This document shows, piece after piece, positions 1 through 64,000 of a DNA stretch of 64,000 nucleotides; the stretch's first letter is position 1, and the number at the start of each line of letters is the position of its first letter. Position numbers and translations under genes: made by a program. The DNA comes from Alphaproteobacteria bacterium (GTDB lineage: Bacteria; Pseudomonadota; Alphaproteobacteria; UBA7887). Under the pieces are notes generated by a model that was not told the origin of the DNA, did not search any database, and was given only the letters and a program-made list of their open reading frames with translations. The stretch spans positions 4,736,001 through 4,800,000 of the forward strand of contig CBDCGL010000011.1 in assembly GCA_965216755.1 (NCBI GenBank), in the 5' to 3' direction.

Positions 1-30
1 CGCGCCAAGGGTGCATGTCGAGCCGCCTGT

Positions 31-402
31 TTGTCGCCAACCGGTACTGAGGTCATGGTGGTTGGACATGGTCACGCGACGGATGGTCGCGCTGGCCGCG
101 CATTGCACGCGCACGTTGCGCGCTTGGACAGCCGGGAGCTGTTCCGATGCGTGTCTGTAGCGTTTCTTGAAACGGACCCGACGTTTGCCGATGTTCTGGC
201 GCGCGCGGTTGGGCCGACGGTTGTGGTGGCCGCCCTGCTCGGCGGCGGCGCGCATGTCGGCCAAGACGTGGCCGCGAAAATTCGCGGGGCGCGGCAGCGG
301 CGATCTTCTGTCTGTTTCGCGGGCGCGATCGGCGACGATCCGCGGATTGCGGAAATCGTGATCGACCAGGTGCGCGCCTACGATCGTCACGTCGCTGCTT
401 GA
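31..402 (+). CDS. CbiX/SirB-like sirohydrochlorin chelatase domain (probably 5'-truncated by window edge)
   Basis: VVGHG...AFLE..P...H...D..AIG.DP pattern typical of CbiX domains. Confidence 0.7.
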   Translation: MSPTGTEVMVVGHGHATDGRAGRALHAHVARLDSRELFRCVSVAFLETDPTFADVLARAVGPTVVVAALLGGGAHVGQDVAAKIRGARQRRSSVCFAGAIGDDPRIAEIVIDQVRAYDRHVAA

Positions 403-406
403 TCCC

Positions 407-1450
407 TCAGCCTGTTCGTGCGACCAGAGGACTGGAGCGGTTCCGACGTTTCCACATGTCCGTCGCCGCTTCCCGCGCCTCGGCCATGTTGTGTGTGCGT
501 CCAAGCAGCTTCCACGCGATTGCCGTTGTGCCGACGATCGCTGCCGTAGGTCCCTGTAAATCGATGTCGCCGCGCCACAGTGCGCCGAGGCGCGCCGGAT
601 CCGGCGGCTCGTCGCGCCACCGCGTGCGCGCGCCGGGCGTTAGGGCGGGCCATGTTTCTTCATGCGCAATGCCATCGCGCAGGCCGACAACGTGGCAGGG
701 CTTGTCCGGGTTTGTCTGTGCCTCGCCGCCACCGCCCTTGAACGCGGCCAGGTTATTTTGCCCCAGAGCCATAGCCGTTTGTGCGTGCGTGGACAGATAG
801 TTGGGGTGAAAGACACCCAATATTTGTGCCGGCGCGCGAAGCGGGTTGAGCGCGCGGCAAAATGTGTTCGCCGCCGTGCGCACGCCAAGCTGAGGCCTAA
901 ACGCAAATAGCCGATCAACCTCAGGCGCGATATCGCCGATCAAGGCAAAAGCGAAACCGGTGCGCGCCATGGCCTGTGCCGCTTCGTTGAGTGAGGCACT
1001 GGGCATGATGCCCAGTTGCGCCAACGCCCGCGCCGTCGTCACACAACCATCCTCGTGGCCGCGCAAGCCGTGCATCAGGATGTGCACGCCGTTTTGTGCC
1101 AGCAGCAGCGCGGACAGCACGAACCACGGCAGCTGTTTGTGTCGGTCGGCGTAAGAGGGCCAGTCAAGGTCGGGTGGTGTGGGCGTGGCGATGGGGCGCA
1201 TGCGCTGCCGGGCGGCCTCGACGAAACCTGCCAGCTCGTCCGGGCTCTCCTTGCGATAGCGCAACACCAAAAGGAAAGCACCGACCTGAAGCGGCGCCGC
1301 GGTTTGGTCTAAGATCATGCCCATGGCAGCCCGGGCTTCGTCGCGGGTCAGTGCCCTCGATCGTCCGGGGCCGCGCCCAATCGTACGCACATACGCGGCG
1401 AATGCGTCTTCTCTGGCTGTTTGCGCGTTGTCCGCGTTGTGTTCCGACAT
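407..1450 (-). CDS. Glycosyl transferase family 3 / YbiB (TrpD2)-like protein
   Basis: GRGPGRSRALT..EA, QVGAFLL.LR, DLDWPSYA, GVFHP.Y, FKGGGGE motifs. Confidence 0.85.
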   Translation of the reverse strand: MSEHNADNAQTAREDAFAAYVRTIGRGPGRSRALTRDEARAAMGMILDQTAAPLQVGAFLLVLRYRKESPDELAGFVEAARQRMRPIATPTPPDLDWPSYADRHKQLPWFVLSALLLAQNGVHILMHGLRGHEDGCVTTARALAQLGIMPSASLNEAAQAMARTGFAFALIGDIAPEVDRLFAFRPQLGVRTAANTFCRALNPLRAPAQILGVFHPNYLSTHAQTAMALGQNNLAAFKGGGGEAQTNPDKPCHVVGLRDGIAHEETWPALTPGARTRWRDEPPDPARLGALWRGDIDLQGPTAAIVGTTAIAWKLLGRTHNMAEAREAATDMWKRRNRSSPLVARTG

Positions 1451-1613
1451 TGGGCCCCAGTGTTGCCAGTCTTGGTCAATTTGCCAAGATTTTTGCGATG
1501 GCGCGCAGGGAGACCTTCGGCTGGCTGGACACTGGTCTCAATATCACGCGCTTGGCCAACATGGCGGCGCATGCGAGCCTAAGCCACGTATGCGTGGGAG
1601 CGAGGAGGCGTGA

Positions 1614-3188
1614 ATGGCAACGGGGCGGGGAGATCACAGCGACGGGTGGCAAGCGGAAGTCGACACACTGGCCGACCGCCTGCGACGCGCGCGCGAGATG
1701 GGCGGAGCGGAAAAAATCGCCCGTCAACGCGCCGCCGGACGGATGACCGTGCGCGAGCGGATCGACGCCCTGCTGGACCCGGATAGTTTCCACGAAATCG
1801 GTGCCATCGCAGGGCGCGCGCTTTATGACGACGATGGCGTGTTGCAGGACTTTACTGCGTCGAACATCGTCTTTGGCCGTGGGCGGATCAGCGGCCGCCC
1901 GACGGTGGTGGTCGGCGACGATTTCACCATCCGGGGTGGGGCCGCGGACGCCAGTATCCACGCCAAGCAAATCGCCGCCGAACAAATGGCCAATGAATTG
2001 CGATTGCCCATCGTCCGTTTGGTGGAGGGTACGGGCGGCGGTGGCTCGGTGAAATCGGTCGAAATGGATGGTTACACATATGTGCCGGCGAATCCCGGCT
2101 GGAATTGGGTCGTCGACAACATGGCGACCGTGCCCGTGGTGTCTCTGGCTCTCGGGCCCGTGGCCGGCCTGGGCGCAGCCCGCATGGTCGCCAGCCATTA
2201 TTCGGTCATGGTGAAGGAGCTGTCGCAAATATTCGTGGCAGGTCCGCCCGTCGTGGCGCAGGTCGCGCAAAGCGTGACAAAAGAAGAGTTGGGCGGCGCG
2301 GCGATCCACGGCAGCAACGGCGTTGTCGACGATGTCGTCGAGTCAGAACAGGAGGCGTTCGCCAAGGCCCGGCGCTTTTTGTCATACATGCCCCAATCGG
2401 TGGACCAGCTTGCCGCGCGCGGCGCCGTGACGGACGCGCCCGGACGGCGCGAAGACTGGTTGATCAAGGCCGTGCCGCGCAATCGCCGACGCGTTTACAA
2501 AGTGCGCCCGATTATCGAGGCAATTGTTGACCAAGAAAGCTTTTTTGAGATCGGCGCCGGCTACGGGCGCTCGATCGTTGCCGGGCTCGCCCGCTTGGAC
2601 GGCTGGCCCGTCGGCGTCGTCGCGACGGACCCCTACGTGTTTGGGGGCGCCTGGACGGCCGACGCATCGTTTAAACTGATGCGTTTTGTCGATACGGCCG
2701 AAACGTTCCATTTGCCGGTGGTGCATTTCGTTGATTGCCCAGGCTTTATGATCGGTGTCGAGTCCGAGAAGGCCGCAACGATACGGCATGGGACGCGGGC
2801 CTTGTCGGCGATCTATCAGGCCACCGTGCCCTGGTGTTCGGTGATATTGCGTCGCGCCTTCGGTGTCGCCGGGGCCGCGCATGGCAACCACACGCGCTTT
2901 CATTATCGTTTCGCCTGGCCGTCGGGAGATTGGGGGTCGTTGCCGCTCGAGGGTGGCATTGAAGCGGCATACAAGGCCGATCTGGCCGAAAGCGACGATC
3001 CAGACGCCTTGCGCGCGGATATTGAACGGCGCCTCAATCATGTGCGCTCGCCGTTTCGGACCGCCGAACGTTTCGGTGTCGAAGACCTCATCGATCCGCG
3101 CGACACGCGACCCCTGCTGTGCGAGTTTGCCAATCTGGCGGCACCCTTACGGAAATTGGGATCGCGGCAGTTTGGCATGCGTCCCTAA
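1614..3188 (+). CDS. Acyl-CoA carboxylase carboxyltransferase (beta) subunit
   Basis: GRMTVRERID.LLD, DFTIRGG, EELGG..H, DCPGFMIG, IDPRDTR motifs. Confidence 0.9.
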   Translation: MATGRGDHSDGWQAEVDTLADRLRRAREMGGAEKIARQRAAGRMTVRERIDALLDPDSFHEIGAIAGRALYDDDGVLQDFTASNIVFGRGRISGRPTVVVGDDFTIRGGAADASIHAKQIAAEQMANELRLPIVRLVEGTGGGGSVKSVEMDGYTYVPANPGWNWVVDNMATVPVVSLALGPVAGLGAARMVASHYSVMVKELSQIFVAGPPVVAQVAQSVTKEELGGAAIHGSNGVVDDVVESEQEAFAKARRFLSYMPQSVDQLAARGAVTDAPGRREDWLIKAVPRNRRRVYKVRPIIEAIVDQESFFEIGAGYGRSIVAGLARLDGWPVGVVATDPYVFGGAWTADASFKLMRFVDTAETFHLPVVHFVDCPGFMIGVESEKAATIRHGTRALSAIYQATVPWCSVILRRAFGVAGAAHGNHTRFHYRFAWPSGDWGSLPLEGGIEAAYKADLAESDDPDALRADIERRLNHVRSPFRTAERFGVEDLIDPRDTRPLLCEFANLAAPLRKLGSRQFGMRP

Positions 3189-3604
3189 GGGCGTTCGGCC
3201 CTGTCGCCGTCGCCGGCCTCGCGCGCCGCGCCGAGGATACGGGACACGGCGAAGAAATGGGTACGACATGATTCAAGATTGCGGCGGGCGACGCCAAGGT
3301 CGTCGTAGAGCTGGCACAACCAAGCCTCCCGCCGTTTGTCATCCAGCGGCTCCAGCGCGCCATTCGCGGCGGCGGCCTTGAAGCTTCGTATGGCGCGCAG
3401 GCGCTTGCGCAACTGGTCTTCGGCGGTGGCCAAGGCACTGCGCGCTTCACGGTAGGCGTGACGATCGGTGCCGCCCGCGATAAGCTCGGGTGGTATGGGC
3501 CCATCAAATCGCGTTTCCAGTTCTGCGAGGCGGCGAAGATCCCCGTCGGGTGGACTCTCGTCCCACAGCCTTATGGCCACAACAGGCCTCGGTCGGCGAT
3601 CCAC
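3185..3604 (-). CDS. Hypothetical protein, only sizeable gene of the leftward (pL-like) unit
   Basis: 139-aa ORF downstream of the leftward promoter; start uncertain because the strong RBS serves an out-of-frame 26-aa ORF at 3651-3571. Confidence 0.5.
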   Translation of the reverse strand: MDRRPRPVVAIRLWDESPPDGDLRRLAELETRFDGPIPPELIAGGTDRHAYREARSALATAEDQLRKRLRAIRSFKAAAANGALEPLDDKRREAWLCQLYDDLGVARRNLESCRTHFFAVSRILGAAREAGDGDRAERP

Positions 3605-3687
3605 TCACAATCCGACCAATCCGCCAAGGCCCAGATCAAATCCCTCGTCATCTACCTATCTCCTGAATTGACAATCAGCTTGAAAGC

Positions 3688-3716
3688 AACGTAAGTGTAA
3701 CTTACTTTAATGTCAA
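3688..3716 (-). promoter_or_regulatory. pL-like sigma70 promoter containing operator palindrome GTAAG-N5-CTTAC
   Basis: Minus strand TTGACA-17 bp-TACGTT; perfect palindrome at 3691-3705. Confidence 0.7.
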
Positions 3717-4010
3717 GTATTGCTTTCTTAAAGGTTAGCGGAATAGTAAGGGCAGGGCACGGCTGCGCGACGATTCGCGGCGCGTCGCTTTCGTGATTCG
3801 TTGCGGGTGTCGGGTGGGAGGGTAGGGATGGGCGGCGCGCAAGCAGGCGTCGGTGTCGGCGGCGTCCTGCGGGTCGATGCCGCGTTCACGACATAGATAG
3901 ACCGATCCGCGCGTATTGGCGGTCCGCGCTTCGACGCAGCTCAGGCGGCCAAGGCGAATCCCATGCGGCCCGGCGGTGCGCCTGGCGCCAAAAAAGCGAA
4001 GTCTTGCAAA

Positions 4011-4700
4011 CTATCGAATGCGCAAATTGCGGCGATAGCGGCGGTGCTCGACCATGGTTCCGATAATACGCGTGTCGCCATCGGGTTCGATGATCGTGGT
4101 CGGCCAATCGCTGTTGGCAGGTACGAGTTCGATCAGATAGGGGTGGCGGTCACCGCGCACCATGCGGTATTTGCGCAAATAGGCGTACGGGTAATTTGGC
4201 AGCTTTGCCAATACGATATCGCCGGGGTCGGGAGGTACGTCGGGGTCGATGACAACGCGGTCGCCGGTACGGATCTCGGGATCCATGCTGTCATCGGTAA
4301 CGGAAAAACCAAAGGCTCGATTGCCGACCACGACATCCGGCACAATTGTCGCCACGGTTGCGCCCAAATGGCGGACGACGGGATTCGGCCAATCGGCGGC
4401 CGAAAGATGGTCAAAAACATACAGCGCGCCTTGCTCGATTGGCGGCAGCTTGCCGGGCTCCTCGATCGGCAATTCCCGACCATCCGTATCTTGCATCGGG
4501 CCCTGATCGTTCGCCAGCCAAGATATATTGACGTTGTACATTAAGGCCAGATCAAGCAAGCGCGAACTGACCGGCGACGTCTTGCCGTTTTCCCACTGAG
4601 AGATCGATGAGCGGGTGACCGACAGCTGTTGGGCGACTTGGTCTTGGGAGAGGCCGGCACGCTGCCGGGCAAAGCGAAGACGTTCAGCCAAAGTTGACAT
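4011..4700 (-). CDS. CI-like repressor (XRE HTH + S24 peptidase)
   Basis: RLRFAR..AGLSQ..VA....VTRSSISQWENG HTH; DSM.P....GD.VVID and RK catalytic residues. Confidence 0.92.
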   Translation of the reverse strand: MSTLAERLRFARQRAGLSQDQVAQQLSVTRSSISQWENGKTSPVSSRLLDLALMYNVNISWLANDQGPMQDTDGRELPIEEPGKLPPIEQGALYVFDHLSAADWPNPVVRHLGATVATIVPDVVVGNRAFGFSVTDDSMDPEIRTGDRVVIDPDVPPDPGDIVLAKLPNYPYAYLRKYRMVRGDRHPYLIELVPANSDWPTTIIEPDGDTRIIGTMVEHRRYRRNLRIR

Positions 4701-4747
4701 AGCCGAAAGATGTGAGCGGATCTACCGCCTGTCACTGATAGAATCAC

Positions 4748-4776
4748 TTGACAAAGAGGTAAGACTTACTTAACAT
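4748..4776 (+). promoter_or_regulatory. pR-like sigma70 promoter containing operator GTAAG-N5-CTTAA
   Basis: TTGACA-17 bp-TAACAT; operator at 4759-4773, same offset from -35 as in the leftward promoter. Confidence 0.7.
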
Positions 4777-4837
4777 CCAATCTGGATAGGGCCACGGCGG
4801 TGTGTGCTGGGGCCAAACGTGGACAGAGGAGATAGAG

Positions 4838-5236
4838 ATGGAGTGCGCCTCGGGTTGTGGCAGGACGGTTCCGTCAAGAGACATGGCCGCGCGCTTGGCG
4901 ACGGCCGCGGATACACTCAAGCGGCTACCGGCGTCGGGGCTGCGTCCGCACGGCGTGCGCAGCGCCTGGCCCGATGTGGTGCGTTCAGTTCAAGAGGCTT
5001 ATGGCTATGAACGTGCGCGGATGCGTCCGCCACCGCCAACGCCGGAGGCGATTGACGATCTGGACCGCTGTTTGGATTTGGTCAGAACGCTGAGCCCGGA
5101 CGACCAGCGGTTGGTGTGGGCGCGCGCCCTTGGCGCCCGTTGGCAGCCCTTGTGTCGCAAATTCGGAGTTAGTCGCAGCACCCTGTGGCGGCGTTGGGCG
5201 ATGGCGTTGGAAGCTCTTTCCAAAGTAAACGAATAA
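4838..5236 (+). CDS. DUF6362-like phage late regulator / putative antiterminator
   Basis: RL..AA.TL.RLP..G.RP....SAWP...P.P.AI...LVWARA....W...G.SR.T.WRRW; RBS GAGGAG; directly before late promoter and terminators. Confidence 0.75.
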   Translation: MECASGCGRTVPSRDMAARLATAADTLKRLPASGLRPHGVRSAWPDVVRSVQEAYGYERARMRPPPPTPEAIDDLDRCLDLVRTLSPDDQRLVWARALGARWQPLCRKFGVSRSTLWRRWAMALEALSKVNE

Positions 5237-5241
5237 ATAGC

Positions 5242-5270
5242 TTGACAGAGAAATAACATTTTAGTATACG
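5242..5270 (+). promoter_or_regulatory. Late promoter 1
   Basis: TTGACA-17 bp-TATACG preceded by AAATAGC. Confidence 0.6.
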
Positions 5271-5392
5271 AAACATCGTAATCTGACGCAAATCAGGCGC
5301 GGTATCGCAAGCCACGTCTGTTGTAGACGCTGAATTGCGTTCAATTGCGATTTGGCGCGTGCGCATCGCGTTTGATTGATTGCATGGTCCAG

Positions 5393-5424
5393 AAGCCTCG
5401 TCGACATACCGGCGGGGCTTTTTC
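5393..5424 (+). terminator. Intrinsic terminator
   Basis: AAGCCTCGTCG-loop-CGGCGGGGCTT followed by T run. Confidence 0.65.
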
Positions 5425-5428
5425 GCGA

Positions 5429-5538
5429 CCTGAATGTGCGGCCGACGTTTGTGGCCGAAGCTGTGACTTAAGCAAGTGGCTTAGGTTTGTAGCCTAAGTT
5501 TGTAGTCTGCGTTTGCAACCTAAGTTTATCGCCTAAGT
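5429..5538. repeat. Degenerate 13-bp tandem array (consensus ~CCTAAGTTTGTAG, about 8 units)
   Basis: cctgaatgtgcgg/ccgacgtttgtgg/ccgaagctgtga/cttaagcaagtgg/cttaggtttgtag/cctaagtttgtag/tctgcgtttgcaa/cctaagtttatcg/cctaagt. Confidence 0.7.
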
Positions 5539-5568
5539 GGGGCGTGCCGATTGCGGCACGCCCCTTTT
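5539..5568 (+). terminator. Intrinsic terminator
   Basis: GGGGCGTGCCG-ATTG-CGGCACGCCCC-TTTT, perfect 11-bp stem. Confidence 0.8.
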
Positions 5569-5644
5569 CGTTTGGCATCGAGAGCGATCTCTAGCGGCGT
5601 AATTGTGCGCCGCCGAGGTCGCGTCTGACCCAGAGCACCCGCAT

Positions 5645-6883
5645 ATGTTTATCCCTTTTATGCCGCCGACGTTGGCGCAACGTGCCGCAATGGTCGAAGC
5701 ACTTTTGGCGCCACCGGCGCCGATGCTGCCAATGATCACGCCGGATTCGCCGATTGGCCGACCGGCGCAACCGGCAGTTCCGTTTGGGGCACCGTTCGGT
5801 GCCTTCGCGCCAATCGGTCCGGGCACGCCACCAGTATCCGAGAACGCGCACCGGCCGGGACCGTCAGCATTTGCCGGGCCATTATTTGGCGTGCCAATAC
5901 CGACGCCACCGCTGCCTCCGGTCATTCCGTCGCGGCAGGCCATGGTGGAGGCGCTTTTACCCGGGGCCGTCGTGAGCAGCTTCGAAGGCACGCCGACGGC
6001 GCCCGGTGCGCGGGTCGCCCCGGCTTCGCCGCCAAACTCGATGCAGCGCGCCATGGTGGAGGCGCTGTCACCGGATGTCGCCAAGTTCTTTGGATTTTCG
6101 CCGAACGGAGGCCCTGATGGCCCGGGCGCAACGCATCGAACGCCGACGAACCCACGGTTCCTTCCCAATCTCATTCTTGCCTCAGTCGGCCGCGATGAGC
6201 CACCGCCACCACAGAGTGTGGATGTGTTCAGTGATTTGCTTAAGCAAGGTGAGCCGGAGAGGTTATGGCGGGAGCCGTCAAATCCGACGCAACGAGAAAT
6301 CGGAGAGTTCATACTTTCGATCGCCCCGGGGGTCGGCGAGGTGATGTCGGCGATGGAAGCATATGACGCCTATAAAACTGCTTATGCGGCTTTGCAAGAC
6401 GGTGATACCCAGCGCGCTTTGGTTGCGGCGGCAAAGGGCACAACGGCATTGTTTTCGGTCATTCCCGTTTTCGGCCGCACTGTCAAGCTCTCGAAACTGG
6501 GTGTGATCCTCGCGCTGCGGCTCTTCGACCACGCTGACTACAAAGGTCCACAAATCAAGGAGGGGGAGGCGGGTGGCGAAAGTGCGAGCAGAAATTTCCC
6601 AAAAAAGGAAAAAGAGGCGACTAAGGTTCGCGACATTACAAGCACATGCGTATTTTGTCGGCAAGCGGGCGTCGGGGTCCAAGTGGATCATGCCCACCCA
6701 AAAGCGCGCGGCGGCAACGCAACGGAAGCGAACGCACAATTGGCCTGCGCCCATTGCAATCCGTCTAAGCGCGATCGAGACGTGCCTGTCAATCCCCCAC
6801 CCGGATGGCAAGGTGATTGGCCACCATACTGGATTGCAAAATGGCCGGAACTGCGGGGTATAGGTTTGCGGGTCCCGAGGTAA
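5645..6883 (+). CDS. Polymorphic toxin-like protein: Pro-rich N-terminus, pre-toxin TG-like hinge, C-terminal HNH nuclease
   Basis: CVFC...VDH..PK.RGG......N.QLAC.HCN.SK HNH; LSIAPGVGE hinge; followed by DUF4265-like genes. Confidence 0.8.
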   Translation: MFIPFMPPTLAQRAAMVEALLAPPAPMLPMITPDSPIGRPAQPAVPFGAPFGAFAPIGPGTPPVSENAHRPGPSAFAGPLFGVPIPTPPLPPVIPSRQAMVEALLPGAVVSSFEGTPTAPGARVAPASPPNSMQRAMVEALSPDVAKFFGFSPNGGPDGPGATHRTPTNPRFLPNLILASVGRDEPPPPQSVDVFSDLLKQGEPERLWREPSNPTQREIGEFILSIAPGVGEVMSAMEAYDAYKTAYAALQDGDTQRALVAAAKGTTALFSVIPVFGRTVKLSKLGVILALRLFDHADYKGPQIKEGEAGGESASRNFPKKEKEATKVRDITSTCVFCRQAGVGVQVDHAHPKARGGNATEANAQLACAHCNPSKRDRDVPVNPPPGWQGDWPPYWIAKWPELRGIGLRVPR

Positions 6884-7117
6884 AATGGAACGGTGCGTCG
6901 TGAGGGTTCGGCACACTGAGGAGAAAATAATTTCTGTGCTGGGTCCTATCTCAATCCATCATTTCAGTTGTTGAGATCGCGCAAGGATTGAATTACTTTG
7001 ATGACAATTCAATCGCTGTCGCGTAGATGTAAATTCAACTGTATCTCGCGAATCAATGATGCGAATAGAATATTTGAGCAAAGAATCCTGTAGAGGATAA
7101 ACAAAAAGGAAATCCGT

Positions 7118-7600
7118 GTGGGAAAATACAAAATATTCGAGCATTCTCTGCCACTGTGGGAAGACAAAGGCACGACCGTCGTCCTCGCTTACGTAACTGA
7201 TGATGAGGACAAGAATGAGTGGGAAGCCCTTTGGGCGCGTCAGATTAGAAAAGATCACTATGAAATTTGCTGTATACCATTCTTTGCCTATAAAATTGCC
7301 TTAGGCGATATTGTCCGGACCAATTCGAGACGGGCCGTGGTGGGCGTCGCTGAGCCTTCTGGTCGGTCCGTGTTTCGGGTCTACTTTAAGCCGGAATTTG
7401 ATGCAAGCACGCGAGAAGCGCGCATTCGAGATGTATTGAACGGTATCGCGGACTTAGGTGGCGAAATGGAATTCTACCATGAGGATCTTCTCGGTATTGA
7501 CGCGAAGAACAAGGATATCGCTAACAAAGTCGTTGAGTTCCTGAAGGAATGGGAAGGTAACACAGAGTTATTATTATACGAGCACGGCAAATATCCATGA
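7118..7600 (+). CDS. DUF4265-like putative immunity protein, copy 1
   Basis: E.LWA......YEI.CIPFFAY.IALGDIV....PSGRS.FRV; lower GC. Confidence 0.75.
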   Translation: MGKYKIFEHSLPLWEDKGTTVVLAYVTDDEDKNEWEALWARQIRKDHYEICCIPFFAYKIALGDIVRTNSRRAVVGVAEPSGRSVFRVYFKPEFDASTREARIRDVLNGIADLGGEMEFYHEDLLGIDAKNKDIANKVVEFLKEWEGNTELLLYEHGKYP

Positions 7601-7870
7601 ATATCAACATCGTGGTCGGGGCCCGATTTCAGCGACTGTTAACCTAATGCATCATACTTCGCAGACTATGTTTTAAAATCACAATTTGTGCGTTTGGTAA
7701 TGTGTCACCGTAATCCAAAGTTTCGCACGTCGAGAAAAGGTGTTTCTGGAGCGGGTCAGGGCGCGGTCTTGCGAACGCCGGGTGTTTGATGCGGTTTACG
7801 TCGACATAGGGCGATAGCGGCACGGTGTTTTTGCAAGAAATCCTGTGGGCATCCAACAAGAGGTTCCCGC

Positions 7871-8353
7871 GTGAAAAAATACAAAATATTTAAGCATTCC
7901 CTGCCATTGTGGCATGACAAAGTCGATTCCTTCATCATGGCTGACGTAACTGATGATGAGGACGAAGATCAGTGGGAGAAGATCTGGACACGTCGCGTTG
8001 AGAAGGAGCGCTATGAAATCTGCTGCATACCATTCTTCACCTATAAAATTGCCTTGGGCGACATCGTCCGTGCAGATTGGATGGGGGCTTTCAGATGGGT
8101 TGTCGAGCCCTCCGGTCGGTCCGTGTTTCGGGTCTATTTTGAGCCGGAATTCGATCCAAGCACGCGAGAAGCGCGCATTCGAGATGTTTTGAACGGTATC
8201 GCTGACTTAGGTGGCGAAATGGAATTCTACAATGAGGACCTCCTCGCTATTGACGCAAAGAACAAGGATATCGCTGACAAAGTCATAGAGTTTCTGAAGG
8301 AATGGGAAGATAATACCGAACTGCTGGAGTATGAGCACGGCAAGTATCCTTGA
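7871..8353 (+). CDS. DUF4265-like putative immunity protein, copy 2
   Basis: Same length and motifs as 7118-7600; ~750-bp tandem duplication including flanks. Confidence 0.75.
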   Translation: MKKYKIFKHSLPLWHDKVDSFIMADVTDDEDEDQWEKIWTRRVEKERYEICCIPFFTYKIALGDIVRADWMGAFRWVVEPSGRSVFRVYFEPEFDPSTREARIRDVLNGIADLGGEMEFYNEDLLAIDAKNKDIADKVIEFLKEWEDNTELLEYEHGKYP

Positions 8354-8524
8354 ATATCAACATCCTGGTCGCGGTCAAATTACGGTGACAGTTTACTAAA
8401 TGCATCGTACTTTGGAGACTTTGTTTCATGCTGACAGTTTGTGCATTTAGTAAACTGTCACCGAAATACCGAAACGCCGAAATGGCGCAGACTTCACAGT
8501 GTGGAGCGCATACAAAAAAATAGC

Positions 8525-8553
8525 TAGACACATAATACACAATTTGCTATAGT
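8525..8553 (+). promoter_or_regulatory. Late promoter 2
   Basis: TAGACA-17 bp-TATAGT preceded by AAATAGC, as in late promoter 1. Confidence 0.6.
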
Positions 8554-8579
8554 GCGAATGTTAAGTGGGGAGACGTATC

Positions 8580-8615
8580 GCCTCGGCGCCGAATTGGTGT
8601 CGGGGCTTTTTGTTT
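8580..8615 (+). terminator. Intrinsic terminator just downstream of late promoter 2
   Basis: GCCTCGGCGCC-GAATT-GGTGTCGGGGC-TTTTTGTTT. Confidence 0.7.
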
Positions 8616-8774
8616 GCCGGCGCTAGGAGCCGTCGCACAACGCGGCGGACATCGTTTCAGGGCCGGCAGCCAAATAGGCGAGCCAATCCCCAGGAAAAGG
8701 CGTGGATTGGCGGGATAATGGATCGCGGAGGCGGGGCCAGGATCCGACGAGAGGTGGCGGCGACAGCGGGGGGT

Positions 8775-9116
8775 ATGGAGCATAATGGCGTGAACCAAAA
8801 TGACGATGGCGAGCAGGGGTTGCGAGACATTGTACGGCGTCACGTTCATGTGGCGGTACGCGCGCTGGTGGCTATTTGCGAAGATGAAAACGTACAAGCA
8901 AGCACCCGAGTGGCGGCGGCGAATGCCGTGTTGGATCGGGCTTATGGTCGGCCGCCACAGGCGGTTGAGGTCCATGGCCACAGGGATGTTGCGGACCTAA
9001 GTGATGGAGAGCTTGCGGCAATCATTCAATCCGAAAGCCATCGCGGCGGCGCGCGAACTGTTGGCAAGGCGGCGGGCAAGAAACGCGTTCGCCGCGTTCG
9101 TCGCTCGCGTGACTGA
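8775..9116 (+). CDS. Putative terminase small subunit
   Basis: RVAAANAVLDRAYGRP and DLSD.EL motifs; overlaps start of large terminase; start uncertain. Confidence 0.6.
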   Translation: MEHNGVNQNDDGEQGLRDIVRRHVHVAVRALVAICEDENVQASTRVAAANAVLDRAYGRPPQAVEVHGHRDVADLSDGELAAIIQSESHRGGARTVGKAAGKKRVRRVRRSRD

Positions 9117-10548
9117 TTTGAAGCCGGCCCGGCACCACAAACGGTTGATCGCGGCTCTGAACGAGATTGCCGATGGGAAACTTCGGCGGTTGATGGTGTT
9201 TATGCCGCCGGGCCATGCGAAGAGCACTTACGCAAGCGTTCTGTTTCCGCCGTGGCACTTGATCCGGCATCCGCAGGCGGCGGTTTTAGCGGCCAGTCAC
9301 AGTCAGGAACTGGCGGACAGTTTTGGGCGGCGCGCGCGCGCGGTTGTCGGGCATGAAGGTTTCGCCGGTGTGTCAGGGACAAAACTGGCCAACGACAATC
9401 GTGCCGCGTCACGATGGCAGACCGATAGCGGCGGCGTCTATTTCGGCATTGGTGTCGGCGGGGCGATCACGGGACGGCGCGCGGATTTGGCGATCATCGA
9501 TGATCCGATCAAGGGACGCGCCGAAGCGGACAGCGCGCTGGTCCGCGACCGGACCTGGGAGTGGTATCGCGCGGACCTGCGGACGCGCCTGAAACCGGGT
9601 GGTGCGCTCGTCCTGATTCAAACGCGATGGCACGAAGACGATCTGGCAGGCCGGATTCTTCCGCAGGAATATAGTGGGGAATCCGGCAGTGTGGTGGCGC
9701 GTGACGGCGAAACTTGGCAGGTCATTAGCCTACCGGCTCTCGCGGAACAGGACGATCCGCTGGGGCGCGCCCCTGGCGAGGCCCTGTGGCCGGAATGGTT
9801 CGATGCTGCGACACTGGAACAAGAAAGGGTCAGCCAAGGGCCGCGCAATTGGTCGGCACTGTACCAGCAACGTCCCGCACCGGAAGAGGGCGATTACTTT
9901 CGTAGCGAGTGGTTGCAGTGGTACCAAGAGCCACCAACGCATTTGGCGATTTATGGCGCCAGCGACTATGCGGTCACGGCCGGTGGTGGCGATTATACCG
10001 TGCACGGCGTCATTGGGGTTGATGCGCTGGATAATCTCTATGTGTTGGATTGGTGGCGCGCTCAAACAGACAGCTTGGTTTGGGTTGAGACCTTGTGCGA
10101 CTTGATTCGGAAATGGCGCCCGATTGAGTGGGTGGAAGAAAAAGGCCCGATCGCAAAAGGGCTGGGCGCGTTGATCGACAAGCGGCAGCACGAACGTGCC
10201 GCATATTGTGTACGCCATGGGTTCGCCTCGTCGGCGGATAAGCCAACCCGGGCCCAGGCTATTCGCGGCCGCATGGCCCAAGGAAAGGTTCATTTCCCCA
10301 GAAAGGCGCCGTGGGTGGCCGACTTGGTGAACGAGTTGATGACGTTTCCGGTTGGCGTTCACGATGATCAAGTCGACGTGATGAGCCTTTTCGGGGTGAT
10401 GCTGTCGCGTATGCACAAGGGCAAGAAGATGCGACGTCCGTCTGACCAAAACATGCAGCGACAACCGACTGTCAGCGAAATATTTGATGAGCATTTTCGG
10501 TCAACCGCGCGGCCGCGGGGCCGGGATCGGCTGGACAGCTGGTCATGA
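9001..10548 (+). CDS. Terminase large subunit
   Basis: MPPGHAKST Walker A, IIDDPIK Walker B, QTRWHEDDL, ALYQQRP, HDDQVD nuclease motif. Confidence 0.95.
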   Translation: MMESLRQSFNPKAIAAARELLARRRARNAFAAFVARVTDLKPARHHKRLIAALNEIADGKLRRLMVFMPPGHAKSTYASVLFPPWHLIRHPQAAVLAASHSQELADSFGRRARAVVGHEGFAGVSGTKLANDNRAASRWQTDSGGVYFGIGVGGAITGRRADLAIIDDPIKGRAEADSALVRDRTWEWYRADLRTRLKPGGALVLIQTRWHEDDLAGRILPQEYSGESGSVVARDGETWQVISLPALAEQDDPLGRAPGEALWPEWFDAATLEQERVSQGPRNWSALYQQRPAPEEGDYFRSEWLQWYQEPPTHLAIYGASDYAVTAGGGDYTVHGVIGVDALDNLYVLDWWRAQTDSLVWVETLCDLIRKWRPIEWVEEKGPIAKGLGALIDKRQHERAAYCVRHGFASSADKPTRAQAIRGRMAQGKVHFPRKAPWVADLVNELMTFPVGVHDDQVDVMSLFGVMLSRMHKGKKMRRPSDQNMQRQPTVSEIFDEHFRSTARPRGRDRLDSWS

Positions 10549-10580
10549 GCCGGGCGCACCATCGGCAATAGGATAGGGCA

Positions 10581-12506
10581 ATGACAGGTGATTCAGAGAG
10601 CGCACGCGACTTTTCGTCGGAGGTGCTGCGGTGGAAGCGCGAACTGGAATTGGCGGATCGCGAAGAAAAAGCCTGGCGTGAGCTGGCGCCGAAGATTATC
10701 CGCCGCTATCGCGATGAGCGCAACCGCGCCAGCCATGACCGGAAATTCAATATCTTCTGGTCCAATGTTGAAACCCTGAAACCGGCGGTCTACTCGCATA
10801 CACCCGTACCCGACGTTCGTCGTCGTTTTTTGGATCAGGATCCGATTGGGCGCGAGGCCGCCGAACTGTTGGAGCGCGCGTTGAGCTTCGCCATAGACGA
10901 CTACGATTTCGACGGCGCGATGGAATTGGTGCGGGACGACATGTTGCTGGGTGGCCGGGGCGTCGCGCGCGTGCGCTACGACGCCGATATCGCGCGCCGG
11001 CCCATGGAGATTTCTAGCGAGGAGCAGGGCGCCGCGCACGAAGCTGACGCGCGCGCCATACCAGCGCCGAACGACGCCGCGGATGGTGAAGATGAGAACG
11101 GTCCCTTCGTGGAAGTGGTGACCGATGAGTCCGTGCGTTGCGAATATGTCTATTGGGAACATTTCCGTATGTCACCGGCCCGGACCTGGGCGGATGTACG
11201 GTGGGTCGCCTTTAAGCATTTCATGACCCGTGATCAGTTGCGTCAGATGTGGCCCGACCGCGGATCGAAAGTGCCACTGCACGCGACGACTGATCCGTCT
11301 GACGCGCATGAGTCGCGTGGCGTCGAAAAAGAACCGGACACACCGTTTCGCCGCGCGATCGTGTGGGAGATTTGGGATAAGACCAGCCGCCGGGTGAAGT
11401 GGTGGGCGGAACAAACACCCTGGTTGCTGGAAGACACGCCACCACCACTGGACTTGGTGGCGTTCTTTCCGGTGCCACAGCCGGTCTATGCGGTGCGCAC
11501 CAGCGACAGCATGACGCCTGTGCCGGAGTTCATGATCTACCAAGATCAGGCGGATGAACTGGATCGGTTGACCAGCCGCATTAATCGATTGATCGAATCG
11601 GCAAAAGTGGCCGGAATCTATTCGGCGCGCCAAGAAGAAACCATACGAGCGTTGGCGCACGCGGACGATCTTGACCTCGTGCCGGCGCAAGATTGGTTGG
11701 CGCTGGCCGATCAAGGTGGTGTTTCACGAGCGATCGAATGGTTGCCATTGGATCAGATTGCGACGGTGCTCTCCGGCCTGTATCGCCAGCGCGAGCAGCT
11801 GCGTCAAGAGATCTTCGAACTGACCGGGATCTCTGACTTGTTCCGCGGGTCGAGTCGGCCCGGTGACACTGCGACGGCGCAAAGAATTAAAGGCGATTTC
11901 GGCAGCATGCGTTTGTCACCACGCCAAAAACCGATGGCCCGTTTCGTGCGCGACATTGTCCGGATCAAGGCCGAGATCATTGCTGATCAATTTGCGCCCG
12001 AAACCTTGTCACGCATGACCGGGCGGGTTGTCACCGAGGACATTTTGGCGGTGCTGCGGGATGATCGCCTGCGTCGATTTCGAATTGACATCGAGACAGA
12101 TTCGACCGTGCAGCCGGACGCGGAACGAGAAAGGCAAAACGCAGCAGCGTTCTTGTCGGCAATGACCAGCTATTTGCAGGCCGCAGGGCAGATCGCCAAT
12201 CAAGCCCCGGCGACCGTGCCGATGTTGATGGAGTTACTAAAATTCGGCGTACGTAGTTTCAAAACGGCGCGCGCTGTGGAAGATGTGATCGACGAAACCG
12301 CCGAGGTGTTGAAACAGCAATCGGCGGCGCAAGCTTTGTCTGAAGCGACGCCGCCGGGCGCGATTCAGGAAACCGATTTTGGCGGCCTCGACGCCGCATC
12401 GTTGCTGTCCGCTGTGTCCGCAGCCAATCCACTTGCTGCGCCAGACGACGCACTTGGGACCGCGCGCGCCCCATCCCTCAATGTTGATCACACGGAGCAG
12501 AGATGA
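10581..12506 (+). CDS. Portal protein (podovirus type)
   Basis: 641 aa after TerL; FNIFWSNVETL.PA.Y...P, ITG.SD..RG-like, FRIDIETDST motifs. Confidence 0.85.
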   Translation: MTGDSESARDFSSEVLRWKRELELADREEKAWRELAPKIIRRYRDERNRASHDRKFNIFWSNVETLKPAVYSHTPVPDVRRRFLDQDPIGREAAELLERALSFAIDDYDFDGAMELVRDDMLLGGRGVARVRYDADIARRPMEISSEEQGAAHEADARAIPAPNDAADGEDENGPFVEVVTDESVRCEYVYWEHFRMSPARTWADVRWVAFKHFMTRDQLRQMWPDRGSKVPLHATTDPSDAHESRGVEKEPDTPFRRAIVWEIWDKTSRRVKWWAEQTPWLLEDTPPPLDLVAFFPVPQPVYAVRTSDSMTPVPEFMIYQDQADELDRLTSRINRLIESAKVAGIYSARQEETIRALAHADDLDLVPAQDWLALADQGGVSRAIEWLPLDQIATVLSGLYRQREQLRQEIFELTGISDLFRGSSRPGDTATAQRIKGDFGSMRLSPRQKPMARFVRDIVRIKAEIIADQFAPETLSRMTGRVVTEDILAVLRDDRLRRFRIDIETDSTVQPDAERERQNAAAFLSAMTSYLQAAGQIANQAPATVPMLMELLKFGVRSFKTARAVEDVIDETAEVLKQQSAAQALSEATPPGAIQETDFGGLDAASLLSAVSAANPLAAPDDALGTARAPSLNVDHTEQR

Positions 12507-13573
12507 CCAATCTTTCGGAAAACCAAGGTCAGGGTGAAGCGCCTTCGATCACCGATGACATCATGGCGGCTATTCGTGAAACCGCGCAGGGCGACGACGT
12601 GAGCCCATCCGATGACCCGCATCCGCCGGGCGACGGCACGCAGCCTGTGCGCAGTGAAGGGGCCGACGAGCTAGCTCCTGAGCAAACAGACTCGCCCAAA
12701 GATGACGGTGATGCTTTCGTGGCGGCACCCGAACATTGGCCGGAAGACGACCGAAAGAGGTTTGAGGCGCTGGGCCACGAGAACCAAGAATGGTGGCTAA
12801 ACAAGACAAAATCCTTGGAGCGCGGCTACCAAGACAAGTTTGAACGATTGGGCGAAGCGCGCCGCGAAAGCGCCGCCCTAAGCGATGCACTGGCTCCATA
12901 CGAAGCGCAATTGGCCCGCGTCGGTCTGGATCGCGTGGGGTTGGTTCAGCAATTGGTTGCCAGCGAGCAAATGCTCAGGACCAATCCGGATGAGGCGCTT
13001 GCATGGCTGGCGCAACTCTATCCACCGCGCGACCGACGCGGGGCTATGCAAAAGATTGCGCGCGCCTTGGGTGCGGACAGCGGCGACGCGACAGGTCAAG
13101 CCGCCGCCACCGAGGCGTCAGCGTCCGAAGATGTTATCAACCAAGTCCGGTCTGAACTCGATCGACATATGCAGCAATTCGCGTCCGCGCAACATTCGGG
13201 ACAGATCGCGGCGATTGCCACGCAGTTTGACTCAATGCGCGCGATGAAAGACGAAGGCGGAAACGAACGGTTTCCACATTTGAACCAGGTCCGCGCGGTT
13301 ATGGCCGCGCTCGTCGCCGCGGGTGCCGCTTACGATCTACCGTCAGCCTATGACATGGCGGTCCGTGCGCAAGGCATCCGCGATACGAAGACAGGGTCTG
13401 ATTACCCGCGCTCCGACGCGCAGCGTCGCCAATCCGTGCAGCAAGCGAAGATTGCGAGCCGCAAACCGCAGACCGATTCGGCACCGGCGCGCAAGGTTAG
13501 TGACGGCCGTGGTCCTGTGTCGATCCAAGACGCGATTCTCGAGTCGATCGAAGAATACCGCGCCGGGCTCTAA
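12503..13573 (+). CDS. Capsid scaffold/assembly protein
   Basis: Acidic helical protein between portal and capsid; AP.HW motif; similar N- and C-terminal SI.D.I...I.E helices. Confidence 0.7.
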   Translation: MTNLSENQGQGEAPSITDDIMAAIRETAQGDDVSPSDDPHPPGDGTQPVRSEGADELAPEQTDSPKDDGDAFVAAPEHWPEDDRKRFEALGHENQEWWLNKTKSLERGYQDKFERLGEARRESAALSDALAPYEAQLARVGLDRVGLVQQLVASEQMLRTNPDEALAWLAQLYPPRDRRGAMQKIARALGADSGDATGQAAATEASASEDVINQVRSELDRHMQQFASAQHSGQIAAIATQFDSMRAMKDEGGNERFPHLNQVRAVMAALVAAGAAYDLPSAYDMAVRAQGIRDTKTGSDYPRSDAQRRQSVQQAKIASRKPQTDSAPARKVSDGRGPVSIQDAILESIEEYRAGL

Positions 13574-13594
13574 GAAAAATGAGGTAAGAAAAAT

Positions 13595-14569
13595 ATGGCT
13601 CCACCGAATTCGCAATGGGGCGAAGTCGCGACGACGACGCTGCACAAAAGGCGTCGGCGCATGGCAGACAACGTTCTTAACCACAATGCGTTGCTGCGAC
13701 GACTCAAAGAACGTGGCAATGTTGAGCCAGCCGATGGTGGCGAAAGCCTGATCGAAGAGCTCGAATATGCCGAGAACCAGACCTTTATGTACTATTCGGG
13801 CTACGAGGTTCTGGATATCAGCCCGTCTGAGGTTTTCTCGGCCGCGGAGTTCGATTGGAAACAGGCTGCGGTGGTCGTGACGATTTCGGGCGCCGAGCAG
13901 CGCAAGAACTCAGGCGACTCGCAGATGGTCCGGCTGCTTCGGCGTCGGCTTTCCAACGCCGAGAAGACCATGATGAACAATGTCAGTGTCGGCGTCTATT
14001 CGGATGGCACCGGATCTGGCGGCAAGCAGATTGGTGGCTTGCAGTTGTTGGTGGCCGACGACCCGACAACGGGCACTGTCGGTGGCATTGATCGCGCCGC
14101 AAATACGTTCTGGCGGAATGTCAGTTTCGATGCCACCACCGACGGCGGTGCAGCTGCCAGTGCCACCAACATCCAGTCATATATGAACGACGTTTGGATC
14201 CAGTTGGTTCGGGGAACGGATCGTCCCGACATTATCGTTGCGGACCCCAACTATTTCAACTTCTTCTGGGAAAGCCTGCAGGCGATCCAGAGGATTACGA
14301 CACCGCGCAACGGCGATGCCGGGTTCGAGTCATTGACGTTTCATGGGCCGGGCGGATCCGCGCCAGTGTTTCATGATAGTGATTGTCCAGGCAATCACAT
14401 GTATTTCCTCAACACGGAATACATTCACTGGCGCCCGCACAAGGATGCCAACATGACGCCGTTAGAGGCGCGGGAACCGGTCAATCAAGATGCGATTGTC
14501 CGGCCGATAATTTTCATGGGCAACATGACGCTGAGCAATGCTTCGTTGCAAGGCGTCTTGAAAGACTGA
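13595..14569 (+). CDS. Major capsid protein
   Basis: TTTL......ADNV...NALL..L, GG....E.LEY, YSGYE.L, AEFDWKQ motifs; strong RBS; position. Confidence 0.9.
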   Translation: MAPPNSQWGEVATTTLHKRRRRMADNVLNHNALLRRLKERGNVEPADGGESLIEELEYAENQTFMYYSGYEVLDISPSEVFSAAEFDWKQAAVVVTISGAEQRKNSGDSQMVRLLRRRLSNAEKTMMNNVSVGVYSDGTGSGGKQIGGLQLLVADDPTTGTVGGIDRAANTFWRNVSFDATTDGGAAASATNIQSYMNDVWIQLVRGTDRPDIIVADPNYFNFFWESLQAIQRITTPRNGDAGFESLTFHGPGGSAPVFHDSDCPGNHMYFLNTEYIHWRPHKDANMTPLEAREPVNQDAIVRPIIFMGNMTLSNASLQGVLKD

Positions 14570-14581
14570 GGGGGATCATAA

Positions 14582-15091
14582 ATGACGTTCAGTATTCTCC
14601 CATTCGCCGGTGTCGGGCAGCTCGACACGTGGCACTCTCCAACACAGCCGGAGGCACCGCCCCTTGGCTCAATCGTGCAAGGCAGCGACGGCGCGTTTTA
14701 CCAATTGGTGAAGTATACCGGTGGCACGTCGAACGTTCCGTCGCGGTGGTCGACCATCAGCCGTGCCTACGAAGGCGCCTTGGCGACCGACAACGGTGTC
14801 GCGTCAAGGATGGGCCTTGGTGTGCAGGGAACGTGGATGACCGTCTCCGATCCGCTGAGTACGAATGATTACCATTTCATTCAACGGACCGGCGCGGCCA
14901 CCGGCGCGTTTCTTGCCAACTGCGCGGCAAATGTCGACCTGTATGCTTCGGACACGGCAGGCTATCTGGACGACGCGGTCGCCACGTTTCGTCGTGTCTA
15001 CGGTGTCAACCTGGACAGTGCGATCGGTGGATCCGATGCCACGGCGGCTTGCAATATCGATTGGCCGCATGTGGACAACACGACGAGTTGA
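14582..15091 (+). CDS. Putative capsid decoration protein
   Basis: Gly/Ala/Thr-rich beta-type protein directly after MCP, followed by terminator. Confidence 0.55.
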   Translation: MTFSILPFAGVGQLDTWHSPTQPEAPPLGSIVQGSDGAFYQLVKYTGGTSNVPSRWSTISRAYEGALATDNGVASRMGLGVQGTWMTVSDPLSTNDYHFIQRTGAATGAFLANCAANVDLYASDTAGYLDDAVATFRRVYGVNLDSAIGGSDATAACNIDWPHVDNTTS

Positions 15092-15114
15092 TCACCAAGG
15101 CTCACGTGATATCG

Positions 15115-15143
15115 GAAAGGGGGCTTCGGCCCCCTTTCTTTTT
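15115..15143 (+). terminator. Intrinsic terminator after capsid genes
   Basis: GAAAGGGGGC-TTCG-GCCCCCTTTC-TTTTT. Confidence 0.85.
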
Positions 15144-15187
15144 GCGGAATCGCGCAACACGCCATTGAAACAATGAGGTGCGATCGA

Positions 15188-15835
15188 ATGGATGTTTCAC
15201 AACAGGATTGGCTCACACTCGCCGAGTCGACCGGCGCGAGCCAAGCTGACGCCGACGGTGTCATGGCCACGTTCTATGACAGGCCCGTCGAAAACAGGGT
15301 CGCGTCGAAGAAAGAGGGACGCCCGATCTACGACTCGAAGACATATGTCATGATTTTGATTCCGGGACAAAGCAAAACGCGCCTGGATCGGCATGTCAAA
15401 CCTGACGATATCGACCGTTGGCCTGACGCCTGGGCGCGATACAGAAAGCGCGAACGTGGCATCGTCAACGGAACACCACTGCACGAATGGTCGTATCTCA
15501 GCGCGACCCGGCTGATGGAACTGAAGGCGCTCAGCATCCTGACTGTCGAGCAATTGGCTGCAGTGAACGACAGCGCACTCGGCAATTTAGGGCCGGATGC
15601 AGCCGATCTTGTCGACCGCGCGCGTCAACATATTCAGGGCGAGGATCAGACCATCAAGGAACTGCGGTCGCGCAACCAAGACCTTGAAGGGCAAGTCAAG
15701 GCCATGGAGGCGGAGATGGCCGAAATGAAACGCGCCATTGCGGCGGGCGAAGTCAAACCCAGCAAGTCCAAGACGCGTCGCCGCAGCAGTGGCGGGACTC
15801 AACAGGACGTGGAAACCAATGCTGGTTCAACTTAA
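15188..15835 (+). CDS. Conserved phage hypothetical protein
   Basis: FY.......S..EGRPI......I.IPG, GTPL.EW, TVEQLA; C-terminal coiled coil. Confidence 0.7.
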   Translation: MDVSQQDWLTLAESTGASQADADGVMATFYDRPVENRVASKKEGRPIYDSKTYVMILIPGQSKTRLDRHVKPDDIDRWPDAWARYRKRERGIVNGTPLHEWSYLSATRLMELKALSILTVEQLAAVNDSALGNLGPDAADLVDRARQHIQGEDQTIKELRSRNQDLEGQVKAMEAEMAEMKRAIAAGEVKPSKSKTRRRSSGGTQQDVETNAGST

Positions 15836-16043
15836 GCCGGTCCTTCTGCGTCCGGGCGAACGGGGGTTGGTTATGTTCCACAACAAGCATCTGCCACATC
15901 TCACCGACCAAGAACTTGACGCCGTGCGCGGGGAACTTCGCGAAATGGCACGCGACAACGATCATCCGTGCGCGTTGACCGCGCGCCGCCTGCTTGGCGG
16001 CGTCGAGGAAACTGTTCGCTTCAATGGGACGTGGGGACGATGA
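15819..16043 (+). CDS. Small hypothetical phage protein
   Basis: Fills the gap, overlapping both neighbours. Confidence 0.45.
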   Translation: MLVQLKPVLLRPGERGLVMFHNKHLPHLTDQELDAVRGELREMARDNDHPCALTARRLLGGVEETVRFNGTWGR

Positions 16044-16759
16044 GTTTACTCACAATATGTCGTCAGGCAATCGGCGAGATCGGTTCTGTCGAGACACCAG
16101 ACACGATCGTCGGCAACAGCAATGAGACGGCGAAGCAAATTCTTGCCCTGGCGCAACGGGAAGGCCAGGAATTGGCGCGCCGGCACACGTGGTCCGCGCT
16201 GCAACGAGAGCACGTCTTCGCGACCACGTCGGGCGTGGAAAGTTACGCGCTGCCGTCCGATTGGCGACAGGCGATCGATGAAACAGCGTGGGACCGCACC
16301 AACAACCGTCCGATGCCGGGAAGTGTTGGCCCGCGCGCCTGGCAGGTTTGGAAATCCGGCTTGATCGCCACAGCGGATGTTTGGACTCAGTTTCGGGTGA
16401 AATGGGATTCGAGCGCGGGCGCGCGCCGCATTTTTGTCGATCCGGTGCCGAGTAGCGCGAAGACGTTGGTTGTCGAATACCTGTCCCAATCATGGTGTCA
16501 GTCGTCGTCAGGTACGTTGCAAGCCGGCTGGATCGCCGACAGCGACACGGCACTTCTTGACGAAGATCTCATACAGATGGGGCTGATCTGGCGCTTTCTG
16601 AAAGCGAAGGGGTTGCCCTATCAAGAGGAATTCAACAGCTACGAACGATCGGTAGATCGCGCGATCGAGGCCGACGTGCCGTCGCGGCGGATCCGGTTGG
16701 GCGGCCCGCGACGCGGTGAATTGCGAAACCCGAACCTGCCAGATACGGGGTATGGTTGA
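16040..16759 (+). CDS. Head-tail adaptor (T7 gp11 / P22 gp4-like)
   Basis: MSLLTI..., W..L......T..G...Y.LP.D, L..G..WRF..AKGL.Y. Confidence 0.75.
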   Translation: MSLLTICRQAIGEIGSVETPDTIVGNSNETAKQILALAQREGQELARRHTWSALQREHVFATTSGVESYALPSDWRQAIDETAWDRTNNRPMPGSVGPRAWQVWKSGLIATADVWTQFRVKWDSSAGARRIFVDPVPSSAKTLVVEYLSQSWCQSSSGTLQAGWIADSDTALLDEDLIQMGLIWRFLKAKGLPYQEEFNSYERSVDRAIEADVPSRRIRLGGPRRGELRNPNLPDTGYG

Positions 16760-18297
16760 TGGTTATGCAGCGCAATCCGTCGCGGCAACGGCAGGCGAAT
16801 GCGACACAGAGCTTGTCGTTTCCGGCGCCAATCGGGGGTTGGAATGCGCGCGACAGTCTGGATCAGATGAAAGAAACCGACGCGGTACGCCTGGAGAATT
16901 GGTTTCCCAATGGCGACCGGGTCAGCGTCCGGCAGGGATTTGCAGAACACGCAACCGGCGTTGGTGCCGGCGAAGTCGAGACCGTCATAGAGTTTGTCGG
17001 TTTGACCAGTCGCAAACTGATTGCCGCCAGCGGGACCAACCTCTACGACGCGACAGCGGCTGGTGCCGCATCGTCGCTGGCCGGGGGGTTTACGTCCGGG
17101 CGCTGGCAGGGCGCCAATTTCGGCAATCGCCTGATTTTGGTCAACGGTGCCGATGCGCCGCAATCATTCGATGGCACAACGATGGCTGCCGCTGGCTTTA
17201 CCGGCCCCACGACGGTGAGCGATCTGATTTACGCGGTGCCATTCAAGGGCCGACTGTATTTCGTCGAAAAGAATACGGGCGATGTTTGGTATGGCGGCAT
17301 TGGCGCGGTCACTGGCGCACTGACCAAGTTCCAATTGAGTCGAGTATTGCGCCGCGGCGGCGAACTGCAGGCGATCGGCGTGTGGTCGCGGGACGCGGGC
17401 GATGGGCTCGACGACTTCATCGTCTTCGTATCGTCGAATGGCGAGGTGTTGGTGTACGGCGGTACGGATCCGGCAACGGATTTCGCCAAAATCGGCAGCT
17501 ATGAAATCGGACGGCCGCTGGGACGACGATGCATGGCGCGCGCCGGTGGCGAACTAATCATTTTGACGCGGGCCGGCTATTTGCCCGTGTCGCTGTTGCT
17601 TCAGGGTGGCACCGCCGACACAATCGACCGTCACCCGGTTTGGGGAAAAGTGCGACCGGCCGCCGCAGACGCGACGGCGATGTTCGAGGCGAATTTCGGT
17701 TGGCAGATTTTTTCCTGCCCGACCGGATGCGCGCTTCACGTCAACATACCGAGCCTGGTGGGCAGCGAGTACAAACAGCATGTGTTGAATACGGTCACGG
17801 GCGCGTGGGCATTGTATTCCGGAGTTCCGGCGCGCGCGTTCGGTGCCTTTGACGGCGACACCTATTTCGGCGGCGGTGATGGGCGCGTCTTCAAGATTGG
17901 TGGCAACACTGACGACGGCGCCGCCATTCGCTTTCGTGCCAAGCAAGCCTTTAGCTATTTGCGAAAACGAACCAGCATCAAGAGATTCACCATGAGCCGC
18001 CCCGTCATTCGCACCGACGGGACCGTGTTGGCGACGGTCGGGTTGGATGTGGATTTCGCCGACCGGAACCTGCCGCAGAACTTGACCAGTTTCGCATCCG
18101 GCGTGGCTGGGTCGGCGTGGGATACCGACGATTGGGATGTCGGTGTCTGGGCGGGGGCCGCCACGCCCGCGTCGACATGGCTATCGACGCCAGCGGTGGG
18201 GCGCAGCGCATCCGTGCGTTTCGAAGGCGAGGCCAACGCGCAGACGCTCGATTGGTACTCCACCGACGTGCTGGCGCAAACGGGTGGCGTTCGGTGA
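16756..18297 (+). CDS. Tail nozzle / packaged-DNA stabilisation protein (P22 gp10 / T7 gp12-like)
   Basis: PAP.GGWNARD, L.N.FP, beta-propeller-like repeats, WD...WD...W near C-terminus. Confidence 0.75.
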   Translation: MMVMQRNPSRQRQANATQSLSFPAPIGGWNARDSLDQMKETDAVRLENWFPNGDRVSVRQGFAEHATGVGAGEVETVIEFVGLTSRKLIAASGTNLYDATAAGAASSLAGGFTSGRWQGANFGNRLILVNGADAPQSFDGTTMAAAGFTGPTTVSDLIYAVPFKGRLYFVEKNTGDVWYGGIGAVTGALTKFQLSRVLRRGGELQAIGVWSRDAGDGLDDFIVFVSSNGEVLVYGGTDPATDFAKIGSYEIGRPLGRRCMARAGGELIILTRAGYLPVSLLLQGGTADTIDRHPVWGKVRPAAADATAMFEANFGWQIFSCPTGCALHVNIPSLVGSEYKQHVLNTVTGAWALYSGVPARAFGAFDGDTYFGGGDGRVFKIGGNTDDGAAIRFRAKQAFSYLRKRTSIKRFTMSRPVIRTDGTVLATVGLDVDFADRNLPQNLTSFASGVAGSAWDTDDWDVGVWAGAATPASTWLSTPAVGRSASVRFEGEANAQTLDWYSTDVLAQTGGVR

Positions 18298-18707
18298 ACT
18301 TGGTTGGCGACCTCACGGGCGGGCCGGTATGCCGGTGGATCGAAAGTCAATTGCACGTGGATCTTGGCGAATGCGCGGCCATCGGCGTGGTGCAAGACGA
18401 GGCACTCATTGCTGCGGTCGCGTTCAACAACTACCAGCCGCATATGATCGAGGCCAGCGTGGTTGCGACGACACCGCGCTGGTGCTCGCGGCGTGTTCTG
18501 GCGGCGGTGTTCGCGTATCCGTTTCGGCAATTGGGCGTGCGACGCGTGCAGGCAACGACAGCGCGGCGCAACAAACGGGCGCGGAAATTCATCGAACGAC
18601 TAGGGTTCAAATATGAGGGCATTGCCCGAAAGGGCTGGCCACGCGGTGGCGACGCCGCGGTCTATTCTATGTTGAACAACGAATGTAGGTGGCTAAGAGA
18701 TGGGTAA
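18294..18707 (+). CDS. GNAT acetyltransferase-like virion assembly protein
   Basis: F.YPF.QLG..RV......N.....F..RLGFK.EG..R; GTGA overlap with nozzle. Confidence 0.8.
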   Translation: MNLVGDLTGGPVCRWIESQLHVDLGECAAIGVVQDEALIAAVAFNNYQPHMIEASVVATTPRWCSRRVLAAVFAYPFRQLGVRRVQATTARRNKRARKFIERLGFKYEGIARKGWPRGGDAAVYSMLNNECRWLRDG

Positions 18708-19572
18708 GGGATCGACCAAGGCGCCACCGGCGCCAAATCCGGATGAATTGATCAAGGCGCAGACGATCGCCAATCAGCGCGCCTTGCGCGATGCGGCACG
18801 GTTCAACCAAGTGGCGGAAGTCACGCCGTTCGGATCGCGCCAGTTTGTTGGTGATATCGGGACCCCCGATCGCACCGCGGTGACCAGTTTGTCACCGTCG
18901 GGTCAACGCCAATTGGAAGCGCGGAACGCATTGGCGGAGGCCCTGTTGGGACTCGCCCAAAGTCGCGCCAGCCAGATTCCGGCGGCACCACTGGACTTTG
19001 CCGGATTGCCGGCGCGGCCCGGTGTCGGGGACTTTGGTGGTGAACGCGATCGATTGGAACAAGCGCAATTTCAGCGGGCGCGCAATTTGATTGATGGTGT
19101 GTTTGCGGACAACGCCGAACGATTGCGTGGCCAACTAACGGCGGCCGGGATTCCGGCGGAGTTTCAGCCCAGCAGAGCAGAAGTGCGCGACTTGAACCGG
19201 CGCCGCGATCAGGCGTTGAGCAATGCCGCGCTGTCGTCAGTTGCGGCGGGCGGGGCGGAGCAATCGCGCCTGTTCGGGTTGGCCGACGCGGCGCGCCGCC
19301 AGGCGATGACCGAAGCGTTGCTGGGGCGTAGCTTGCCCTTTCAAGAGTTGGCCGGATTTGCCGGAGCATTTCCGGTGCAAACGCCGGCATTTCAGCCACT
19401 GGCGCAGTCGGGCCCGTTGTCGATCAATCCATTGCCGGCTTTCCAGATGGACTTCCAGCGCGGTCAAGCAAACGCGCAAAGGGCCGCCAATGCCAACCTG
19501 GCGGGGTTGCAGGCACTCATGCAAGTGTTGGGTACCCCGACTCAGGGCGCGTTCGATCGGATACTGAGTTAG
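18700..19572 (+). CDS. DNA ejection (internal virion) protein
   Basis: MGK....APPAP.P start, NQV.TPFGS, T.LSP..Q; Ala/Gln-rich; position after GNAT. Confidence 0.65.
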   Translation: MGKGSTKAPPAPNPDELIKAQTIANQRALRDAARFNQVAEVTPFGSRQFVGDIGTPDRTAVTSLSPSGQRQLEARNALAEALLGLAQSRASQIPAAPLDFAGLPARPGVGDFGGERDRLEQAQFQRARNLIDGVFADNAERLRGQLTAAGIPAEFQPSRAEVRDLNRRRDQALSNAALSSVAAGGAEQSRLFGLADAARRQAMTEALLGRSLPFQELAGFAGAFPVQTPAFQPLAQSGPLSINPLPAFQMDFQRGQANAQRAANANLAGLQALMQVLGTPTQGAFDRILS

Positions 19573-19631
19573 TGTATCGCATGACCGGACATCATCTGAC
19601 AGACAGCAAAATGATCGTGCATTCGGTGCTG

Positions 19632-20222
19632 TCATTTATCCGAACGGGAAGCACTTTCGATCATGACGGCAGTCAGGAACAAAGCGTCGTCGAAACCGAC
19701 GTAGCGGTGCCTTGAGACCTTTGAGATACGGTAGCAAATGGTATGTCGTAGCAAGGGACCAAAGAAGACGCTGTCATATGTGAATGCGAGGACGAAGGCG
19801 CAGTGGGCGCGTTCGAACGGTTCGCGCGTTTCGACCGGCAGGTCGTCGGCGATCTGACGCAGCTTTCGCCATTCCGGAAAACGATCTTCCCATTTGTCGG
19901 TTGGGATTTTCTTGGCGTGTTTTGGGCGCGCTGGAACAGCGGTCGCGGCCTTTGCCTGAAGACGACCCGTCAAGAGTAATTTGATAAGCGGCCAGAGACT
20001 TGTCGTTTCGTGGCGCACGAGAACCTTTAATCTAGAGCACGCCGAATGCGCTGGGGTGCGGAAATGAGGTCCGTCGTTCAAGCTTCCCTCAGCGCGAAGA
20101 AGGTCGTGCGTCAACTCAGATATGGTTTCCATATCGCACCACCGCGCGCGCATCCACATGCCGGCCAAAACAAGAACAAGGCTAAGGCAAAGTAATGAGA
20201 CAGAAGCAATCACCATTCCCAC
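19632..20222 (-). CDS. Membrane-anchored hypothetical protein, family A copy 1
   Basis: N-terminal TM; WRKLRQIADDLP..EPFERAHCAF..GPLLRHTICYRISK.SRHRYVGFDDALFL shared with copies 2 and 3. Confidence 0.7.
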   Translation of the reverse strand: MGMVIASVSLLCLSLVLVLAGMWMRARWCDMETISELTHDLLRAEGSLNDGPHFRTPAHSACSRLKVLVRHETTSLWPLIKLLLTGRLQAKAATAVPARPKHAKKIPTDKWEDRFPEWRKLRQIADDLPVETREPFERAHCAFVLAFTYDSVFFGPLLRHTICYRISKVSRHRYVGFDDALFLTAVMIESASRSDK

Positions 20223-20233
20223 GTCTCCGGCAA

Positions 20234-20503
20234 CTATGCTTCGTTGGTATTGGTATTGCTGGCACTTGCGCTCAGCAATGCTTGACTTTCTCGTTTCTGT
20301 CCTCTTTTCCGTATGACCGCCGCATATCGCCGTTCCCAGGCGCAGGCTGCGTCATCGACGACGATCGTAAAACGCCACATCTCCTTAATGAACCGGGTGA
20401 GCGCAGCGACAAAAAGCACGATTGAGACGACTAAGAAGAGATAGCTGGAATAGAAGGCTTGCAACCAATGTACGACGAACATCCAAGATTGTTCGAAAAA
20501 CAT
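20234..20503 (-). CDS. Single-TM small protein, family B copy 1
   Basis: HWLQAFYSSYLFLVVSI TM segment, basic tail, RBS AGGTG. Confidence 0.6.
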   Translation of the reverse strand: MFFEQSWMFVVHWLQAFYSSYLFLVVSIVLFVAALTRFIKEMWRFTIVVDDAACAWERRYAAVIRKRGQKRESQALLSASASNTNTNEA

Positions 20504-20689
20504 TCTTTCACCTAAGGCACACGTGAAGTTATCGGAGGCACCTAAGAGAATACGCTCCCAACGTACCCGAAAAAACGACTGGTGCATAGGCCCTCGGGAT
20601 GCCGGGGCGCCCCTGTCGGCGCAATGGTAACTTCTCGCATGGCGGCACATAGCCAGACACAGGATAAAATGATCCACCATTCGGTGCTG

Positions 20690-21274
20690 TCATTTATCCG
20701 AACGGGAAACACTTTCGATTATGATGGCCGTGAGGAACAAGGCGTCGTCGAAACCGACGTAGCGATGTCTAGAGACCTTTGAGATGCGGTAGCAAATGGT
20801 ATGTCGTAGCAAGGGACCGAGGAGAACGCTGTCGTAGGTTAGTGCGAGGAGGAAGGCGCAATGGGCGCGTTCGAACGGTTCGCGAATATCGTCGGAAAGG
20901 TCGTCGGCGATTTGACGCAGCTTCCGCCACTCCGGAAAACGATCTTCCCATTTGTCGGTGGGGATTTTCTTGGCGTGTTTTGGGCGCGCCGGAACAGCGG
21001 TCGCGGCCTTTGCCCGAAGACGACCCGTCAGGAGTAATTTGATAAGCGGCCAGAGACTCGTCGTCTCATAGGATACGAGAAACGTCAATTTAAAGCACGC
21101 CGTTTCCGCTGGGCTACCGAAATGAGGTCCGTCAATCAAGTTCCCCTCGGCACGAAACACGTCATGTTGCAACTCGGATTGGAATCCGAAATCGCGCGAC
21201 TTTGCGTGCGCCCACATGCCCGCCAGAATAAGAAAGAGGCTAAGGTAGAGTAATGATAGTGAGGCAATCACCAT
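20690..21274 (-). CDS. Membrane-anchored hypothetical protein, family A copy 2
   Basis: Tandem duplicate (~1.06-kb unit) of 19632-20222. Confidence 0.7.
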   Translation of the reverse strand: MVIASLSLLYLSLFLILAGMWAHAKSRDFGFQSELQHDVFRAEGNLIDGPHFGSPAETACFKLTFLVSYETTSLWPLIKLLLTGRLRAKAATAVPARPKHAKKIPTDKWEDRFPEWRKLRQIADDLSDDIREPFERAHCAFLLALTYDSVLLGPLLRHTICYRISKVSRHRYVGFDDALFLTAIIIESVSRSDK

Positions 21275-21333
21275 CGCCCGGTCTCCGATCGATGAGGCAT
21301 GTTTGTGCTGCCGGATGCGCTTGTTCGACCAGC

Positions 21334-21555
21334 TTAGAATTCACGTTTCTGACGCCCCTTCCGCAGGATCGCGTCGTCTCGTCGCTCGCAGGCGCAAACC
21401 GCCTGTTCTAGAGAAAATACGAGACGTCGGATTTTCTTGATGAATTGGGTCAGTGCCGAGACAAAAAGCAAGATTGAGACGACTAAGAAGAGATAGCTGG
21501 AATAGAAGGCGTGCAACCAATGTACGACGATCATCCAAGCTTGTTCGAAAAGCAT
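21334..21555 (-). CDS. Single-TM small protein, family B copy 2
   Basis: HWLHAFYSSYLFLVVSI; RBS AGGAG. Confidence 0.6.
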   Translation of the reverse strand: MLFEQAWMIVVHWLHAFYSSYLFLVVSILLFVSALTQFIKKIRRLVFSLEQAVCACERRDDAILRKGRQKREF

Positions 21556-21698
21556 TTGTTCTCCTAATTTTCCCGTGAAGTTATCGGGGGCACCTAAGAG
21601 AATACGCTCCCAACATACCCGAAAAAACGACTGATGCATAGGCCCTCGGTGTGCCGAGATGCCGCTATGCGTGTGGGCAAAAAGACGGAATCGCAACA

Positions 21699-23321
21699 AT
21701 GTTTCCTATCGCACGTCGACCCCTTGGCCGAATTGACGACCAATGGGATAGGTATCGCCAGGTGGTTAACGCTCTTGGCCCAAGTCGACTTGGGCAAACA
21801 GGTTTACCCGCGCAACCGAGTTTCCCCACCGAATTGCCGACACCGCCGGTGTTTGAGCCTTGGTTGGAAATGCTGGCGGTATTACCCGATTATTCGAACC
21901 CCGCGGTGCGCCGCGCCGCGGTCGAGGTGTTGATGGGTGCCGCACCCGCACAGGTTCCATCTCGTGAACCCGTTCGCCCGCCAATAATACCACCGCTTGG
22001 GGTCCCGGGCGTGCCGTTCGTCGATCCCCTCGGATTGGATCGTCAGCACATGGTGCCAGACAAAAAACTATTCGGGTTGCCGGTGCCACAACCGAAATTC
22101 AGCCGCGAACCGGTTCCCCCATCTCACCCAATCGGGACCCTTTCCGCGCCTCGCCAAGCGGGTTTGAGGACCGCGGCGCAAATGGGCACCGTGACCTCAG
22201 CATTTGGAGATCCACGCCAGACGCAACCGGACTTCTCACCACTGCATCGAGTCGCCGCCGTTTTTGCCGACGGCGAAGGGCGCGAGGCGGACAGCACTGG
22301 CCCGAACGAGCTCAGCAATGATGCGCTGACGCGGCTTGACGCGATTGAGTCAGCGGTGGCCGCGTTTGAAGCGGTCGCCCACACAGGTTTGATCGACGAG
22401 GGCGGCGCGGCGCTGATTGGCGCCGAACCACCGGCGGACGTGGTGCAGGCAGTGGGTGAGCTTGTTCTCTCCCTGCTGCCGGGCACCGGAGAGCTGTTGT
22501 CTGCCCGTGATGCCTATCAGGCGTTCCTAGCCGCTGATGCGGCACTCGACAATGACGAAGTTTTCGAGGCAATACAAAAGATTGCCGAGGGTACGTTCCA
22601 CACCCTTGGTGCAATGCCGGTCGTTGGCGTGGGTGTGCGGCTCACGCGCACAGCCGCCAAAGGCGCAATGCATCTGCAAAATAAGCTCAACGTGCGGCGG
22701 TGGATGCGACGGCGCCTTGTCGACAAACACGCGGTCATAACGCGCCATAGCAACGACGAAAAGTTTACCGAATGGGTGAAGGCTGTGCGCAGTGGTAAGG
22801 TCAATAAGACCCGATCGGTAGTGTGGGTCGCAAGCATCGACGACGATGTCGAGTTTGCAATCAGGACCGCCCTGAGGACCAAATTGCCCCTTGGCGGTAT
22901 CTTGATGTCCGACCGGGAAATCGGCCATATCTTCCGAGATGCCAAACGCGCAATGGTCGAGCCCGAGATCATCGAGAACTTGCGACGCCATATGCGTGAA
23001 CCGGCGATGATTTTGTTGGAAAGAAATCCGAAGTCTATTGGAAACACGTCTAAAGAAAACACGGTGCTGTTTGTTTTGGATTTGGGGAAGAATGATAACG
23101 CCGACGCGCTAGTCAAAGTCGCCGTGAAAGTTGATTTCGAGCTCAAGAAATTCGGCCTGGACCCGAGGACAGCCACGACACAGAGCAAGGCTGACGCCAC
23201 TGAAAAACGACGAGTCCGCACAATTTTGACGCCCTTTATCAGGACTGCGGGAACAGTGTCAGAAGCGCAACTCAACAACCCAAACAACTACATAAAAATC
23301 TACGAAAAGAAAAAGAAGTAA
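21699..23321 (+). CDS. Polymorphic toxin-like protein: Pro-rich N-terminus, pre-toxin TG-like hinge, C-terminal PBECR-like putative RNase
   Basis: LSLLPGTGELLSARDAY hinge homologous to 5645-6883; C-terminus (I.M.D..I.H..RD.K...P..IL....VLFV...KVAVKVD...IRTAG.V....L...Y) resembles domains at the end of MuF-type head proteins. Confidence 0.6.
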   Translation: MFPIARRPLGRIDDQWDRYRQVVNALGPSRLGQTGLPAQPSFPTELPTPPVFEPWLEMLAVLPDYSNPAVRRAAVEVLMGAAPAQVPSREPVRPPIIPPLGVPGVPFVDPLGLDRQHMVPDKKLFGLPVPQPKFSREPVPPSHPIGTLSAPRQAGLRTAAQMGTVTSAFGDPRQTQPDFSPLHRVAAVFADGEGREADSTGPNELSNDALTRLDAIESAVAAFEAVAHTGLIDEGGAALIGAEPPADVVQAVGELVLSLLPGTGELLSARDAYQAFLAADAALDNDEVFEAIQKIAEGTFHTLGAMPVVGVGVRLTRTAAKGAMHLQNKLNVRRWMRRRLVDKHAVITRHSNDEKFTEWVKAVRSGKVNKTRSVVWVASIDDDVEFAIRTALRTKLPLGGILMSDREIGHIFRDAKRAMVEPEIIENLRRHMREPAMILLERNPKSIGNTSKENTVLFVLDLGKNDNADALVKVAVKVDFELKKFGLDPRTATTQSKADATEKRRVRTILTPFIRTAGTVSEAQLNNPNNYIKIYEKKKK

Positions 23322-23325
23322 GGGC

Positions 23326-23424
23326 GGCCGCCATGGTGGTACGGACCTTCCACACAAACGATCGTGCCGCGAAATTCGCTGCACTATCCACCTGATCTCC
23401 GAATTCCCAGGTCACATGGCGGCC
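23326..23424 (+). ncRNA. Candidate four-way-junction (cloverleaf-like) RNA
   Basis: GGCCGCCATG/CATGGCGGCC closing stem enclosing three hairpins; begins after a 4-nt gap from the toxin stop codon. Confidence 0.4.
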
Positions 23425-23593
23425 TGGTCAAGGACGCACCGTGGTGGGTGCGCAACTTTCCACATAATGCGACGGTCACGCAAAACATGACCGCCGAACC
23501 GATCGGCGACGTCCGGTCGCACGGCGTGTCCACGACGTACGGAACAATGTATGCTATAGCATTAAATGATGCAAGGCGCGCCTTGGTGGTTCC

Positions 23594-23944
23594 TTGTATC
23601 GCCGAGCGAAGGTGTCGATGGGGGCAAAAGTGGAGACGATATCGGCCGCGGATGTCGAGATGGTGGGGGCAGCGTGTGGCGTCGCCGCGAGCTTCATTTT
23701 TGTGCGCATGGTGGTCCGTACGGGCGACACCTTCCGTTGGTGGAAGGAATCGCGGCAGAGTCATCGTGAGTACAGAGAGAAACATCCCCAGCTCGGGCCA
23801 TATGATCCCAGTGGCTTGTCGGAGGAGTTTCTGGAATTGATTATCAAGAACTTGCCGGCACTAAAGCTGAGTGCTTTTTTGTACTTGGTATGTTTTGTGT
23901 GTTTCTTGGCGTCGGCGATCTATCGGTTCTTCGCTTTGCCTTAG
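23594..23944 (+). CDS. Two-TM small protein, family C copy 1
   Basis: ISAADVEMVGAACG..AS...LY...FVCF.ASA.YR.FAL shared with 26629-27018; start uncertain. Confidence 0.65.
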   Translation: MYRRAKVSMGAKVETISAADVEMVGAACGVAASFIFVRMVVRTGDTFRWWKESRQSHREYREKHPQLGPYDPSGLSEEFLELIIKNLPALKLSAFLYLVCFVCFLASAIYRFFALP

Positions 23945-23973
23945 AATTTAAAACTGGAGCGCCAATGACGAAT

Positions 23974-24004
23974 GGGTCGGTGCCTGTCGGCAGCGGCCCT
24001 TTTT
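23974..24004 (+). terminator. Intrinsic terminator
   Basis: GGGTCGGTGCC-TGTC-GGCAGCGGCCC-TTTTT; homologous hairpin at 27048-27079. Confidence 0.6.
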
Positions 24005-24037
24005 GTTGGCCAAACACAACAACAGGAGAACGACATC

Positions 24038-25177
24038 ATGCCCTGGAACGGATCCGGGACCTTTAGTCGCACCGACGGCACGCGCAACGGCGCGACCGTT
24101 TGGGAGCAGGCCAAGGCGGCGGCGGTAAAGATTGTCGCTGGCGATCACGACACACACGACCAGGATTTGGCGCAAGGCATCCAGAATTGTTTGGCCAAAG
24201 ATGGTCAAAACAGTCCATCCACGCATATCGACTGGGGTGGGCAACGGATCACCAATTTGGGTGCGCCGGCGGCCGCGACCGATGTGGCGCGCAACGATTT
24301 AAATGGCGTGAGCGCATCGACGGCGCGGACAAATTTGGGCTTGGGGGCGCTGGCGATACAGTCGACGATTAACACCGCGGACATCGGCGATAATGAAGTG
24401 ACGCCGGCCAAACTATCCCATGGCACCGCCAATCAAGTTCTGGCCATGGACGGCGGTTCGCCCGACTGGCGCGACCTGTCGACGGCGTTGGACAACGCGA
24501 TCGGTGGCACACAAGGCAATATTCTGTACCGGGGTGCCGCGACTTGGGACGTGTTGGCGCCGGGAACATCGGGGCAGTTTCTGGCGTCGCAGGGTGCGGG
24601 CGCTAACCCGCAATGGGTCGATGCACCTGTCGCCAGCCGCATGGTGTTGATCGCCACTCAGAATATCACCAGCGGCGTCGCACAAGTCGATTTCGCCAGC
24701 GGCATCGACGGCAGCTACGACGTGTACAAGCTGCTGATCGCGCTGGGTCACGTGGCCACGGATGGCGTCGATTTGTTGCTGCGTATCGGTACAGGTGGTG
24801 GACCAACCTATCAGGCGACCAACTATCGGCGGTCGGCTATGCGCGTTGGCGCCGATTCGACGACCGGCGTGCAATCGGACGGTGCCAGTTCAGCCACATC
24901 CATCAATTTGAGCGACGGCGGGACCAACACGATCGGCAACGCCGCGACGGAATGTTTCAATGGCGAGATAACGTTGTTCAATCCAGCCGACGGCACGCGT
25001 CACAAGCCGATCACGTATGACATGACGTGGCTGGAGCCGGATGGCGAAGTTAGCCGATCATCCGGTGCCGGTGTGTGGTCGGGCGGTGCCGACGCGATCA
25101 CGGCGCTGCGGTTGCTGGCCAGCAGCGGCAATATTGATGGCGGTCGGTTCAGTTTATTCGGGATCAACCATGGCTGA
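24038..25177 (+). CDS. Tail fibre/spike protein
   Basis: MPWNGSGTF anchor, D.A.GI..CL.KDG, ARTNLGLG, GT.GQ.L repeats, G.F.L.G C-terminus; RBS AGGAG. Confidence 0.8.
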   Translation: MPWNGSGTFSRTDGTRNGATVWEQAKAAAVKIVAGDHDTHDQDLAQGIQNCLAKDGQNSPSTHIDWGGQRITNLGAPAAATDVARNDLNGVSASTARTNLGLGALAIQSTINTADIGDNEVTPAKLSHGTANQVLAMDGGSPDWRDLSTALDNAIGGTQGNILYRGAATWDVLAPGTSGQFLASQGAGANPQWVDAPVASRMVLIATQNITSGVAQVDFASGIDGSYDVYKLLIALGHVATDGVDLLLRIGTGGGPTYQATNYRRSAMRVGADSTTGVQSDGASSATSINLSDGGTNTIGNAATECFNGEITLFNPADGTRHKPITYDMTWLEPDGEVSRSSGAGVWSGGADAITALRLLASSGNIDGGRFSLFGINHG

Positions 25178-25227
25178 GGTCTCGGTGCCATGAACAACAC
25201 CGTTGCGGCTGTCGCGTCGGCACCACC

Positions 25228-25280
25228 GGCCGCCAAAGCCAACCTGGCGGGCTTCGAAGCAATGATGCATGTGTTCGGCG
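25228..25280 (+). pseudogene. Remnant of ejection-protein 3' end
   Basis: GGCCGCCAAAGCCAACCTGGCGGG..GCA.TGATGCA.GTGTT.GG matches 19482-19533. Confidence 0.65.
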
Positions 25281-25300
25281 CACGGGTGCGCGAGGTAGAG

Positions 25301-25879
25301 TCAGTCCTTTAACGTCATTTCTAGATCGGTTATGACGGCGGCCAGGAACAAAGCATCGTCAAAGCCGACATAGCGATGGCGTGAGATTTTGGAGATTCGA
25401 AAACAGATTGTATGGCGCAAGAAAGGGCCAAACAAAGTTGTACGGTAAGTCATCGCGAGAACGAAAGCACAGTGGGCGCGCTCGAATGGTTCACGAATAT
25501 CTTCGGGCAGATCATCAGCAATTTTACGAAGCTCTTGCCAACGCGTGAAAGTCACGTCCCACTGACTGAAAGGCAGTTTCTTGGCCTCTTCCGGTCGTTC
25601 CGGAATCGCGATCGAAGCCCAGAAACGCAAGTGACCAGTGATAAGAAGCCTAATGAGAGGCCACATTCCAAAATCTCGACATATGAGGTCGGCCAATGTT
25701 GAGCACGCTGAATCCGCTGGGCTGCCAAAATGATCACTTTTGGCGAAGATCCCTTGAACACGAAGTACATCGTGTTCCAAATCGGATCGAATTCTAAGGC
25801 CACGCAAAGTCGCACACGACCACATACCAACTAGAATCAAAACAAAGCTAACTGAAAGCAGCCACGTGGGGGTTGTCAA
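25301..25879 (-). CDS. Membrane-anchored hypothetical protein, family A copy 3 (diverged)
   Basis: IADDLPEDIREPFERAHCAFVLA..GPFLRHTICFRISK.SRHRYVGFDDALFL. Confidence 0.7.
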   Translation of the reverse strand: MTTPTWLLSVSFVLILVGMWSCATLRGLRIRSDLEHDVLRVQGIFAKSDHFGSPADSACSTLADLICRDFGMWPLIRLLITGHLRFWASIAIPERPEEAKKLPFSQWDVTFTRWQELRKIADDLPEDIREPFERAHCAFVLAMTYRTTLFGPFLRHTICFRISKISRHRYVGFDDALFLAAVITDLEMTLKD

Positions 25880-25896
25880 TGATTTGATGTCTCAAT

Positions 25897-26184
25897 TTAC
25901 GGTACATTGTGCTTCTTCCCGGCGGTGTTTGTTCGTCCGGAATTATTCACTTGTCGTTGATGGCGTAGATGCGAGACCGCTTCGCGACGACGTTTGAGTT
26001 TATCTTGGTACTCGAGCGCGCCCCTTATAAGGGCGACAATGTAGATAACGCAGGCGCCCAACGCAGCTAGGAATATTACCACCGAAGTCGCCATCACAAG
26101 GTAACCAGAGAAAAAAGTCTGCAGCCAATGTAGGGTTAACGCCCAAAGCTGGTGGACAAAAACCAAAGCCCGATCAAAAAACAT
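25897..26184 (-). CDS. Single-TM small protein, family B copy 3 (diverged)
   Basis: MFFD...HWLQTFFSGYL...S...F.AAL. Confidence 0.55.
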   Translation of the reverse strand: MFFDRALVFVHQLWALTLHWLQTFFSGYLVMATSVVIFLAALGACVIYIVALIRGALEYQDKLKRRREAVSHLRHQRQVNNSGRTNTAGKKHNVP

Positions 26185-26324
26185 CCGATTCGCTAAATCA
26201 CACGTGAGGTTATCCAGGGTCGCCTTAAGAAATGTGGATTTAATCTTATCTGAAAACATTAGTGAAATACAAGCCTGCGATCTGCGACCGGCCGCCACGG
26301 ACGCGTGACAAAACGGGATGCCAA

Positions 26325-26582
26325 AGAACGTTTCCATTTGTGTGCTTCGCCTCGATCAACCTAGGAATTGGAAGGGTGCATTTCGACATGCAACTAACCC
26401 TCTGAGCGAACGTCTGCTCGGGCAAGCGGGCCCAAGGCTGCAATTGGGTGTCACCCTCGACATGTCGAAACTTCCCGTGATCGAGCCGTGGTCGGAAACT
26501 CCGACGGTTCTACTCGCTTGTTAGAATTCCCTGGTCCGCGATGCGGTGGTTGGTGTATCGAAGGGCACCGGCTTGGCACAGG
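26325..26582 (+). pseudogene. Decayed 5' end of the 21699 toxin gene
   Basis: LGQAG..Q......PVIEPWSE...VL..*N..VR aligns with LGQTG..Q......PVFEPWLE...VL..SN..VR; internal stop; remainder deleted. Confidence 0.6.
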
Positions 26583-26628
26583 GTTGCGCGGAGCAACCGT
26601 GACGTAGAGGGTAACCTTTACTATAGCA

Positions 26629-27018
26629 TTGAATAACGTGATGGAGAGTTGCGGAAAACTTGACGTGCCTAGCAGTCGTCGACATCTGCGGAAGGCGACA
26701 GTGAAAGTGATTTCCGCCGCAGACATTGAGATGCTCGGGGCCGCGTGCGGTATCATCGCGAGCCTAATTGTGGCACGCATTGTGGCCAAAGCAGGTCGTA
26801 CGATGCGCCGGATGTACGTGTCGCATAAGTGGGATCTTGAGCATTATGCTACTAGGCATCCGGATATCATGCAGGATCACTACAACAGATTGTCAGTACA
26901 AATGCTACGTTTGATTGTTGAAAATTTACGAGCAATTTCATTGAGTATTATTCTGTACTTCATTTTCTTTGTTTGTTTCTTTGCCTCTGCGATGTATCGA
27001 TATTTCGCCCTGACCTAA
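26629..27018 (+). CDS. Two-TM small protein, family C copy 2
   Basis: Paralogue of 23594-23944; start uncertain. Confidence 0.65.
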   Translation: MNNVMESCGKLDVPSSRRHLRKATVKVISAADIEMLGAACGIIASLIVARIVAKAGRTMRRMYVSHKWDLEHYATRHPDIMQDHYNRLSVQMLRLIVENLRAISLSIILYFIFFVCFFASAMYRYFALT

Positions 27019-27112
27019 AGCACAGACCTTGACTACAATTAACATGGAAGCCGATGCCGTGTGGCAGCGGCTTTTTTTTGCTGGCAAATCAAAATAGGAG
27101 GGGAAGAAAACG

Positions 27113-27400
27113 ATGCTCTGGAAAAAGTCCGCGATCTTTAATCGCATCGCGCGCACGCGATACGGCGACACGGCGAATATTGAAGGCGAGATAACGATGT
27201 TCAATCCAGCCGACGGCACGCGTCACAAGCCGATCACGTATGACATGACGTGGCTGGAGCCGGATGGCGAGGTTAGCCGATCGTCCGGCGCCGGTGTGCG
27301 GTCGGGCGGTGCCGACGCGATCACTGCGCTGCGTTTGCTGGCCAGCAGCGGCAATATTGATGGCGGTCGGTTCAGTTTGTTCGGGATCAATCACGGCTGA
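27113..27400 (+). pseudogene. Internally deleted tail-fibre copy (degenerate N-terminus fused in frame to the last 71 aa)
   Basis: MLWKKSAIFNRIARTRYG ~ MPWNGSGTFSRTDGTRNG, then near-identical C-terminus; retains RBS. Confidence 0.7.
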
Positions 27401-27411
27401 GGATAACACAT

Positions 27412-27699
27412 ATGACGTTCACTGTTGCGGCCGCCTTATTGGCGGCTTTTTTATCGCCCATTTCCGCGCGCCCCGTGTGCGCGCCCCATGACGATGCCGT
27501 CGCCGCGTTGCGCGACCGCCATCAGGAAACACGTCAGGCCTTCGGCATGGGCACGGGCGGTCAGCGCTTGATGGAAATCTATGCCAGCGACTCGGGCGCG
27601 TTCACAGTCTTGATCACGGACGTCCGAGGTCTGGCGTGCGTGGTTATGGTGGGGGAAGGCTGGTCTGTCGACACCGTGCCGCAAGGGGACCCGTCATGA
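27412..27699 (+). CDS. Small secreted phage protein (two Cys)
   Basis: Signal peptide; C..H......L...H.E.....G......E...S..G.FT......G.AC....G..W. Confidence 0.7.
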   Translation: MTFTVAAALLAAFLSPISARPVCAPHDDAVAALRDRHQETRQAFGMGTGGQRLMEIYASDSGAFTVLITDVRGLACVVMVGEGWSVDTVPQGDPS

Positions 27700-27920
27700 A
27701 CATCGATGATCTGGCGCAACAGATCGGCCGGCTGCAAGGCGATGTGCAGTCCATGAGCTTGCGCTTGGCGCAACTGGAAGGCGACGTGCGGGCCTTGAAA
27801 GCCGTGGCCAACATCGGCAAAGGCGCGTTCTGGGTTGCCCTGAAACTGGGTGGCGGCTTGACGTTGATCGCAGCGGCTGCTTTCGGCGTGCGCGACTGGA
27901 TCAAGCATCTTTTTTCGTGA
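27696..27920 (+). CDS. Putative holin (coiled coil + one TM)
   Basis: IGRL.G.V coiled coil, C-terminal TM, directly before lysin. Confidence 0.55.
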   Translation: MNIDDLAQQIGRLQGDVQSMSLRLAQLEGDVRALKAVANIGKGAFWVALKLGGGLTLIAAAAFGVRDWIKHLFS

Positions 27921-27930
27921 GGCTCGAACG

Positions 27931-28587
27931 ATGATTGTACCACGTGGCATTCGCAACCATAACCCTGGCAATATCAAGCTCAGCCGCGATCGGTGGCAAG
28001 GGCTGGCGCCGGTGCAGGGAGATTCGACGTTCTTTCAGTTCACGGCACCGACCATGGGCATTCGGGCCCTGGCGCGGACGCTGATCACCTATCAAGATCG
28101 TCATGAACTGACGACCGTTCGGCAAATGATCAGTCGCTGGGCGCCGCCGGCTGATGGCAATCCCACGGAGCGCTACGTTCACTATGTCGGCGAATACATG
28201 CATGTTGCGCCGGACGCCTCGGTTGATATGCATCGTTTCGACGACGCCCGTGCCTTGGTCGAAGCCATAATTTGGTACGAAAACGGGCAGCAACCCTATG
28301 GCCCGCGGGTGATCGGCAAGGGTCTCATGCTGGCGGGGATCGAGCCGCCGTCACGTGATTTGCGCATGTCGCGCACGGTGCGCGGCGGCCAGGCCGCCGT
28401 GGCGGCGACAGTCGGCAGCGGGATCATCGCGGCCGTTGACGACATTTCCCAGTCGGCGAAAACCGAACTTATAGGTCTGCTGCCGTTTCTGCCATGGCTG
28501 AAATATGCCTTGCTTATTTTCATTCTGGCCGGACTCGGCGCCATGCTGTGGGCGCGCGTCGACGATCACCGGCGGGGGTTGCGCTGA
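27931..28587 (+). CDS. Putative endolysin (structural protein P5-like) with C-terminal membrane segments
   Basis: PRGIRNHNPGNI, GIRA....L..Y, RWAPP..N.T..Y, AII..ENG. Confidence 0.75.
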   Translation: MIVPRGIRNHNPGNIKLSRDRWQGLAPVQGDSTFFQFTAPTMGIRALARTLITYQDRHELTTVRQMISRWAPPADGNPTERYVHYVGEYMHVAPDASVDMHRFDDARALVEAIIWYENGQQPYGPRVIGKGLMLAGIEPPSRDLRMSRTVRGGQAAVAATVGSGIIAAVDDISQSAKTELIGLLPFLPWLKYALLIFILAGLGAMLWARVDDHRRGLR

Positions 28588-29057
28588 TGATTGGCGCGAT
28601 CGGTCGGCTGCTGATGGGTGGCGGCATGCGCTGGATGCTCATCGCTGCGATTGTCGGCGGCGGCGTCATCTATGGCTGGTGGCAACAACAACGGGTGGCG
28701 AGCTTGCGCGGCCAATTGGCCGTTACCGAGGCCCGTGTCGGTCAAGCCGATGCCGCTTTGGCAAACTTGCTCACGCAACGCGCCGACGAAGCAGAACGAC
28801 TCATAAACTTGCGAAGGAACTTGGCGACAGCCGATGCGGAAAACCAAAGAGCACAAGCGCAGATCGACACGCTGCGGGCAACCATTGAAACCGAACTGGC
28901 GACGGATCCGGATGCATTTGCACGTGGTGCCACTTGCCGTCTTAATCGGATCCTGCACGGCCTCCACCACGCCAGTGGTGGTAACGCCGCCACCGGCGTT
29001 ACCGGTTGCGGCGCCGACGCCGATCCGCCCTTGCGCGGTGACGGTGACCGCAGATAA
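28587..29057 (+). CDS. Inner-membrane spanin (Rz-like)
   Basis: N-terminal TM + coiled coil; TGATG coupling to lysin. Confidence 0.7.
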   Translation: MIGAIGRLLMGGGMRWMLIAAIVGGGVIYGWWQQQRVASLRGQLAVTEARVGQADAALANLLTQRADEAERLINLRRNLATADAENQRAQAQIDTLRATIETELATDPDAFARGATCRLNRILHGLHHASGGNAATGVTGCGADADPPLRGDGDRR

Positions 29058-29175
29058 CTCAACTGTTCGTTTGTCACCACAAGATTGGCTGACCTTGGAA
29101 GCGTGTTTGGCCGACGCCGCGCGCTACGTACGCCAGCTGCGCGATATTCAGGAAATCGAAAATTCGGCGCGTTAG
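28912..29175 (+). CDS. Outer-membrane lipoprotein spanin (Rz1-like)
   Basis: Overlaps Rz in another frame; lipobox LIGSC; Pro-rich. Confidence 0.65.
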   Translation: MHLHVVPLAVLIGSCTASTTPVVVTPPPALPVAAPTPIRPCAVTVTADNSTVRLSPQDWLTLEACLADAARYVRQLRDIQEIENSAR

Positions 29176-29189
29176 TTCGGTCGGCGGCA

Positions 29190-29530
29190 GGATCCCCTCT
29201 GTCAGTGGGCGAAAATGCTGGCGAGGAAGTACCAATATGACGACACATAGAAACCAAGGTCCGGAATGGAAACAAAGAAACCCAGACGGCCAAAAAACAA
29301 ATGGCGAGAATGTTCAAGGCCGATGTGGCGATCATGACCGAACGAATTCTTTCGCATTCAATGAGCATGTAAACATTCGAGACGACAACCATGAAGGCCG
29401 TGACGTAAATCATCGCCCAAAAGGTCAGTGTACCAGGGACCCAAAGCAGATAAGATCGATCAACCGCAAACGGAATGGCGACATTGGTTAGCGTCCACGT
29501 TGTCGATAATTGCCGGTCTACGCGTTCCAT
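29190..29530 (-). CDS. Three-TM protein, family D copy 1 (frame stays open into the spanins; true end uncertain)
   Basis: TW...NV..PF, IYV..F...VSN..M.IE...RS.MI....LN shared with 29567-29959; RBS AGGAAG. Confidence 0.5.
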
Positions 29531-29566
29531 CTTCCTTCCCTCAAAAGAAAACGGTTGATTTCCCGC

Positions 29567-29959
29567 TTAGCGATTTGCATGGTGCCACGATAAGGCCCAG
29601 TGTGTCGACTGGAAGTTCGGAAGCAGGACGATCGTGCCAAAGAATCCCGGATGATGTAGGAAAACGAAAGAAGACAGGTTGAGCAACAAGACCAAAATCA
29701 TGAATGATCTACGTGGGCGATGCTCAATTATCATGGCAATATTGCTGACGGTCATAACAAAAACGACAACATAGATGGCCAAAGGATACAGATAATAGTG
29801 AAACGATTCGTGTTTAGACCAGTGAATGACCATAAATGGCAAGACAACGTTCACGATCATCCACGTTGGCGCGAAAGTTAGAGCAGTGTCAGACAATATT
29901 GAACCATTCTGTTCGCGGCCCGGCGTCGCGAGCCGCCCGACTAATGTGGTCGTCCACAT
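29567..29959 (-). CDS. Three-TM protein, family D copy 2
   Basis: Paralogue of adjacent ORF; lower GC. Confidence 0.55.
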   Translation of the reverse strand: MWTTTLVGRLATPGREQNGSILSDTALTFAPTWMIVNVVLPFMVIHWSKHESFHYYLYPLAIYVVVFVMTVSNIAMIIEHRPRRSFMILVLLLNLSSFVFLHHPGFFGTIVLLPNFQSTHWALSWHHANR

Positions 29960-30497
29960 GGATTCTCATTGGGGGTCGCCCGCAGTTTGCGAACCCGCGG
30001 GGCCGGGCGCATTTCCGCCAATCTCGGCGTCGCTGTCCTTGGCCGTATTCCCGATACGCCCCGCGGACAGCGACTTGATCTTGACAGAAATGCGCTGCGG
30101 CAGAATGATTCAATATTGTCTGACACTGCTCTGCAGTGTTGCTGACGTCATGAGAGCGACGACCGTCGATATCTATTTTTCCAATCCGCGCGAACCAAAA
30201 TCTTCAATAACGAACAGCTTTGTGGACGCATTGTCCTGATGCCCGCGCATTGCACCGCTCAAATCCGGACCAAGCGCCAGGAGAATGAAAGCCTGTTCAT
30301 CCAACACAACGGCGCATACCGGCCACTCTCACGCCGCACGCCAAAACGACCGCGACCGGGCAGTCTTTCCAATTCCCCTACGCGCCACCGTAACAGCAAA
30401 CACCTATGTGCACGGCGCCAATAGCCCGGCGATCATGAGTTGACCAATGACGAAATTATAACGGACGCTGTCGCGTATGGGAAGTGATTCGTTCGAT

Positions 30498-31307
30498 TTA
30501 TGTTCCTGTGAATTCCGGTTTGCGTTTTTCGTGAAAGGCTTCGACACCTTCGCGGAAATCGTCGGAACAGCGCAAGCGTCCATAGGCTTGCCCTTCGATC
30601 TCGATGGCGGCGTGCAGCGGCGCGTCTTGGGCGGCGGCGAGCACGCCCTTGATGGTGCGTTGTGCCAGGGGCGAGAATTGGCGCAGTTCTTCGACCAATT
30701 CGTCGGTCGCTTTTTCCAGGGAGTCATCCGTGACGCACGCGGTCACAATACCCCAGGCCTCGGCGGTCTTGGCGGGGAGACGCCGGCTGCGCATGACCAT
30801 GTCCTTGGTGCGTCCCATGCCAATCATATTCAGCAGGCGAGCCGAACCGCCGGAGCCGGGGATCATGCCAATGCGTTGCTCAGGTAATGAAAACACGGCC
30901 GTTTCAGACGCAAGACGAAAATCGCACGCCAGCGAAAGTTCGAAGCCAACGCCAAAGCAGTATCCACGGACGGCCGCGACCACGGGCTTGTGACAACGTT
31001 CTGCAGCAGCGATGTTCCACGCCAATCGCGATACGGTTTCCGGCGTTGCTTCCAAAAACCCGCGGATATCACCACCGCTGGAAAAATTCTTGCCCTCGGC
31101 CCGCACCACGATTACGCGTATGCGGTCGTCACGATCAAGTTCGTCAAAGACGGCGGCGAGTTGGTCGCGCTGCGGCATGCGGACGATATTCAGTGGCGGG
31201 CGGTCAAGAACGATGTCGGCGCGTTGACGATTGGTGTCAAGCTCGACACGAAAACCATCCAAAGTTTCGAGCAATTTCACCCACGCAGTCTTAAGGTTTT
31301 CCGGCAC
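30498..31307 (-). CDS. hmfE: 2-oxoglutaroyl-CoA hydrolase (crotonase family)
   Basis: LDGFRVE.D....RADI.LDRPPLN...MPQRDQL, FSSGG.I.GFLEA, GVGFELSLACD; operon context. Confidence 0.75.
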   Translation of the reverse strand: MPENLKTAWVKLLETLDGFRVELDTNRQRADIVLDRPPLNIVRMPQRDQLAAVFDELDRDDRIRVIVVRAEGKNFSSGGDIRGFLEATPETVSRLAWNIAAAERCHKPVVAAVRGYCFGVGFELSLACDFRLASETAVFSLPEQRIGMIPGSGGSARLLNMIGMGRTKDMVMRSRRLPAKTAEAWGIVTACVTDDSLEKATDELVEELRQFSPLAQRTIKGVLAAAQDAPLHAAIEIEGQAYGRLRCSDDFREGVEAFHEKRKPEFTGT

Positions 31308-31309
31308 GT

Positions 31310-32866
31310 TTATTTCCTTTGTTCTGCGAAATCGGTTTGCCAATCCGGTGGTAAAGTCGTGGCTTCGCCAGCCAAAAGCTTGTGACGCAAGAGTTTTCCT
31401 ACAGGCGATCGCGGCAACGCCGCGACAAAGACATACTGCCGCGGGCGCTTGAAATCTGCCAGGGCGGAGGCGCGGCAGTGGCTATCCAGGGCTGCCTGAT
31501 CGACCGCGGCAGCGGGTTTAATATAGGCAGCCACCCGATTTCCCCAGCGCGGATCGGGCAAGCCGACAACGGCCACTTCGGCGACCGCTGGATGCAATGA
31601 CAAAACGTCTTCAACTTCAGTGGGCATAACGTTTTCACCGCCGGTGATGATCATGTCGTCGACGCGCCCGGTGACAAATAAGTCGCCCTCACCGTCGAAA
31701 TAGCCAATGTCGCCGGTAAAGTACCAGCCATGGCGCAGCGCCTTGGCATCGGCGTCCGGCCGGCGCCAATAGCCGCGAAAAGCTTCGTCACTGCCTAGCC
31801 AGGCGATGATTTGTCCTTCGGTGCCCGGGTCGACACGGGCGTTCGGATCATCGCGGTCGAGCGCGACGACGCGGAGACGTTGATTGAGCCCGGCCTTGCC
31901 AGCCGCACCGGGTTTGTCGGCAGCATCTTGTGAGATCGAAAACGTGTAGATCTCGGAAGAGCCGTAGTGATTGACAAACAGGTCTGGTCGAAAGGTGTGT
32001 TGAAGTTTCTGCATTAAGCCTGCGGTCATCGACGCGCCGGCAAATCCCAACTTACGGACACTGGTGATGTCACTTTCGGCAAACGCCGGGTCTTCGATCA
32101 GGTCGTGATAGAGCGTCGGCACGAGGTATAGATGGGTAACATGTTCTTGAGCGATAAGCCGGAGCGCCGTCGTCGAGTCAAAACGTGGCTGGCAAATGTA
32201 GACACCGTTGGTCAGCGCCATCGACAGCAACGTACGCACACCCATGGTGTGGTAGAGGGGCATCACGCCTAAGGCGCATTCACCAAATCCATAACGGTTT
32301 TGGGCGATATGGGCGATGGCTGCGGCGCGCTCCGCGCCGTGAGTGCGCGGCACACCCTTGCCGGGCCCCGTCGTGCCGGATGTGTATAGCATCAGCGACA
32401 CTTCGTCGGCTGTCGCTTGGGGCGTGACGAGCGGCTTCGAGTCCAGCAACAAGTCAAAAGACACGGCATCGTGTGCATCTTGGTCGACCGCGATCCGCCG
32501 GAGGCGCAGTGCCTGCGCGGTGCTTGTGACGGACGCCGCTGACGAATGGTCGAACGCCACGCCGCGCGCAGCCGAATCGCGCAGCAAAACCGCCAGGTCA
32601 TCGCCTTTCAGCCGCCAATTGAGCGGCGTGATGATTACACCGCAAATTTGGCACGCCCAGTGTAACGTGGCCATTTGCCAATTATTTTGCATGACAACAG
32701 CCAAGCGATCGCCCTTCTTAAGGCCGAGCGCCGCCAAGCCCCCGGCGACCGTCGTTATGCGTTGAAACCAATTTTCATAGGTCAGGCGTACATCACCGTC
32801 GACCAGGGCCAAGGCGCCCGGATGACGCTCGACCGAAGCCAAGAAGCTGTGGCCGAGATCAAACAT
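31310..32866 (-). CDS. hmfD: 2-furoate-CoA ligase
   Basis: LYTSGTTG..KGV, YGSSE, TGD, PRSPVGK; operon context. Confidence 0.75.
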   Translation of the reverse strand: MFDLGHSFLASVERHPGALALVDGDVRLTYENWFQRITTVAGGLAALGLKKGDRLAVVMQNNWQMATLHWACQICGVIITPLNWRLKGDDLAVLLRDSAARGVAFDHSSAASVTSTAQALRLRRIAVDQDAHDAVSFDLLLDSKPLVTPQATADEVSLMLYTSGTTGPGKGVPRTHGAERAAAIAHIAQNRYGFGECALGVMPLYHTMGVRTLLSMALTNGVYICQPRFDSTTALRLIAQEHVTHLYLVPTLYHDLIEDPAFAESDITSVRKLGFAGASMTAGLMQKLQHTFRPDLFVNHYGSSEIYTFSISQDAADKPGAAGKAGLNQRLRVVALDRDDPNARVDPGTEGQIIAWLGSDEAFRGYWRRPDADAKALRHGWYFTGDIGYFDGEGDLFVTGRVDDMIITGGENVMPTEVEDVLSLHPAVAEVAVVGLPDPRWGNRVAAYIKPAAAVDQAALDSHCRASALADFKRPRQYVFVAALPRSPVGKLLRHKLLAGEATTLPPDWQTDFAEQRK

Positions 32867-33365
32867 TGTCGTTGACTTTGTTGTCGGCGGCGCACGCCAT
32901 CGCGGCGTCGACGATCGGTGCGTAGCCAGTGCAGCGGCACAGATGGCCACTCAGGACATCTCGGATTGCTGTTTCATCCGGGCAGGCGTTGCGCGCGAAC
33001 AGGTCCGAAAATGACATGAGAATCCCGGCTGTGCAGTAGCCGCATTGCAGGGCGTGGTGGGTGCGAAACGCTTCTTGAAGCGGGGTCAACTTGCTGGGAT
33101 TGTCGGCGAGGCCCTCAACCGTCTCGATTGTGCAGCCGTCCGCTTGCACGGCGAGCATTAGGCATGAGCGGACTGCTTGGCCATCAACACGCACGGTGCA
33201 GGCCCCACAGACACCGTGCTCACAACCGACATGCGTGCCCGTGGCGCCAAGCGTGTGGCGCAAAAAATCGGATAGCAATAAGCGCGGCTCGGCCGCGGCC
33301 GTCACGGACCTGCCATTTAGGATGAAGCGCACGCGGTGGTATGCATCGTGCTTCAGTTCACGCAT
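32859..33365 (-). CDS. hmfC: 2-furoyl-CoA dehydrogenase 2Fe-2S subunit
   Basis: GCEHGVCGACT, QCGYCT.G, LCRCTGY. Confidence 0.8.
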   Translation of the reverse strand: MRELKHDAYHRVRFILNGRSVTAAAEPRLLLSDFLRHTLGATGTHVGCEHGVCGACTVRVDGQAVRSCLMLAVQADGCTIETVEGLADNPSKLTPLQEAFRTHHALQCGYCTAGILMSFSDLFARNACPDETAIRDVLSGHLCRCTGYAPIVDAAMACAADNKVNDNV

Positions 33366-34177
33366 GATGCCGCTCTCTCGATCACACGCTGGCCCAAGCG
33401 GCGAATCAAATGGCGCTTGTAGCGCGCTTGTTCATCTCTGCTCTGCGGCAGCAGCCGCCAGGCGAGTTCGTTCAGATGATCGGACGTGTCCGAATTTGGA
33501 CCTTTCGGAAAAGTAAGACACGTCGGTCGATCAGCGGCGCCGGCAACGGTCATGCGCACGCGGGTGGGATCGACCACCGCCGCGACAGCGATGGTGGCAT
33601 AGTCACCATGACGCAAGCCAACTTCGTCGAAGGCGTAGCCGGTGTCGGGTTTGGCGCACGGAAAAGAAACGGATTCGACTATTTCGTCGTCACGACAAGC
33701 TGTTTGCAGGGCGCCCTGGAAGAAGTCACGCGCCGCGACCGATCGACGTCCCTGTGTCGAAAGCAGATTCACGGTTCCGTCAAGAGCGGTGAGACACAGC
33801 GGTAATTCCGCCGTCGGATCGGCATGGGCAATGGATCCGCATACCGTCCCGCGCGCCCGTGTTTGCGGGTGGCCGACGAATGGCAGAGATTGGGAAATCA
33901 AAGGCACAGCTTGACTTAGACCGGCGTAATCCAGTAACTCCCTTTGTTTTACGATACACGTAACATGCAATCGGCTTTCAGATTGCCAAATAGAACGGTT
34001 GCTATCTATAGCGGAAATATCTATTAGGTAACTTGAGGATAATAGACGCATATTCAGCATCGCTATAAGTGTTTGTCCACCAGATAGGATACGAGCGTCC
34101 ATTCCATAGTTGGATAATAAATTGGCGGCTTCATCAAGATTGTCTACCCGAATATAGGAAATGGGCGGCGGCTTCAT
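33353..34177 (-). CDS. hmfB: 2-furoyl-CoA dehydrogenase FAD subunit
   Basis: MKPP...Y, GGQTL...LNMRL, HPQTRARGT.CGS.AHADP.AE. Confidence 0.8.
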   Translation of the reverse strand: MKPPPISYIRVDNLDEAANLLSNYGMDARILSGGQTLIAMLNMRLLSSSYLIDISAIDSNRSIWQSESRLHVTCIVKQRELLDYAGLSQAVPLISQSLPFVGHPQTRARGTVCGSIAHADPTAELPLCLTALDGTVNLLSTQGRRSVAARDFFQGALQTACRDDEIVESVSFPCAKPDTGYAFDEVGLRHGDYATIAVAAVVDPTRVRMTVAGAADRPTCLTFPKGPNSDTSDHLNELAWRLLPQSRDEQARYKRHLIRRLGQRVIERAASCVN

Positions 34178-37100
34178 GTTTCTAGCCCCAGCCATTTGCG
34201 TATACGAGACCACCAGGATCGACTCAGTCGCTTTTGCTGTTCATCGGTGGCGGTCAAACGCGCAAACGTCGCGGCGACGAGATGATCGGCCGCGTTTTGC
34301 AACATGCGACCTCCGACCGCTGCAATTCGTCCTCCGATATTCGTCTCGTACTCGTAAGCGACACGCGTTCCCGTGGGTATCGGCGTCAAACGAATTCGGG
34401 CGACACCATGCGCAGACCCAAGGGCCCCCGAGATATCTCCTGAAAGAGTCAGGGCGCGAGGCGAATCGAGGTCAGTGAGACGAATATCGCCGGAGAAACG
34501 ACCACGCACCGGGCCCAGTCCCAATGCAGCCTCACCCTGGTAGTGGGTTTCGCTCAAGCGTTCAAGGTGGCGGCAACCAGGAATTGCCGCGCGAAGCGCG
34601 TCGGGCGATAGCATACGTTGCCATAGAGAATTCGGCTCCGAGGCGACATCGATCGTGCCGTTGCCTCGAAGTCCGCCTGCGGTTGCGCTTGGGTCGGAAG
34701 TGTCTGGCGCCGTTGTCGTTAGCGACTGTGGTGCTGCCGGTTCAGTGTCGTTGAGCAGAGCGATGACCCGTTGCGGTGTCAATGGGAGCACGATATCCTC
34801 CACACTCAGCGCGTCGGCAACCGCGTTGGCAAGGCAAACCGGTGTCGACATGGAATTGCCTTCACCAATCCCCTTGGCGCCAAGCGGCGTGACGGGCGAG
34901 GGCGTCTCGGTATGGATAATCTCAGGACGTGGTATTTCGTGTACCGTCGGCACCGCATAATCTGCGAACGTTCCTGATTGAAAGCTTCCATCGGGAAGAT
35001 AGCGAAACTCCTCGTATAGCGCCGCACCAACGGCCTGTGCAAATCCGCCGCGAATTTGGCCGTCGGCCATGGCTGGGTGTAGCAGCCGACCGGCATCATG
35101 GGTGGTCACATAGCGGTCAACATGAACGCGACCAGTATCTCGATCGATCTCAACGCCACAAAAGTCGAAAATGAACCCATAGGCAGCCGAGCTATTGATC
35201 TCGTCGTCGGCGGTGGGCGCGGTGAGTTCGGGCGGTGACCAGAACGCGGTTTCCCGAAGGGCCGGTACGTTTTCCTCCGGCAACGTGCCAGGGGCCCAAT
35301 GGCTGGTGCCAGCGACGCGATGAAAGGGTACTGCATTGGATGGATTGCCCGCGGCATAGACTTTGCCGTCGGCGTAGCGGACCGCGCTGGCATCGATATT
35401 CAACGATGCCGCAGCAATACGGGAGATTTTGTCGCGCAGACGGATCGCGGCCAGATGGACGGTGCCGGCGACCGCCGGCGCAAAACGACTGGAATAATTG
35501 CCGGCGGCGATCGACCAGGCGTCCTTGGTCGTGTCGAATTCCAGGTTGACGGTGACCTGCTCAGGGGCAAGGCCGAACGTATCTGCAACAATTTGTGCGC
35601 ATACGGTTGCGTGACCCTGGCCTTGGGGGGTCGATGCCGTGGTTACGGCCAAACCACCAAGTGGATCGACGGCAATTGTGGCGCAGGCATAAGCACCGTT
35701 TTTTGGACCGGCGCGACGACGTTCCTCGGCCGTCAGCACCGTCGTGATGTAGCCCATGTTGGAAACGCTGGGCTCGACAATCGCTGCATAACCGATTCCA
35801 TAGAGCCGCCCCGCGGCGCGCGCGACGTCACGCTTCTGCAGCAGCGCGGCCAAATCGCCGTCGCGCTCACCTTGCGCGACCGTGTTGAGGAAATCGCCGG
35901 AGTCGAGGCGTGCGCCCGACGGCGTCTGATATGGAAAGCGATCGGTGGGAACCAGATTGCGGCGCACAACGGTGAGCGGATCAAGCCCAAGCGTGGCCGC
36001 AATCTTTTGCACAAGCCGCTCCAAGGCGAAATAAAGTTGCGGTCCCCCGAAGCCGCGGTTCAGACCGCTCGGTGTCTTATTGGTAAGAACGACTCTGTTA
36101 CGAACACGAATATGACGCACGGCATAGGCGCCCGAAAGATTCCCGTGCATACGATAAAGTGAGGCCGGTTCGGGCGCGCGCAAGTAGGCGCCACAATCGT
36201 CGAGCTGATCATAGTTCAACGCTGTGATGGTGCCGTCGGCCGTGACCGCGGCGGCGAGTGTCGTGACGCGGTTGGTGGCGGTATTCGCGGCCATCAGATG
36301 TTCGAGGCGATCTTCAACCCATTTGACCGGCCGTCGAATGATCCGCGCTGCAAGTGCGGCGGCGACGATATAGGGAAAGACGCCTTGCTTGACGCCGAAA
36401 CTGCCCCCGGACGCGGGCGGCGTGCGCAGCCGGAGTTTGTTGCTGGGCACCTTTAAGGCCATCGCCATGACGGGATGCAGAGCGAATGGTCCCTGAAAGT
36501 TTGAAACCACGTCATAGCCGTCATTCACAACATCATATTCCGCGTTCACGAAGAAACCTTCGATAGGCGTACAGCTGTTGCGCGGATAGCGGACCGTGAT
36601 GGCGATTTGATGGTCGGCGTCAGTGAACGCTTGATCCGGATCCCCATGAACGAACCGGCGATCGGATACCACATTGGTGCTCACGTCGTCATGCAATAGC
36701 GGCGCGTCGTCTGCCGCGGCCGCTTCCGGGTCGATAACGACAGAGCGCGGCGTATAGGTCACGCGCAGTTCTTCGGCCGCGTCCTCTGCCGCATAGCGAT
36801 TTTCCGCCAGCACTATCGCAACCGGTTCGCCGACATAGCGAACCCGATCCATAGCGAGGCACCAATGGTGCATTGGCTGCTTGACGCCGACCACGAACGG
36901 CTTGCTCAGCGGGGCGATGTCGTCCCCGGTAATGACGGCGATGACGCCGGGGCAGGCGCGGGCAGCGCTGCAGTCGATGGCGTCAATGTCGGCATGAGCA
37001 TGGGGGGCGCGCGCAAACACCGCGTGGGCGGTGTCCGCACGCACCGGTAAATCGTCGCCGAACCGCGCCCGCCCGGTAAGAAGACCAAGATCTTCGCGGC

Positions 37101-37200
37101 GAGCGACCGACCGGCCGAGCGCTCGCGGCCCTACACTCTCAGTTTCGGCGGATTCCACCATGATTGTTTTCCGGGCAGGTGGGGGTCGATTGTTAGCCAA
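34174..37200 (-). CDS. hmfA: 2-furoyl-CoA dehydrogenase molybdopterin subunit with C-terminal CoxG-like domain
   Basis: GGSFG.K, RGFGGPQ, GQGH.T, QIRGG, AKGIGE; CoxG-like IPGC tail; start uncertain. Confidence 0.8.
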   Translation of the reverse strand: MANNRPPPARKTIMVESAETESVGPRALGRSVARREDLGLLTGRARFGDDLPVRADTAHAVFARAPHAHADIDAIDCSAARACPGVIAVITGDDIAPLSKPFVVGVKQPMHHWCLAMDRVRYVGEPVAIVLAENRYAAEDAAEELRVTYTPRSVVIDPEAAAADDAPLLHDDVSTNVVSDRRFVHGDPDQAFTDADHQIAITVRYPRNSCTPIEGFFVNAEYDVVNDGYDVVSNFQGPFALHPVMAMALKVPSNKLRLRTPPASGGSFGVKQGVFPYIVAAALAARIIRRPVKWVEDRLEHLMAANTATNRVTTLAAAVTADGTITALNYDQLDDCGAYLRAPEPASLYRMHGNLSGAYAVRHIRVRNRVVLTNKTPSGLNRGFGGPQLYFALERLVQKIAATLGLDPLTVVRRNLVPTDRFPYQTPSGARLDSGDFLNTVAQGERDGDLAALLQKRDVARAAGRLYGIGYAAIVEPSVSNMGYITTVLTAEERRRAGPKNGAYACATIAVDPLGGLAVTTASTPQGQGHATVCAQIVADTFGLAPEQVTVNLEFDTTKDAWSIAAGNYSSRFAPAVAGTVHLAAIRLRDKISRIAAASLNIDASAVRYADGKVYAAGNPSNAVPFHRVAGTSHWAPGTLPEENVPALRETAFWSPPELTAPTADDEINSSAAYGFIFDFCGVEIDRDTGRVHVDRYVTTHDAGRLLHPAMADGQIRGGFAQAVGAALYEEFRYLPDGSFQSGTFADYAVPTVHEIPRPEIIHTETPSPVTPLGAKGIGEGNSMSTPVCLANAVADALSVEDIVLPLTPQRVIALLNDTEPAAPQSLTTTAPDTSDPSATAGGLRGNGTIDVASEPNSLWQRMLSPDALRAAIPGCRHLERLSETHYQGEAALGLGPVRGRFSGDIRLTDLDSPRALTLSGDISGALGSAHGVARIRLTPIPTGTRVAYEYETNIGGRIAAVGGRMLQNAADHLVAATFARLTATDEQQKRLSRSWWSRIRKWLGLET

Positions 37201-37544
37201 GGGAGCTTCTCGGACAGGAAGTTGTGCCGAATGGCCGGCGTTTCGGTCGGGTTGTCCAAGCAGCCAACATGGATGACGACTTCATCCGGCCGCTCGTCAA
37301 ACCGAAATGTCAGCGCGCTACCGCATTTGCGACAAAAACCGCGCGTTGCAAAGTCGGTGACCCTGATCGTGCTGATCGCGTTGCCTTGCCACGTCACGTT
37401 TTTGGTGTCAAAAGCCGCCAAGGTGGCGACGGCGGCGCCCGTGGCTTTTCGACATTGTAAGCAGTGGCAATGAGAAACACGCTTGGGCTTCTGCGCAATC
37501 GCCACGCGGATTGCGCCGCACAAACAGCCGCCCTCAAACGTCAT
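37131..37544 (-). CDS. GFA family protein
   Basis: GGCLCGA, CHC..CRK, RGFC..CGS; RBS GAGGAG. Confidence 0.9.
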   Translation of the reverse strand: MTFEGGCLCGAIRVAIAQKPKRVSHCHCLQCRKATGAAVATLAAFDTKNVTWQGNAISTIRVTDFATRGFCRKCGSALTFRFDERPDEVVIHVGCLDNPTETPAIRHNFLSEKLPWLTIDPHLPGKQSWWNPPKLRV

Positions 37545-37764
37545 GTCCACCCTCCTCAGCGTATGCGGCAGTCGTTCGTTCGACGCACAATATCTTGTTC
37601 GGTTCCGTCGTCGAGAAATGAATTGAAATGCCGGGTGAGTCGCCGAGCGACGCACAGAAAAGACAACGAAAAATGTGCTCGATTCTGCCAACGGCGCGGG
37701 TCCGCCGCCGCCACGATGCGGCGATGGTGGTGCAAATCAGCCAAATGGTTGATTTCCAACGGAT

Positions 37765-39285
37765 ATGGGTACAAAAATAGGATGTCATCGCGTCTTGGAT
37801 GGGGCGATGTTATGTGTGCGCTGTATCGGATGCGACGTGACGGATATTGATACGACCAAAAGGACACGAGCGGTCAAGCTGCTAATTGGCGCGTGTATGG
37901 GACTGCTCGTACTTGGATGCGCAAAGCACAGCTATGTGCCAGAGCCGGTAGATGTAGTTGATATTGTTGGTCTATTTGGCGAAAGGTCACTGGAAAACGC
38001 GGATCTGCAAGGGTTCATGGCCGACCATGGTGCCGGGGACGATCACTGGCCCAAGGGAAGTTGGGACCTCTCGGCATTGACGTTGGCCGCAATCTATTAT
38101 GATCCCGAACTGTCGGTGGCGCGGGCCGCTTGGCAGGCCGAGCGCGCAGCGGAGATCACGGCCGGGCAGAGATCCAATCCGAATGTCAGCCCGGAAGTCG
38201 CCTATAGTGGCGACACGGCACCGCGCGAGGATTCGCCCTGGAGCGCCGGCTTCGTTGTGTCGGTCCCGGTGCCCTGGGCGGACAAGCGCACGCCGCGCAT
38301 AGACCGTGCGCTGGCGCGTGCCGAACAGGCACGTTTCGAGGTGGCTGCAACCGCTTGGCGCGCGCGCCAACGCGTACGCCGCGCCATGCTTTCTTGTTAT
38401 GAAGCTGAACGAAATCACGAGCTATTGAGGGAGGAACTGGACCGTCAAGAGGCGGAGTTGGCGGTTTATCAGGCTTTGCAGAGTGCCGGCGAGATTGGTT
38501 TGGCGCTAGTCGCCGAGGCGCGCGGACGGCGCCACGAAATCGCCTTGGCGTTGGCGGAGACCGACGGGGCGCGACAGACATGTCGGGCTCGACTGGCCGA
38601 TGCACTGGCGGTGCCGTTTCCGGTGACCCGGGATCTGACGTTGGATTTTGACTCGTTTGTATCTCAGCCGGACCTAGTCGGGCGCAATGATCTGCGGCAA
38701 CGCTCGCTGATCAACCGTCTCGATGTGCGCGGTGCCGTTGCCGGCTATCGCGCCGCCGAAGCGGCATTGCGCCTTGAGATTGCACATCAATATCCGGATT
38801 TGACTTTCTCGCCGGGGATCTTGTGGGACCAGGGCAGCCTGGTCTGGAGCCTTGGGGCGACGGTTTGGCTTGCCATTGCGAATCGTAATGAAGGACCCAT
38901 AGCGGAAGCAGAGGCGGCGCGCCGTCTCGCCGCCGAAAAACTGGCGGCTACGCAAACACGGGCGCTGACCGACCTGTCGACCACCAGCGAAGCGTATCGC
39001 GCCGCAATCCGAACTGCGTCCAATGCCGCGAATTTGGTGTCTGAAGCGCGCGACAGGCGTGGCGCGGTTGAGAAACGGTTCGCGCATGGCGATGTGAGTC
39101 AACTTGAGCGCATTCGCGCCGACCTTGAACTGATTCGAGCGCGACGGGCACAACTGGAAAAGGACATTGCGGTGATCCACGCGTTGGGCGCGCTGGAAGA
39201 CGTTGTTCAAAAGCCGCTGAACGGCGACCCGCAGATCCCGGGCGAACTTGAAAATGCGCTGACGGCGTCGGTGCTGGGCCAATGA
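37765..39285 (+). CDS. TolC-family outer membrane efflux lipoprotein
   Basis: Lipobox VLGC, NP, QYPD, NRNEGPIAEAEA; true start likely downstream. Confidence 0.85.
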   Translation: MGTKIGCHRVLDGAMLCVRCIGCDVTDIDTTKRTRAVKLLIGACMGLLVLGCAKHSYVPEPVDVVDIVGLFGERSLENADLQGFMADHGAGDDHWPKGSWDLSALTLAAIYYDPELSVARAAWQAERAAEITAGQRSNPNVSPEVAYSGDTAPREDSPWSAGFVVSVPVPWADKRTPRIDRALARAEQARFEVAATAWRARQRVRRAMLSCYEAERNHELLREELDRQEAELAVYQALQSAGEIGLALVAEARGRRHEIALALAETDGARQTCRARLADALAVPFPVTRDLTLDFDSFVSQPDLVGRNDLRQRSLINRLDVRGAVAGYRAAEAALRLEIAHQYPDLTFSPGILWDQGSLVWSLGATVWLAIANRNEGPIAEAEAARRLAAEKLAATQTRALTDLSTTSEAYRAAIRTASNAANLVSEARDRRGAVEKRFAHGDVSQLERIRADLELIRARRAQLEKDIAVIHALGALEDVVQKPLNGDPQIPGELENALTASVLGQ

Positions 39286-40427
39286 TCAAGTCGCGGCTGT
39301 CATGGCTGGCCTTGCCGATTGTCGCCGCCGTTGGCTTTGGCCTGGTCTGGTTCTGGTTCGGCGATTTCGATCGCGATATGCCTATCCACCCCGTCGCGGG
39401 CGAACGCACCGATCTGTCGGGTGCGGCGCTGGCCGACGACGATGACGACGATCCTTCTGCACAGGCTCTCGGCGATGATGATGACGACGATGACCGGCCC
39501 CAGCGCATCGAAGTGGTCGACGGCGTTGTCACCGTGGCGCTTGATGCGGCGACCCAAACACTTGGCGGTGTTCAGAGCAAGATCTTGGCGCCCGCCGACT
39601 ATATTGCCGAAGATTTGGGCTGGGGGCGGGTCATCAATTTGGATTCGCTTTTTGCACTACGGGCCGATTATGTGGCCCACGCGTACCAAGCTCGGACCGT
39701 CGAGGCCCAGCTGGCATATGCCGAGACGGAATACGCACGGCTGAAGGCCCTTTATGAAGACGATGCCAACATCGCCATGAAACAAGTGATGGAGGCCCAA
39801 GCATCGCAAACCATGTTGGTGGCCGAAAGAGACCGCCTGTGGTCGATACTCAATGCGACGCGCGATCGCGCGACGCAAAACTGGGGCAAGACCATTGCCG
39901 AATGGGCGCTTGGTAGTGAATCAGAGGTTTGGCGTAAGTTGGCGCGCCGGAGCCATGTGCTGGTTCGCGCGACGTTTCCCACCGTTGGAAGCGCCGCACG
40001 CGATTCGCGTGGGGCCGAAGCGGCTCCGGCCGGTCGTCGGGACTTGGTCCGCGAGGCCGTATTCATTTCAGAGGCGGTCGATAGTGATCCGCAACTGCCT
40101 GGCGAAACGTACTACTACTTGGTTGAAGCAGACCGTCTGCGCACCGGAATGCCGATCGATATTTGGATAGCGCGAACAGATAAACGCCGAGAAGGCACGA
40201 TTGTTCCAGAATCGGCCGTAGTGTGGTCACTCGGCCAGGCGTGGGCGTACGTCAAGATCGATCCGGAGCGTTTCGCCCGGCGCCCTGTGACAACACGGGA
40301 CAGGGTTGGCGATGGCTGGTTTGTCGAGGCGGGATTAGCGCCTGGCGAGGCGATTGTCGTCGATGGCGCACAGACATTGTTTGCCGAAGAATTCCGTTGG
40401 CAGATCCAAGACGAAGACGCGGACTAG
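39282..40427 (+). CDS. RND membrane fusion protein with poly-Asp tracts
   Basis: TM anchor, VP.SAVV, GL..GE.IVV.GAQ.L..EE. Confidence 0.85.
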   Translation: MIKSRLSWLALPIVAAVGFGLVWFWFGDFDRDMPIHPVAGERTDLSGAALADDDDDDPSAQALGDDDDDDDRPQRIEVVDGVVTVALDAATQTLGGVQSKILAPADYIAEDLGWGRVINLDSLFALRADYVAHAYQARTVEAQLAYAETEYARLKALYEDDANIAMKQVMEAQASQTMLVAERDRLWSILNATRDRATQNWGKTIAEWALGSESEVWRKLARRSHVLVRATFPTVGSAARDSRGAEAAPAGRRDLVREAVFISEAVDSDPQLPGETYYYLVEADRLRTGMPIDIWIARTDKRREGTIVPESAVVWSLGQAWAYVKIDPERFARRPVTTRDRVGDGWFVEAGLAPGEAIVVDGAQTLFAEEFRWQIQDEDAD

Positions 40428-40430
40428 GGC

Positions 40431-43400
40431 GTGCTATCCGCTCTCGTCGGCGCTTCCATTCGCCACTATCAGGTTGTCATCGCGCTGACATTCTTGTTTC
40501 TGGGCTACGGTGTCTATCGGGTATTAAACGCCAGCCTCGATATTTTTCCTGAGTTCTCGCCCAAGCTTGTCATCGTGCAAACCGAAGCGCCAGGGCTTAC
40601 GGCCGAACAAGTCGAAGCCTTGGTGACCTTGCCAATTGAAGGCGCGGTCGGCGGTTTGACAGACCTTGAGAGCGTGCGTTCGCAATCCATCCAAGGTCTG
40701 TCAGTTGTCACACTGACTTTTGATGATCGAACAGACCTGTTTCGCGACCGGCAATTTGTTGCTGAGCGTCTGTCGCTGTTGGCGGATCAGCTACCCGAAG
40801 GCATCGGACCACCTGTGATTGTGCCGCTGAGTTCGTCGTCTGGAACAGTCATGACGATTGGCCTTACATCAAAGACGTTGGACCAAAGCGAAATTCGCGC
40901 CTTGGCCGATTGGACGCTGGTTCCACGTTTGATCAGTGTGACAGGTGTTGCCGACGTCAATACATTCGGTGGCGTGCAGCGGCAGCTACAGGTCCAATTT
41001 GATCCCGAACGCATGCGGCGCCATGCTGTCGATGTCTCTGATGTTGTCGCTGCGGCCCGTGGCGCGATCGGAGTCGGCGGCGCCGGGTTTGTCGACAGCG
41101 GCAATCAGAGAATCGACATTCGGGCGGCTGGCTTTCCGCAAACGGCCGAAATGGTTGCCGGTATTGTTTTGCGACATGGAGCGGATGCGGCCCTCACGCT
41201 AGGCGATGTTGCCCAGGTTCGCTATGCCGCGGCACCAGCCATTAGTCGCGCAACCGTTCGCGGCGAACCGGCGGTTGTCATGATGATTATCGGCCAATAC
41301 CAGGCCAACACGCTGGCGGTCACACAGAACATTGAAGCCGCGCTGGCGGAATTGGAGCCGGTCTTTTCACGCCATGACGTAACACTACATCCAGATATTT
41401 TTCGACCAGCGAACTATATCGAGAAGTCGCTAGAAAACATCACCGGTCATTTGCTGGTTGGCGCCGTGCTGGTGATTTTGGTGCTGTTCATTTTCCTTTT
41501 CAATATGCGCAGCGCTCTGATTTCGGCGATGGCAATTCCGATATCCCTGTTGGCGGCGACGGTGGCGCTCATCGAGGCCGGAGTCAGCATTAACATCATG
41601 GTACTTGGTGGCTTGGCCATTGCCTTGGGCGAAGTGGTCGACGACTCGATCATCGATACCGAGAACATTTTTCGACGTTTACGTGAGAACAGCCGTGCGG
41701 CCGAGCCGGCTTCCCCCATGAGAATTGTCTATGACGCGTCCATGGAAGTTCGCGCTTCAGTGGTATACGCGAGCTTCATCGTGTCGCTTGTCTTCGTCCC
41801 ATTGTTGACGATCAGCGGAGTCGCGGGGCGGATGTTCGCGCCGCTCGGAATTGCTTATATCGTCGCAATTATTGCATCACTGGTTGTTGCCGTGACGGTA
41901 ACGCCGGCTTTGTGCACCGCTCTTTTGGCGCGCTCTACTCTAAGTGACCGAGACCCGCCTCTGATACGTGTGATGGGCCCGCGCTTCGCGGCAATGTTGC
42001 GAGCCATCGGCAAGTGGGGGCGGCTTGCGATCGCAACGGTGATGATTGTGTGCGGTATCGGGATTGCCGTTTTGCCGACACTGGGCAGTAGTTTTCTGCC
42101 GCCGTTGCGCGAGGGGCACTACATGATTCATACCTCCAGCGTGCCTGGCACGTCACTCGCCGAAACCATTCGGGTGGGAAATCAGATCACATCCGCCGTG
42201 CTAGAAATTCCTGGGGTCAGAACCATGTCGCAGTGGGCCGGGCGGGCGGAGCGCGGCGCGGACACTTTTGGAACCCACTATGCCGAGTACGAAGTCGACC
42301 TGGATGCCTGGTCGGGGCGAGAACAACAAGCGATTCTCGATCGCATTCGGGCAATCCTATCGACTTTTCCCGGAATCGTCGAAGAAGTTAATACGTTCTT
42401 GGTTGAGCGCATCGAGGAGACGATTTCAGGCTACACGGCACCTGTCGTCATCAATCTTTATGGCCAGGAATTGGAAGTTCTCGACCGTGTCGCCTTGGAG
42501 GTGGCCGCGGTGACACGAACGGTGAGCGGGGCGGCGGAAGTGCAAGTTCGGGCTTTGCCGGGTACGCCGGTGGTCGAGATCGTCGGTCGCCCGGAGGCTC
42601 TTACGCGGTACGGCTTGCGTCCGGCCGATGTGACGAACGTCGGGCGCGCAGCATTCGCCGGCGTTCACGTCGGGACAATTTATGACCAGGGTCGTGGCGT
42701 GGAAATGGCCGTGATCCTCGATCCAGAGTTGAGGCGACATCCCGACCAAATCGCACAATTGCCGATTCGTGCCGCAAACCACCAGATGCTGTCACTTTCG
42801 CATGTCGCTGAAATCCGACATGTGAGCGGGCGCTACGCGATTCTGCACGAGGACGGCCGGCGCCTGCAAACGATTACGGCACAAGTGGTGGGCCGTGATC
42901 TTGGATCTTTCATGGCGGAGTTGCGGCGCGCTCTAGAGCAAGAGGTCGCTTTGCCAGTGAATATGTACTTGCATTTCGCCGGATCCGCGGTCGCTCAAGC
43001 AGAATCGCGGCGCTCCTTGATCGCGAACGCCCTATTTGCCGGCGGTGGCGTCGTCCTGCTTTTGTTCATGGCGGTCGGCAGCGTGCGAAACGCCATCTTG
43101 GTGCTGGTCAACCTGCCGTTTTCCCTTGTTGGCGGCGTCGCCGCTGCCATCTGGATGGGTGGTGTACTGTCGATTGGATCGCTAGTGGGATTTGTGACGC
43201 TGTTTGGCATAACGGTCCGCAATGCCATTATGCTTGTGTCACACTATCAACACATGGTGGCCATCGAAGGAAAGATTTGGTCGACTGAAACGGCGATCCA
43301 AGGCGCGCGCGAACGGCTCCCCTCGATATTGATGACCGCCTTGGTGACCGGTTTGGCGCTGGTGCCCATCGCAATTGACAGCGACAACCCCGGTCGTGAA

Positions 43401-43544
43401 ATCATGGGGCCCATGGCCGCAATTATTATTGGTGGTTTGATCTCGTCGACCGTCCTGACTTTATTGCTGTTGCCGACGATCATGGCACGATATGGGCGGT
43501 TTCGGCCTCCTGACGCAGAGGCGATGCAGATCCGAAAAGCTTAG
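40431..43544 (+). CDS. CzcA/CusA-family RND permease
   Basis: DIFPEF, TEAPG...E.VE.LVT.PIE, GEVVDD.IID.EN, ERL..ILMTAL. Confidence 0.92.
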   Translation: MLSALVGASIRHYQVVIALTFLFLGYGVYRVLNASLDIFPEFSPKLVIVQTEAPGLTAEQVEALVTLPIEGAVGGLTDLESVRSQSIQGLSVVTLTFDDRTDLFRDRQFVAERLSLLADQLPEGIGPPVIVPLSSSSGTVMTIGLTSKTLDQSEIRALADWTLVPRLISVTGVADVNTFGGVQRQLQVQFDPERMRRHAVDVSDVVAAARGAIGVGGAGFVDSGNQRIDIRAAGFPQTAEMVAGIVLRHGADAALTLGDVAQVRYAAAPAISRATVRGEPAVVMMIIGQYQANTLAVTQNIEAALAELEPVFSRHDVTLHPDIFRPANYIEKSLENITGHLLVGAVLVILVLFIFLFNMRSALISAMAIPISLLAATVALIEAGVSINIMVLGGLAIALGEVVDDSIIDTENIFRRLRENSRAAEPASPMRIVYDASMEVRASVVYASFIVSLVFVPLLTISGVAGRMFAPLGIAYIVAIIASLVVAVTVTPALCTALLARSTLSDRDPPLIRVMGPRFAAMLRAIGKWGRLAIATVMIVCGIGIAVLPTLGSSFLPPLREGHYMIHTSSVPGTSLAETIRVGNQITSAVLEIPGVRTMSQWAGRAERGADTFGTHYAEYEVDLDAWSGREQQAILDRIRAILSTFPGIVEEVNTFLVERIEETISGYTAPVVINLYGQELEVLDRVALEVAAVTRTVSGAAEVQVRALPGTPVVEIVGRPEALTRYGLRPADVTNVGRAAFAGVHVGTIYDQGRGVEMAVILDPELRRHPDQIAQLPIRAANHQMLSLSHVAEIRHVSGRYAILHEDGRRLQTITAQVVGRDLGSFMAELRRALEQEVALPVNMYLHFAGSAVAQAESRRSLIANALFAGGGVVLLLFMAVGSVRNAILVLVNLPFSLVGGVAAAIWMGGVLSIGSLVGFVTLFGITVRNAIMLVSHYQHMVAIEGKIWSTETAIQGARERLPSILMTALVTGLALVPIAIDSDNPGREIMGPMAAIIIGGLISSTVLTLLLLPTIMARYGRFRPPDAEAMQIRKA

Positions 43545-43590
43545 TTGGTCGTTATACGGTCAATGCAAATGGTCGAGTTCACCTGGCGTT

Positions 43591-43627
43591 TGGCCCCGGC
43601 TGAGCGATGGCGGGGTGGCCGGGGCCA
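43591..43627. terminator. Hairpin between convergent genes
   Basis: TGGCCCCGGC...GCCGGGGCCA inverted repeat. Confidence 0.45.
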
Positions 43628-43661
43628 TACGCCGGTGATGGCTACCAGCGCAATCGAATGC

Positions 43662-43907
43662 TTACTCCGCGCTGCAAGGATTGCAGGGGTTCTCAGCGTC
43701 GGCTGCAGCGGCGCACGGATTTTCGGCATCCGCGGACGCGGCGCAGGGATTTTCGGCGTCGGCCGCGGCGGCGCTACAGGCGCCACACGGGGTGGCTTCG
43801 TCCTGGGCAACGGCCATTTGACCCATGCTCAGACCGGCGACCATGGCCAGCGGCAAAACGGTTCCGGTCAATAGGCGGCCGCGCGTGGACTTCAAGATAG
43901 GCTTCAT
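43662..43907 (-). CDS. Small secreted Cys-rich protein with ADAENPC repeats
   Basis: RBS GAGGA, signal peptide ending AVA, CGAC, three 10-aa repeats, NPCNPC end. Confidence 0.75.
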   Translation of the reverse strand: MKPILKSTRGRLLTGTVLPLAMVAGLSMGQMAVAQDEATPCGACSAAAADAENPCAASADAENPCAAAADAENPCNPCSAE

Positions 43908-44144
43908 GGAACGATTCCTCCTGTCCCTCGTTTTGGTCGTTCGCCGCATCTGCCTGTTATGTTGTATGCGGCGCTGTGGTGAGCCGGAATAAACCAGATA
44001 ATGGTTTGACTTGGTGTGGTATTTCTAAGACAAGAATTGGCTGACTTGGCACGACGACGGTGCCGTAGTCGAGGCCCGAATACTGGTGTTGAGCGAAGAG
44101 TTTTGCTATTTGCCGTTTGGCACGGAACCATGGGGACCAAATGA

Positions 44145-44438
44145 ATGGCGGTGCGTATCTATCAACCGGCCAAGACAGCCATGCAATCGGGGCAGCGCAA
44201 TATGCGTGGTTGGGTGTTGGAGTTCGAACCTCGATCGCGCCGCACGATTGACGATTTGATGGGCTGGACGAGTTCGGCGGACACACCGCAACAGTTGCGG
44301 CTCAGCTTTCCGACGGAAGATGCGGCGGTTGATTTTGCGCGTCGCAACGGGCTGGACTATCATGTCGCGCGGCCGCAGCGTCGTAGACCCAAGCAAAAAT
44401 CCTATGCGCACAATTTTCGCTTTGATCGGGTCGAATAG
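44145..44438 (+). CDS. ETC complex I subunit (NDUFS4-like)
   Basis: RIY.PAKTAMQSG, W.LEF, LMGWTSS.D...Q..L.F, SYA.NF. Confidence 0.92.
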   Translation: MAVRIYQPAKTAMQSGQRNMRGWVLEFEPRSRRTIDDLMGWTSSADTPQQLRLSFPTEDAAVDFARRNGLDYHVARPQRRRPKQKSYAHNFRFDRVE

Positions 44439-44493
44439 CGATGTTGACCACTCGTGGTGAAGTTTTCACCGTGCGAGTCATGTCACAAGTCAC

Positions 44494-44570
44494 GCGCCCG
44501 TAGCTCAGCTGGATAGAGCACGAGCCTTCTAAGCTTGGGGTCGCAGGTTCGAGTCCTGCCGGGCGCGCCA
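44494..44570 (+). tRNA. tRNA-Arg (TCT)
   Basis: GCGCCCG acceptor, TAGCTCAGCTGGATAGAGC D arm, CTTCTAA loop, GGTTCGAGTCC, CCA end. Confidence 0.97.
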
Positions 44571-44580
44571 CCTTGTTTCC

Positions 44581-45882
44581 GGTCCAGCCCGGAGACATAG
44601 GTAACAGTTTGTACCTAGGACATGGGTGACAACCACGCGCCGAACGGGTTGTCGAGGGGTTGCAGGGTTCTCTGTTCAAGATCGACGTAACCGAGATCAT
44701 AGTGCATGAAGCTGACGAGCCAAATGGCGTCGTCAACTTCCTTGATGCCGAGCCTTTGCCCCGCGAGCACGGTTGAGACATTGATTTTTTTGCGGTGCAA
44801 GCAGATGCGGCCGCAATTGGTAACCAGGATGTCGCGATCGTGAAAGGGGTAGGCGAGCTCTGGGACGCCGGTATAGGGCCGGGTTGAGGGTTTGTAGACC
44901 TCGTCTGGTGGTTTCATGTCCAGGGCCTGGTGGGGTCGTTCCGTGTTGAATTCGTCAACGAAGGCATCGAAGCGTGCTTGCTGCTGCAGGCTGTTCATGC
45001 CGGGCGGCCGTGTGGCTTCCTTTTTCAAAGTAAGGTGGAGGCGCTCGTGTCGGCCATTTTCTTGGGGATGGCCTGGTTTGATGCGCTCGACCTGAATGCC
45101 GAGGCGTAGCCACCAGACGGAGAGCTTGGAGAGATTGAACAAGCCGTTGGGGCTGGCGAAGGGTACGCCATTGTCCGATCTGATGGCGGCGGGCAGGCCA
45201 CGTTCAGCAAACAGGCGTTCGAAGGCGGTGAGAGTGAGATCTTGCTTTGTCGACTCGAGAGCTTCGCACATCAGGACGAAGCGCGAGGCATGGTCGGTAA
45301 CGGTCAAGGGGTAACAATACCGCCGGTTGCCGAGTCTGAACTCGCCTTTGAAGTCGGTGCACCACAAATCATTGGGTGCGGTGCCAGCGGACAGGGGTGT
45401 GCCTTTGGCTCTTCGGCGGGGCCGGCCTTTGCGTTTGACCAGGCCGTGCCGGTCGAGGACGGCATGAACGGTACTTTGGGCTGGGATGCGGACATCCCCG
45501 GCCAGGCGGCGGACGAGCAGCTCACGGATCTTGCGTGCGCCCCAATGGGGTTTCTCCTTTTTGAAGCGGATGATCAGGCTTTCGATCTGTGCCGGCAATT
45601 GGTTGGCATAGCGAACCGGCCGGCGGGAGCGGTCGCAGAGGGCTTCGAGCCCGTGCTCCTTGTAGCGATTGTAGATTTTGTAGCCTGTCTTGCGCGAGAT
45701 GCCGAACTGACGGCAGACATCGCTCATTGGCTCGCCCTCTAACAGGCGGGCGACAAAACGTAGACGTTCTTCCATGACCGAACTCTCTTTCCACGGCATC
45801 AACACCTCCGGCCCCACGAATTCGGCCAAAAGTGTTACCCATGTGTCCGGTACAAAACGTCACCTATCTCTCAGGTCGGTCA
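44581..45882 (-). mobile_element. IS481-family insertion sequence
   Basis: ~50-bp imperfect terminal inverted repeats with internal ATAGGT.AC/ATGGGT.ACA subrepeats; no clear target duplication. Confidence 0.85.
44615..45799 (-). CDS. IS481-family DDE transposase
   Basis: MPWKE, ISRKTGYK HTH, W..DFKG, SDNG.PF, PQENG.HER. Confidence 0.92.
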   Translation of the reverse strand: MPWKESSVMEERLRFVARLLEGEPMSDVCRQFGISRKTGYKIYNRYKEHGLEALCDRSRRPVRYANQLPAQIESLIIRFKKEKPHWGARKIRELLVRRLAGDVRIPAQSTVHAVLDRHGLVKRKGRPRRRAKGTPLSAGTAPNDLWCTDFKGEFRLGNRRYCYPLTVTDHASRFVLMCEALESTKQDLTLTAFERLFAERGLPAAIRSDNGVPFASPNGLFNLSKLSVWWLRLGIQVERIKPGHPQENGRHERLHLTLKKEATRPPGMNSLQQQARFDAFVDEFNTERPHQALDMKPPDEVYKPSTRPYTGVPELAYPFHDRDILVTNCGRICLHRKKINVSTVLAGQRLGIKEVDDAIWLVSFMHYDLGYVDLEQRTLQPLDNPFGAWLSPMS

Positions 45883-45921
45883 CCGAAAATACCACGCCCA
45901 GTTTAAGAGTATTCGGACTTC

Positions 45922-45939
45922 GTCCTGTGGGGCGCGCCA
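45922..45939 (+). repeat. att-like copy of tRNA-Arg 3' end
   Basis: GTCCTGTGGGGCGCGCCA vs GTCCTGCCGGGCGCGCCA (16/18). Confidence 0.55.
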
Positions 45940-46665
45940 TATTTCAGTAACCGAAGGAGTTTCGGTGTCGTTCCTTGAATTTTGGATCAGTTTTCGTTCA
46001 AACGACTCAGTTTGAACGGAGGTTGAGCTAGCCGCGCGGTCGACCGGCTACGGAGCGTTGTCCGATCGGCAAACAGGGAACCGTAGACGGCCAAAGCCGG
46101 CGCCAAGGCTTCTACGCTCGCCGAGGCCGCGGTGCAACTGTGCCGCGAGCACGCCAGGCTGGAAGATCCGACATTCGGGGCGCTGGTTGTGTTAGCGCTG
46201 GGAGCGGTTGAGGCGAAACGTAGATCGATCGTCCGCTGTTGGCGCCTCGACGGACCCAATCACCAACCAGATCATACGGTTAAGAATAGCCAGGACCAGA
46301 AAAGACCGTCTATCACTGATCATGGGAACCCAGGCTGCAGCTCTCAAAGGAAACGCGGAAACGACTGATCGGGGACCGCGTCTCACGATTTGCATCATGA
46401 CACGATGCCAGGCTCGTCCAAGTCTGGGTTCGCGGCGTGACGCCAAAACTGACAGAAGAGCGCCGGATGCTCCCACCTGGAGTGCTCAGGTCTACCGATG
46501 TTACCGGCGCGCTTCCAAACGGATGGATCTGGCCCGATACTCTGATTCGGTTCGTCCGGCATAAGTTGCTCGCGTAGCCGTTGAACGTGCGACCGACCGC
46601 GATATAGGCATCCGGCCGTTCTTGGTCGCGCACCGGTAACCGCCGTTCGACAGATGTGGCCACAA

Positions 46666-49600
46666 CTACCAGCTGTCCACGAAGGCACGCTTCTTGCCAG
46701 AGCGCTGCGGCGGCGGCGGCGCAGAATCGAGCGCGACCGCAATCCATTTGCGCGTGTCCGCAGGATCGATCACGGTGTCGAATTCGAGAATTGAAGCGGC
46801 ATTGATCGACTTGCCGCGTTCATAGCTCTCAGCGACCATGCGGTTGAAATAGGCTTTGCGCGCCTCGACCTCGTCGATCGCCTCCAGCTCTTTCCGATAG
46901 CCGAGCTTGACGGCGCCTTCCAGGCCCATGCCCCCGATCTCTGCCGTCGGCCAGCCGACGATAAACAAGGGTGTGCGATAACTACCTCCAGCCATGGCTT
47001 GCGCACCGAGTCCATAGGACTTGCGCGTTATGATCGAGACCATGGGCACATCGGCATTGCCAGCCGCCAGGAACAGCCGGCAACAATGGCGGACCAGCGC
47101 GGTCTTTTCGACTTCTGGACCGACCATCATGCCAGGCGTGTCAATCAATGTGATGAGCGGTAAATCGAAAGCATCGCAAAGTTTGATGAAGCGCGACGCT
47201 TTGTTCGAGGCCGGGCTGTCGATCGCCCCCGACAAATGCATCGGATTGTTGCCGAGAATGCCGACTGATCGACCCTCGATCCGTGCCAAAGCCGTCACCA
47301 TGCCCTTAGCATATTCCGGCCGCAACTCCAGGACCGAGCCAACGTCGGCAAGGCCGCGCACCACGTCGCACATATCATAAACCTGTAACCTGTTTTCCGG
47401 CACCACGTGGCGCAGGCGCCGCGGATCAGGTTCGGTCCAGTTGCTAAGCCGGCCCTGAAAATATGACAGGTACCGCTTCGCGACGTCGACCGCCTCGACC
47501 TCGTCCTCAACCAAAATGTCAATGCACCCGTTTGGCACTTGCACGCTTGTCGGCCCGACCTCCTCCGGTCGAAAAACACCCAAACCACCACCCTCGATCA
47601 TCGCCGGACCGCCCATTCCCAGGCACGTGTCGCGCGTCGCGATGACCACATCGCAGCAGCCGAGCAATGCCGCGTTGCCGGCGAACAACCGGCCCGAGCC
47701 GATGCCTATCATCGGCACCAGACCGCTCAATTGGGCATGATGCCAGAACGTGGTCATGAACAACCCGGCAATCATGATATCCGAGGCATCCGTGTCGCCT
47801 GGTCGTCCGCCGCCGCCCTCACAGAAGAAGACCATCGGCAGTTTTTGCCGCCGGATGACGTCTATCATGCGGTCCTTTTTCTCGTGATTCATGATGCCCT
47901 GCGTGCCGGCCAGCACCGTGTAGTCGTAGGCGAGCACTGCAGTGCGTCCGACCTCCCGACCAAATAGGTCGGCGTTAATCGTGCCGATTCCTGTGATCAA
48001 GCCGTCAGCCGGCGTATTGCGGATCAAGTCCTCCTTGGGGCGTCGGAACGTTTGCGCGGCGTATACCAAATCACCGTATTCCACGAAGCTGTCGGGATCG
48101 GTGAGCTGGGCAACATTTTCGCGCGCGGTGCGTTTGTTCAGTTTGCGCCGCTTCGCCACGGCCTCGGGCCGGGCGGCGTCTTGCAACAGCGCTTTGCGGT
48201 CCTGAAGTTCGGCCAGATCCGGCCGTACGTAATCCAGGTCGATGTCGGCTTCGCTATCGATTGCGACGGTATCCTCGTCGGTTGGAGCCAGCACAGCCAA
48301 CAAGTCACCCTCGAAGACCGTATCGTTGGCGCCGACGGCGAATCGACGAATGACGCCGGCTCGTTCGGCGCGGATCGTATGCTGCATCTTCATTGCTTCC
48401 ATCGTGAACAGCACCGCGCCCCGACCAACGGTGTCTCCCTCGTTCGCTTCGATCGACAGAATTGTCCCCTGCATGGGCGCCTTCAGCGCCCCCGGTTCGT
48501 CAACCACGGTATCGGTCGGGCGTTTTGTCGCCGGACCTGTCTTCCCATAGGCAAGGACGCCGAGCGGGTCGTCACCGACCTGGCCGGTCCGGGGCCGGGC
48601 TGCCGCCGGCGTGCCGGCAAAGGCAGACGGCGACGCGGGCGCGTCCGCCGCCGCCGCGGCCAATGCAGCGGCCCTTTGGTCGATGAGGTCCGTATAAGTG
48701 GCGCCATCGGCGATTTCCGGCAATTCGAGCAAGGCGAGAAGGTAGGGAATGTTGGTTTCCACACCCTCGATATGAAAAGCACGCAACGCCCTACGCGTGC
48801 GGACCACGGCATCGCCAATGCTTAATGGCGCATGGCAAATCACTTTGGCCAACAGGTTGTCATAGAACGGATTGGTTTTGAATCCAGCGTAGCCGTGGCC
48901 ATCGACACGCACACCATGGCCGCCCGGCGGTTCATAAGCGCTCAGTATGCCGCCTGTCGGCAGCGGCGCGCCATTGGCGTCGGTCTTCTCCAAGTTCACG
49001 CGGACCTGGATGGCCGAACCACGGGGCGCGGGCGTGTTTTCCTGGCTCAATCCCAAATCGGAGAGGGTCGCACCTGCCGCGATACGAATTTGAGTCCGCA
49101 CGAGATCCATGCCAGTCACGGCCTCGGTCACTGTGTGCTCAACTTGAAGGCGTGGGTTCGCCTCAATGAAGGCGACATCGCATTGATCGTCAATCATGAA
49201 TTCAAATGTGCCAAGCCCTCGATAGCTCACCGCGCGCGCCATCTTCACGGAAGCGTCGAGGATCTGCTGACGTATGGCCGGGTCAAACGCGGGGGCTGGC
49301 GCAATCTCAACGACCTTCTGATGGCGCCGCTGCAATGTGCAGTCTCGCTCCCACGCGTGTATTATGTCCGTGCCGTCGCCAATGATCTGCACTTCGACAT
49401 GCCGGGCGCGACGCATATAGCGCTCGGCAAAGACTGTACCATTGCCGAAGGCTGCGTGCGCCTCGCCGCTGGCCTCCTCTACCATCGCCTCGACTTGATT
49501 CGGTGCTGTGATCACCCGCATGCCGCGGCCGCCACCGCCGCCGGCCGCTTTGAGGACCACCGGCCCGCCGCCCAGCTTTTCCATGAATGAACGGATGTCG

Positions 49601-50016
49601 TCGGCGGTAGAATCGGGCCCAAGTCCCGGGTTGACCGGCACGCCAAGGCCCTTGGCCAGTTCCCGCGCGGTCGTCTTGTCGCCAAGTGTGCGCAGTGTTT
49701 CCGGGGTGGGACCGACGAAACTGATTCCCGCATCCGCCAGTGCCTCGGCAAAGGCGGCGCTTTCGGCCAGAAACCCATAACCCGGGTGCACCGCATCGCA
49801 GCCCGACTTGGAGGCCGCGGCGGCGACATTATCGATATCCAAATAGGCGCGTGGCCCGGTGCCTGGCAAAGCGACGACGCGATCGGCCCTGCGGACATGA
49901 AGGCAATCGGCATCGTCCTCCGCGTGCATGGCGACGCTTTCCAAACCTAACTCGGCCGCCGCCTGCGCGACGCGGATCGCGACCTCGCCGCGATTGGCAA
50001 TCAGGATGGATCGCAT
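46666..50016 (-). CDS. Single-chain acyl-CoA carboxylase (biotin carboxylase + BCCP + carboxyltransferase)
   Basis: IANRGEVA, GGGGRGMR, QRRHQK, RLQVEH, EAMKM, DYTVLAGTQG. Confidence 0.92.
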   Translation of the reverse strand: MRSILIANRGEVAIRVAQAAAELGLESVAMHAEDDADCLHVRRADRVVALPGTGPRAYLDIDNVAAAASKSGCDAVHPGYGFLAESAAFAEALADAGISFVGPTPETLRTLGDKTTARELAKGLGVPVNPGLGPDSTADDIRSFMEKLGGGPVVLKAAGGGGGRGMRVITAPNQVEAMVEEASGEAHAAFGNGTVFAERYMRRARHVEVQIIGDGTDIIHAWERDCTLQRRHQKVVEIAPAPAFDPAIRQQILDASVKMARAVSYRGLGTFEFMIDDQCDVAFIEANPRLQVEHTVTEAVTGMDLVRTQIRIAAGATLSDLGLSQENTPAPRGSAIQVRVNLEKTDANGAPLPTGGILSAYEPPGGHGVRVDGHGYAGFKTNPFYDNLLAKVICHAPLSIGDAVVRTRRALRAFHIEGVETNIPYLLALLELPEIADGATYTDLIDQRAAALAAAAADAPASPSAFAGTPAAARPRTGQVGDDPLGVLAYGKTGPATKRPTDTVVDEPGALKAPMQGTILSIEANEGDTVGRGAVLFTMEAMKMQHTIRAERAGVIRRFAVGANDTVFEGDLLAVLAPTDEDTVAIDSEADIDLDYVRPDLAELQDRKALLQDAARPEAVAKRRKLNKRTARENVAQLTDPDSFVEYGDLVYAAQTFRRPKEDLIRNTPADGLITGIGTINADLFGREVGRTAVLAYDYTVLAGTQGIMNHEKKDRMIDVIRRQKLPMVFFCEGGGGRPGDTDASDIMIAGLFMTTFWHHAQLSGLVPMIGIGSGRLFAGNAALLGCCDVVIATRDTCLGMGGPAMIEGGGLGVFRPEEVGPTSVQVPNGCIDILVEDEVEAVDVAKRYLSYFQGRLSNWTEPDPRRLRHVVPENRLQVYDMCDVVRGLADVGSVLELRPEYAKGMVTALARIEGRSVGILGNNPMHLSGAIDSPASNKASRFIKLCDAFDLPLITLIDTPGMMVGPEVEKTALVRHCCRLFLAAGNADVPMVSIITRKSYGLGAQAMAGGSYRTPLFIVGWPTAEIGGMGLEGAVKLGYRKELEAIDEVEARKAYFNRMVAESYERGKSINAASILEFDTVIDPADTRKWIAVALDSAPPPPQRSGKKRAFVDSW

Positions 50017-50028
50017 TTGGGTCCCCTT

Positions 50029-51753
50029 TTAGAGCAGCTTTTCGAGTTCGCCCTTTTTGACCTTACCCGTGGTTGTCATCGGCAGGTCCTCGACGATGCG
50101 GATCTCCGGCACCTTATAGGTGGCCATGGCGTTTCCGCACCAAGCTGCGATCGCCTCAGCCGTCGTGGCGCGCCCGTCGTTGGCATCGAGCTTGATAAAC
50201 GCGACGGGCACTTGCCCGCGTTCCGCGTCCGGACGGCCAATGACACCGGCACCGATGACCGCCGGATGACGGCCCAGCATCGCCTCGATTTCGGCGGGAA
50301 AGACCGACATGCCTTTAACCTTCAGCATCTCTTTGCGACGACCAAGGAAATGCAGCAGCCCCATCTCACTAATCATGCCGACGTCGCCAGTGCGCAGCCA
50401 GCCATCAACAATTGCCTCGGCGGTGGCCTCGGGCCGCCGCCAATAGGCTTTTAGATTGGATGGTCCGCGCACACAGATTTCGCCCTCCGCGCCCAGCGGC
50501 AGGAGATTGTGGGTTTGGAAATCACAGATCTTGAAGGCGGTCCCCGGCACCGGTAGGCCGACAAGGATTGGCTGTAAGCCGAGGTCGAAATCATCTGATT
50601 GTAGACCGCGTGTGAAACTGTCACACGTGTGCGTCTCGGTCATACCGTAGCTCATTTCAACCATGGTCGCGCCGGTCAGCGCCCGCCATCGATCGCGATA
50701 GTCTTTGTTCAGTTTCTTGACAAAGGAGGACACACCGGTGGTCTTGATCGACGTGAGATTGAACGCGTCGACCTCGGGATGATCCATCAGCTCAACAGCG
50801 TTGTCGACTAGCATGACGGCCCGTTTGATCCGGTAGCGGGCAACCGCCGCCATGTAACCGACAGGGTCCCAACGCGCGAACAAGACACAGGTTGCCCCTG
50901 TAAAGACGGGAAACAGGACGCCCAGATCCTCACCCGCGATCCAGAACAATGGATAGAAGCAGGCGCAGACATCGCCGACCGCCAGCGGCGTATTGGTCCG
51001 GCAGGCTGTGGCGGCGGTATAGATCATGTCGCGTTGGGTGTGCACGCAGCCTTTGGGCATGCCGGTGGTGCCGCCAGTGTAATTGAGCGCAGCGACGGTG
51101 TCCAAATCGGGCTCGACCGGTCGCGGCGCCCCGGCACCGGCGATGGCGGCCAAGAAGTCATCGGCGTCCGACGCTGTCGCCGCGCGCGCCACATTGTCGG
51201 GTACCGGGAACGCCGGCTCCTCGGGAATCATGTCGGCCATCCCCGTCGCAAGAACGCGGGTGACATTGCTTTGGTCCTGGACTTTACGGACCAAGGGTAC
51301 CAACCCGTGATCTGCGATGACCAATGTAGCGTTGGTGTCGTTCAACTCGTAGAGCAGCTCGTGCTCCTTGAACATGGGATTGATCGGTACATGGATGGCG
51401 CCCGCCTTGAGGATGCCATAGAAAGCGATGATGAACTGTGGGCAGTTGCCCAAAAAGAGCGCCACCGGATCTCCTCGTCTGATCCCGGCATCTTGGAGTA
51501 TGGCGGCGCACTGATCCGACAGGCGGTCCAGTTCAGCGAAATTGATGTGCCGGCCGTAGTAGATGTAGGCTGTACGATCGGGTTCGGTTTCTGCCCAACG
51601 TTTGAGGTATGCGGTGATTGCGATTTCGCCAAACGGGTAGTGTGGGGCGCGTGGAATTTCCGCGGGCCAAATTTCTGTGTGCAATTCGTGAAGTTGGGCC
51701 AAGTAGGCATCCTCGGACATCGCGTTGTCGCGTTTGGCAGGATCATCACTCAT
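50029..51753 (-). CDS. Long-chain acyl-CoA synthetase
   Basis: YTGGTTG.PKG, YGMTE, TGD, TTTGKV. Confidence 0.9.
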   Translation of the reverse strand: MSDDPAKRDNAMSEDAYLAQLHELHTEIWPAEIPRAPHYPFGEIAITAYLKRWAETEPDRTAYIYYGRHINFAELDRLSDQCAAILQDAGIRRGDPVALFLGNCPQFIIAFYGILKAGAIHVPINPMFKEHELLYELNDTNATLVIADHGLVPLVRKVQDQSNVTRVLATGMADMIPEEPAFPVPDNVARAATASDADDFLAAIAGAGAPRPVEPDLDTVAALNYTGGTTGMPKGCVHTQRDMIYTAATACRTNTPLAVGDVCACFYPLFWIAGEDLGVLFPVFTGATCVLFARWDPVGYMAAVARYRIKRAVMLVDNAVELMDHPEVDAFNLTSIKTTGVSSFVKKLNKDYRDRWRALTGATMVEMSYGMTETHTCDSFTRGLQSDDFDLGLQPILVGLPVPGTAFKICDFQTHNLLPLGAEGEICVRGPSNLKAYWRRPEATAEAIVDGWLRTGDVGMISEMGLLHFLGRRKEMLKVKGMSVFPAEIEAMLGRHPAVIGAGVIGRPDAERGQVPVAFIKLDANDGRATTAEAIAAWCGNAMATYKVPEIRIVEDLPMTTTGKVKKGELEKLL

Positions 51754-52033
51754 GGGTCTTGATCTCGTATGTGGAAGGGCCGCGGAAGTCTATTTTCGCG
51801 CGGAACACATGCGTAGGCCGCCGCCAGCGGGCACAGACTGACGCCAATGCAAGCACGAAATTGAACATTGGCCAAGCACCGCCTAGAGCGATGGTTTGGC
51901 ATCTGCCACACTATTCGCCGGCGGCTGACGTTGCGTGACACCGGGCCTCGCTCGGTCGCGGCGCAAGATCGAACGGATGCTCTTTCTTGTCGTGGTGATG
52001 ATTGGGATCGAGTTTGGCGGTAGATCGCGAAAA

Positions 52034-52591
52034 ATGGATGCCTTAGAGCTTGGAAAATCACGATTGATCAATCTGCTGGTCAAGCTTCCTGGCATCAACA
52101 TGGAAAGTCGATTGAGACTTTCGATTCACGATCCGGAAAAACTGTTGCGCGGAGCGGATATTGCGACGGGGCAAACGGTTCTAGAAGTTGGTTGCGGCAC
52201 AGGCTTCTTCAGCGTGTCGGCGGCAAGAAACGTGGGTGACACGGGTCACCTCATTTGTCTAGACCCCGTATCGGACTATGTCGAACGCGTTAAAGAAAAA
52301 ATGATAGTTGCAGGCTTGGGCAACGTCGAAGTCCTGAGACGAGACGCGCTGGAGACAGGCCTGGATTCCGAGAGCGTTGATACAGCCTTGCTTTACGGTG
52401 TTCTGCCTTTTCCGACTTTGCCGCTTGACCGGCTCTTGCCCGAAATGCACCGCGTGTTGAAGCCGCACGGTATGTTGGCGGTGTGGCTCTTTCCGGTTTC
52501 ATTTGGGGTGCCAAAGAAGATCCTCGCATCAGGTCTTTTCAGGGATCATGGGAACAAGAACGGCGTGTTCCGATACCTGAAGTCCATGTGA
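52034..52591 (+). CDS. Class I SAM-dependent methyltransferase
   Basis: VLEVGCGTG, EMHRVLKP.G. Confidence 0.85.
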   Translation: MDALELGKSRLINLLVKLPGINMESRLRLSIHDPEKLLRGADIATGQTVLEVGCGTGFFSVSAARNVGDTGHLICLDPVSDYVERVKEKMIVAGLGNVEVLRRDALETGLDSESVDTALLYGVLPFPTLPLDRLLPEMHRVLKPHGMLAVWLFPVSFGVPKKILASGLFRDHGNKNGVFRYLKSM

Positions 52592-52788
52592 TCAATTGGA
52601 CTGCGATACAACGCTATAAGGTCCTTTTCGGGTCAATATTCTTCGTCCGCGCCCGCTTAAAAAGTAGGTCTGCATCCGGAGGGTAACGCGATCGAACTCA
52701 GCGGCAACATTCCGTTTGCGCCACATTTTTCTGAAGTGGCGAGCCGTGGGGGCGCGTAATCTGACAAGATCGGCTGGACCTGATGGGG

Positions 52789-53613
52789 CTAACCGGGTGA
52801 CCGCGTTGTCCGCATATCGGCGTAGACTTCGAACTTCTCGGCGTCGAAAGCAAGTGGCTGTACGACGCCGCCGGCGTCTTCTAAAACCGCCTGGACCTGA
52901 GACACGCCAAGCATGTTTTTCCAGACCCGCGACATCGTCGGGAATTCACTTGGAAGGTCGATGCCCGCCAGCAGCGCATTGCGAATCTGCGGTACAAGAA
53001 AACAATCGGCATGCGTAATCTCGTCTCCAACGGCAAATTGCCCGGCGCATTTTGCCATGATCGTCTCCAGCGCGCCGAATTCCCGGCGGATGAAATGGAG
53101 ACGCAAAGGGTGAACGGTGGGAGGGGCTTTCACCATGCCCCACTCTCCCATGGCCTGGATGATGAACGGAATATTTTGGTACGGCTGCGTGTCAGCGGCA
53201 ATGATCCACATAATGCGATGAACTTCGGCGCGCATCCAGGGATCTTCGGGAAGCATGCCCGTTCCTTCGGCGAGGCACTCTTCGATAAAGTCGACGATGG
53301 GTCCCGACTGGGTCAACTTCCGCCCATCCGGCAGCAAGAGAACCGGGATTCGCCCTTCCGGATTAAAGGCCGTCAAATCCGTCGTGCCGATTCTTATGGT
53401 CTCGGGATCGCCCTCGGGCATGGTGAAGACGAGGATTCCACGATGATCTGTCTTGAGACCCGTGCTCACGAATTCTACCAGTGAGGACGGCACGCCGCCG
53501 CAACGCAGATAAAGCGACACCCGCATCGAGGCACTGCTGGCCGGATGGTAGAACAAACGGAATGGTCCGAGTTGCGTAGATTTTTCGGTCATCACGTCAC
53601 ATCTCTCCATCAA
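52789..53613 (-). CDS. Maleylacetoacetate isomerase-like GST (zeta class)
   Basis: SSASMRV, NP.G.IP.L, LTQS, D.QP.QN, AD.FLVPQ..NA. Confidence 0.8.
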   Translation of the reverse strand: MMERCDVMTEKSTQLGPFRLFYHPASSASMRVSLYLRCGGVPSSLVEFVSTGLKTDHRGILVFTMPEGDPETIRIGTTDLTAFNPEGRIPVLLLPDGRKLTQSGPIVDFIEECLAEGTGMLPEDPWMRAEVHRIMWIIAADTQPYQNIPFIIQAMGEWGMVKAPPTVHPLRLHFIRREFGALETIMAKCAGQFAVGDEITHADCFLVPQIRNALLAGIDLPSEFPTMSRVWKNMLGVSQVQAVLEDAGGVVQPLAFDAEKFEVYADMRTTRSPG

Positions 53614-54011
53614 ACGTGATTTGTGAAATTCCGTTCCAGCACACGAAATTAACGATACGAAACTAACTGTTGTCGATTACAGTTTCTGAAACTGGCGAGG
53701 AACGGATCTTGCTGTGATACACGATGTCAACTCCGAATCAATCTTACTCTTGAGCACCGACCTCGGTTTCTGACGGGACCATCACCAAAGCAGCCCGTCG
53801 CGCATGCCGCCGCTCAGCCTAACTCGGTGCCCAAATCAGGCCGCGGAGGCGCAACCATCACCCACGCGTGTGCAACACGGATCCCGGTCATTGGCGATGC
53901 TAACATGGCTCTCACTACCGCTTGTGCCCAACACCCAACTCGGATGAGCTGATATTGCCTGTCGCGTCAGAGGCGCTGTGATCAGTTGAAACCGAGCGAC
54001 GAGGCTCCGCC

Positions 54012-54452
54012 TCATCCATCCGGGATGTCGAAAAAACCCGCCGGTGGCCAAGATTCGAAGGTGGGGACGTCGCTCTGCCAGCCACCGTAGTCAGCGGTCT
54101 CGCCTGTGAAGATTCGAACGCCCAATCGCACGCCACTGGGTCGGTCTAGGCTACCGCCGGCGATAGACAAGCGTTCCCCCCCGTCACGGCGGAAGAAGAG
54201 GCTAGACCCGCACTTACTGCAGAAGCCCCGACACGCCTTTTCGGAACTCCGATACCAGGCGAGCGCCCCCGCACTGTCATGGATCTCGACGTCAGTGAGC
54301 TTGGCCGCAGTGCCATGCCAAAGCCCACCGCTCACCCGTCGGCAACTCTCGCAGTGGCACTCGATAACATGCCGTATGGGTCCGTGGATGTCGTAAGCCA
54401 CGGCACCGCAATGACAGCGGCCGCTGGCCGTGAGTTCACTTTTCTCATTCAT
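54012..54452 (-). CDS. GFA family protein
   Basis: G.CHCGAV, CHC..CRR, RGFC..CGS.LF. Confidence 0.88.
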   Translation of the reverse strand: MNEKSELTASGRCHCGAVAYDIHGPIRHVIECHCESCRRVSGGLWHGTAAKLTDVEIHDSAGALAWYRSSEKACRGFCSKCGSSLFFRRDGGERLSIAGGSLDRPSGVRLGVRIFTGETADYGGWQSDVPTFESWPPAGFFDIPDG

Positions 54453-54812
54453 TTCCAATGTTCCGTCTCCAATGTCCCGTCGGTTAAGCATCGGAGGAGA
54501 ACAACTTAGCATCTCGGTAAGGGATCGGCGCACTTTCTGTTGAAAAGGCATTCACTTTCGCAAAGCGCGAACGAATTGAATGGGCCATTACCCCCGTTTC
54601 GCGAACGCGACGAAGTCGCCTGCTGTGTTGGTATAAACTGCCGCCTCGGGGGCTTAGGTTAGAAATTGAGAATGCCCCGGTCTTCAAAGAAGCCCGCGGA
54701 TCAGCCGTGTTCACGGCCAAACTTGGGAACAGCTTAGAGAATGGGCTCATGTTTCCACGGTCCCGGGTTACGGATATACCTTTGGCTGGAGACAGCATCT
54801 ATTGGGTGAGTC

Positions 54813-55991
54813 ATGGGCGAAGCGGTCGCATATGGTGAAGGAACTCTTGAGCGTGGAATCCGATCACGGTTTGTCGATGGGGTTAACGGGCTGACAATTC
54901 ACCTGCTCGAGGCGGGTTACGAGAGCCAAGGTCGGCCCGCCGTTCTTCTTCTGCACGGTTTTCCGGAGCTCGCTTACAGCTGGCGGAAGGTGATGCTGCC
55001 TATCGCAGAGGCCGGCTACCATGTCATCGCGCCCGACCAGCGCGGTTACGGTCGGACCACGGGCTGGGAAGCGACCTACGACGGCGACCTGACACCCTTC
55101 TACCTGTTGAATTACGTCAAGGACGCGTTGGCGCTGGTCAACGCGCTCGGCTACCGGTCGGTGGACGCAGTATTCGGTCATGATTTCGGCTCGCCGGTTG
55201 CGGCCTATTGTGCGCTTGTCCGACCGGATGTCTTTCGCGCGGTTGCCTTGATGAGCGCGCCTTTCGGCGGTCCTCCGTCGCTTCCTTTCAATACCGTGGA
55301 TTGTGTGCCCGTGTCTTCCGGCGTCCCGATGCAGCTGCACGCGGCCCTTTCGTCCGAAGCGCTGCACGCAGATCTGGCTGCGCTTGCGCGGCCGCGCAAG
55401 CACTATCACTGGTACTTCTCGACCCCTGAAGCCAACGCAGACATGATGAACTGCCCACAGGGTATCCCTGATTTTCTGCGCGCCTACTACCACTTCAAGA
55501 GTGCGGACTGGAAAAGGAACGAACCTCACAAGCTTGCGTCCTGGACCGCCACTGAGCTGGAAAGGATGCCGACCTACTACATCATGGATCTGGACCAAGA
55601 CATGGCGCAGACGGTTGCACCCGAAATGTCGGCGGGCGACGACATCGCAAATTGCGCTTGGTTACCCGACCAAGAGCTTGCGGTATATGCAAGTGAATAT
55701 GAACGCAATGGATTCCAAGGTGGACTGCAATCCTATCGCTGCAACACAAGCAAGGCTCACGCGACAACATTGCAGCTTTTTTCTGGCCGCACGATTGATG
55801 TGCCATCATGCTTTATCGTCGGCAAGAGCGACTGGGGCACGTACCAAAAGCCGGGCGATTTCGAACGCATGCAAGACCAAATCTGCGGTCTTTTTCAGGG
55901 TGCTCACCTGGTGGAGGGAGCCGGCCATTGGGTGCAGCAGGAACAGCCCCAACAAACCCATAGGATCTTGCTTGACTTCCTCAACCATTAG
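54813..55991 (+). CDS. Alpha/beta hydrolase (epoxide hydrolase-like)
   Basis: HGFPE, PDQRGYG, GHDFG, GAGHWVQQE. Confidence 0.9.
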   Translation: MGEAVAYGEGTLERGIRSRFVDGVNGLTIHLLEAGYESQGRPAVLLLHGFPELAYSWRKVMLPIAEAGYHVIAPDQRGYGRTTGWEATYDGDLTPFYLLNYVKDALALVNALGYRSVDAVFGHDFGSPVAAYCALVRPDVFRAVALMSAPFGGPPSLPFNTVDCVPVSSGVPMQLHAALSSEALHADLAALARPRKHYHWYFSTPEANADMMNCPQGIPDFLRAYYHFKSADWKRNEPHKLASWTATELERMPTYYIMDLDQDMAQTVAPEMSAGDDIANCAWLPDQELAVYASEYERNGFQGGLQSYRCNTSKAHATTLQLFSGRTIDVPSCFIVGKSDWGTYQKPGDFERMQDQICGLFQGAHLVEGAGHWVQQEQPQQTHRILLDFLNH

Positions 55992-56086
55992 CGGTGCCAT
56001 AAGATGTCTGGGCGCGGCATTCGATTGTGTCGCTTCTCTGAAATCAAGAGTGTTTACCCCAGGCGATGGCCAATTGCCGTGCTCTC

Positions 56087-56962
56087 TCAAGCCACACCCA
56101 GAGCTTTGGCGCGCTCGTAGGTGCGCTTGGCCGACAAGTAGCCTGGCATCTCGACAAGGTCGCCATCGACCAATGCACGCGGCATGCCGCGTGCGCGGGC
56201 AGCCTCAAAAGCCTCGATGACGCGTTTGGCCAACGCAACCGCTTCCGGGCTCGGGGTCAGCACCGTGTTGATCGCCGCAACGTGATCCGCCTGCACGGCG
56301 CTTTTCGCCGTATACCCTAAGCGGCGGCCGCTTTCGGCGTCGGCGATCGCGCCTTCGACATCATCCCACGTGTACGGCCGGTCGATCGGCAGTACGCCGG
56401 CCGCGCGGCATTCGACCAGGAAGCGTTGACGCGCGTAATCAAGCTCGATGCCATCCCGACCCCGTTCAGCGCCCAAATCCTTCGCCAAATCCTCGGCAGC
56501 CAATAGCGCTGCCTGAATTCGAGGGCTGGCGGCGACGATTTCGGCCGTACGCACCAATCCGGTCGCGGTTTCGATATTAGGCACCAGCCGTGTGGCGCCG
56601 ACCTTGATGCCATGGCTGACTTCGTGTGCGGCGATCGCGGCGTCGAGTGCCACCATTTCGTCGCGGGCGGCGACCATAGGCAAAAGAACAATCTCAGGTG
56701 CGCCAACCATCGCGGCAGCAAGATCGTGATGTCCGTCGGCGTCGAGCCGGTTGACGCGAACTGCGCTGACGCAGCCGGCTTGTTTCCATGCGGCATAGAC
56801 CTCGGGCGCCAGTGCGCGCGCCATTGGCCGCCGCTCAGGCGTTGTGAAATCCTCAAGTTCCTGAATTAGGACGTCGGCGCCGCTTCGCGGCCCAGCCAGC
56901 AAGATATCCTTGTCGGCGCCGGGCAAGGCAAGCCAAGTCCGGCAAAGGTCGATCTCTCTCAT
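56087..56962 (-). CDS. CitE/HpcH-family CoA ester lyase
   Basis: ELED, VRVN, IET..G, AEDL..DLG, VDG..VE.P. Confidence 0.85.
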   Translation of the reverse strand: MREIDLCRTWLALPGADKDILLAGPRSGADVLIQELEDFTTPERRPMARALAPEVYAAWKQAGCVSAVRVNRLDADGHHDLAAAMVGAPEIVLLPMVAARDEMVALDAAIAAHEVSHGIKVGATRLVPNIETATGLVRTAEIVAASPRIQAALLAAEDLAKDLGAERGRDGIELDYARQRFLVECRAAGVLPIDRPYTWDDVEGAIADAESGRRLGYTAKSAVQADHVAAINTVLTPSPEAVALAKRVIEAFEAARARGMPRALVDGDLVEMPGYLSAKRTYERAKALGVA

Positions 56963-57399
56963 CGGCGGCGCTCCGTGGTGCTGGACGAGAAGTAGGCATC
57001 AAGAGCGCCATGATAACCGGTCAGCGTGGCGCCAAACATGCTGGCAATGCAGCTTTTCAATGACATGCGTCTGTCCACTTGTTTTGCAGGACGAAGAAGC
57101 GCGATTGATACGGCGAATGATTTGGGCGCGAGACCGCGCTCCTAACCCCGAAAGTTGACAAGAGCGCGTGCCGAAAATGCTCGCAGGTCCCATGGCGCGG
57201 TTTTCCGTGCGCCAGGGCAACTCTCGCGGCATGCGTACCGATGGCAGAGGTCGGGTGTTTAGGGATTTGCGATCTCACGCATTCCATCGCCACGATTCCC
57301 ATTATCGACATGCAAGGCGTCGACGCCTGGCAAATAGACAAGGTCAACTTCGTTGCAGAGTACAATCAATGGATGGAGTCCCCCGCATTCGTGGACAGT

Positions 57400-57764
57400 T
57401 ACGGGCTTGCCGATTCAGGGCAATGCCATCGCGGGTGTGCCCGGGGAAGGGCGCGTGTCGATTGACCAGCGTGTCATCCAACGCCAGTTCGCTGATGGTA
57501 CGCCCCATCAGCTCAGCGAACCCATCTGCGCGTTCGTCGACATGGCGCACGGACCGATTGGCGAGAACACACTCTTGTCACCGCGCGTGGCGCTCGTCGT
57601 TTAGGGTTTGCGGCTGCTCGAGGCGGTGAGCGGGGCTGGCATTCTGGCTGGTGCCGACCCTGACGATGCGGACCACGACGGGGTCTCAGGCCGCGCGCGC
57701 GGCTGTTGTCGCCATGGCGATGGAGGATCGCGCGGCGTTGCTCGCTTTCCTGCGCTCACTGTGA
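57400..57764 (+). pseudogene. Di-haem oxidoreductase (DHOR family) remnant
   Basis: AIAGVPGEGRV, LSPRVA..*GL.LLEAV, ADPDDAD.DGVSGR, then jumps to C-terminal DRAALLAFLRSL; stop at 57602-57604. Confidence 0.7.
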
Positions 57765-57819
57765 GGGTCGCGCGGAATTAGATCAATCTTCGTTCAAACG
57801 GCTGCGCGGGTAGAAACAG

Positions 57820-58977
57820 TCACTTCAGCGATTTTGGCCGTGCGATGCTTGGACTTTGGTCTTGGGCCCAATCGAGAATGAGGCGTTTGTAGATCTCCAC
57901 TGCTTTTGGGATACGATCGGCCAAGCAAAATTCGTCGGTTTGGTGTGCCATATGCGTATCACCGGGCCCGAGGATTACGGTTGGCACGTTGTCGAATGCG
58001 GGTTTTAGCACCGCCGCATCAGTAAAGGCCGGAAGCGCTTCAACCTCAGGCGGCCTATCGAGAAACGGCGCGGCGATGCTGAACACACGCTGTATCCATG
58101 GATGTTCCGGGTCGGTCCAAACACTGTTCAAATCGACGTAGGGTTCAATACGGGCAATATCTTCACCCAGATATTGCACGAAGTCGTCTCGGACCGCCTC
58201 ATGATCAACGCCGGGTATTGTGCGAACGTCGACTTCGATCACGGCCCGGTCTGGCACCGAATTGACATTCTGGCCAGCGTGCAAGGTTCCCACGCTGACA
58301 GAATTTGAGCCGAGGTGAGGGTGGCTCGCGATATTGAAATCGAAATCTTCAAGCTTACTGACTGCGCGGGCCGCCTTATTGAGTGCGTTGATGCCCAGCT
58401 CAGGCATCGAGCCGTGTGCAGTTTTGCCGAGCGCCGCCATGCGCAACCAAAGCGCGCCACGGTGTCCCACCATGGGCCGATTGTAGGTCGGCTCCGCAAC
58501 GACCATTGCACCAACGTTGACTTCTTTTGCGAGCTGGGATCCCAGGGGACGTGAGCCCTCGCATCCCGTTTCTTCGCCCGCCGCCATAATGAGGAGCAGT
58601 CCGGGGCCTTCGTCTAACGTTGCGGCTAGCTCCACCGCCGCGGTTACAAAGCTCGCGATACCGGATTTCATATCGGTTACACCGCGTCCGTAGAGTTTGC
58701 CGTCGATGAGTTCGCCGCCAAACGGATCCACCGACCAGGGCGCGCCGCCCAGCGGTACCGTGTCAATGTGACCCGCAAAGCAGAGGTGCGTTTCTTCCCC
58801 CGTCCCGCCGCGCCGCGCAACAACGCTGGTGCGCGCGGGCGCAAAGGCATGATAGCTCACCGCGAAGCCGGCATTTGCGAGCAGCTCGCCGAGGAACAAT
58901 GCGCAGTCGTGTTCGTCCCCACCTGGATTTATACTTCTTATCGCAACCAGCCGTCTGGTGAGCTCAATGGCATCCAT
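57820..58977 (-). CDS. M20 metallopeptidase (DapE/ArgE-like)
   Basis: GHIDTVP, YGRG.TDMKSG, GEE.G, EP, AHQ.DE. Confidence 0.9.
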   Translation of the reverse strand: MDAIELTRRLVAIRSINPGGDEHDCALFLGELLANAGFAVSYHAFAPARTSVVARRGGTGEETHLCFAGHIDTVPLGGAPWSVDPFGGELIDGKLYGRGVTDMKSGIASFVTAAVELAATLDEGPGLLLIMAAGEETGCEGSRPLGSQLAKEVNVGAMVVAEPTYNRPMVGHRGALWLRMAALGKTAHGSMPELGINALNKAARAVSKLEDFDFNIASHPHLGSNSVSVGTLHAGQNVNSVPDRAVIEVDVRTIPGVDHEAVRDDFVQYLGEDIARIEPYVDLNSVWTDPEHPWIQRVFSIAAPFLDRPPEVEALPAFTDAAVLKPAFDNVPTVILGPGDTHMAHQTDEFCLADRIPKAVEIYKRLILDWAQDQSPSIARPKSLK

Positions 58978-59093
58978 CGTGACAAGACCCTTGCACAAGA
59001 GAACACGCCCCAAGACGAGCTCCCGCGAGAACTCGATGATGCAGAAGAGCGCGCCTGAAGATAGTAGCGAATTCGCAAACTGGGAGGAGATAA

Positions 59094-60400
59094 ATGTCAC
59101 AGACTATATCGGCCGGCCCCAATACATCACCGAGGGCAGATCACCGGTAACTTCCGCCGCTCATATCATTCCTTGCGATGGTCGCAGTTCTATTGACATT
59201 TGCAGCTGGGCGACCATCCTCAGCGGTTGCAGTTGATTGGATTTCGGCTTGGTCGGCGAACCCGCATCCGCGTTTCGATTCGGATTTCCTCATTCCGAAT
59301 CCTCCTGAATCGCTTGCCAACCGAACCATACGTCAGGTTATTCGCATCAATCTGGATGGCGCGCAGGTTCGAATCGTGATTTCGAATGAATACAACAGCC
59401 TGCCGCTCGATATTGGCGCGGCGACGATTGCGACTGCGGCGGATGAAGGCGATATCGTGCCCGGATCAAGTCAAGCATTATCTTTTTCTGGTGTGCCGGA
59501 GGTTCGTATTCCGCCAGGTTCGCGGATCATCAGCGATCCAGTCGCACGCAACGTTGCGGCTTTCGACATGCTCTCCATAAGCTTTTTCTGCCGAATGAGT
59601 CGCGCCTAGAAACCTATCACTGGGATGGCGTTCAAACCGCCTACATATCAGGGCCGGGTAACTTCACCGCTGAAACAACGTTTAACGCCGAGCTTACAAT
59701 TACGACTCGGATGCTGATGTCCGGCGTCATGGTTGACGCGCCGACCGACGCCCGAGTGGTGGTGTTATTCGGAGATTCGATTACCGATGGCAATTGTTCA
59801 ACGGTTGACGCGAACCATCGTTATCCTGACTTCCTAGCAGAACGAATCCCCAGCGAAGGCTTCGAGAATGTAGCGGTTGTAAATGCCGGTATCTCTAGGG
59901 CGCGTCTATTCAAGGACAGTGTGGGGGAAAGCGCCCTTGCGCGGCTTGACCGGGAAGTGTTTACGGAACCGGCCGTCACCACGATGGTCATCATGTTGGG
60001 TATTAACGATATTGGTTGGTCGGCTATGGGACTAGACCCTTGGAATCCGGTTCCGACAAGCGACGAGATCACGCGGATGTACGAGATGATCATCGACCGG
60101 GCGCATGTGCAAGGTATTCGGATATTGGGGGCAACTCTGATGCCGTTTGCGGACTTCTTCGAGGGCACGGTCCCCGTCCTGGTTGGGTACTACAGCGAAG
60201 AAAAAAGCCAGATCCGCAAACAGGTCAATGAATGGATCCGTACCAGCGGCGCCTTCGACGGTGTGATCGATTTCGACGCTGCGGTGCGCGACCCGAACAA
60301 GCCAGACCACATTCGCGCGGACTATGATTGTGGCGATCATTTGCATCCTAGCGATGCTGGCTATCAGGCAATGGCGGAGGCGGCAAATTTGACTTTTTGA
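59094..60400 (+). pseudogene. Disrupted SGNH/GDSL hydrolase
   Basis: GDSITDG, NAGIS, GIND, DHLHP; in-frame TAA at 59148-59150 and frameshift at T5 run 59583-59587. Confidence 0.75.
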
Positions 60401-60626
60401 TCGGCAACTGACTTTCGACGCCGGCGGGCGGGCGGCAATGCCGATCGTCCACTGTTGCGGTCTTAACGCAGCCGGGAGTGCACGGTTCTAGCCCGACGAT
60501 GGGCGACCCTGTTCCGTTACTTCTGGGAGTGTTTGTGGTCTGGGACTCGGCAGCGATCTGAATGCGCCGTCACGCCTGCGACGGGCAAGGCCACGTTCTG
60601 CCCGTGTTCTTCTAGGATCTAGCCGC

Positions 60627-62054
60627 CTACGCGGCTTTGCCGCTGGTGGAGGCGTCTTTCGCGGCGATGACCCGTTCCGCCGGAAATCGAACGGTTACGG
60701 TCGTTCCGGCGCCAACCTCGCTTTGTAGCGCCATGGTGCCGCCATGCAGCTCCACCAGCGCTTTTGTCAATGGCAGTCCCAAGCCGGTTCCCTCATATTT
60801 CTTCGCGCGGCTGCTCTCAAGCTGCTGAAAGGGTTCTAGCGCCTTCTGGATATCGTCGGGTGAAATCCCGATTCCGGTATCCGTGACCGTGAGCACGCAG
60901 TCTTGACCCAAGTGACTGAACATTTTGATGGTGACTTTTCCGCCAGGCTCTGTGAACTTGACCGCGTTTGACACGAGATTCAAAAGAATCTGCTTCAGCC
61001 TGCGGCCGTCGGCGTGTAGTGGGGCAAGGGTGTCACTCAACTCCAGTTTTGTATCGACCTGGCCATTTTCGGCGCGATGCGCAATAAGCGAAAGTGCGAA
61101 TTCGGCGATTTCGAGCAGATCAACCTGTTCTTCATTCATTTCTGTTGCGCCGGCCTCAATCTTCGAGAGATCTAGAATGTCATTGACGAGTTCGAGCAGG
61201 TGGCTTCCGGCCGCGTGAATATGTTTAGCCGCATCGGCGTAGTTCGTGTTTCCGACGGCACCAAACGATTCCGACCTAATCAACCCAGAGAAACCAATTA
61301 TTGCATTGAGAGGCGTGCGCAACTCGTGGCCCATATTGGCAAGGAATCGCGACTTGGTGCGGCTTGTTGCGTCAGCTGCGTCGCGCGCGGCCGCCAACTG
61401 GCTTTCTCTCTCAGAATCAACGGCAAGCATTTCGTTGAATGCGCGTACAACCTCGCCAAGCTCATCATTGCCAGGGTCTTTGACTTGACGGTGCGCACCG
61501 GTCTTGGAATTCTCCCGAATTGCAGTTAGCAACTTGCGGAGCGGGCGAGATATGATGAACTGAAATCCGATCGATGCTGTAAGGACAGCAATGCCAAATG
61601 CGCTCATCATGCCCAACAGCAGAAGATACCCTCTCTGCATCGCGCGTTCGGCGATTTCCAGATCGCTGAACCAAACGTCCAAGTTGGCTTCGCCGTTGCC
61701 GACAACCAGTGCGAGATGATGTGCCGCGGATTGATTAAGGCATCCAAGTGCCGGCGGGAGTTGACCGATGGTCTGTCCGGTCTCTGTAGATCTTAGTTGA
61801 GCGCATACGATTGCGCGTTCAGCCGCGAGTGGTGCGAGAAGATCTTGGGCCAACGAGTGGCCCCGAACGGCTTTGTGCTTGGCGAGAGCAATCGCTGTCC
61901 TCGCGGCCAGGTTGCCGACGCGGGCGGCGAGTGCATCGGTCTCCGCCTGCACGTCTTGTGTCATGACCAGCCACGCTCCCGCGCTTGTTACTCCTAAGAA
62001 TATCGGTAGGAGAACGCAAAGGAACTTGGCGAATAGTCGACGGTGGAAATTCAC
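60627..62054 (-). CDS. Sensor histidine kinase (2 TM, HAMP, HisKA, HATPase)
   Basis: HELRTPLNAIIGFS, NL.SNA.KFT, D.G.GI, GTGLGL. Confidence 0.93.
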   Translation of the reverse strand: MNFHRRLFAKFLCVLLPIFLGVTSAGAWLVMTQDVQAETDALAARVGNLAARTAIALAKHKAVRGHSLAQDLLAPLAAERAIVCAQLRSTETGQTIGQLPPALGCLNQSAAHHLALVVGNGEANLDVWFSDLEIAERAMQRGYLLLLGMMSAFGIAVLTASIGFQFIISRPLRKLLTAIRENSKTGAHRQVKDPGNDELGEVVRAFNEMLAVDSERESQLAAARDAADATSRTKSRFLANMGHELRTPLNAIIGFSGLIRSESFGAVGNTNYADAAKHIHAAGSHLLELVNDILDLSKIEAGATEMNEEQVDLLEIAEFALSLIAHRAENGQVDTKLELSDTLAPLHADGRRLKQILLNLVSNAVKFTEPGGKVTIKMFSHLGQDCVLTVTDTGIGISPDDIQKALEPFQQLESSRAKKYEGTGLGLPLTKALVELHGGTMALQSEVGAGTTVTVRFPAERVIAAKDASTSGKAA

Positions 62055-62087
62055 GAGCGGCGAGCCACGATAACAATTGGGTTACAA

Positions 62088-62504
62088 CTAGTTGGTGGGC
62101 ACAACCTTTCCGAGCCGCATCAGTCGTTTTAGCTGCTCGCGATCGTCGACGACCGACTGGAAAACGACGTAAGAACTTGCGCGTGGTGCGACATAAAAAT
62201 CCACGTTTACGATGCTACCGTCGTTGTCTTGGAAGTCCGAGCAAAGTACGAAATTATTATCAAAACGTAGAATGGTGGGATGTGCTGCCAATGGATGAAG
62301 TTCACGAACTTCGCCGGTTTGCCAGTCCATCTGTAGATAGACGCCATCGATCAAAAGTCGCTCGATATGCTGTTGCATGACTGCCTGCAATGTCGCTTTC
62401 TCACTTATCGTGAGACGTTCATTGGCCCATGCATCATGTGCGGGCACGAGCCCATGCGCGGCAACAAATATGACAGACCACAAAAAGACCCAATGGCGTT
62501 TCAT
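62088..62504 (-). CDS. Secreted hypothetical protein upstream of the kinase
   Basis: RBS GAGGAGG, signal peptide, co-oriented with kinase. Confidence 0.7.
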   Translation of the reverse strand: MKRHWVFLWSVIFVAAHGLVPAHDAWANERLTISEKATLQAVMQQHIERLLIDGVYLQMDWQTGEVRELHPLAAHPTILRFDNNFVLCSDFQDNDGSIVNVDFYVAPRASSYVVFQSVVDDREQLKRLMRLGKVVPTN

Positions 62505-63212
62505 CAATTCCTCCTCTGGTGACACGACAAAGTTTTCCCTAAATGCCATTAAGATATTCTTAGCAAACAGCTAATTGAGATTGCGTCTTATTGTGCCGAC
62601 GCAGAAGAGGGCTTGCTCATAACCGCTTGTACTAAGTCGTTTAGGATTAATTAATTAGTGTGGTGCGCCCTGCGGGGCGCGGGCGCACGGCTGGCGGCAC
62701 ATGTGACACGGTGGCTGGCGATTCTGGGCTCTCGTGCTTCAAAGATAGCAGTTGGTCGACCGGTCGCGTTTTCGCGATTCAACCTACCAAGACGGCACAT
62801 CAGTGGCGTGGAGCGGGTGTTTATCAATCTATGCGCGAAGGGGAAGGACCAACGGTGGGGCGCTGAGAACGAACCCGCTCGCGCAAAAAACGTTTGTGGA
62901 TCTTGGGCGCGCTTGCGTTTTCATGGGAACTAAAAGCGGTGGGCGTGGATTTGACGCCAAAGGTAGATGTATAAGAACTAAATAGTGGGGCATAATAAAC
63001 GCTGGCTTGGTATTTTAGTTGACGAGTAGGAGGCAACAGGCACCGAACAGATAACATCACCCCTTTGGCGTTGGGCGCCCGTGTCTATTTAGGATCTGCT
63101 CTTTGTGTGGTGGAGTTCGGCGCCGCGGTGAGGTTCCGAACCGTGGCATGAGCATGTGTGAACCGCGCGCGAACCGGGTCGGGAACCTGGTTGTGCCAAC
63201 GGGAGTAAGCTC

Positions 63213-63599
63213 ATGAGAAAATTGTCAAAACTGCTGTTCTGTGCCGTGGCTCTAGCCTTGACGGTCCCGGCTGTCGTCGTTGGGGGTAGGGATGCAGCGG
63301 CTTCCATTGAGATTTGTCGCTCCGAAGCGGATGTAACGCATCTGCTCACGTCCAATGACAGCGGCACAGTTTTGCAACATTACGATCGGACGCAGGCGTT
63401 GGCGCTATCTCGGCATGTCGCATTGCGATCGCTCGAAATCTCGAAGGCCATCGCATATCTTGCGCCGACCGGACGCGCGATCGCACTGGTTTTTTTCGAC
63501 GTTGATGGCTGCATGACGTATAACTCTCACATCGAACTCGATCAGTGGCGCGAAATCGCGGAGAGTCTGGATGTCAACCGCCCTGGTAAGTCTGCGTAG
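63213..63599 (+). CDS. Secreted hypothetical protein
   Basis: RBS GGGAG, signal peptide, two mature Cys. Confidence 0.6.
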   Translation: MRKLSKLLFCAVALALTVPAVVVGGRDAAASIEICRSEADVTHLLTSNDSGTVLQHYDRTQALALSRHVALRSLEISKAIAYLAPTGRAIALVFFDVDGCMTYNSHIELDQWREIAESLDVNRPGKSA

Positions 63600-63641
63600 A
63601 ATTTCGGGCCGAACCTGTTTGAGCACATTTCTATTGCCTTC

Positions 63642-63947
63642 CTACTCGTCTGGTTCAGTTGCGAACAAGAGCGGGTATCCCGCGTTGCGGCCGGCTTGCG
63701 TGCCGTTATCGGCTTTCGTTTCTGCTACATCTCTGGTGTAGACGGCGACCACACACGAGCCGCGTTGATGCGCCGTGCTCATCACGTTGAGGGCCTGGTC
63801 GTCGGTCATGCGGAAGATTGCCTTCAAAACGGTGACGACAAATTCGCGCGGCGTGTAATCGTCGTTCAAAAGGATCACCTTGTGCAGGCGCGGCCGCTCT
63901 GTTTTCGGACGCACCTTGGTGCGTGGATTCGCATCTGTACTTGTCAT
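63642..63947 (-). CDS. clpS: ATP-dependent Clp protease adaptor ClpS
   Basis: KVILLNDDYTP.EFV..VL, AH..G, AETK, YPL. Confidence 0.93.
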   Translation of the reverse strand: MTSTDANPRTKVRPKTERPRLHKVILLNDDYTPREFVVTVLKAIFRMTDDQALNVMSTAHQRGSCVVAVYTRDVAETKADNGTQAGRNAGYPLLFATEPDE

Positions 63948-64000
63948 GTGACGGCGCCTGTGTCGGGTTGATCGGTACGAAAGAAATGCTACGACAACCG

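Follow-up and report, generated by a model that had tools for sequence, protein, structure and literature searches.

The 64 kb window, the whole stretch of 64,000 nucleotides that was analysed, contains a phage element of about 26 kb (position 3185 to about 29060-30480). The element is probably the deletion-derived remnant of a temperate short-tailed phage, a defective prophage now locked in the chromosome. It carries an S24/HTH repressor, a DUF6362 regulator, TerS/TerL, a portal, a capsid and an adaptor of the SU10 type, tail genes and a lysis cassette. Judged by its sequence, the element is a genuine short-tailed prophage; its SU10-type capsid and adaptor and its P22/Mx8-type portal would, within the defective-prophage reading that we favour, assign it to the temperate short-tailed phages. 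The architecture described in the initial annotation, with a repressor, one regulator, virion and lysis genes and no integration or replication genes, was supported.

Both ends of the element are directly abutted by host metabolic genes, as had been proposed. On the left, the stop codon of a carboxyltransferase gene (1614-3188) overlaps the first gene of the element. The right flank holds an enoyl-CoA-hydratase-like gene (30498-31343, minus strand), which has about 30 paralogues, and genes for an AMP-ligase and for 2Fe-2S, FAD and MoCo dehydrogenases. The right end, previously set at 30000, is better given as 29060-30480 than as that exact position. Two small membrane-protein ORFs lie there on the minus strand (29230..29959, 51% GC); they appear paralogous by eye from their translations, had no family match and are uncertain members of the element. 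Independent Logan contigs from 2 samples covered positions 2400-7433 with 0 differences, so the element junction is not an assembly error.

The loss of functions was examined with a Pfam scan of the 37 element ORFs, in which no replication gene family and no match to integrase, recombinase, primase or helicase families was found. When all six frames of the whole genome were searched with PF00589, 11 matches appeared, 0 of them inside the window, and no att-like or convincing direct repeat joining both ends was found, in agreement with the initial annotation, which had also seen no excisionase. The sole survivor of the early-left arm is a 139-aa gene (3185..3604, minus strand) without a Pfam or PHROG match. 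Its residues 23-120 are 43% identical to a gene (L008:5167-5508) that is located 4 kb from an integrase on contig C1 of the same assembly. The final ~19 codons extend beyond this homology to the stop codon that overlaps the host carboxyltransferase stop, and the left end of the element therefore reads as a truncation junction.

The virion genes, all on the plus strand, were borne out by Pfam and PHROG matches. The ORF at 8565..9116, which matched only PHROGs of unknown function (E 2e-5), is a candidate small terminase by its position upstream of TerL, and its true start is probably downstream of a terminator at 8580-8606. TerL (9001..10548) contains Terminase_6N and Terminase_6C and has 16 IMG/VR relatives with up to 53% identity. 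The portal (10581..12506; P22_portal, 27.6 bits with a cut-off of 26.1) is 33% identical to the Mx8 portal, 38% to that of Bradyrhizobium phage ppBjS10J-1 and 71-72% to a copy on contig C3 of the same assembly. Between the portal and capsid genes, a 356-aa protein (12503..13573) is scaffold-like by position; it had no family match in Pfam or PHROG, but is 45% identical in C3 and kept in 10/54 IMG/VR loci. The major capsid protein (13595..14569) is of the SU10 type (SU10_MCP, PF17236, 29.5 with a cut-off of 24.1), with 88% identity to C3 and up to 64% to IMG/VR relatives. Two proteins of the head or neck (14582-15091 and 15173-15835; phrog_20268) are conserved, with 57% and 70% identity to C3 and homologues in 6/54 and 30/54 IMG/VR loci, respectively. 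They precede the SU10-type head-to-tail adaptor (15968..16759; SU10_adaptor, PF24175, E 1e-10, 42.8 with a cut-off of 27) and a 513-aa tail or nozzle-type virion protein (16756..18297; phrog_5107, E 8e-90), which is 80% identical in C3 and present in 31/54 IMG/VR loci. Within the structural module, a GNAT-like acetyltransferase (18327..18707) showed weak GNAT Pfam matches, and its homologues span residues 71-195 in 19/54 IMG/VR loci. The virion structural protein X-290 (18700..19572; phrog_6121), a candidate ejection protein, has two EALL motifs and a final ~40 residues unlike the C3 copy in the alignment.

Further downstream, a tail-fibre-like protein of 401 aa (23972..25177) matched phrog_14820 (E 1e-15) and the virion structural protein phrog_13989. 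The lysis cassette (27412..29057) encodes a small secreted protein (27412-27699), a coiled-coil/TM protein that is holin-like by eye from its translation (27636-27920), an endolysin (27931-28587; phrog_873, E 9e-54) and an Rz-like spanin (28494-29057), with further matches to phrog_214, 89 and 739. All core genes are of full length when compared with their C3 and IMG/VR homologues.

At the left, a CI/LexA-type repressor is encoded on the minus strand (4011..4700), with an N-terminal HTH and a C-terminal S24 self-cleaving peptidase domain (Peptidase_S24 E 3e-15, HTH_19 E 1e-14, also HTH_3 and Phage_CI_repr). The gene is flanked by two promoter-like sites, each with the same GTAAG-N-CTTAC palindrome in its spacer: a leftward TTGACA-N17 site recognised by eye (palindrome GTAAG-N5-CTTAC, 3691..3705) and a rightward TTGACA-17-TAACAT site (4748..4776, palindrome 4759-4769). 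Across the 64 kb window there are 2 occurrences of the pattern, both beside the repressor gene, with 0.06 expected, and 0/100 shuffles reached 2. As a new point, we infer paired operators at the repressor gene. Directly downstream of the rightward site, and presumably driven by it, lies the DUF6362 gene (4838..5236, plus strand; 132 aa from ATG 4838, the ORF opening at 4802), which matched PF19889 (E 5e-33) and phrog_6836 (E 3e-33) and, weakly, HTH and Sigma70_ECF models. In C3 the DUF6362 copy is immediately upstream of the terminase. No literature on the family was found. The initial annotation named a repressor and a late regulator; the HTH and S24 domains confirm the former, and for DUF6362, which has a C-terminal HTH and is a candidate late regulator, the role is deduced from gene position and not from an annotated function. 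The terminator behind the gene may, however, merely close an early operon.

Behind DUF6362, a late promoter-like sequence (AAATAGCTTGACA...TAGTAT, 5234-5269, plus strand) starts a region (5234..5564) that continues with a leader of 4.2 copies of a 13-bp repeat (5485-5538) and a strong intrinsic terminator (5539-5564). A second copy (AAATAGCTAGACA...TATAGT) with its terminator (8580-8606) occupies 8517..8606 on the plus strand and is homologous to the region behind DUF6362 in C3. A strong terminator about 104 nt past the stop codon was also present in 8/18 other DUF6362 loci. An arrangement with an intrinsic terminator behind each late promoter copy recalls that of λ Q / PR' / tR'. We infer, again as new points, that the late promoter was duplicated with its terminators in a λ Q-like control, and that a toxin cassette was inserted into it. 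An 89-bp palindromic host repeat of MITE/REP-like type (8379..8467, 26-nt arms, 96% complementary), with 38 loci that are all on the chromosome contig C11, is inserted in the element, which is therefore not brand new; a partial copy lies at 7689-7714.

Two toxin-like proteins are embedded in the element, as had been claimed. In HNH-426 (5603..6883, plus strand), a Pro-rich N-terminus with three RQAMVEALL motifs is followed by a pre-toxin-like module in the centre and an HNH nuclease at the C-terminus (Pfam HNH, E 2e-7, residues 349-391). Y-556 (21699..23321, plus strand; 540 aa from ATG 21699) carries the motif once, in a Pro-rich N-terminus, and has a pre-toxin-like module at residues ~255-350, which is 31% identical to that of HNH-426 (E 5e-10). 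Its C-terminus, a putative MuF_C/PBECR-like nuclease domain, aligned with a MuF protein C-terminus, and its model matched BFVD proteins named 'Nuclease', 'MuF C-terminal domain' and 'PolyVal' (10 at E<=1e-3). The 43 proteins with the central module that we scanned were HNH-426, Y-556 and the 41 matches of the latter. Effector or phage families with a name were matched by a minority of them: PBECR1 in 3, and PBECR2, PBECR3, LPD3, MuF, GIY-YIG, PI-PLC, ART, NS_2 endonuclease and HNH once each. The module is thus fused elsewhere to nucleases, ADP-ribosyltransferase, phospholipase and MuF, and both proteins resemble polymorphic toxins or polyvalent proteins of phages. Translated in six frames, the 5.0 Mb genome contains six RQAMVEALL-type motifs, 5 of them in HNH-426, Y-556 and X. 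Loading of both proteins into the particle is plausible since they share the motif with a virion protein and sit behind late promoter copies. The packaging of toxins in heads of ordinary temperate phages is an idea already put forward in Table 1 of Zhang et al. 2012 (PMC3482391), so that toxin cargo alone need not mean a co-opted machine.

The duplication of small genes, called immunity-like in the initial annotation, was confirmed, with DUF4265 present twice, the membrane proteins A and B three times each and Z twice; a tail-fibre C-terminal fragment is duplicated as well. The tandem DUF4265 genes (7118-7600 and 7871-8353, plus strand; 76% amino acid identity, 48% GC, PF14085 E 1e-21 each) are candidate immunity genes for HNH-426. 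Complex prediction of the HNH domain with DUF4265 weakly supported this, scoring 0.42 against 0.00 for the best control; in the calibration the mark was reached by 58/80 solved complexes and 2/110 mismatched pairs, and only 7/80 solved complexes scored <=0.60. On the minus strand, the tandem A1-B1 / A2-B2 cassettes (19632..21699, 53% GC, moron-like) encode small membrane proteins with 79% (A) and 64-69% (B) identity. They had no Pfam or PHROG match, gave only unnamed clusters in an Atlas search, and are candidates for immunity or superinfection exclusion. A third, divergent cassette, A3-B3 (25301..26337, minus strand, 49% GC), is 56-57% (A3) and 30-36% (B3) identical to copies 1 and 2. The small membrane protein Z1 (23624..23941, plus strand), by position a candidate immunity protein for Y-556, is 48% identical to its paralogue Z2 (26629..27018, plus strand), which had weak Pfam matches below the cut-off only. 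A 51-nt remnant of an X-type gene 3'-end (25228..25278, plus strand; 82% identical to 19482-19532) shows where a second, incomplete tail-region module begins. An orphan tail-fibre C-terminus follows (27113..27400, plus strand), whose last 76 residues match those of 23972-25177 at 92% identity; over 241 nt the identity is 91-95%. The head-tail-lysis gene set of the initial annotation thus stands but is not uninterrupted, as the tail region holds three minus-strand cassettes and these two gene fragments.

That the host had domesticated the element was also considered. About 20 intact late genes and a working-looking switch, with both early arms gone, are tidier than random decay and are the outcome expected if particle production had been selected for; moreover, no structural gene is broken in spite of the host-repeat insertion, a point against simple decay of a defective prophage. 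However, the portal was found in 0/22 other genomes of the host's family, the collections holding none of the same genus. At this locus, where the initial annotation had suggested a check for synteny in related genomes, the flanks were non-syntenic in 6/6 relatives examined. C1 and C3 carry a fuller sibling phage. It has an integrase, a set of early genes (Gp157-like, pentapeptide, DUF1064, methylase-like, REase-like), DUF6362 and TerL, and its structural module is syntenic, with 45-88% amino acid identity. Among five long IMG/VR relatives, 3 have an integrase; a completeness of 99-100% was assigned to three, and these measure 37-40 kb. Finally, the element begins on the left at a truncation junction. 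Over 9 genes together, the window copy had 167 unique amino acid changes and C3 had 165 (portal 47 and 24, nozzle 10 and 31), but phage genes are mosaic, which makes this relative-rate test a weak one. A PBSX-like or GTA-like role is unlikely, and upkeep of the element by the host for its own benefit, as a gene-transfer or killing device, is not supported. C1 and C3, which have no overlapping contig ends, may be a phage or strain from another cell that was binned with this genome.

According to the defective-prophage reading, the integrase was lost with nearly the whole early-left arm, and a second deletion would have removed the stretch that separated the rightward, repressor-controlled promoter from DUF6362, the last early gene, fusing this promoter straight to the late regulator. 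The repressor would bind the GTAAG-N-CTTAC palindromes, and its SOS-triggered self-cleavage would free DUF6362. Acting at both late promoter copies, DUF6362 would switch on two units by read-through or activation: the toxin cassette (HNH-426 and two DUF4265 genes), inserted in the late promoter region, and the terminase-head-tail-lysis operon. HNH-426 and Y-556, as polymorphic-toxin or polyvalent-type effectors, would be made alongside the virion and probably enter it through the motif common with X. The element would neither excise, replicate nor propagate itself, but may still be SOS-inducible. If it still fires, it could do no more than lyse the cell and package chromosomal DNA in situ, from a point close to the terminase genes onwards, in the manner of lateral transduction.

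The element was analysed in an assembly of 5.0 Mb (59% GC), which consists of one contig of 4.85 Mb and ten contigs of 4-26 kb. It is flanked on the left by a host carboxyltransferase gene (1614-3188) and on the right by an enoyl-CoA-hydratase-like host gene (30498-31343), which has about 30 paralogues and is followed by an AMP-ligase gene and then by 2Fe-2S, FAD and MoCo dehydrogenase genes. Pfam and PHROG profiles identified a short-tailed structural module of the SU10 type. The capsid protein matched PF17236 with a score of 29.5 (cut-off 24.1), the adaptor PF24175 with 42.8 (cut-off 27) and the portal P22_portal with 27.6 (cut-off 26.1), and the large terminase matched Terminase_6N and 6C. 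A tail or nozzle-type protein of 513 residues (the nozzle below) matched phrog_5107 (E 8e-90), virion protein X (18700-19572) phrog_6121 and the endolysin phrog_873; an Rz-like spanin and a tail-fibre-like protein were also identified. The lysis cassette is headed by the gene 27412-27699, which has a signal-peptide-like start and three paralogues of 37-38% identity elsewhere on the chromosome (near 784526, 4363804 and 4392795). A GNAT-like acetyltransferase gene (18327-18707) lies within the structural module and is also found in a sibling phage (contig C3) and at 19 of 54 related IMG/VR loci. Between the adaptor and the lysis genes, the Pfam/PHROG scan detected no tape measure, tube or sheath gene, and no Rfam family was found in window 1-32000.

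In the early part, an HTH/S24 repressor (4011-4700, minus strand) and the DUF6362 protein (4838-5236) were recognised, and the layout of one gene per early unit is the same as in the initial annotation. Among the 37 element ORFs scanned, none matched an integrase, recombinase, primase, helicase or replication-initiator family, and a six-frame search of the genome with PF00589 gave 11 matches, none of them in the window. No credible direct repeat or att-like sequence linking the ends of the element was found. These searches bore out the earlier description of a phage structural set without integration and replication genes. The left limit proposed at 3185 was kept, whereas the right end is not exactly at 30000 and lies somewhere in 29060-30480. 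At the left end, the homology of the 139-residue gene 3185-3604 ends about 19 codons short of the stop codon, and this stop overlaps that of the host carboxyltransferase gene; the left end is therefore a truncation and not an attachment site.

Structural relatives were found at 54 IMG/VR loci, with up to 64% identity of the MCP. They keep TerL, the portal, the 356-residue protein, the MCP, two small head proteins, the adaptor, the nozzle and the GNAT-like gene. The toxin-like proteins HNH-426 and Y-556, DUF4265 and the small membrane-protein genes A/B and Z were absent from all 54. An integrase is present in three of the five long relatives, and the three rated 99-100% complete have a length of 37-40 kb. 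Compared with these complete relatives, the element of about 26 kb is missing about 11-14 kb, which would comprise the integrase arm and the early-right, replication arm. For the portal, the nearest named phages infect Myxococcus, Bradyrhizobium, Rhizobium, Ruegeria and Brucella and are either podophages or small temperate phages (30-38% identity). Mx8, Mx9, ppBjS10J-1 (Bradyrhizobium), RHph_I3_18 (Rhizobium) and the Brucella Tb-group phages have the same short-tailed structural gene order, but they are complete phages of 38-53 kb, and no similarity to the element was seen at the DNA level. We conclude that the element is probably a deletion-derived defective prophage with functional-looking remaining wiring. 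Since it is unable to excise or replicate, any activity would consist of lysis and the packaging of chromosomal DNA in place. Lateral transduction is known for P22-like phages (PMC8575938).

A sibling phage is carried on small contigs of the same assembly. Contig C3 (24.5 kb) is syntenic with the element from the portal to X, with 45-88% amino acid identity (MCP 88%, nozzle 80%, portal 71%). Its DUF6362 protein is 50% identical and is encoded immediately upstream of a different TerL, and the early genes 5' of it include a DUF1064 gene, methylase-like and REase-like genes and a weak CII-like match. Contig C1 (8.7 kb) encodes a tyrosine integrase, has Gp157-like and pentapeptide genes, and also contains a homologue (43% identity) of 3185-3604, which is the sole early-left gene of the element. 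Together, C1 and C3 resemble most of a complete temperate sibling phage. No overlap of their contig ends and no link to the chromosome was found. They may represent an episome or a prophage left unresolved in the assembly, or else a phage that was binned together with the genome.

Several further loci were observed in the assembly. An island of about 7 kb (G000:C11:4704891-4712223, L009:4891-12223) is located on the chromosome 24-31 kb upstream of the window, between response regulator and histidine kinase genes. Over 3.5 kb it is 98% identical to the C3 segment between TerL and the portal, and a C3 portal-end-like fragment adjoins it. Its ORFs of 753, 137 and 1021 residues have no Pfam match. 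The island is possibly what is left of a phage, or else a mobile cassette with a giant phage protein. The two ends of contig C8 (26.4 kb), 10.65 kb each, are 99.95% identical and lie 15.7 kb apart in register, and the integrase match occurs twice in identical form; C8 looks like a 15.7-kb circular element that was assembled about 1.7 times. The first and last 600 bases of the chromosome contig are 100% identical to adjacent stretches at about 3,959,419-3,960,617, showing that this contig is broken inside a repeat and is probably circular. A tRNA-Arg(TCT) gene (44494-44570) followed by an IS481-type transposase gene (44615-45829, minus strand; rve, LZ_Tnp_IS481) lies 14 kb to the right of the element and is unconnected to it.

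The repressor has the N-terminal HTH and the C-terminal S24 peptidase domain of the LexA/CI type, and a serine in the context ...DDSMDP... and a downstream lysine were recognised by eye. The palindrome GTAAG-N(1-5)-CTTAC occurs twice in the 64 kb, where 0.06 copies were expected, and none of 100 shuffled sequences reached two. Both copies flank the repressor gene. One falls within the spacer of a promoter-like site that reads into DUF6362 (4748-4776); the other, as judged by eye, occupies the spacer of a TTGACA-N17 site that points leftward (about 3690-3718). The two palindromes are the putative operators of the repressor. DNA damage would then cause cleavage of the S24 repressor and the release of DUF6362.

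Directly 3' of the DUF6362 stop codon, a predicted promoter was found with the sequence AAATAGCTTGACA...TAGTAT. The leader after this first copy contains a 13-bp repeat in 4.2 copies (5485-5538), followed by a strong terminator (5539-5564). A second copy of the promoter is present at 8517-8553, just 5' of the terminase genes, with a terminator at 8580-8606. The second copy and its terminator align with the sequence 3' of DUF6362 in C3 (L007:7830-7738). In the simplest history, the cassette of HNH-426 and DUF4265 (about 5250-8516) would have entered the region of the late promoter, which became duplicated in the process.

The DUF6362 family occurs in alphaproteobacterial prophages, and 257 pattern matches yielded 18 loci elsewhere. 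A strong terminator about 104 nt 3' of the DUF6362 stop was found at eight of the 18. One of the 18 lacks downstream sequence, and a conserved hairpin that has no T-run is common to six. TerL could be recognised at a distance of 0.5-3.8 kb downstream in three of all 20 loci (the window, C3 and L030), the other 17 being unannotated. The 18 other loci show no synteny with the element, and only L030 has a TerL of the C3 type. The protein itself gave only weak HTH and sigma-region-4-like matches beyond its own family, and a literature search for the name DUF6362 found nothing. At L037, L038, L041, L042 and L043, on contigs of Rhodobacteraceae and other Alphaproteobacteria that are recorded under Marimonas, Alexandriicola, Palleronia, a Porphyrobacter MAG and a Rhodobacteraceae MAG, the DNA is 88-93% identical to L037 over 6-18 kb. 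The shared sequence includes the non-coding leader and the terminator 3' of DUF6362, and may belong to a prophage or phage-like element of wide distribution.

Lambdoid phages control their late genes by the Q antiterminator, the PR' promoter and the tR' terminator. The element has in common with them that the regulator is the last early gene, with a near-consensus promoter just 3' of its stop codon and an intrinsic terminator 45-290 nt further on, ahead of the late genes; the sibling C3 has this arrangement too. Unlike the lambdoid system, DUF6362 has no detected similarity to Q families, and there are two copies of the late promoter, one on either side of an inserted cassette. From this layout we infer that DUF6362 may act on the late genes by antitermination.

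HNH-426 (426 residues, 5603-6883), which carries an HNH nuclease at its end, and Y-556 (21699-23321) have a central module of 103 residues in common (31% identity, E 5e-10). A HMMER search of 1.84 billion representative proteins gave 42 matches at E<=1e-3 including Y-556, in proteins of 73 to 1112 residues. Most of the matches cover the central module, whose position varies. When these 42 proteins and HNH-426 were analysed with Pfam, PBECR1 was found in three, PG_binding_1 in two, and PBECR2, PBECR3, LPD3, Phage_Mu_F, GIY-YIG, PI-PLC-X, ART, Endonuclea_NS_2, Peptidase_C39 and HNH in one each. The C-terminus behind the shared module is variable, with HNH in one case versus a MuF_C/PBECR-like domain in the other, and the homologues carry at least 10 effector families. 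The central module would thus follow the pre-toxin module pattern of polymorphic and polyvalent proteins. Its assignment as a PT-TG pre-toxin domain was rejected, with no Pfam match even at E<=10 and with the term absent from the accessible text of PMC3482391.

Y-556 as a whole had no Pfam match, and its direct assignment to PBECR was discarded because no PBECR family was hit. Its C-terminal domain aligns with the C-terminus of the MuF protein P0045 and with proteins that have sub-threshold PBECR2/3 matches. The homologues P0008, P0022 and P0009 match PBECR1, 2 and 3 (PF18809, PF18810, PF18812) at 19-22 bits, below the cut-offs of 27-30. Atlas look-alikes of the PBECR type, with scores of 0.80-0.82, are a lead only. 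An AlphaFold model (pLDDT 72) matched BFVD proteins under the names Nuclease, MuF C-terminal domain and PolyVal ADP-ribosyltransferase, with 10 matches at E<=1e-3, and Foldseek found no match to it in the PDB at E<=0.001.

The motif [RQK][RQKA]A[MAL][VTA]E[AV]L[LSM] was found at six places when the whole genome was translated in six frames. HNH-426 has three of them, Y-556 one and virion protein X one, making five of the six, and X of both phages has two EALL motifs. We infer that this EALL-type motif may be a shared docking or loading signal. By their position, the two DUF4265 genes 3' of HNH-426 and Z1 (23624-23941) 3' of Y-556 are candidate immunity genes. For the complex of the HNH domain with DUF4265, the predictions lent weak support, with scores of 0.42, 0.05 and 0.55 (median 0.42, best control 0.00; partner pLDDT 81-85); among predictions that pass at <=0.60, wrong ones outnumber right ones unless there was prior reason to expect the pairing. 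A literature search for the name DUF4265 found nothing related. That HNH-426 is a plain terminase-associated HNH protein is less likely because of its multidomain build of 426 residues and the shared pre-toxin module.

Both proteins were compared with the polymorphic toxins of the MuF type that temperate phages encode (Jamet et al. 2017, PMC5576092; Zhang et al. 2012, PMC3482391) and with the polyvalent proteins (Iyer et al. 2017, PMC5512222). They share the multidomain structure, the variable C-terminal nuclease or toxin, the candidate immunity genes downstream and the neighbourhood of packaging genes. In addition, one homologue of the Y-556 C-terminus is fused to MuF, and the fold matches are to MuF_C and to polyvalent-protein nucleases. 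Unlike the MuF toxins, HNH-426 and Y-556 have no MuF domain (no match to PF04233, Phage_Mu_F, even at E<=10), their proline-rich N-terminus shares its motif with a podophage virion protein, and their common central module has no Pfam family. That toxins are packaged into phage heads has been proposed before (PMC3482391, Table 1).

The late block had been described as uninterrupted. It is in fact interrupted by three minus-strand cassettes and contains two gene fragments. In the tail region, X is followed by A1-B1 and A2-B2 (19632-21699, minus strand) and then by Y-556, Z1 and the tail fibre gene. A second, partial set consists of a 51-nt remnant of the 3' end of X, A3-B3 (25301-26337, minus strand), Z2 (26629-27018) and a 241-nt copy of the tail-fibre 3' end, after which the lysis genes follow. 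The region reads as one module with a second, partial and divergent copy, as is typically left behind when related phages recombine. An invertible tail-fibre segment of the Mu Gin type was rejected for the minus-strand cassettes, as the repeats are direct rather than inverted and there is no invertase. The A and B genes have a low GC content (49-53%) and code for small membrane proteins, for which Pfam, PHROG and Atlas gave no family assignment; a role in immunity or superinfection exclusion is a guess. In sequencing run X2, one contig (depth 5.8) joins 20419 to 21472 and skips one A/B unit of 1052 bp. This is either a single-cassette variant in the population or an assembly collapse of the 80-86% identical repeats.

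A palindromic host repeat of 89 bp is located inside the element at 8379-8467 (partial copy at 7689-7714). It was found at 38 loci, all on the chromosome contig, and its insertion indicates some residence time of the element. A second dispersed repeat of about 253 bp with 32-nt terminal inverted repeats occurs at 45 loci, again on this contig only, with a copy at 29880-30132. Both repeat families look like MITE or REP elements.

The late genes, about 20 in number, contain no frameshift or stop codon, and the core genes are full length when compared with their homologues in C3 and IMG/VR. In a three-way comparison of nine genes with C3 and the best IMG/VR outgroup, 167 unique amino acid changes were counted for the window versus 165 for C3; this gives no sign of relaxed constraint, is equally expected with recent deletions and is confounded by mosaicism. 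These observations speak against an inert remnant in the course of being lost, in which late genes that are no longer expressed or assembled would have survived only because the deletions are recent, and so does the intact state of the regulator, the predicted operators, both late promoters and the terminators. We regard such a remnant as unlikely, with some weight left to it by the two large deletions, the truncated left gene, the orphan tail-fibre and X fragments and the 3.3 kb that the toxin cassette and the host repeat now put between DUF6362 and the terminase genes. It would also be consistent with the fact that no relatives showing maintenance were found.

The occurrence of the element was investigated in 41 genomes. 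The portal was found in two, the assembly itself and one genome of another family (34% identity); it is absent from the 22 other genomes of the host's family and, of the 18 other families of the class, present in one. At close range this absence is a weak test, as there is no second genome of the genus. Carboxyltransferase orthologues are present in 21 of the 22 family relatives, with up to 73% identity. In the six of these 21 loci that were fetched, none of the nine other flanking host proteins was encoded within 16-20 kb, the sole match being an AMP-ligase paralogue of 29%. An empty site is undefinable because the relatives are too distant. In 5.8 billion clusters and 1.84 billion representatives, DUF6362, Y-556 and DUF4265 had no relative closer than about 50% identity. 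The search for close relatives gave five proteins for DUF6362 including itself (best about 50% identity), 18 for DUF4265 (the best outside the element 47% identical) and, in a word search, only itself for Y-556.

This narrow occurrence bears on the interpretation, put forward in the initial annotation, of a domesticated particle. The host would keep a PBSX-like or GTA-like device that is induced by SOS or stress and forms short-tailed particles; these would carry random or adjacent host DNA and/or toxins and kill or transform neighbours, with the duplicated small genes protecting kin. A circuit reduced to a repressor, one regulator and the late and lysis genes, with every core gene intact, would suit such a device, as would the lack of an excess of amino acid changes over the sibling, the residence time indicated by the host repeat, and the toxin-like proteins that stand behind late promoter copies and have a motif in common with a virion protein. 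Without excision, any particle must carry host DNA. Against it stand the missing portal in the family, the lack of close relatives of DUF6362, Y-556 and DUF4265, the presence of the sequence in only one study with two samples, the control by a phage-type repressor and not a host regulator, and the fragments and partial duplication in the tail region, which resemble recombination scars. Toxin-bearing virion proteins are, moreover, also known from ordinary temperate phages (PMC3482391, Table 1; PMC5576092). Domestication is thus rather improbable on the present evidence.

The same question was approached by comparison with known systems, among them cryptic or defective prophages in general and PBSX in particular. 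PBSX of Bacillus subtilis consists of the Xre repressor, the positive factor Xpf and terminase, head, tail and lysis genes; it has no integrase or replication genes and packages host DNA. The element shares with it a repressor, one positive late factor (the putative role of DUF6362) and the genes from terminase to lysis. Like PBSX it is without integration and replication genes and locked in the chromosome, and whatever DNA is packaged must come from the host. PBSX differs in its contractile tail, its conservation at one locus across Bacillus strains and its demonstrated killing activity, whereas the element is short-tailed and has been found in one genome only; its repressor is of the self-cleaving S24 type and DUF6362 is unrelated to Xpf. 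The R and F pyocins are controlled by PrtR and PrtN. Here, the predicted order of a damage-cleaved S24-type repressor, a single activator and the structural and lysis genes would be the same, but pyocins are headless tails, and the element keeps its terminase, portal and capsid genes and uses DUF6362, which is not PrtN.

Gene transfer agents such as RcGTA and BaGTA are vertically conserved over whole orders and run by host regulators, and the random host DNA that they package is in pieces too short for their own genes. As in these, the element has a phage-derived head-tail cluster without integrase and replication genes and would carry host DNA if active. Unlike them, it was absent from all 22 family relatives searched, which is weak evidence at close range with no genome of the same genus, so that vertical conservation under purifying selection was not observed. 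Host-regulator control, which belongs to the definition of GTAs, was likewise not found: an HTH/S24 repressor with paired palindromes is located at the head of the element. Its capsid type predicts a normal head of about 38 kb, as in the complete relatives of 37-40 kb, and not a reduced one, which would also be unlike a GTA. A GTA-like or PBSX-like role is doubtful, and nothing found requires it. In its fullest form, the element would be a short-tailed counterpart of PBSX, a podophage-derived factory that is retained by the host, triggered by SOS and unable to excise, serving as a lateral gene-transfer agent and a capsid-borne toxin injector. Chromosomal DNA next to the element, with the furan-degradation genes on its right, would be packed into the heads in place; interchangeable nuclease effectors (HNH-426, Y-556) would be recruited by the EALL motif borrowed from the ejection protein X; and the duplicated DUF4265, A/B and Z genes would protect kin. 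This, too, we consider an improbable scheme.

Far less probable is a complete but unconventional phage, integrated and excised by host or distant recombinases such as Xer or the C1/C3 integrase and replicated with host proteins from the 13-bp array at 5485-5538. The array of 4.2 x 13 bp just 3' of DUF6362 is iteron-like, integrases are encoded elsewhere in the assembly (C1, C7, C8 and C9) and a related phage is present. Such a phage is contradicted by the ends, which lack att-like repeats and on the left consist of a truncated gene whose stop overlaps the host stop, and by a length 11-14 kb below that of complete relatives. It is also contradicted by sequencing contigs that bridge the left junction in two samples. 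The coverage was taken from Logan contigs of four runs (two samples, one study), the only study that contains the element sequence, and no RNA run with this sequence was listed; such contigs drop rare variants. Record 1 of run X1 and record 24 of run X4 span 2400/2527-7433 with no differences, and record 9 of run X2 also spans the host gene, the repressor, DUF6362 and HNH-426. No contig end or joint was seen at 3185 among the contigs of the two samples, from which rare forms could escape. The contig depth of the element is about that of the flank, and contig depth is unable to rank regions. The joints 3237->5027, 8466->19292 and 10379->13020, with 21-22 letters on one side, were discarded as unreliable.

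An assembly or binning artefact, in which the early region would truly be contiguous but stranded among the 10 small unplaced contigs, some with integrases and phage early genes, is practically dismissed by these independent contigs, which cross from the host gene through the repressor and DUF6362 to HNH-426, and by C1, which belongs to a different phage because its own copy of the 139-residue gene is only 43% identical.

Taken together, the element as it stands belongs to an ordinary class of object, the defective prophage. Its toxin-like proteins resemble polymorphic toxins but stand outside the MuF family and come from a short-tailed phage; their central module was previously undescribed, and the motif that they have in common with a virion protein suggests a testable loading signal. 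The repressor, DUF6362 and the duplicated late promoter with its terminator form a natural minimal circuit that could give DUF6362 its first function. If the element is not inducible, it is only a well-preserved remnant; if it is still inducible, it must package host DNA in place and would offer a clean natural case in which to study how simple deletions give rise to lateral transduction and GTA-like behaviour.

Follow-up and report, generated by a model that had tools for sequence, protein, structure and literature searches.

Two proteins encoded in a podophage-like island of an alphaproteobacterium, P0001 and P0002, share a homologous hinge and end in different tips, an HNH domain and a MuF_C/PBECR-like domain. 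Among their relatives these modules are shuffled, and the genes repeatedly lie beside phage morphogenesis genes. The two proteins are a new form of phage-linked polymorphic toxins or polyvalent proteins that lacks MuF. We lean towards the explanation that a podophage-derived island encodes them as two paralogous, modular effectors, which would be made, packaged and ejected as nuclease toxins, with immunity provided by neighbouring genes. Each would consist of a Pro-rich, probably disordered N-terminal region, the hinge and an exchangeable C-terminal tip of the nuclease type. The proteins would be produced alongside those of the virion, travel in the particle and be freed with the DNA into the cytoplasm of the target cell, where the tip would cut nucleic acid. 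Neighbouring genes would protect the bacteria that have the island; in the case of P0001 the two DUF4265 genes are the most likely ones. The features are listed in Table 1; positions refer to the window, that is, the whole stretch of 64,000 nucleotides that was analysed.

Table 1. Features of the island and of the two hinge proteins (positions in the window)
Feature	Position	Strand	Remarks
DUF6362 / HTH protein	4802..5236	+	left island end; in the sister element directly before the small-terminase gene
P0001, 412 aa	5645..6883	+	Pro-rich N-terminus 5645-6235; hinge 6236-6550; HNH tip 6551-6883; HNH motif about 6647-6775
DUF4265 gene a	7118..7600	+	PF14085 E 1.1e-21; GC 0.47; paralogue of gene b
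DUF4265 gene b	7871..8353	+	PF14085 E 1.2e-21; tandem paralogue of gene a
Possible small-terminase ORF	8565-9116
Large terminase	9001..10548	+	phrog_38 type
Portal protein	10581..12506	+
Major head protein	13595..14569	+
Two tail genes	15968..18297	+	phrog_6013 and phrog_5107; synteny with podophages ppBjS10J-1 and RHph_I3_18
GNAT acetyltransferase and virion structural protein	18117..19572	+	virion protein of 290 aa, phrog_6121
Two-gene membrane-protein cassette, two tandem copies	19632..21699	-	insertion that separates the virion gene from P0002
P0002, 540 aa	21699..23321	+	Pro-rich N-terminus 21699-22388; hinge 22389-22703; MuF_C/PBECR-like tip about 22716-23321
Small membrane protein 3' of P0002	23594..23944	+	paralogue 26629-27018
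Tail-fibre-like protein, 401 aa	23972..25177	+	copy of the C-terminus at 27185-27402
Third copy of the two-gene membrane-protein cassette	25301-26337
Lysozyme/transglycosylase-like protein	27931..28587	+	C-terminal membrane helix

Both open reading frames are real, as the initial annotation had given them. Its statement that both proteins start with MF holds if ATG 5645 and ATG 21699 are chosen, but the open frames extend further upstream, as far as TTG 5603 and GTG 21651, and no clear Shine-Dalgarno sequence precedes either ATG. The N-termini are rich in proline, as described: it accounts for 22% of the residues before the hinge in P0001 and for 15% in P0002, and the strings LFGVPIPTP (P0001) and LFGLPVPQP (P0002) are both found in the translations. 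When the two N-termini were compared with composition correction, no significant likeness was obtained (best E 1.9); the E value of 3e-4 over 122 columns obtained without correction is inflated by the proline bias. A Pfam search agreed with the earlier observation that MuF, Rhs, VgrG and signal-type domains are missing from the two proteins. PF04233 (Phage_Mu_F) was absent at E <= 0.01 from all five genomes searched, the genome of P0001 and P0002 among them. The two N-termini have no match to any Pfam family, so none of the trafficking domains (T5SS, T6SS, T7SS, MuF and others) can be recognised in them, and they are unlike those of any other of the 80 hinge proteins described below. Since they are unique among the 80, the new N-terminal trafficking region that had been proposed, as a conserved domain, is without support.

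The hinge is the part that the two proteins have in common. Using BLASTP, we aligned residues 198-300 of P0001 with residues 231-333 of P0002, of which 32 of 103 are identical (31%; 47.4 bits, E 5e-10). The homology claimed for this region is therefore real, but the length of about 65 residues given for it was too short, as 103 residues align and about 75 are conserved in the family. Beyond the hinge, the tips of the two proteins are unrelated. An exhaustive profile search of 1.84 billion proteins returned 80 cluster representatives that carry the hinge at E <= 1e-3, and 27 of them score E <= 1e-10. The hinge is a rare domain family of the pre-toxin type, previously without a Pfam model; it spans about 75-100 residues and is helical in a low-confidence structure prediction. 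According to Pfam, the tips on the 80 proteins are PBECR1 (5 proteins), LPD23 (4), Peptidase_C39 (3), ART (2) and ART-PolyVal (2), together with ADPrib_exo_Tox, Cytotoxic, GIY-YIG, Endonuclea_NS_2, PI-PLC-X, LPD3 and HNH on a single carrier each. The range thus covers nucleases, with a colicin-E3-like kind among them, ARTs, a peptidase and a lipase-type domain. In a BLAST comparison, 78 C-terminal parts fell into 36 clusters. One N-terminal cluster (14 proteins) bears seven tip clusters, and the tip clusters C2, C4 and C6 were each seen with more than one N-terminal cluster. A kept hinge with exchanged tips is the polymorphic-toxin architecture that had been suggested from the two proteins, and it extends across all 80. 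The search for further C-terminal variants proposed at that time thus yielded about 36 tip kinds and found linkage to phage genes again in three other elements.

The identification of the P0001 tip as an HNH domain was confirmed: the zinc-finger HNH family PF01844 matches residues 335-377 with 31.5 bits, against a Pfam cut-off of 21.4. The motif CxxC...DH...N...CxHCN, which we take to be the catalytic set, is visible in the translation. As a zinc-finger HNH, the tip is probably a DNase. HNH proteins assist terminases, and many phages encode one beside the terminase genes. It is conceivable that P0001, though not P0002, is such a terminase-associated endonuclease, which aids DNA cutting in packaging and is not a toxin. 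The P0001 gene lies on the same strand as the TerS/TerL genes, and its end is 1.7 kb upstream of them, beside the packaging module; its Pfam and PHROG matches are generic phage HNH families, none of them toxin-specific, and small phage HNH genes are its sole matches in the phage database. We nevertheless consider this role improbable. In P0001 the HNH domain is fused C-terminally to the hinge, the other 78 carriers of which bear toxin-type tips, and two DUF4265 genes separate P0001 from the terminase genes. Packaging HNH proteins are not known to have 300 residues of Pro-rich N-terminus plus hinge.

P0002 has no Pfam match of its own at E <= 1 and no PHROG match, and of the MuF_C/PBECR models (PF18819 and PF18809-PF18812), PF18810 and PF18812 match nothing in the genome at E <= 10. 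The PBECR-like nature ascribed to its tip is supported instead by the profiles of its relatives and by the fold. Using hhalign, we matched the tip to six hinge-family tips with a probability of 94.9% (E 4e-8) and to residues 273-437 of the MuF protein P0086 with 99.7% (E 4e-26), and a search with the tip profile led to three proteins whose N-terminal domain is Phage_Mu_F. Pfam matches to MuF_C, PBECR2 or PBECR3 were obtained for 7 of 10 relatives, all under the curated cut-offs. The tip of one relative, P0004, matches Mu-F-like head proteins in 31 phage records (26 of Pseudomonas, 3 of Ralstonia and 2 Stx-converting; best rows E 2e-6). A BECR domain of this group would have a site of the His/Arg-Arg-Lys type; here the residues D, R and K do not vary, and a further position holds either H or R. 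The structure model of the tip (pLDDT 74.7, pTM 0.71) gave 13 BFVD matches at E <= 1e-3, including proteins with the MuF C-terminal domain, PolyVal ARTs and LPD proteins. When the model was compared with the PDB, toxins of the colicin D, CdiA-CT, RelE, HigB, ParE, YoeB or BrnT type made up 23 of the first 25 rows, with low Z scores against the solved BECR toxins (best 4.8); Foldseek returned no PDB match. On profiles and the predicted fold, the tip probably belongs, as a divergent member, to the MuF C-terminal/PBECR group and is most like the BECR fold of the RelE/colicin D type. Being BECR-like, it is probably an RNase.

Pairs of hinge genes near phage morphogenesis genes are not confined to this island. 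Three other elements also carry two hinge ORFs each, by a terminase or T7-like tail fibres. The pair in G095 is co-directional with a phrog_38 terminase and lies 6-17 kb downstream of it, the pair in G149 lies directly 3' of a phrog_38 terminase (TerL) and a T7-type fibre, and the pair on the MAG contig L030 adjoins two T7-type fibre N-termini. In the genus g108, the hinge gene is more than 100 kb from the sole phrog_38 terminase in two of three genomes, and the third genome has no such terminase; in one g108 genome, none of the five neighbouring ORFs tested had a phage structural match. In 50,697 phage records, queries with P0001, P0002, P0004, P0026 and the two G095 proteins recovered no hinge protein, and a strict DNA pattern of the hinge had no match in IMG/VR.

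The g108 genes, which are not near the terminase, would fit the idea that P0001 and P0002 are ordinary polymorphic toxin/immunity cargo (morons) of a decaying prophage, released by lysis or an unknown export route and not loaded into particles. Several properties of the island point the same way. P0001 lies outside the ejection slot, in a cassette with the two DUF4265 genes between the DUF6362 and small-terminase genes; the sister element does not have this insertion, and its small-terminase gene comes directly after DUF6362. The GC content is 0.61-0.65 in the N-termini of the two proteins but lower in the tips (0.57 and 0.51) and in the DUF4265 genes (0.47), and the tips and neighbouring genes are lower in GC than the remaining island; imported cassettes of tip and immunity gene, as the preferred explanation has them, would give this drop. 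The island has no integrase or replication genes, and the two N-termini have no known virion domain. On the other hand, Pfam detects no signal peptide or secretion-system domain in either protein, four independent elements each combine a pair of hinge proteins with a terminase or tail fibre, and elsewhere the tip family of P0002 occurs in fusion with the head protein MuF. We therefore regard cargo of this kind as a rather unlikely explanation and prefer loading into the particle.

The position of P0002 bears on such loading. It had been placed after the GNAT gene and a first ejection gene, which is the gene of the 290-aa virion protein, in the slot of the ejection proteins. The order is right, but four minus-strand genes (19632-21699) intervene. 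The slot fits as a position: the sister element and two phages related to it each encode a protein of 417-659 residues directly 3' of the homologue of the virion protein. However, P0002 has no detectable similarity to these slot proteins, and 2.1 kb of inserted minus-strand genes precede it. It is correct that a large ejection protein is missing, as the island encodes no internal protein of more than 1000 residues.

The island is about 27 kb long, and its gene content is limited to structural (terminase, portal, head, tail) and lysis genes. It has no recognisable integrase or replication genes, and there are no tRNA genes inside it or at its edges; it may therefore make no particles. With this gene content and no detectable integrase/replication module, the island could be a domesticated podophage-like particle (headed, GTA- or bacteriocin-like), which the host fires at competitors. 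This seems to us quite unlikely. If it were true, the hinge proteins would stand in for the ejection proteins that the island lacks and would bring exchangeable nuclease tips into the target, and the hinge would be the sign of a way to load cargo into capsids that does not depend on MuF.

We also considered which genes could confer immunity. P0001 is followed by two tandem DUF4265 genes, and the position of gene a makes it a candidate immunity gene for the HNH tip. An evident toxin gene upstream of DUF4265 was seen in none of four other genomes. No cytoplasmic immunity gene is obvious 3' of P0002, where the next gene encodes only a small membrane protein. The lack of linkage between DUF4265 and toxins in other genomes and the absence of an evident immunity gene for P0002 would be expected if both proteins were injected factors of host takeover or anti-defence, acting by the logic of polyvalent proteins and not as interbacterial weapons; their neighbours would then not be immunity genes. 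The hinge family also carries LPD23, LPD3, ART-PolyVal and PBECR1, which passages of PMC5512222 present as signature domains of polyvalent proteins. Yet P0001 and P0002 have a single enzymatic domain each and not several, and the extensive tip swapping with tandem low-GC downstream genes is the pattern of toxins and their immunity genes. Moreover, as the island lacks replication genes, there is no infection cycle that such factors could assist. We consider this alternative unlikely; within the preferred explanation, the role of the two proteins may be either to kill competitors or to take over the host.

Podophages encode internal or ejection proteins, such as gp14-16 of T7 and gp7, gp16 and gp20 of P22. 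P0002 resembles them in its place, which follows the tail genes and the gene of a small virion protein and is the slot that holds the above-mentioned proteins of the sister element and the two phages, and there are likewise two or more such proteins per element. The likeness is positional only, with no sequence similarity detected. The hinge, in turn, resembles the PT-TG pre-toxin domain (PF14449; Zhang et al. 2012, PMC3482391) in being short, predicted to be helical, situated directly before variable toxin tips and provided with small Pro/Gly motifs (PGxGE ... GAIPxxG). A language-model search of the Atlas placed a PT-TG cluster at rank 6 for the hinge, with a score of 0.92. The initial annotation had suggested a check of the hinge for PT-TG. 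The PF14449 HMM matched nothing at E <= 10 when the genome was searched in six frames, and PT-TG does not appear in the top 25 Pfam families, by frequency, on the 80 hinge proteins. In 400 other genomes of the class, the hinge profile matched 8 and PT-TG 1, with no genome common to both, and PT-TG exceeded the cut-off in none of 401 class genomes. The hinge may be distantly related to PT-TG.

Polyvalent proteins have been proposed, in passages of PMC5512222, to be packaged in the virion and injected with the DNA, and we propose the same mechanism for P0001 and P0002. The hinge family shares PBECR1, LPD23, LPD3 and ART-PolyVal with them, and the best viral structural matches of the P0002 tip are PolyVal, LPD and MuF_C proteins. 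Unlike polyvalent proteins, which join two or more (2-15) domains of different biochemical activity in a single chain, P0001 and P0002 each have one detected enzymatic domain, and none of the hub domains MPTase, ArdC-N and SWI2/SNF2 was detected in them. No description of the hinge was found in passages of PMC5512222 (Iyer et al. 2017).

A further comparison is with the MuF polymorphic toxins of temperate phages (Jamet et al. 2017, PMC5576092; PMC12226406; PMC11699363). For these, passages of PMC5576092 propose packaging in the head followed by injection, and they report them mainly from Firmicutes prophages; the relatives Apk2 (PMC12226406) and Bxa (PMC11699363) are between them from Bacteroidales and Pasteurellaceae. 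In contrast to the MuF toxins, P0001, P0002 and their genome have no MuF domain, the kept module is not a head-morphogenesis domain but a short hinge for which Pfam has no model, and the carrier is a podophage-like island in an alphaproteobacterium and not a Firmicutes prophage. In common with them, P0001 and P0002 are encoded by a (pro)phage, in or beside the packaging module, and join a kept N-terminal or central part to exchangeable C-terminal toxin tips. MuF toxins have small downstream immunity genes, sometimes two, with which the two candidate DUF4265 genes after P0001 may be compared, and the tip family of P0002 itself sits on MuF proteins.

The initial annotation described two open reading frames with proline-rich N-termini, a common hinge and different C-terminal parts (tips), and both frames are present as described. 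They encode the proteins P0001 (412 aa) and P0002 (540 aa). Using BLASTP, we confirmed the hinge: residues 198–300 of P0001 align with residues 231–333 of P0002 at 31% identity (32/103; 47.4 bits, E 5e-10), and outside it no significant segment pair was found between the two proteins. Before the hinge, proline makes up 22% of P0001 and 15% of P0002, and the strings LFGVPIPTP and LFGLPVPQP occur there. The N-termini resemble each other at E 3e-4 solely without composition correction; since significance vanishes under the correction, we regard this likeness as weak. The HNH tip of P0001 was recovered as Pfam PF01844 (residues 335–377, 31.5 bits against a cut-off of 21.4), and 19 of the 21 PHROG families matched by P0001 are annotated as HNH or endonuclease VII. 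P0002 matched no Pfam or PHROG family and none of 50,697 phage records. Among PDB sequences, neither P0002 nor the profiles of its tip and of the hinge had a match below E 1, and P0002 itself was the sole match in word-index searches, whether with its tip or with its N-terminus joined to the hinge.

A search of the hinge for further C-terminal variants, suggested in the initial annotation, was run with the two-sequence profile (P0001 and P0002) on 1.84 billion cluster representatives. It gave 80 hinge carriers at E ≤ 1e-3, of which 27 remain at E ≤ 1e-10. These proteins are 73–2037 aa long; the position of the hinge varies between the N-terminus and residue ~1050, and typically 120–270 residues follow it. 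Its rough consensus is E.LsllPG.GEvmSArDAY.AF.AA.eALe.GD...AL......laalGAIPglG..vRlgK. Pfam domains in the 80 proteins include PBECR1 (5), LPD23 (4), PG_binding_1 and Peptidase_C39 (3 each), ART and ART-PolyVal (2 each) and, once each, ADPrib_exo_Tox, Cytotoxic, GIY-YIG, Endonuclea_NS_2, PI-PLC-X, LPD3, HNH and an LRR protein; PT-TG and Phage_Mu_F are not among the 25 most frequent of the 31 families. BLAST clustering sorted 67 N-terminal parts into 39 clusters and 78 C-terminal parts into 36 tip clusters. A single N-terminal cluster of 14 proteins carries 7 different tip clusters, and several tip clusters occur on differing N-termini. Module shuffling of this kind defines polymorphic toxins. 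The HNH domain of P0001, whose gene precedes the terminase genes, could instead be a packaging accessory and not a toxin; we consider this very unlikely.

The PT-TG identity proposed for the hinge found no support from the Pfam PT-TG model, which does not detect it. In a language-model look-up the PT-TG cluster ranked sixth (score 0.92, few shared features), and unnamed viral clusters stood ahead at 0.93. Because the PT-TG HMM is blind to the hinge and PT-TG reaches just rank 6, we call the hinge a putative pre-toxin-type domain without a model, possibly a distant relative of PT-TG. The first structure model, of hinge plus tip (pLDDT 60), gave no Foldseek match and otherwise helix-hairpin matches only; it is uninformative on the hinge fold.

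The tip of P0002 had been described as PBECR-like. Profile and fold links support this description, and a direct match to the family HMMs is lacking. Using hhalign, we aligned the tip with one hinge-family tip cluster of 6 proteins (probability 94.9%, E 4e-8, 162 columns). In the tips-only alignment F, W, D, R, K, G and a few other residues are invariant, and one position is His in three sequences, P0002 included, and Arg in four. An alternation of this kind between PBECR families is described in PMC5512222. Searching for longer proteins with the tip profile gave 11 matches, three with an N-terminal Phage_Mu_F domain; in one such protein, P0086, residues 273–437 match the profile at 99.7% (E 4e-26, hhalign). 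Pfam searches on 10 tip relatives found MuF_C, PBECR2 or PBECR3 in seven, all under the curated cut-offs, and nothing in three. The tip of the relative P0004 matches Mu-F-like head proteins, in their C-terminal part, in 31 records of phages: 26 Pseudomonas, 3 Ralstonia and 2 Stx-converting (best rows E 2e-6). The tip-only P0002 model (15 sequences, pLDDT 74.7, pTM 0.71) had no match in the PDB with Foldseek. It had 13 matches in BFVD at E ≤ 1e-3, under the names MuF C-terminal domain protein, PolyVal ADP-ribosyltransferase, LPD protein, minor capsid protein and "nuclease". A Foldseek-independent PDB scan placed the colicin D tRNase first (Z 4.8, rmsd 2.9, 83 residues), with CdiA-CT toxins, BrnT, RelE, HigB, ParE, YoeB and YafQ among the further matches. 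Toxins of the colicin D/RelE kind fill 23 of the first 25 rows, with Z-scores that are low and no proof alone. The uniformity of this list together with the sequence links makes a divergent MuF_C/PBECR domain of the BECR fold the best reading of the predicted tip; formal family membership is not established, because the family HMMs do not match P0002 directly.

Both genes lie in a podophage-like island of ~27 kb with host metabolic genes on both flanks (see the table). It begins with DUF6362/HTH, P0001 and two DUF4265 genes, followed by a possible small terminase and a phrog_38 large terminase. Then come the portal, a scaffold-sized ORF, the major head protein, two tail genes, a GNAT acetyltransferase, a 290-aa virion protein and four minus-strand membrane-protein genes. 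P0002, a small membrane protein and a fibre-like protein come next, and a third minus-strand cassette with duplicated fragments leads to a lysozyme-like protein. The portal has relatives in Myxococcus Mx8, Bradyrhizobium ppBjS10J-1, Rhizobium RHph_I3_18 and Brucella podophages, and the order from portal to virion protein is kept in ppBjS10J-1 and RHph_I3_18. No integrase, repressor or replication genes were recognised in the island. It is improbable, in our estimate, that this island without replication genes is a domesticated particle serving as a toxin gun. Neither attachment-site repeats nor a flanking tRNA gene was found in a search that left out direct comparison of the island ends with each other. 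A promoter and terminator scan of 18500–30500 performed no better than on shuffled sequence.

Features of the island and its flanks (window positions)
Feature	Position	Strand	Remark
Carboxyltransferase	1614–3188		Host gene, left flank
Promoter-like TTGACA...TAGTAT	about 5243–5270		Upstream of P0001
4–5 iteron-like repeats of CCTAAGTTT, then GC-rich hairpin and T-run	5470–5572		In the 400-nt gap upstream of P0001
P0001	5645–6883	+	HNH tip
R..A(M/L).EALL, 3 occurrences	5678–6070		In P0001
R..A(M/L).EALL, 2 occurrences	18928–19323		In the virion protein
Two-gene cassette, 3 copies	19632–21699; 25301–26337	−	Late-gene region; GC 0.49–0.55
P0002	21699–23321	+	
Partial duplication	25180–27402		Of the stretch from virion-gene end to fibre end; includes the third two-gene cassette; P0002 copy absent
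Copy of virion-gene 3' end	25228–25278		51 nt; within the duplication
Paralogue of small membrane protein	26629–27018		Within the duplication
Fibre C-terminus copy	27185–27402		95% identical; within the duplication
Lysozyme-like protein	27931–28587		218 aa; C-terminal membrane helix
Inverted repeat	29880–30132		32 nt, 97% complementary, arms 189 nt apart; near the right edge
Enoyl-CoA-hydratase-like and AMP-ligase genes	from about 30.5 kb		Right flank; hydratase by translation reading, without family search
Sole tRNA gene of the window	44.5 kb		Outside the island

The repeats and hairpin together with the promoter-like site upstream of P0001 could be a regulator or packaging site. In each minus-strand cassette, a ~195-aa protein that has a membrane helix at its N-terminus is followed by a membrane protein of ~120–150 aa. 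The cassette proteins have no Pfam or PHROG match; they may be superinfection-exclusion or immunity genes. The best PHROG match of the lysozyme-like protein is the middle of phrog_873, a profile of 1277 positions in the head and packaging category, with weaker matches to tape-measure and tail-injection-transglycosylase families. Possibly it is what remains of an ejection-protein lysozyme domain, or a short version of one.

A sister element of 24.5 kb, reaching both ends of its contig (C3, loci L022 and L023), is present in the same genome. Its proteins are 71% (portal), 88% (head protein), 80% (tail B) and 64% (virion protein) identical to those of the island, and scanning it with the hinge profile found no hinge protein. 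Its large terminase differs from that of the island, and a tailspike-looking ORF of 1050 aa lies between terminase and portal. In the sister element the small-terminase gene directly follows DUF6362, so P0001 and the two DUF4265 genes form a block inserted relative to it. A 418-aa protein follows its virion-protein gene, at the position that P0002 occupies in the island. P0002 had been assigned to an ejection-protein slot; the position stands, with proteins of 417–659 aa there in the sister element and two phages, and no similarity to them was detected, so the slot is positional only. That the N-termini derive from the proteins filling this slot in related phages was set aside as unproven, the shared feature being a short R..A(L/M)..ALL motif only. 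The motif R..A(M/L).EALL occurs five times in the six frames of the window. A similar motif is found among residues 1–35 of the protein after the virion gene in the sister element (contig C3) and in ppBjS10J-1 (locus L019, 27851–27950). It could be an assembly motif or chance.

Hinge variants near phage genes, which the initial annotation also suggested looking for, were found elsewhere. The hinge profile matched none of 22 other genomes of the family or order and 8 of 400 other sampled class genomes. PHROG scans showed that the hinge gene of G149 (locus L017) adjoins a phrog_38 terminase (E 3e-88) and a T7-type fibre N-terminus (E 7e-21); a 759-aa ORF between this terminase and the 307-aa hinge protein also bears the hinge. 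In G095 (L013 and L021) two same-strand hinge ORFs, whose open frames span 1089 and 1125 aa, lie about 6 and 15 kb downstream of a phrog_38 terminase. Proteins this large have the size expected of internal virion proteins. The MAG contig L030 carries two hinge ORFs, both with tips like that of P0002, next to a pair of T7-type fibre N-termini. In the genus g108 the sole phrog_38 terminase is >100 kb from the hinge gene in two of three genomes and absent from the third, and five hinge-neighbour ORFs scanned in one of them had no phage structural match. When eight loci were scanned with an 80-sequence hinge profile, two hinge ORFs were found in four (the window, G095, G149 and L030) and a single one in the other four (L031 and three g108 loci). 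This profile found no hinge ORF in ppBjS10J-1 or RHph_I3_18. No hinge protein was found in the cultured-phage collection (50,697 records), a strict hinge DNA pattern returned nothing from IMG/VR, and a metagenome scan with P0004 gave no relative.

The two DUF4265 genes are close paralogues. Since they directly follow P0001, the block fits a candidate tip-plus-immunity cassette. Their GC content is 0.47, compared with 0.59–0.63 in the terminase, portal, tail B and virion genes and 0.56 in the head gene. DUF4265 occurs in 4 of 400 other class genomes, and, judged by eye, an evident toxin gene lies upstream in none of the four. We rejected DUF4265 as an established immunity family: these contexts give no support (0/4) and the literature mention is unrelated. 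The predicted complex of the HNH tip with the first DUF4265 protein scored 0.30 against a mark of 0.34, which is evidence neither of binding nor of its absence. Near P0002, candidates are limited to the small membrane protein and the repeated minus-strand cassettes, with nothing tying either to it.

Several lines make it well supported that P0001 and P0002 are modular phage-borne effectors with exchangeable nuclease tips: their architecture, the shuffling of tips across the family, the link of one tip to MuF and the phage context that recurs elsewhere. By analogy to MuF toxins and polyvalent proteins (PMC5576092, PMC5512222, PMC11699363 and PMC12226406), we lean slightly towards loading of both into the virion, followed by co-injection. 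That the two proteins are cargo toxins released by another route seems rather unlikely to us. The chance that such effectors serve host takeover and not competition appears fairly small; this estimate overlaps with that for virion loading, because it concerns role and not delivery. If the N-terminus or hinge were a capsid-loading or ejection signal, it would be a possible handle to package foreign proteins in phage particles. As a short searchable marker, the hinge would help in the search for further toxin tips and immunity genes.

Polymorphic toxins encoded by phages are already known, as are polyvalent proteins that are injected. The phage-borne polymorphic toxins in the accessible parts of PMC5576092, PMC12226406 and PMC11699363 are all MuF-anchored. 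The hinge system is not described in the literature found on polymorphic toxins and ejection proteins (MuF proteins, staphylococcal phages), and a search for PT-TG in prophages returned nothing; the supplementary tables of PMC5512222 and PMC5576092 may list the hinge domain. What appears new is the conserved hinge outside Pfam, the absence of MuF and the pairs of such proteins in alphaproteobacterial podophage-type elements. A second, hinge-built family on podophage-type elements would mean that there is more than one route to arm particles with swappable toxins, and would carry the idea of armed particles to alphaproteobacterial elements.

Follow-up and report, generated by a model that had tools for sequence, protein, structure and literature searches.

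The question that this locus raises is what lies directly behind the gene for a predicted phage RNase; namely, whether a cloverleaf-like structure that follows its stop codon is a genuine RNA, which strand encodes it and what it may do for the protein beside it. We analysed a stretch of 64,000 nucleotides (the window) of an alphaproteobacterial genome, in which 9–30 kb is the late region of a podovirus-like prophage with a large terminase, a P22-type portal, an SU10-type capsid protein and an adaptor. The features on which the argument turns are the following.

21699–23321, plus strand: 540-amino-acid virion-type polymorphic protein (P0002), from the list of open reading frames (ORFs) and the translation; the frame is also open from a GTG at 21651

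22716–23318, plus strand: MuF-C/PBECR-like domain of this protein (predicted BECR-fold RNase) with a conserved His in 'EIGHIFRDAK', from protein alignments

23326–23424, minus strand: putative RNA element copy 1, tRNA-shaped and promoter-distal, with a 10-bp acceptor-like stem, a D-like arm, a long 3-nt-capped arm in the place of the anticodon arm and a T-like arm; from folds, covariance model R1 and nhmmer

about 23432–23531 (R1 match to 23533), minus strand: putative RNA element copy 2, tRNA-shaped, promoter-proximal and more degenerate; from an inverted-repeat scan, R1 and nhmmer

23546–23574, minus strand: weak promoter candidate for the two-copy RNA (TTGCAT, 17 nt, TACATT)

23594–23944, plus strand: next gene downstream, encoding a small protein, apparently two-helix and hydrophobic as judged by eye; from the ORF list

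The protein upstream, P0002, has a Pro-rich N terminus, a conserved linker (about residues 245–330) and a C-terminal MuF-C/PBECR-like domain. A word-index search for close relatives matched an identical 540-amino-acid protein alone, and a full phmmer search returned 42 relatives, most of which have only the central linker in common with it; the C-terminal 200 residues are common to 7 of the 42. Among these seven, P0040 is a MuF protein with Phage_Mu_F, and P0004 and P0005 match PBECR1–3 below threshold. The Pfam model MuF_C (PF18819) matches P0002 itself with 14.2 bits (E = 0.051), below its cut-off of 27.6, and a MuF N-domain was not found in the protein with Pfam or PHROG. The domain of the relative P0003 matches, in tblastn, the C termini of Mu F-like genes annotated as 'minor head protein and DNA pilot'. 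As far as the available text of the sources goes, MuF-C is a phage BECR-fold RNase (PBECR) domain of which Mu's own copy is predicted to be inactive, MuF-type proteins are virion components (both Iyer et al. 2017, PMC5512222), and the PBECRs are placed in a 'Colicin-like' group (2026 preprint, 10.64898/2026.08.28.747851).

An AF2 model of the domain made from 22 sequences reached a pLDDT of 82.6 (a single-sequence prediction, at 39.8, was useless). Foldseek returned nothing for it in the PDB at E ≤ 0.001. Its top neighbours in VIA-align were BrnT (4.8), a Salmonella toxin (4.4), colicin D (4.4) and CdiA-CT NC101 (4.3), with RelE (4.0) and the C-terminal domain of colicin E5 (3.5) further down; nearly all of the top matches are RNase toxins of the BECR/RelE type, and their scores, all below the Z of about 8 that is the safe level of the tool, are too low to count alone. 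The label 'RNase-like', which draws on sequence families and weak structural neighbours, is reasonable but unproven, and we infer the label 'toxin' for the domain of P0002.

The stop codon of the gene, TAA, occupies 23319–23321. After a 4-nt gap, GGCCGCCATG (23326–23335) is perfectly complementary over 10 bp to CATGGCGGCC (23415–23424), and this outer stem encloses the hairpins GTGG/CCAC (23336–23353), an imperfect one at 23364–23384 with one C·T mismatch, and ACCTG/CAGGT (23390–23412). A first-pass annotation of the same DNA had described the position, the gap, the stem and the three hairpins, all of which we find in the sequence, and had proposed folding the stretch with RNAfold, which returned the same four-way junction as the minimum-energy fold of the plus strand (−41.8 kcal/mol, z = −4.41, with 0 of 200 shuffles as low). 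Four helices surround one junction in the minimum-energy folds of both strands. The outer stem carries nearly the whole fold signal, because 99-nt windows offset from copy 1 by 5–15 nt have a fold energy that is average for their GC content. The long arm has 9 bp and a loop of 3 nt rather than the 5 bp and 7-nt loop of an anticodon arm, and the loops of both window copies, at 10–12 nt, are not canonical T-loops and D-loops. Rfam, including the tRNA family RF00005, had no match to 23100–23700 at E ≤ 10, and ARAGORN called nothing at the element; its sole call in the window is a tRNA-Arg at 44494.

The simplest account is that the structure is a DNA-level feature (a recombination or insertion site, or a module boundary) or a functionless chance inverted repeat. 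The 64-kb window has 29 perfect inverted repeats of 10-mers whose spacers do not exceed 100 nt (about 13 separate places), against an expectation of 10.7 ± 6.0 from 30 first-order Markov shuffles, so repeats of this kind are expected by chance, and the region is rich in duplicated modules. Taken alone, without its relatives, the structure of copy 1 is within chance and is weak evidence. What raises it above chance is its conservation in homologous loci, described below. The 261-nt element region is also single-copy in the genome by BLAST, which speaks against a repeat or mobile element; an 11-mer of the outer stem showed no enrichment (7 matches, a count attained by 3 of 100 shuffles), and no similar DNA was found in 22 other genomes of the same family.

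As judged by comparison of sequences and predicted folds, the window element is a member of a conserved family of four-way-junction RNAs of about 100 nt that lie behind genes with MuF-C/PBECR domains. The loci compared were 30 viral loci from a protein-guided search and 7 genomes matched among 400 sampled Alphaproteobacteria, in which elements were located with an inverted-repeat scan and folds. A search for related loci with the wide alignment A1 gave no conserved stretch; smaller alignments gave results. In about 20 other loci, homologous genes with a MuF-C/PBECR domain carry the same element at their 3′ end. The range takes in prophages of Alphaproteobacteria, Pseudomonas phage B3, phages of Pasteurella and Mu-like prophages of E. 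coli, and the position of the element is the same in at least five bacterial groups. The relatives measure 76–124 nt, have outer stems of 8–14 bp and start at the stop codon or within about 23 nt of it. A Rhodospirillales MAG (L011) has one copy at the gene end, a Mu-like head module of Rhizobium lusitanum (L018) has one between its F-like and protease genes, and an IMG/VR contig (L012) has three in tandem. Gene ends in L022, L023, L033, L046, L047, L048, L049, L050 and the L025 group also carry the element, as do those of B3, Pmp9 and AFS-2018a. All six usable alphaproteobacterial loci (from the seven matched genomes) have it, two of them in two copies. In E. coli, a close sequence of the L025 type is present in 176 of 5,426 complete genomes (227 by a looser search). 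The E. coli relative also appears in 15 RNA runs from 5 studies, as contigs of 1–11 kb that show no strand, ends or level. Rfam detected no known RNA family among alpha-type relatives, and ARAGORN called nothing in 13 loci.

The family varies in copy number and sequence. Tandem arrays are common, as at L054 (2010–2113 and 2209–2318) and in the three copies of L012; L056, once oriented, has two successive gene ends of the MuF-C type with an element at each (1985–2081 and 2222–2327). The interiors of the L056 and L057 elements are nearly identical, whereas their outer stems are entirely different. At L024 there is an 8-bp inverted repeat at 2983–3109, where the refined covariance model R2 finds nothing.

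Models built elsewhere recover the window copies. R1, made only from L018 and the two L054 copies and including no window sequence, matches the window at 23323–23429(−) with 37.9 bits (E = 3.9 × 10−6) and at 23432–23533(−) with 22.4 bits (E = 0.014). Searched against the whole 5.0-Mb genome, it places copies 1 and 2 as the top two of three matches at E ≤ 1 (E = 1 × 10−4 and 0.043). An nhmmer profile without window rows ranks copy 2 best in the 64-kb window (E = 0.01) and copy 1 second (E = 0.1), and with an alphaproteobacterial-only profile copy 2 reaches E = 3.5 × 10−4. Run with filters off against 12 loci, R2 has as its top six matches the elements of L011, L055, L056 (both), L059 and L023; it misses L058 and the enterobacterial type and finds L057 only at E = 3.7, and the L058, L057 and enterobacterial elements were assigned by the inverted-repeat scan and folds instead. 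Because R2 fails on the E. coli type, homology between the alphaproteobacterial and E. coli subfamilies rests on context, layout and graded similarity.

The first-pass annotation had also proposed a search for covariation on the 3′ flanks of homologues, and it is found there: in a 15-row alignment (A15), double changes occur in 15 of the 18 pairs, which 0 of 500 shuffles reached, and 95.4% of cells are paired compared with 66.5% in shuffles and 32–52% in slid controls, with the caveat for both counts that the alignment was fitted to the model. A kissing interaction between D-loop and T-loop in the alphaproteobacterial subfamily found no clear backing, as the complementarity of own loops did not clearly exceed that of cross-pairings (permutation P = 0.09). 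The covariation, the matches from covariance models built elsewhere, the single genomic copy and the shared position across bacterial groups all stand against a DNA-level feature or a chance repeat, which we disfavour as highly improbable.

The first-pass annotation had described the cloverleaf behind the toxin gene as a candidate RNA antitoxin or tRNA decoy. On the sense strand, it would be the untranslated tail of the toxin mRNA and would serve, in cis or in trans, as antitoxin or stabiliser. The window's plus strand folds well, with the energy and z score given above, and the outer stem starts 4 nt past the stop codon here and overlaps it in L012 and L055, as such an extension might. The relatives nevertheless point to the other strand. 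In enterobacterial and Pasteurella copies, the strand that does not encode the protein has the T-arm and D-loop of a textbook tRNA, with the anticodon loop replaced by a tetraloop-capped stem; throughout the family the caps are 3–5 nt long (UCCG or UUCG in E. coli, GCGA and UUCU in L012, a 3-nt loop in the window). The Rfam tRNA model RF00005 matches the opposite strand of L046(−) with 31.1 bits (gathering score 29) and of L049(−) with 27.4 bits, with an insertion of 20–27 nt in the anticodon arm of both alignments. In E. coli prophages, RefSeq annotates a 'tRNA-OTHER' 1 nt past the stop of the F-like gene for the minor head protein, on the opposite strand.

Pairing and fold energies in the alphaproteobacterial subfamily lean the same way. 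Read on the minus strand, the paired cells of A15 comprise 238 Watson–Crick, 13 G·U and 3 A·C pairs; a symmetric hand tally of the outer stems alone gives G·U against A·C as roughly 13 to 7, which is weaker than the count from an alignment fitted to the minus strand. Five wobble positions in the outer stems of L012 are G·U on the minus strand and A·C mismatches on the plus strand. The minus strand has the more stable fold in 12 of 14 copies, and the plus-strand folds of two L012 copies (L012b and L012c) are poor (z = +0.08 and −0.39). Promoter-like sites add to this picture: the best σ70-like match on the tRNA-like strand ends 3–9 nt before the outer stem in 18 of 24 copies, the exceptions being mostly downstream copies of tandem arrays, and 12 of the 24 score at least 9/12, a level reached by 1 of 24 on the opposite strand and by 2.7% of random windows. 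Because the T-loops and D-loops of relatives, the promoter-like sites and the G·U excess all fall on the opposite strand, the element is probably a separate small-RNA gene convergent to the RNase gene and not a 3′ extension of the toxin mRNA; with the RefSeq tRNA calls on that strand as well, the sense-strand reading is very unlikely. Of the earlier proposal, a cloverleaf RNA that is real, conserved, tied to the RNase-like domain and lost with it stands, whereas a place in the toxin mRNA is not supported. The accompanying theme of tRNA mimicry has gained ground, as relatives reach the Rfam tRNA model and are annotated as tRNA-OTHER.

Two annotations in other phages touch on the family. The tRNA-like element of B3 coincides with ORF34 (L061 1984–2082), which lies between the F-like and the G-like gene and is annotated as a 32-amino-acid hypothetical protein, but probably does not encode one. 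At L066 1479–1678, in an E. coli prophage, a 'tRNA-OTHER' lies beside a 'tRNA-Tyr', after a mor-type gene and away from any F-like gene; this 'tRNA-Tyr' is 85% identical to the F-linked element, is without a 7-nt anticodon loop and is rejected by ARAGORN. Because this pair lies elsewhere, the RNA family is not confined to the position behind F and the linkage is not absolute.

The window has two tandem copies, the second of which was absent from the first-pass annotation. Copy 2 has a 12-bp outer stem with one G·U and one A·C pair, and 7 nt separate it from copy 1. The −10 box of the promoter candidate ends 14 nt before copy 2, and there is no promoter-like site directly before copy 1. The candidate scores 7/12, which is not above the window background; its backing is analogy to the relatives. 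The weak site upstream of copy 2 and the 7-nt spacing suggest that copy 2 and copy 1 may form one two-unit transcript from one weak promoter. No consistent U-tract of an intrinsic terminator was found downstream of the RNA across loci; a U-rich run in the window was rejected as a terminator, as it derives from Lys codons at the end of the protein. On the plus strand, no further stop interrupts the frame of the RNase gene for 173 codons beyond the TAA (23322–23840), with an ORF at 23364–23840 in the same frame. Read-through to 23840 was considered and dropped, as relatives have no such extension, and the open frame is probably due to chance, in a GC-rich stretch whose opposite strand encodes RNAs.

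The presence of the element appears to track the catalytic His of the neighbouring domain. The His that aligns with the window motif is present in 18 of the 18 element-bearing genes examined and in 1 of 5 element-less genes, a strong pattern rather than a statistic, as the phage lineages are related and the table overstates their independence. The residue is deleted in Mu and in Shewanella MuM16-1, replaced in JBD67 and absent in L024; the exception is Ralstonia phage YO088_1, which keeps it without an adjacent element. The contrast is visible within one genus, in which B3 has both His and element and Pseudomonas phage JBD67 has neither. In the window, P0002 has the His and the element follows its stop codon by 4 nt. 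As the element goes with the catalytic His, the antitoxin reading is strengthened, in which the element would be a small antisense RNA that mimics tRNA and so neutralises the phage RNase or regulates it; we give this reading about an even chance of being correct.

The convergent RNA could instead act mainly by pairing with the part of the late mRNA to which it is fully complementary, between the RNase gene and the next one, and so trigger cleavage or block read-through and tune the RNase gene or the virion genes downstream, resembling type I convergent pairs. This would suit an RNA that is antisense within a co-directional late operon, promoter-like sites that aim into the 3′ end of the protein gene and, in Mu-like prophages, an element between F and G of one operon. 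Simple pairing needs no fold, yet the stems covary and enterobacterial members keep their T-loop and D-loop; the co-occurrence with the catalytic His is also left unexplained, and we regard regulation by pairing as possible but unlikely. Another option is a tRNA-like RNA with a different job, as a cofactor, guide, packed cargo or decoy against host anticodon nucleases, or as the substrate of the domain. Such roles would fit a tRNA shape without an anticodon loop, the related tRNA-like genes elsewhere in an E. coli prophage and the virion location of MuF-type proteins (PMC5512222, in its available text). A pure anti-defence decoy, however, need not follow the His of a neighbouring domain, an argument that does not bear on a cofactor or cargo; as a group, these roles seem to us unlikely.

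The prophage offers its own comparison of toxin-like modules. The small protein encoded at 23594–23944 belongs to no Pfam or PHROG family, and its paralogue at 26695–27015 (48% identical) survives in a duplicate without the RNase domain; on this pattern it is probably not an immunity protein for the RNase. The duplicate in question, a decayed copy of the toxin module at 26381–27397, consists of an N-terminal remnant (26381–26605), the ORF paralogue and the end of a tail-fibre-like gene (27170–27397, 92%), and it lacks both the RNase domain and the RNA element. Their joint absence had been pointed out in the first-pass annotation, as had the small ORFs downstream of an HNH toxin, and both descriptions agree with what we see; the joint loss also speaks for the link between domain and element. 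The HNH protein (5603–6883) has the linker domain of the RNase protein (6236–6544, 31%) and is followed by two DUF4265 ORFs (7118–7600 and 7871–8353); with 5603–8353, the prophage has a second module that is polymorphic-toxin-like.

Further repeats and structures occur in the window. A tandem duplication at 19577–21692, with units of about 1,058 bp that are 85–86% identical, contains minus-strand ORFs at 19632–20222 and 20690–21274, and a third paralogue of these lies at 25301–25879 (56–57% amino acid identity); none of the three matches a Pfam or PHROG family. The pair 24939–25179 and 27162–27402 was considered as a DGR pair and rejected, as its 21 mismatches are of all kinds and not A-specific. 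A long near-perfect palindrome lies at 8383–8454, and a 32-nt inverted repeat (97% complementary) at 29880–29911 and 30101–30132. Several 99-nt windows, at about 5531(+), 30001(−) and 41021(+), have folds far more stable than their GC content predicts.

BECR RNases of the colicin D and E5 kind cut tRNA anticodon loops. The family RNA has the look of a pseudo-substrate inhibitor, because it is tRNA-shaped without an anticodon loop, has a promoter-like site and is retained with the catalytic His. Under the antisense tRNA-mimic reading, the small-RNA gene would be convergent to the RNase gene, with its own promoter and a transcript that begins with the first base of the acceptor-like stem or close to it; a single weak promoter in the window would serve copy 2 first and copy 1 after it. 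The RNA would fold to a tRNA-like L-shape and bind the RNase domain as an uncleavable pseudo-substrate, and the enzyme would be kept harmless in the producing cell, in the late phase or in a lysogen, until virions take up the protein. The RNA would then be an immunity factor that acts in the manner of a type III antitoxin but has the build of a tRNA mimic. The fuller proposal, which we put forward tentatively and hold to be somewhat more doubtful than not, is that this would be a new class of RNA immunity: a constitutive, antisense, tetraloop-capped tRNA mimic that may block the tRNA-binding surface of a virion-packed, tRNA-cutting BECR RNase, would shield the cell that makes it and might guard lysogens against superinfection, and would be gained and lost together with its enzyme from E. 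coli Mu-like to alphaproteobacterial podovirus-like prophages.

Known systems resemble parts of this arrangement. The closest are the 'tRNA-OTHER' genes of E. coli Mu-like prophages, which exist as RefSeq/PGAP annotation only; they share position, orientation, four-arm layout and partner domain with the window element, but they have a canonical T-arm and D-loop and measure about 80 nt, whereas the window copies are about 100 nt long and invisible to Rfam and ARAGORN. Type III toxin–antitoxin systems (ToxIN) also have a structured RNA, often tandem, and the window RNA would likewise neutralise the endoribonuclease of the adjacent gene. The short pseudoknot repeats of ToxI precede the toxin gene, share its transcript and are cut by the toxin. 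The window RNA, by contrast, is tRNA-shaped, lies downstream and, on the strand evidence, would be antisense and convergent, so that the upstream, co-transcribed arrangement that defines type III is absent; promoter-like sites occur in its family, and its partner is a BECR-type domain that ends a large virion protein. The colicin D, colicin E5 and CdiA-CT tRNases are the best, although weak, structural neighbours of the domain model; their inhibitors are proteins, whereas the gene here is followed by no conserved small immunity ORF but by an RNA that resembles the presumed substrate in shape. The tRNA-like domain of tmRNA, YrlA-type Y RNAs and mascRNA also have the acceptor, T and D parts of a tRNA and no anticodon loop for decoding; they share this architecture but differ in partners and context, and the Rfam families of these kinds had no match in the window or the relatives.

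MuF toxins of temperate phages likewise combine a virion-module protein with a variable, toxin-like C-terminal domain and an immunity function expected immediately downstream, as far as the available text of Jamet et al. 2017 (PMC5576092) describes them; the window protein differs in having no MuF N-domain. For MuF polymorphic toxins, that text names small downstream ORFs as candidate immunity proteins and does not mention RNA. Nor do the available texts of PMC5512222, PMC5576092, PMC10690425, PMC5389517 and 10.64898/2026.08.28.747851 describe an RNA partner, and a full-text literature search, with subscription journals and supplements outside its scope, returned none for MuF-C/PBECR. The RNA family is widespread and, within the literature searched, previously undescribed.

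For the phages that carry them, MuF-C/PBECR domains are predicted RNases whose immunity partner is unreported, and the element offers a partner that can be tested. A tRNA-shaped companion of the catalytically intact form is a strong hint that the substrate is tRNA. The family accounts for hundreds of orphan 'tRNA-OTHER' calls in E. coli and for at least one doubtful ORF (ORF34 of B3), and members that have diverged too far for tRNA finders can be recovered through gene context and a covariance model. If the proposed mechanism is true, this would possibly be the first RNA antitoxin to act by substrate mimicry.
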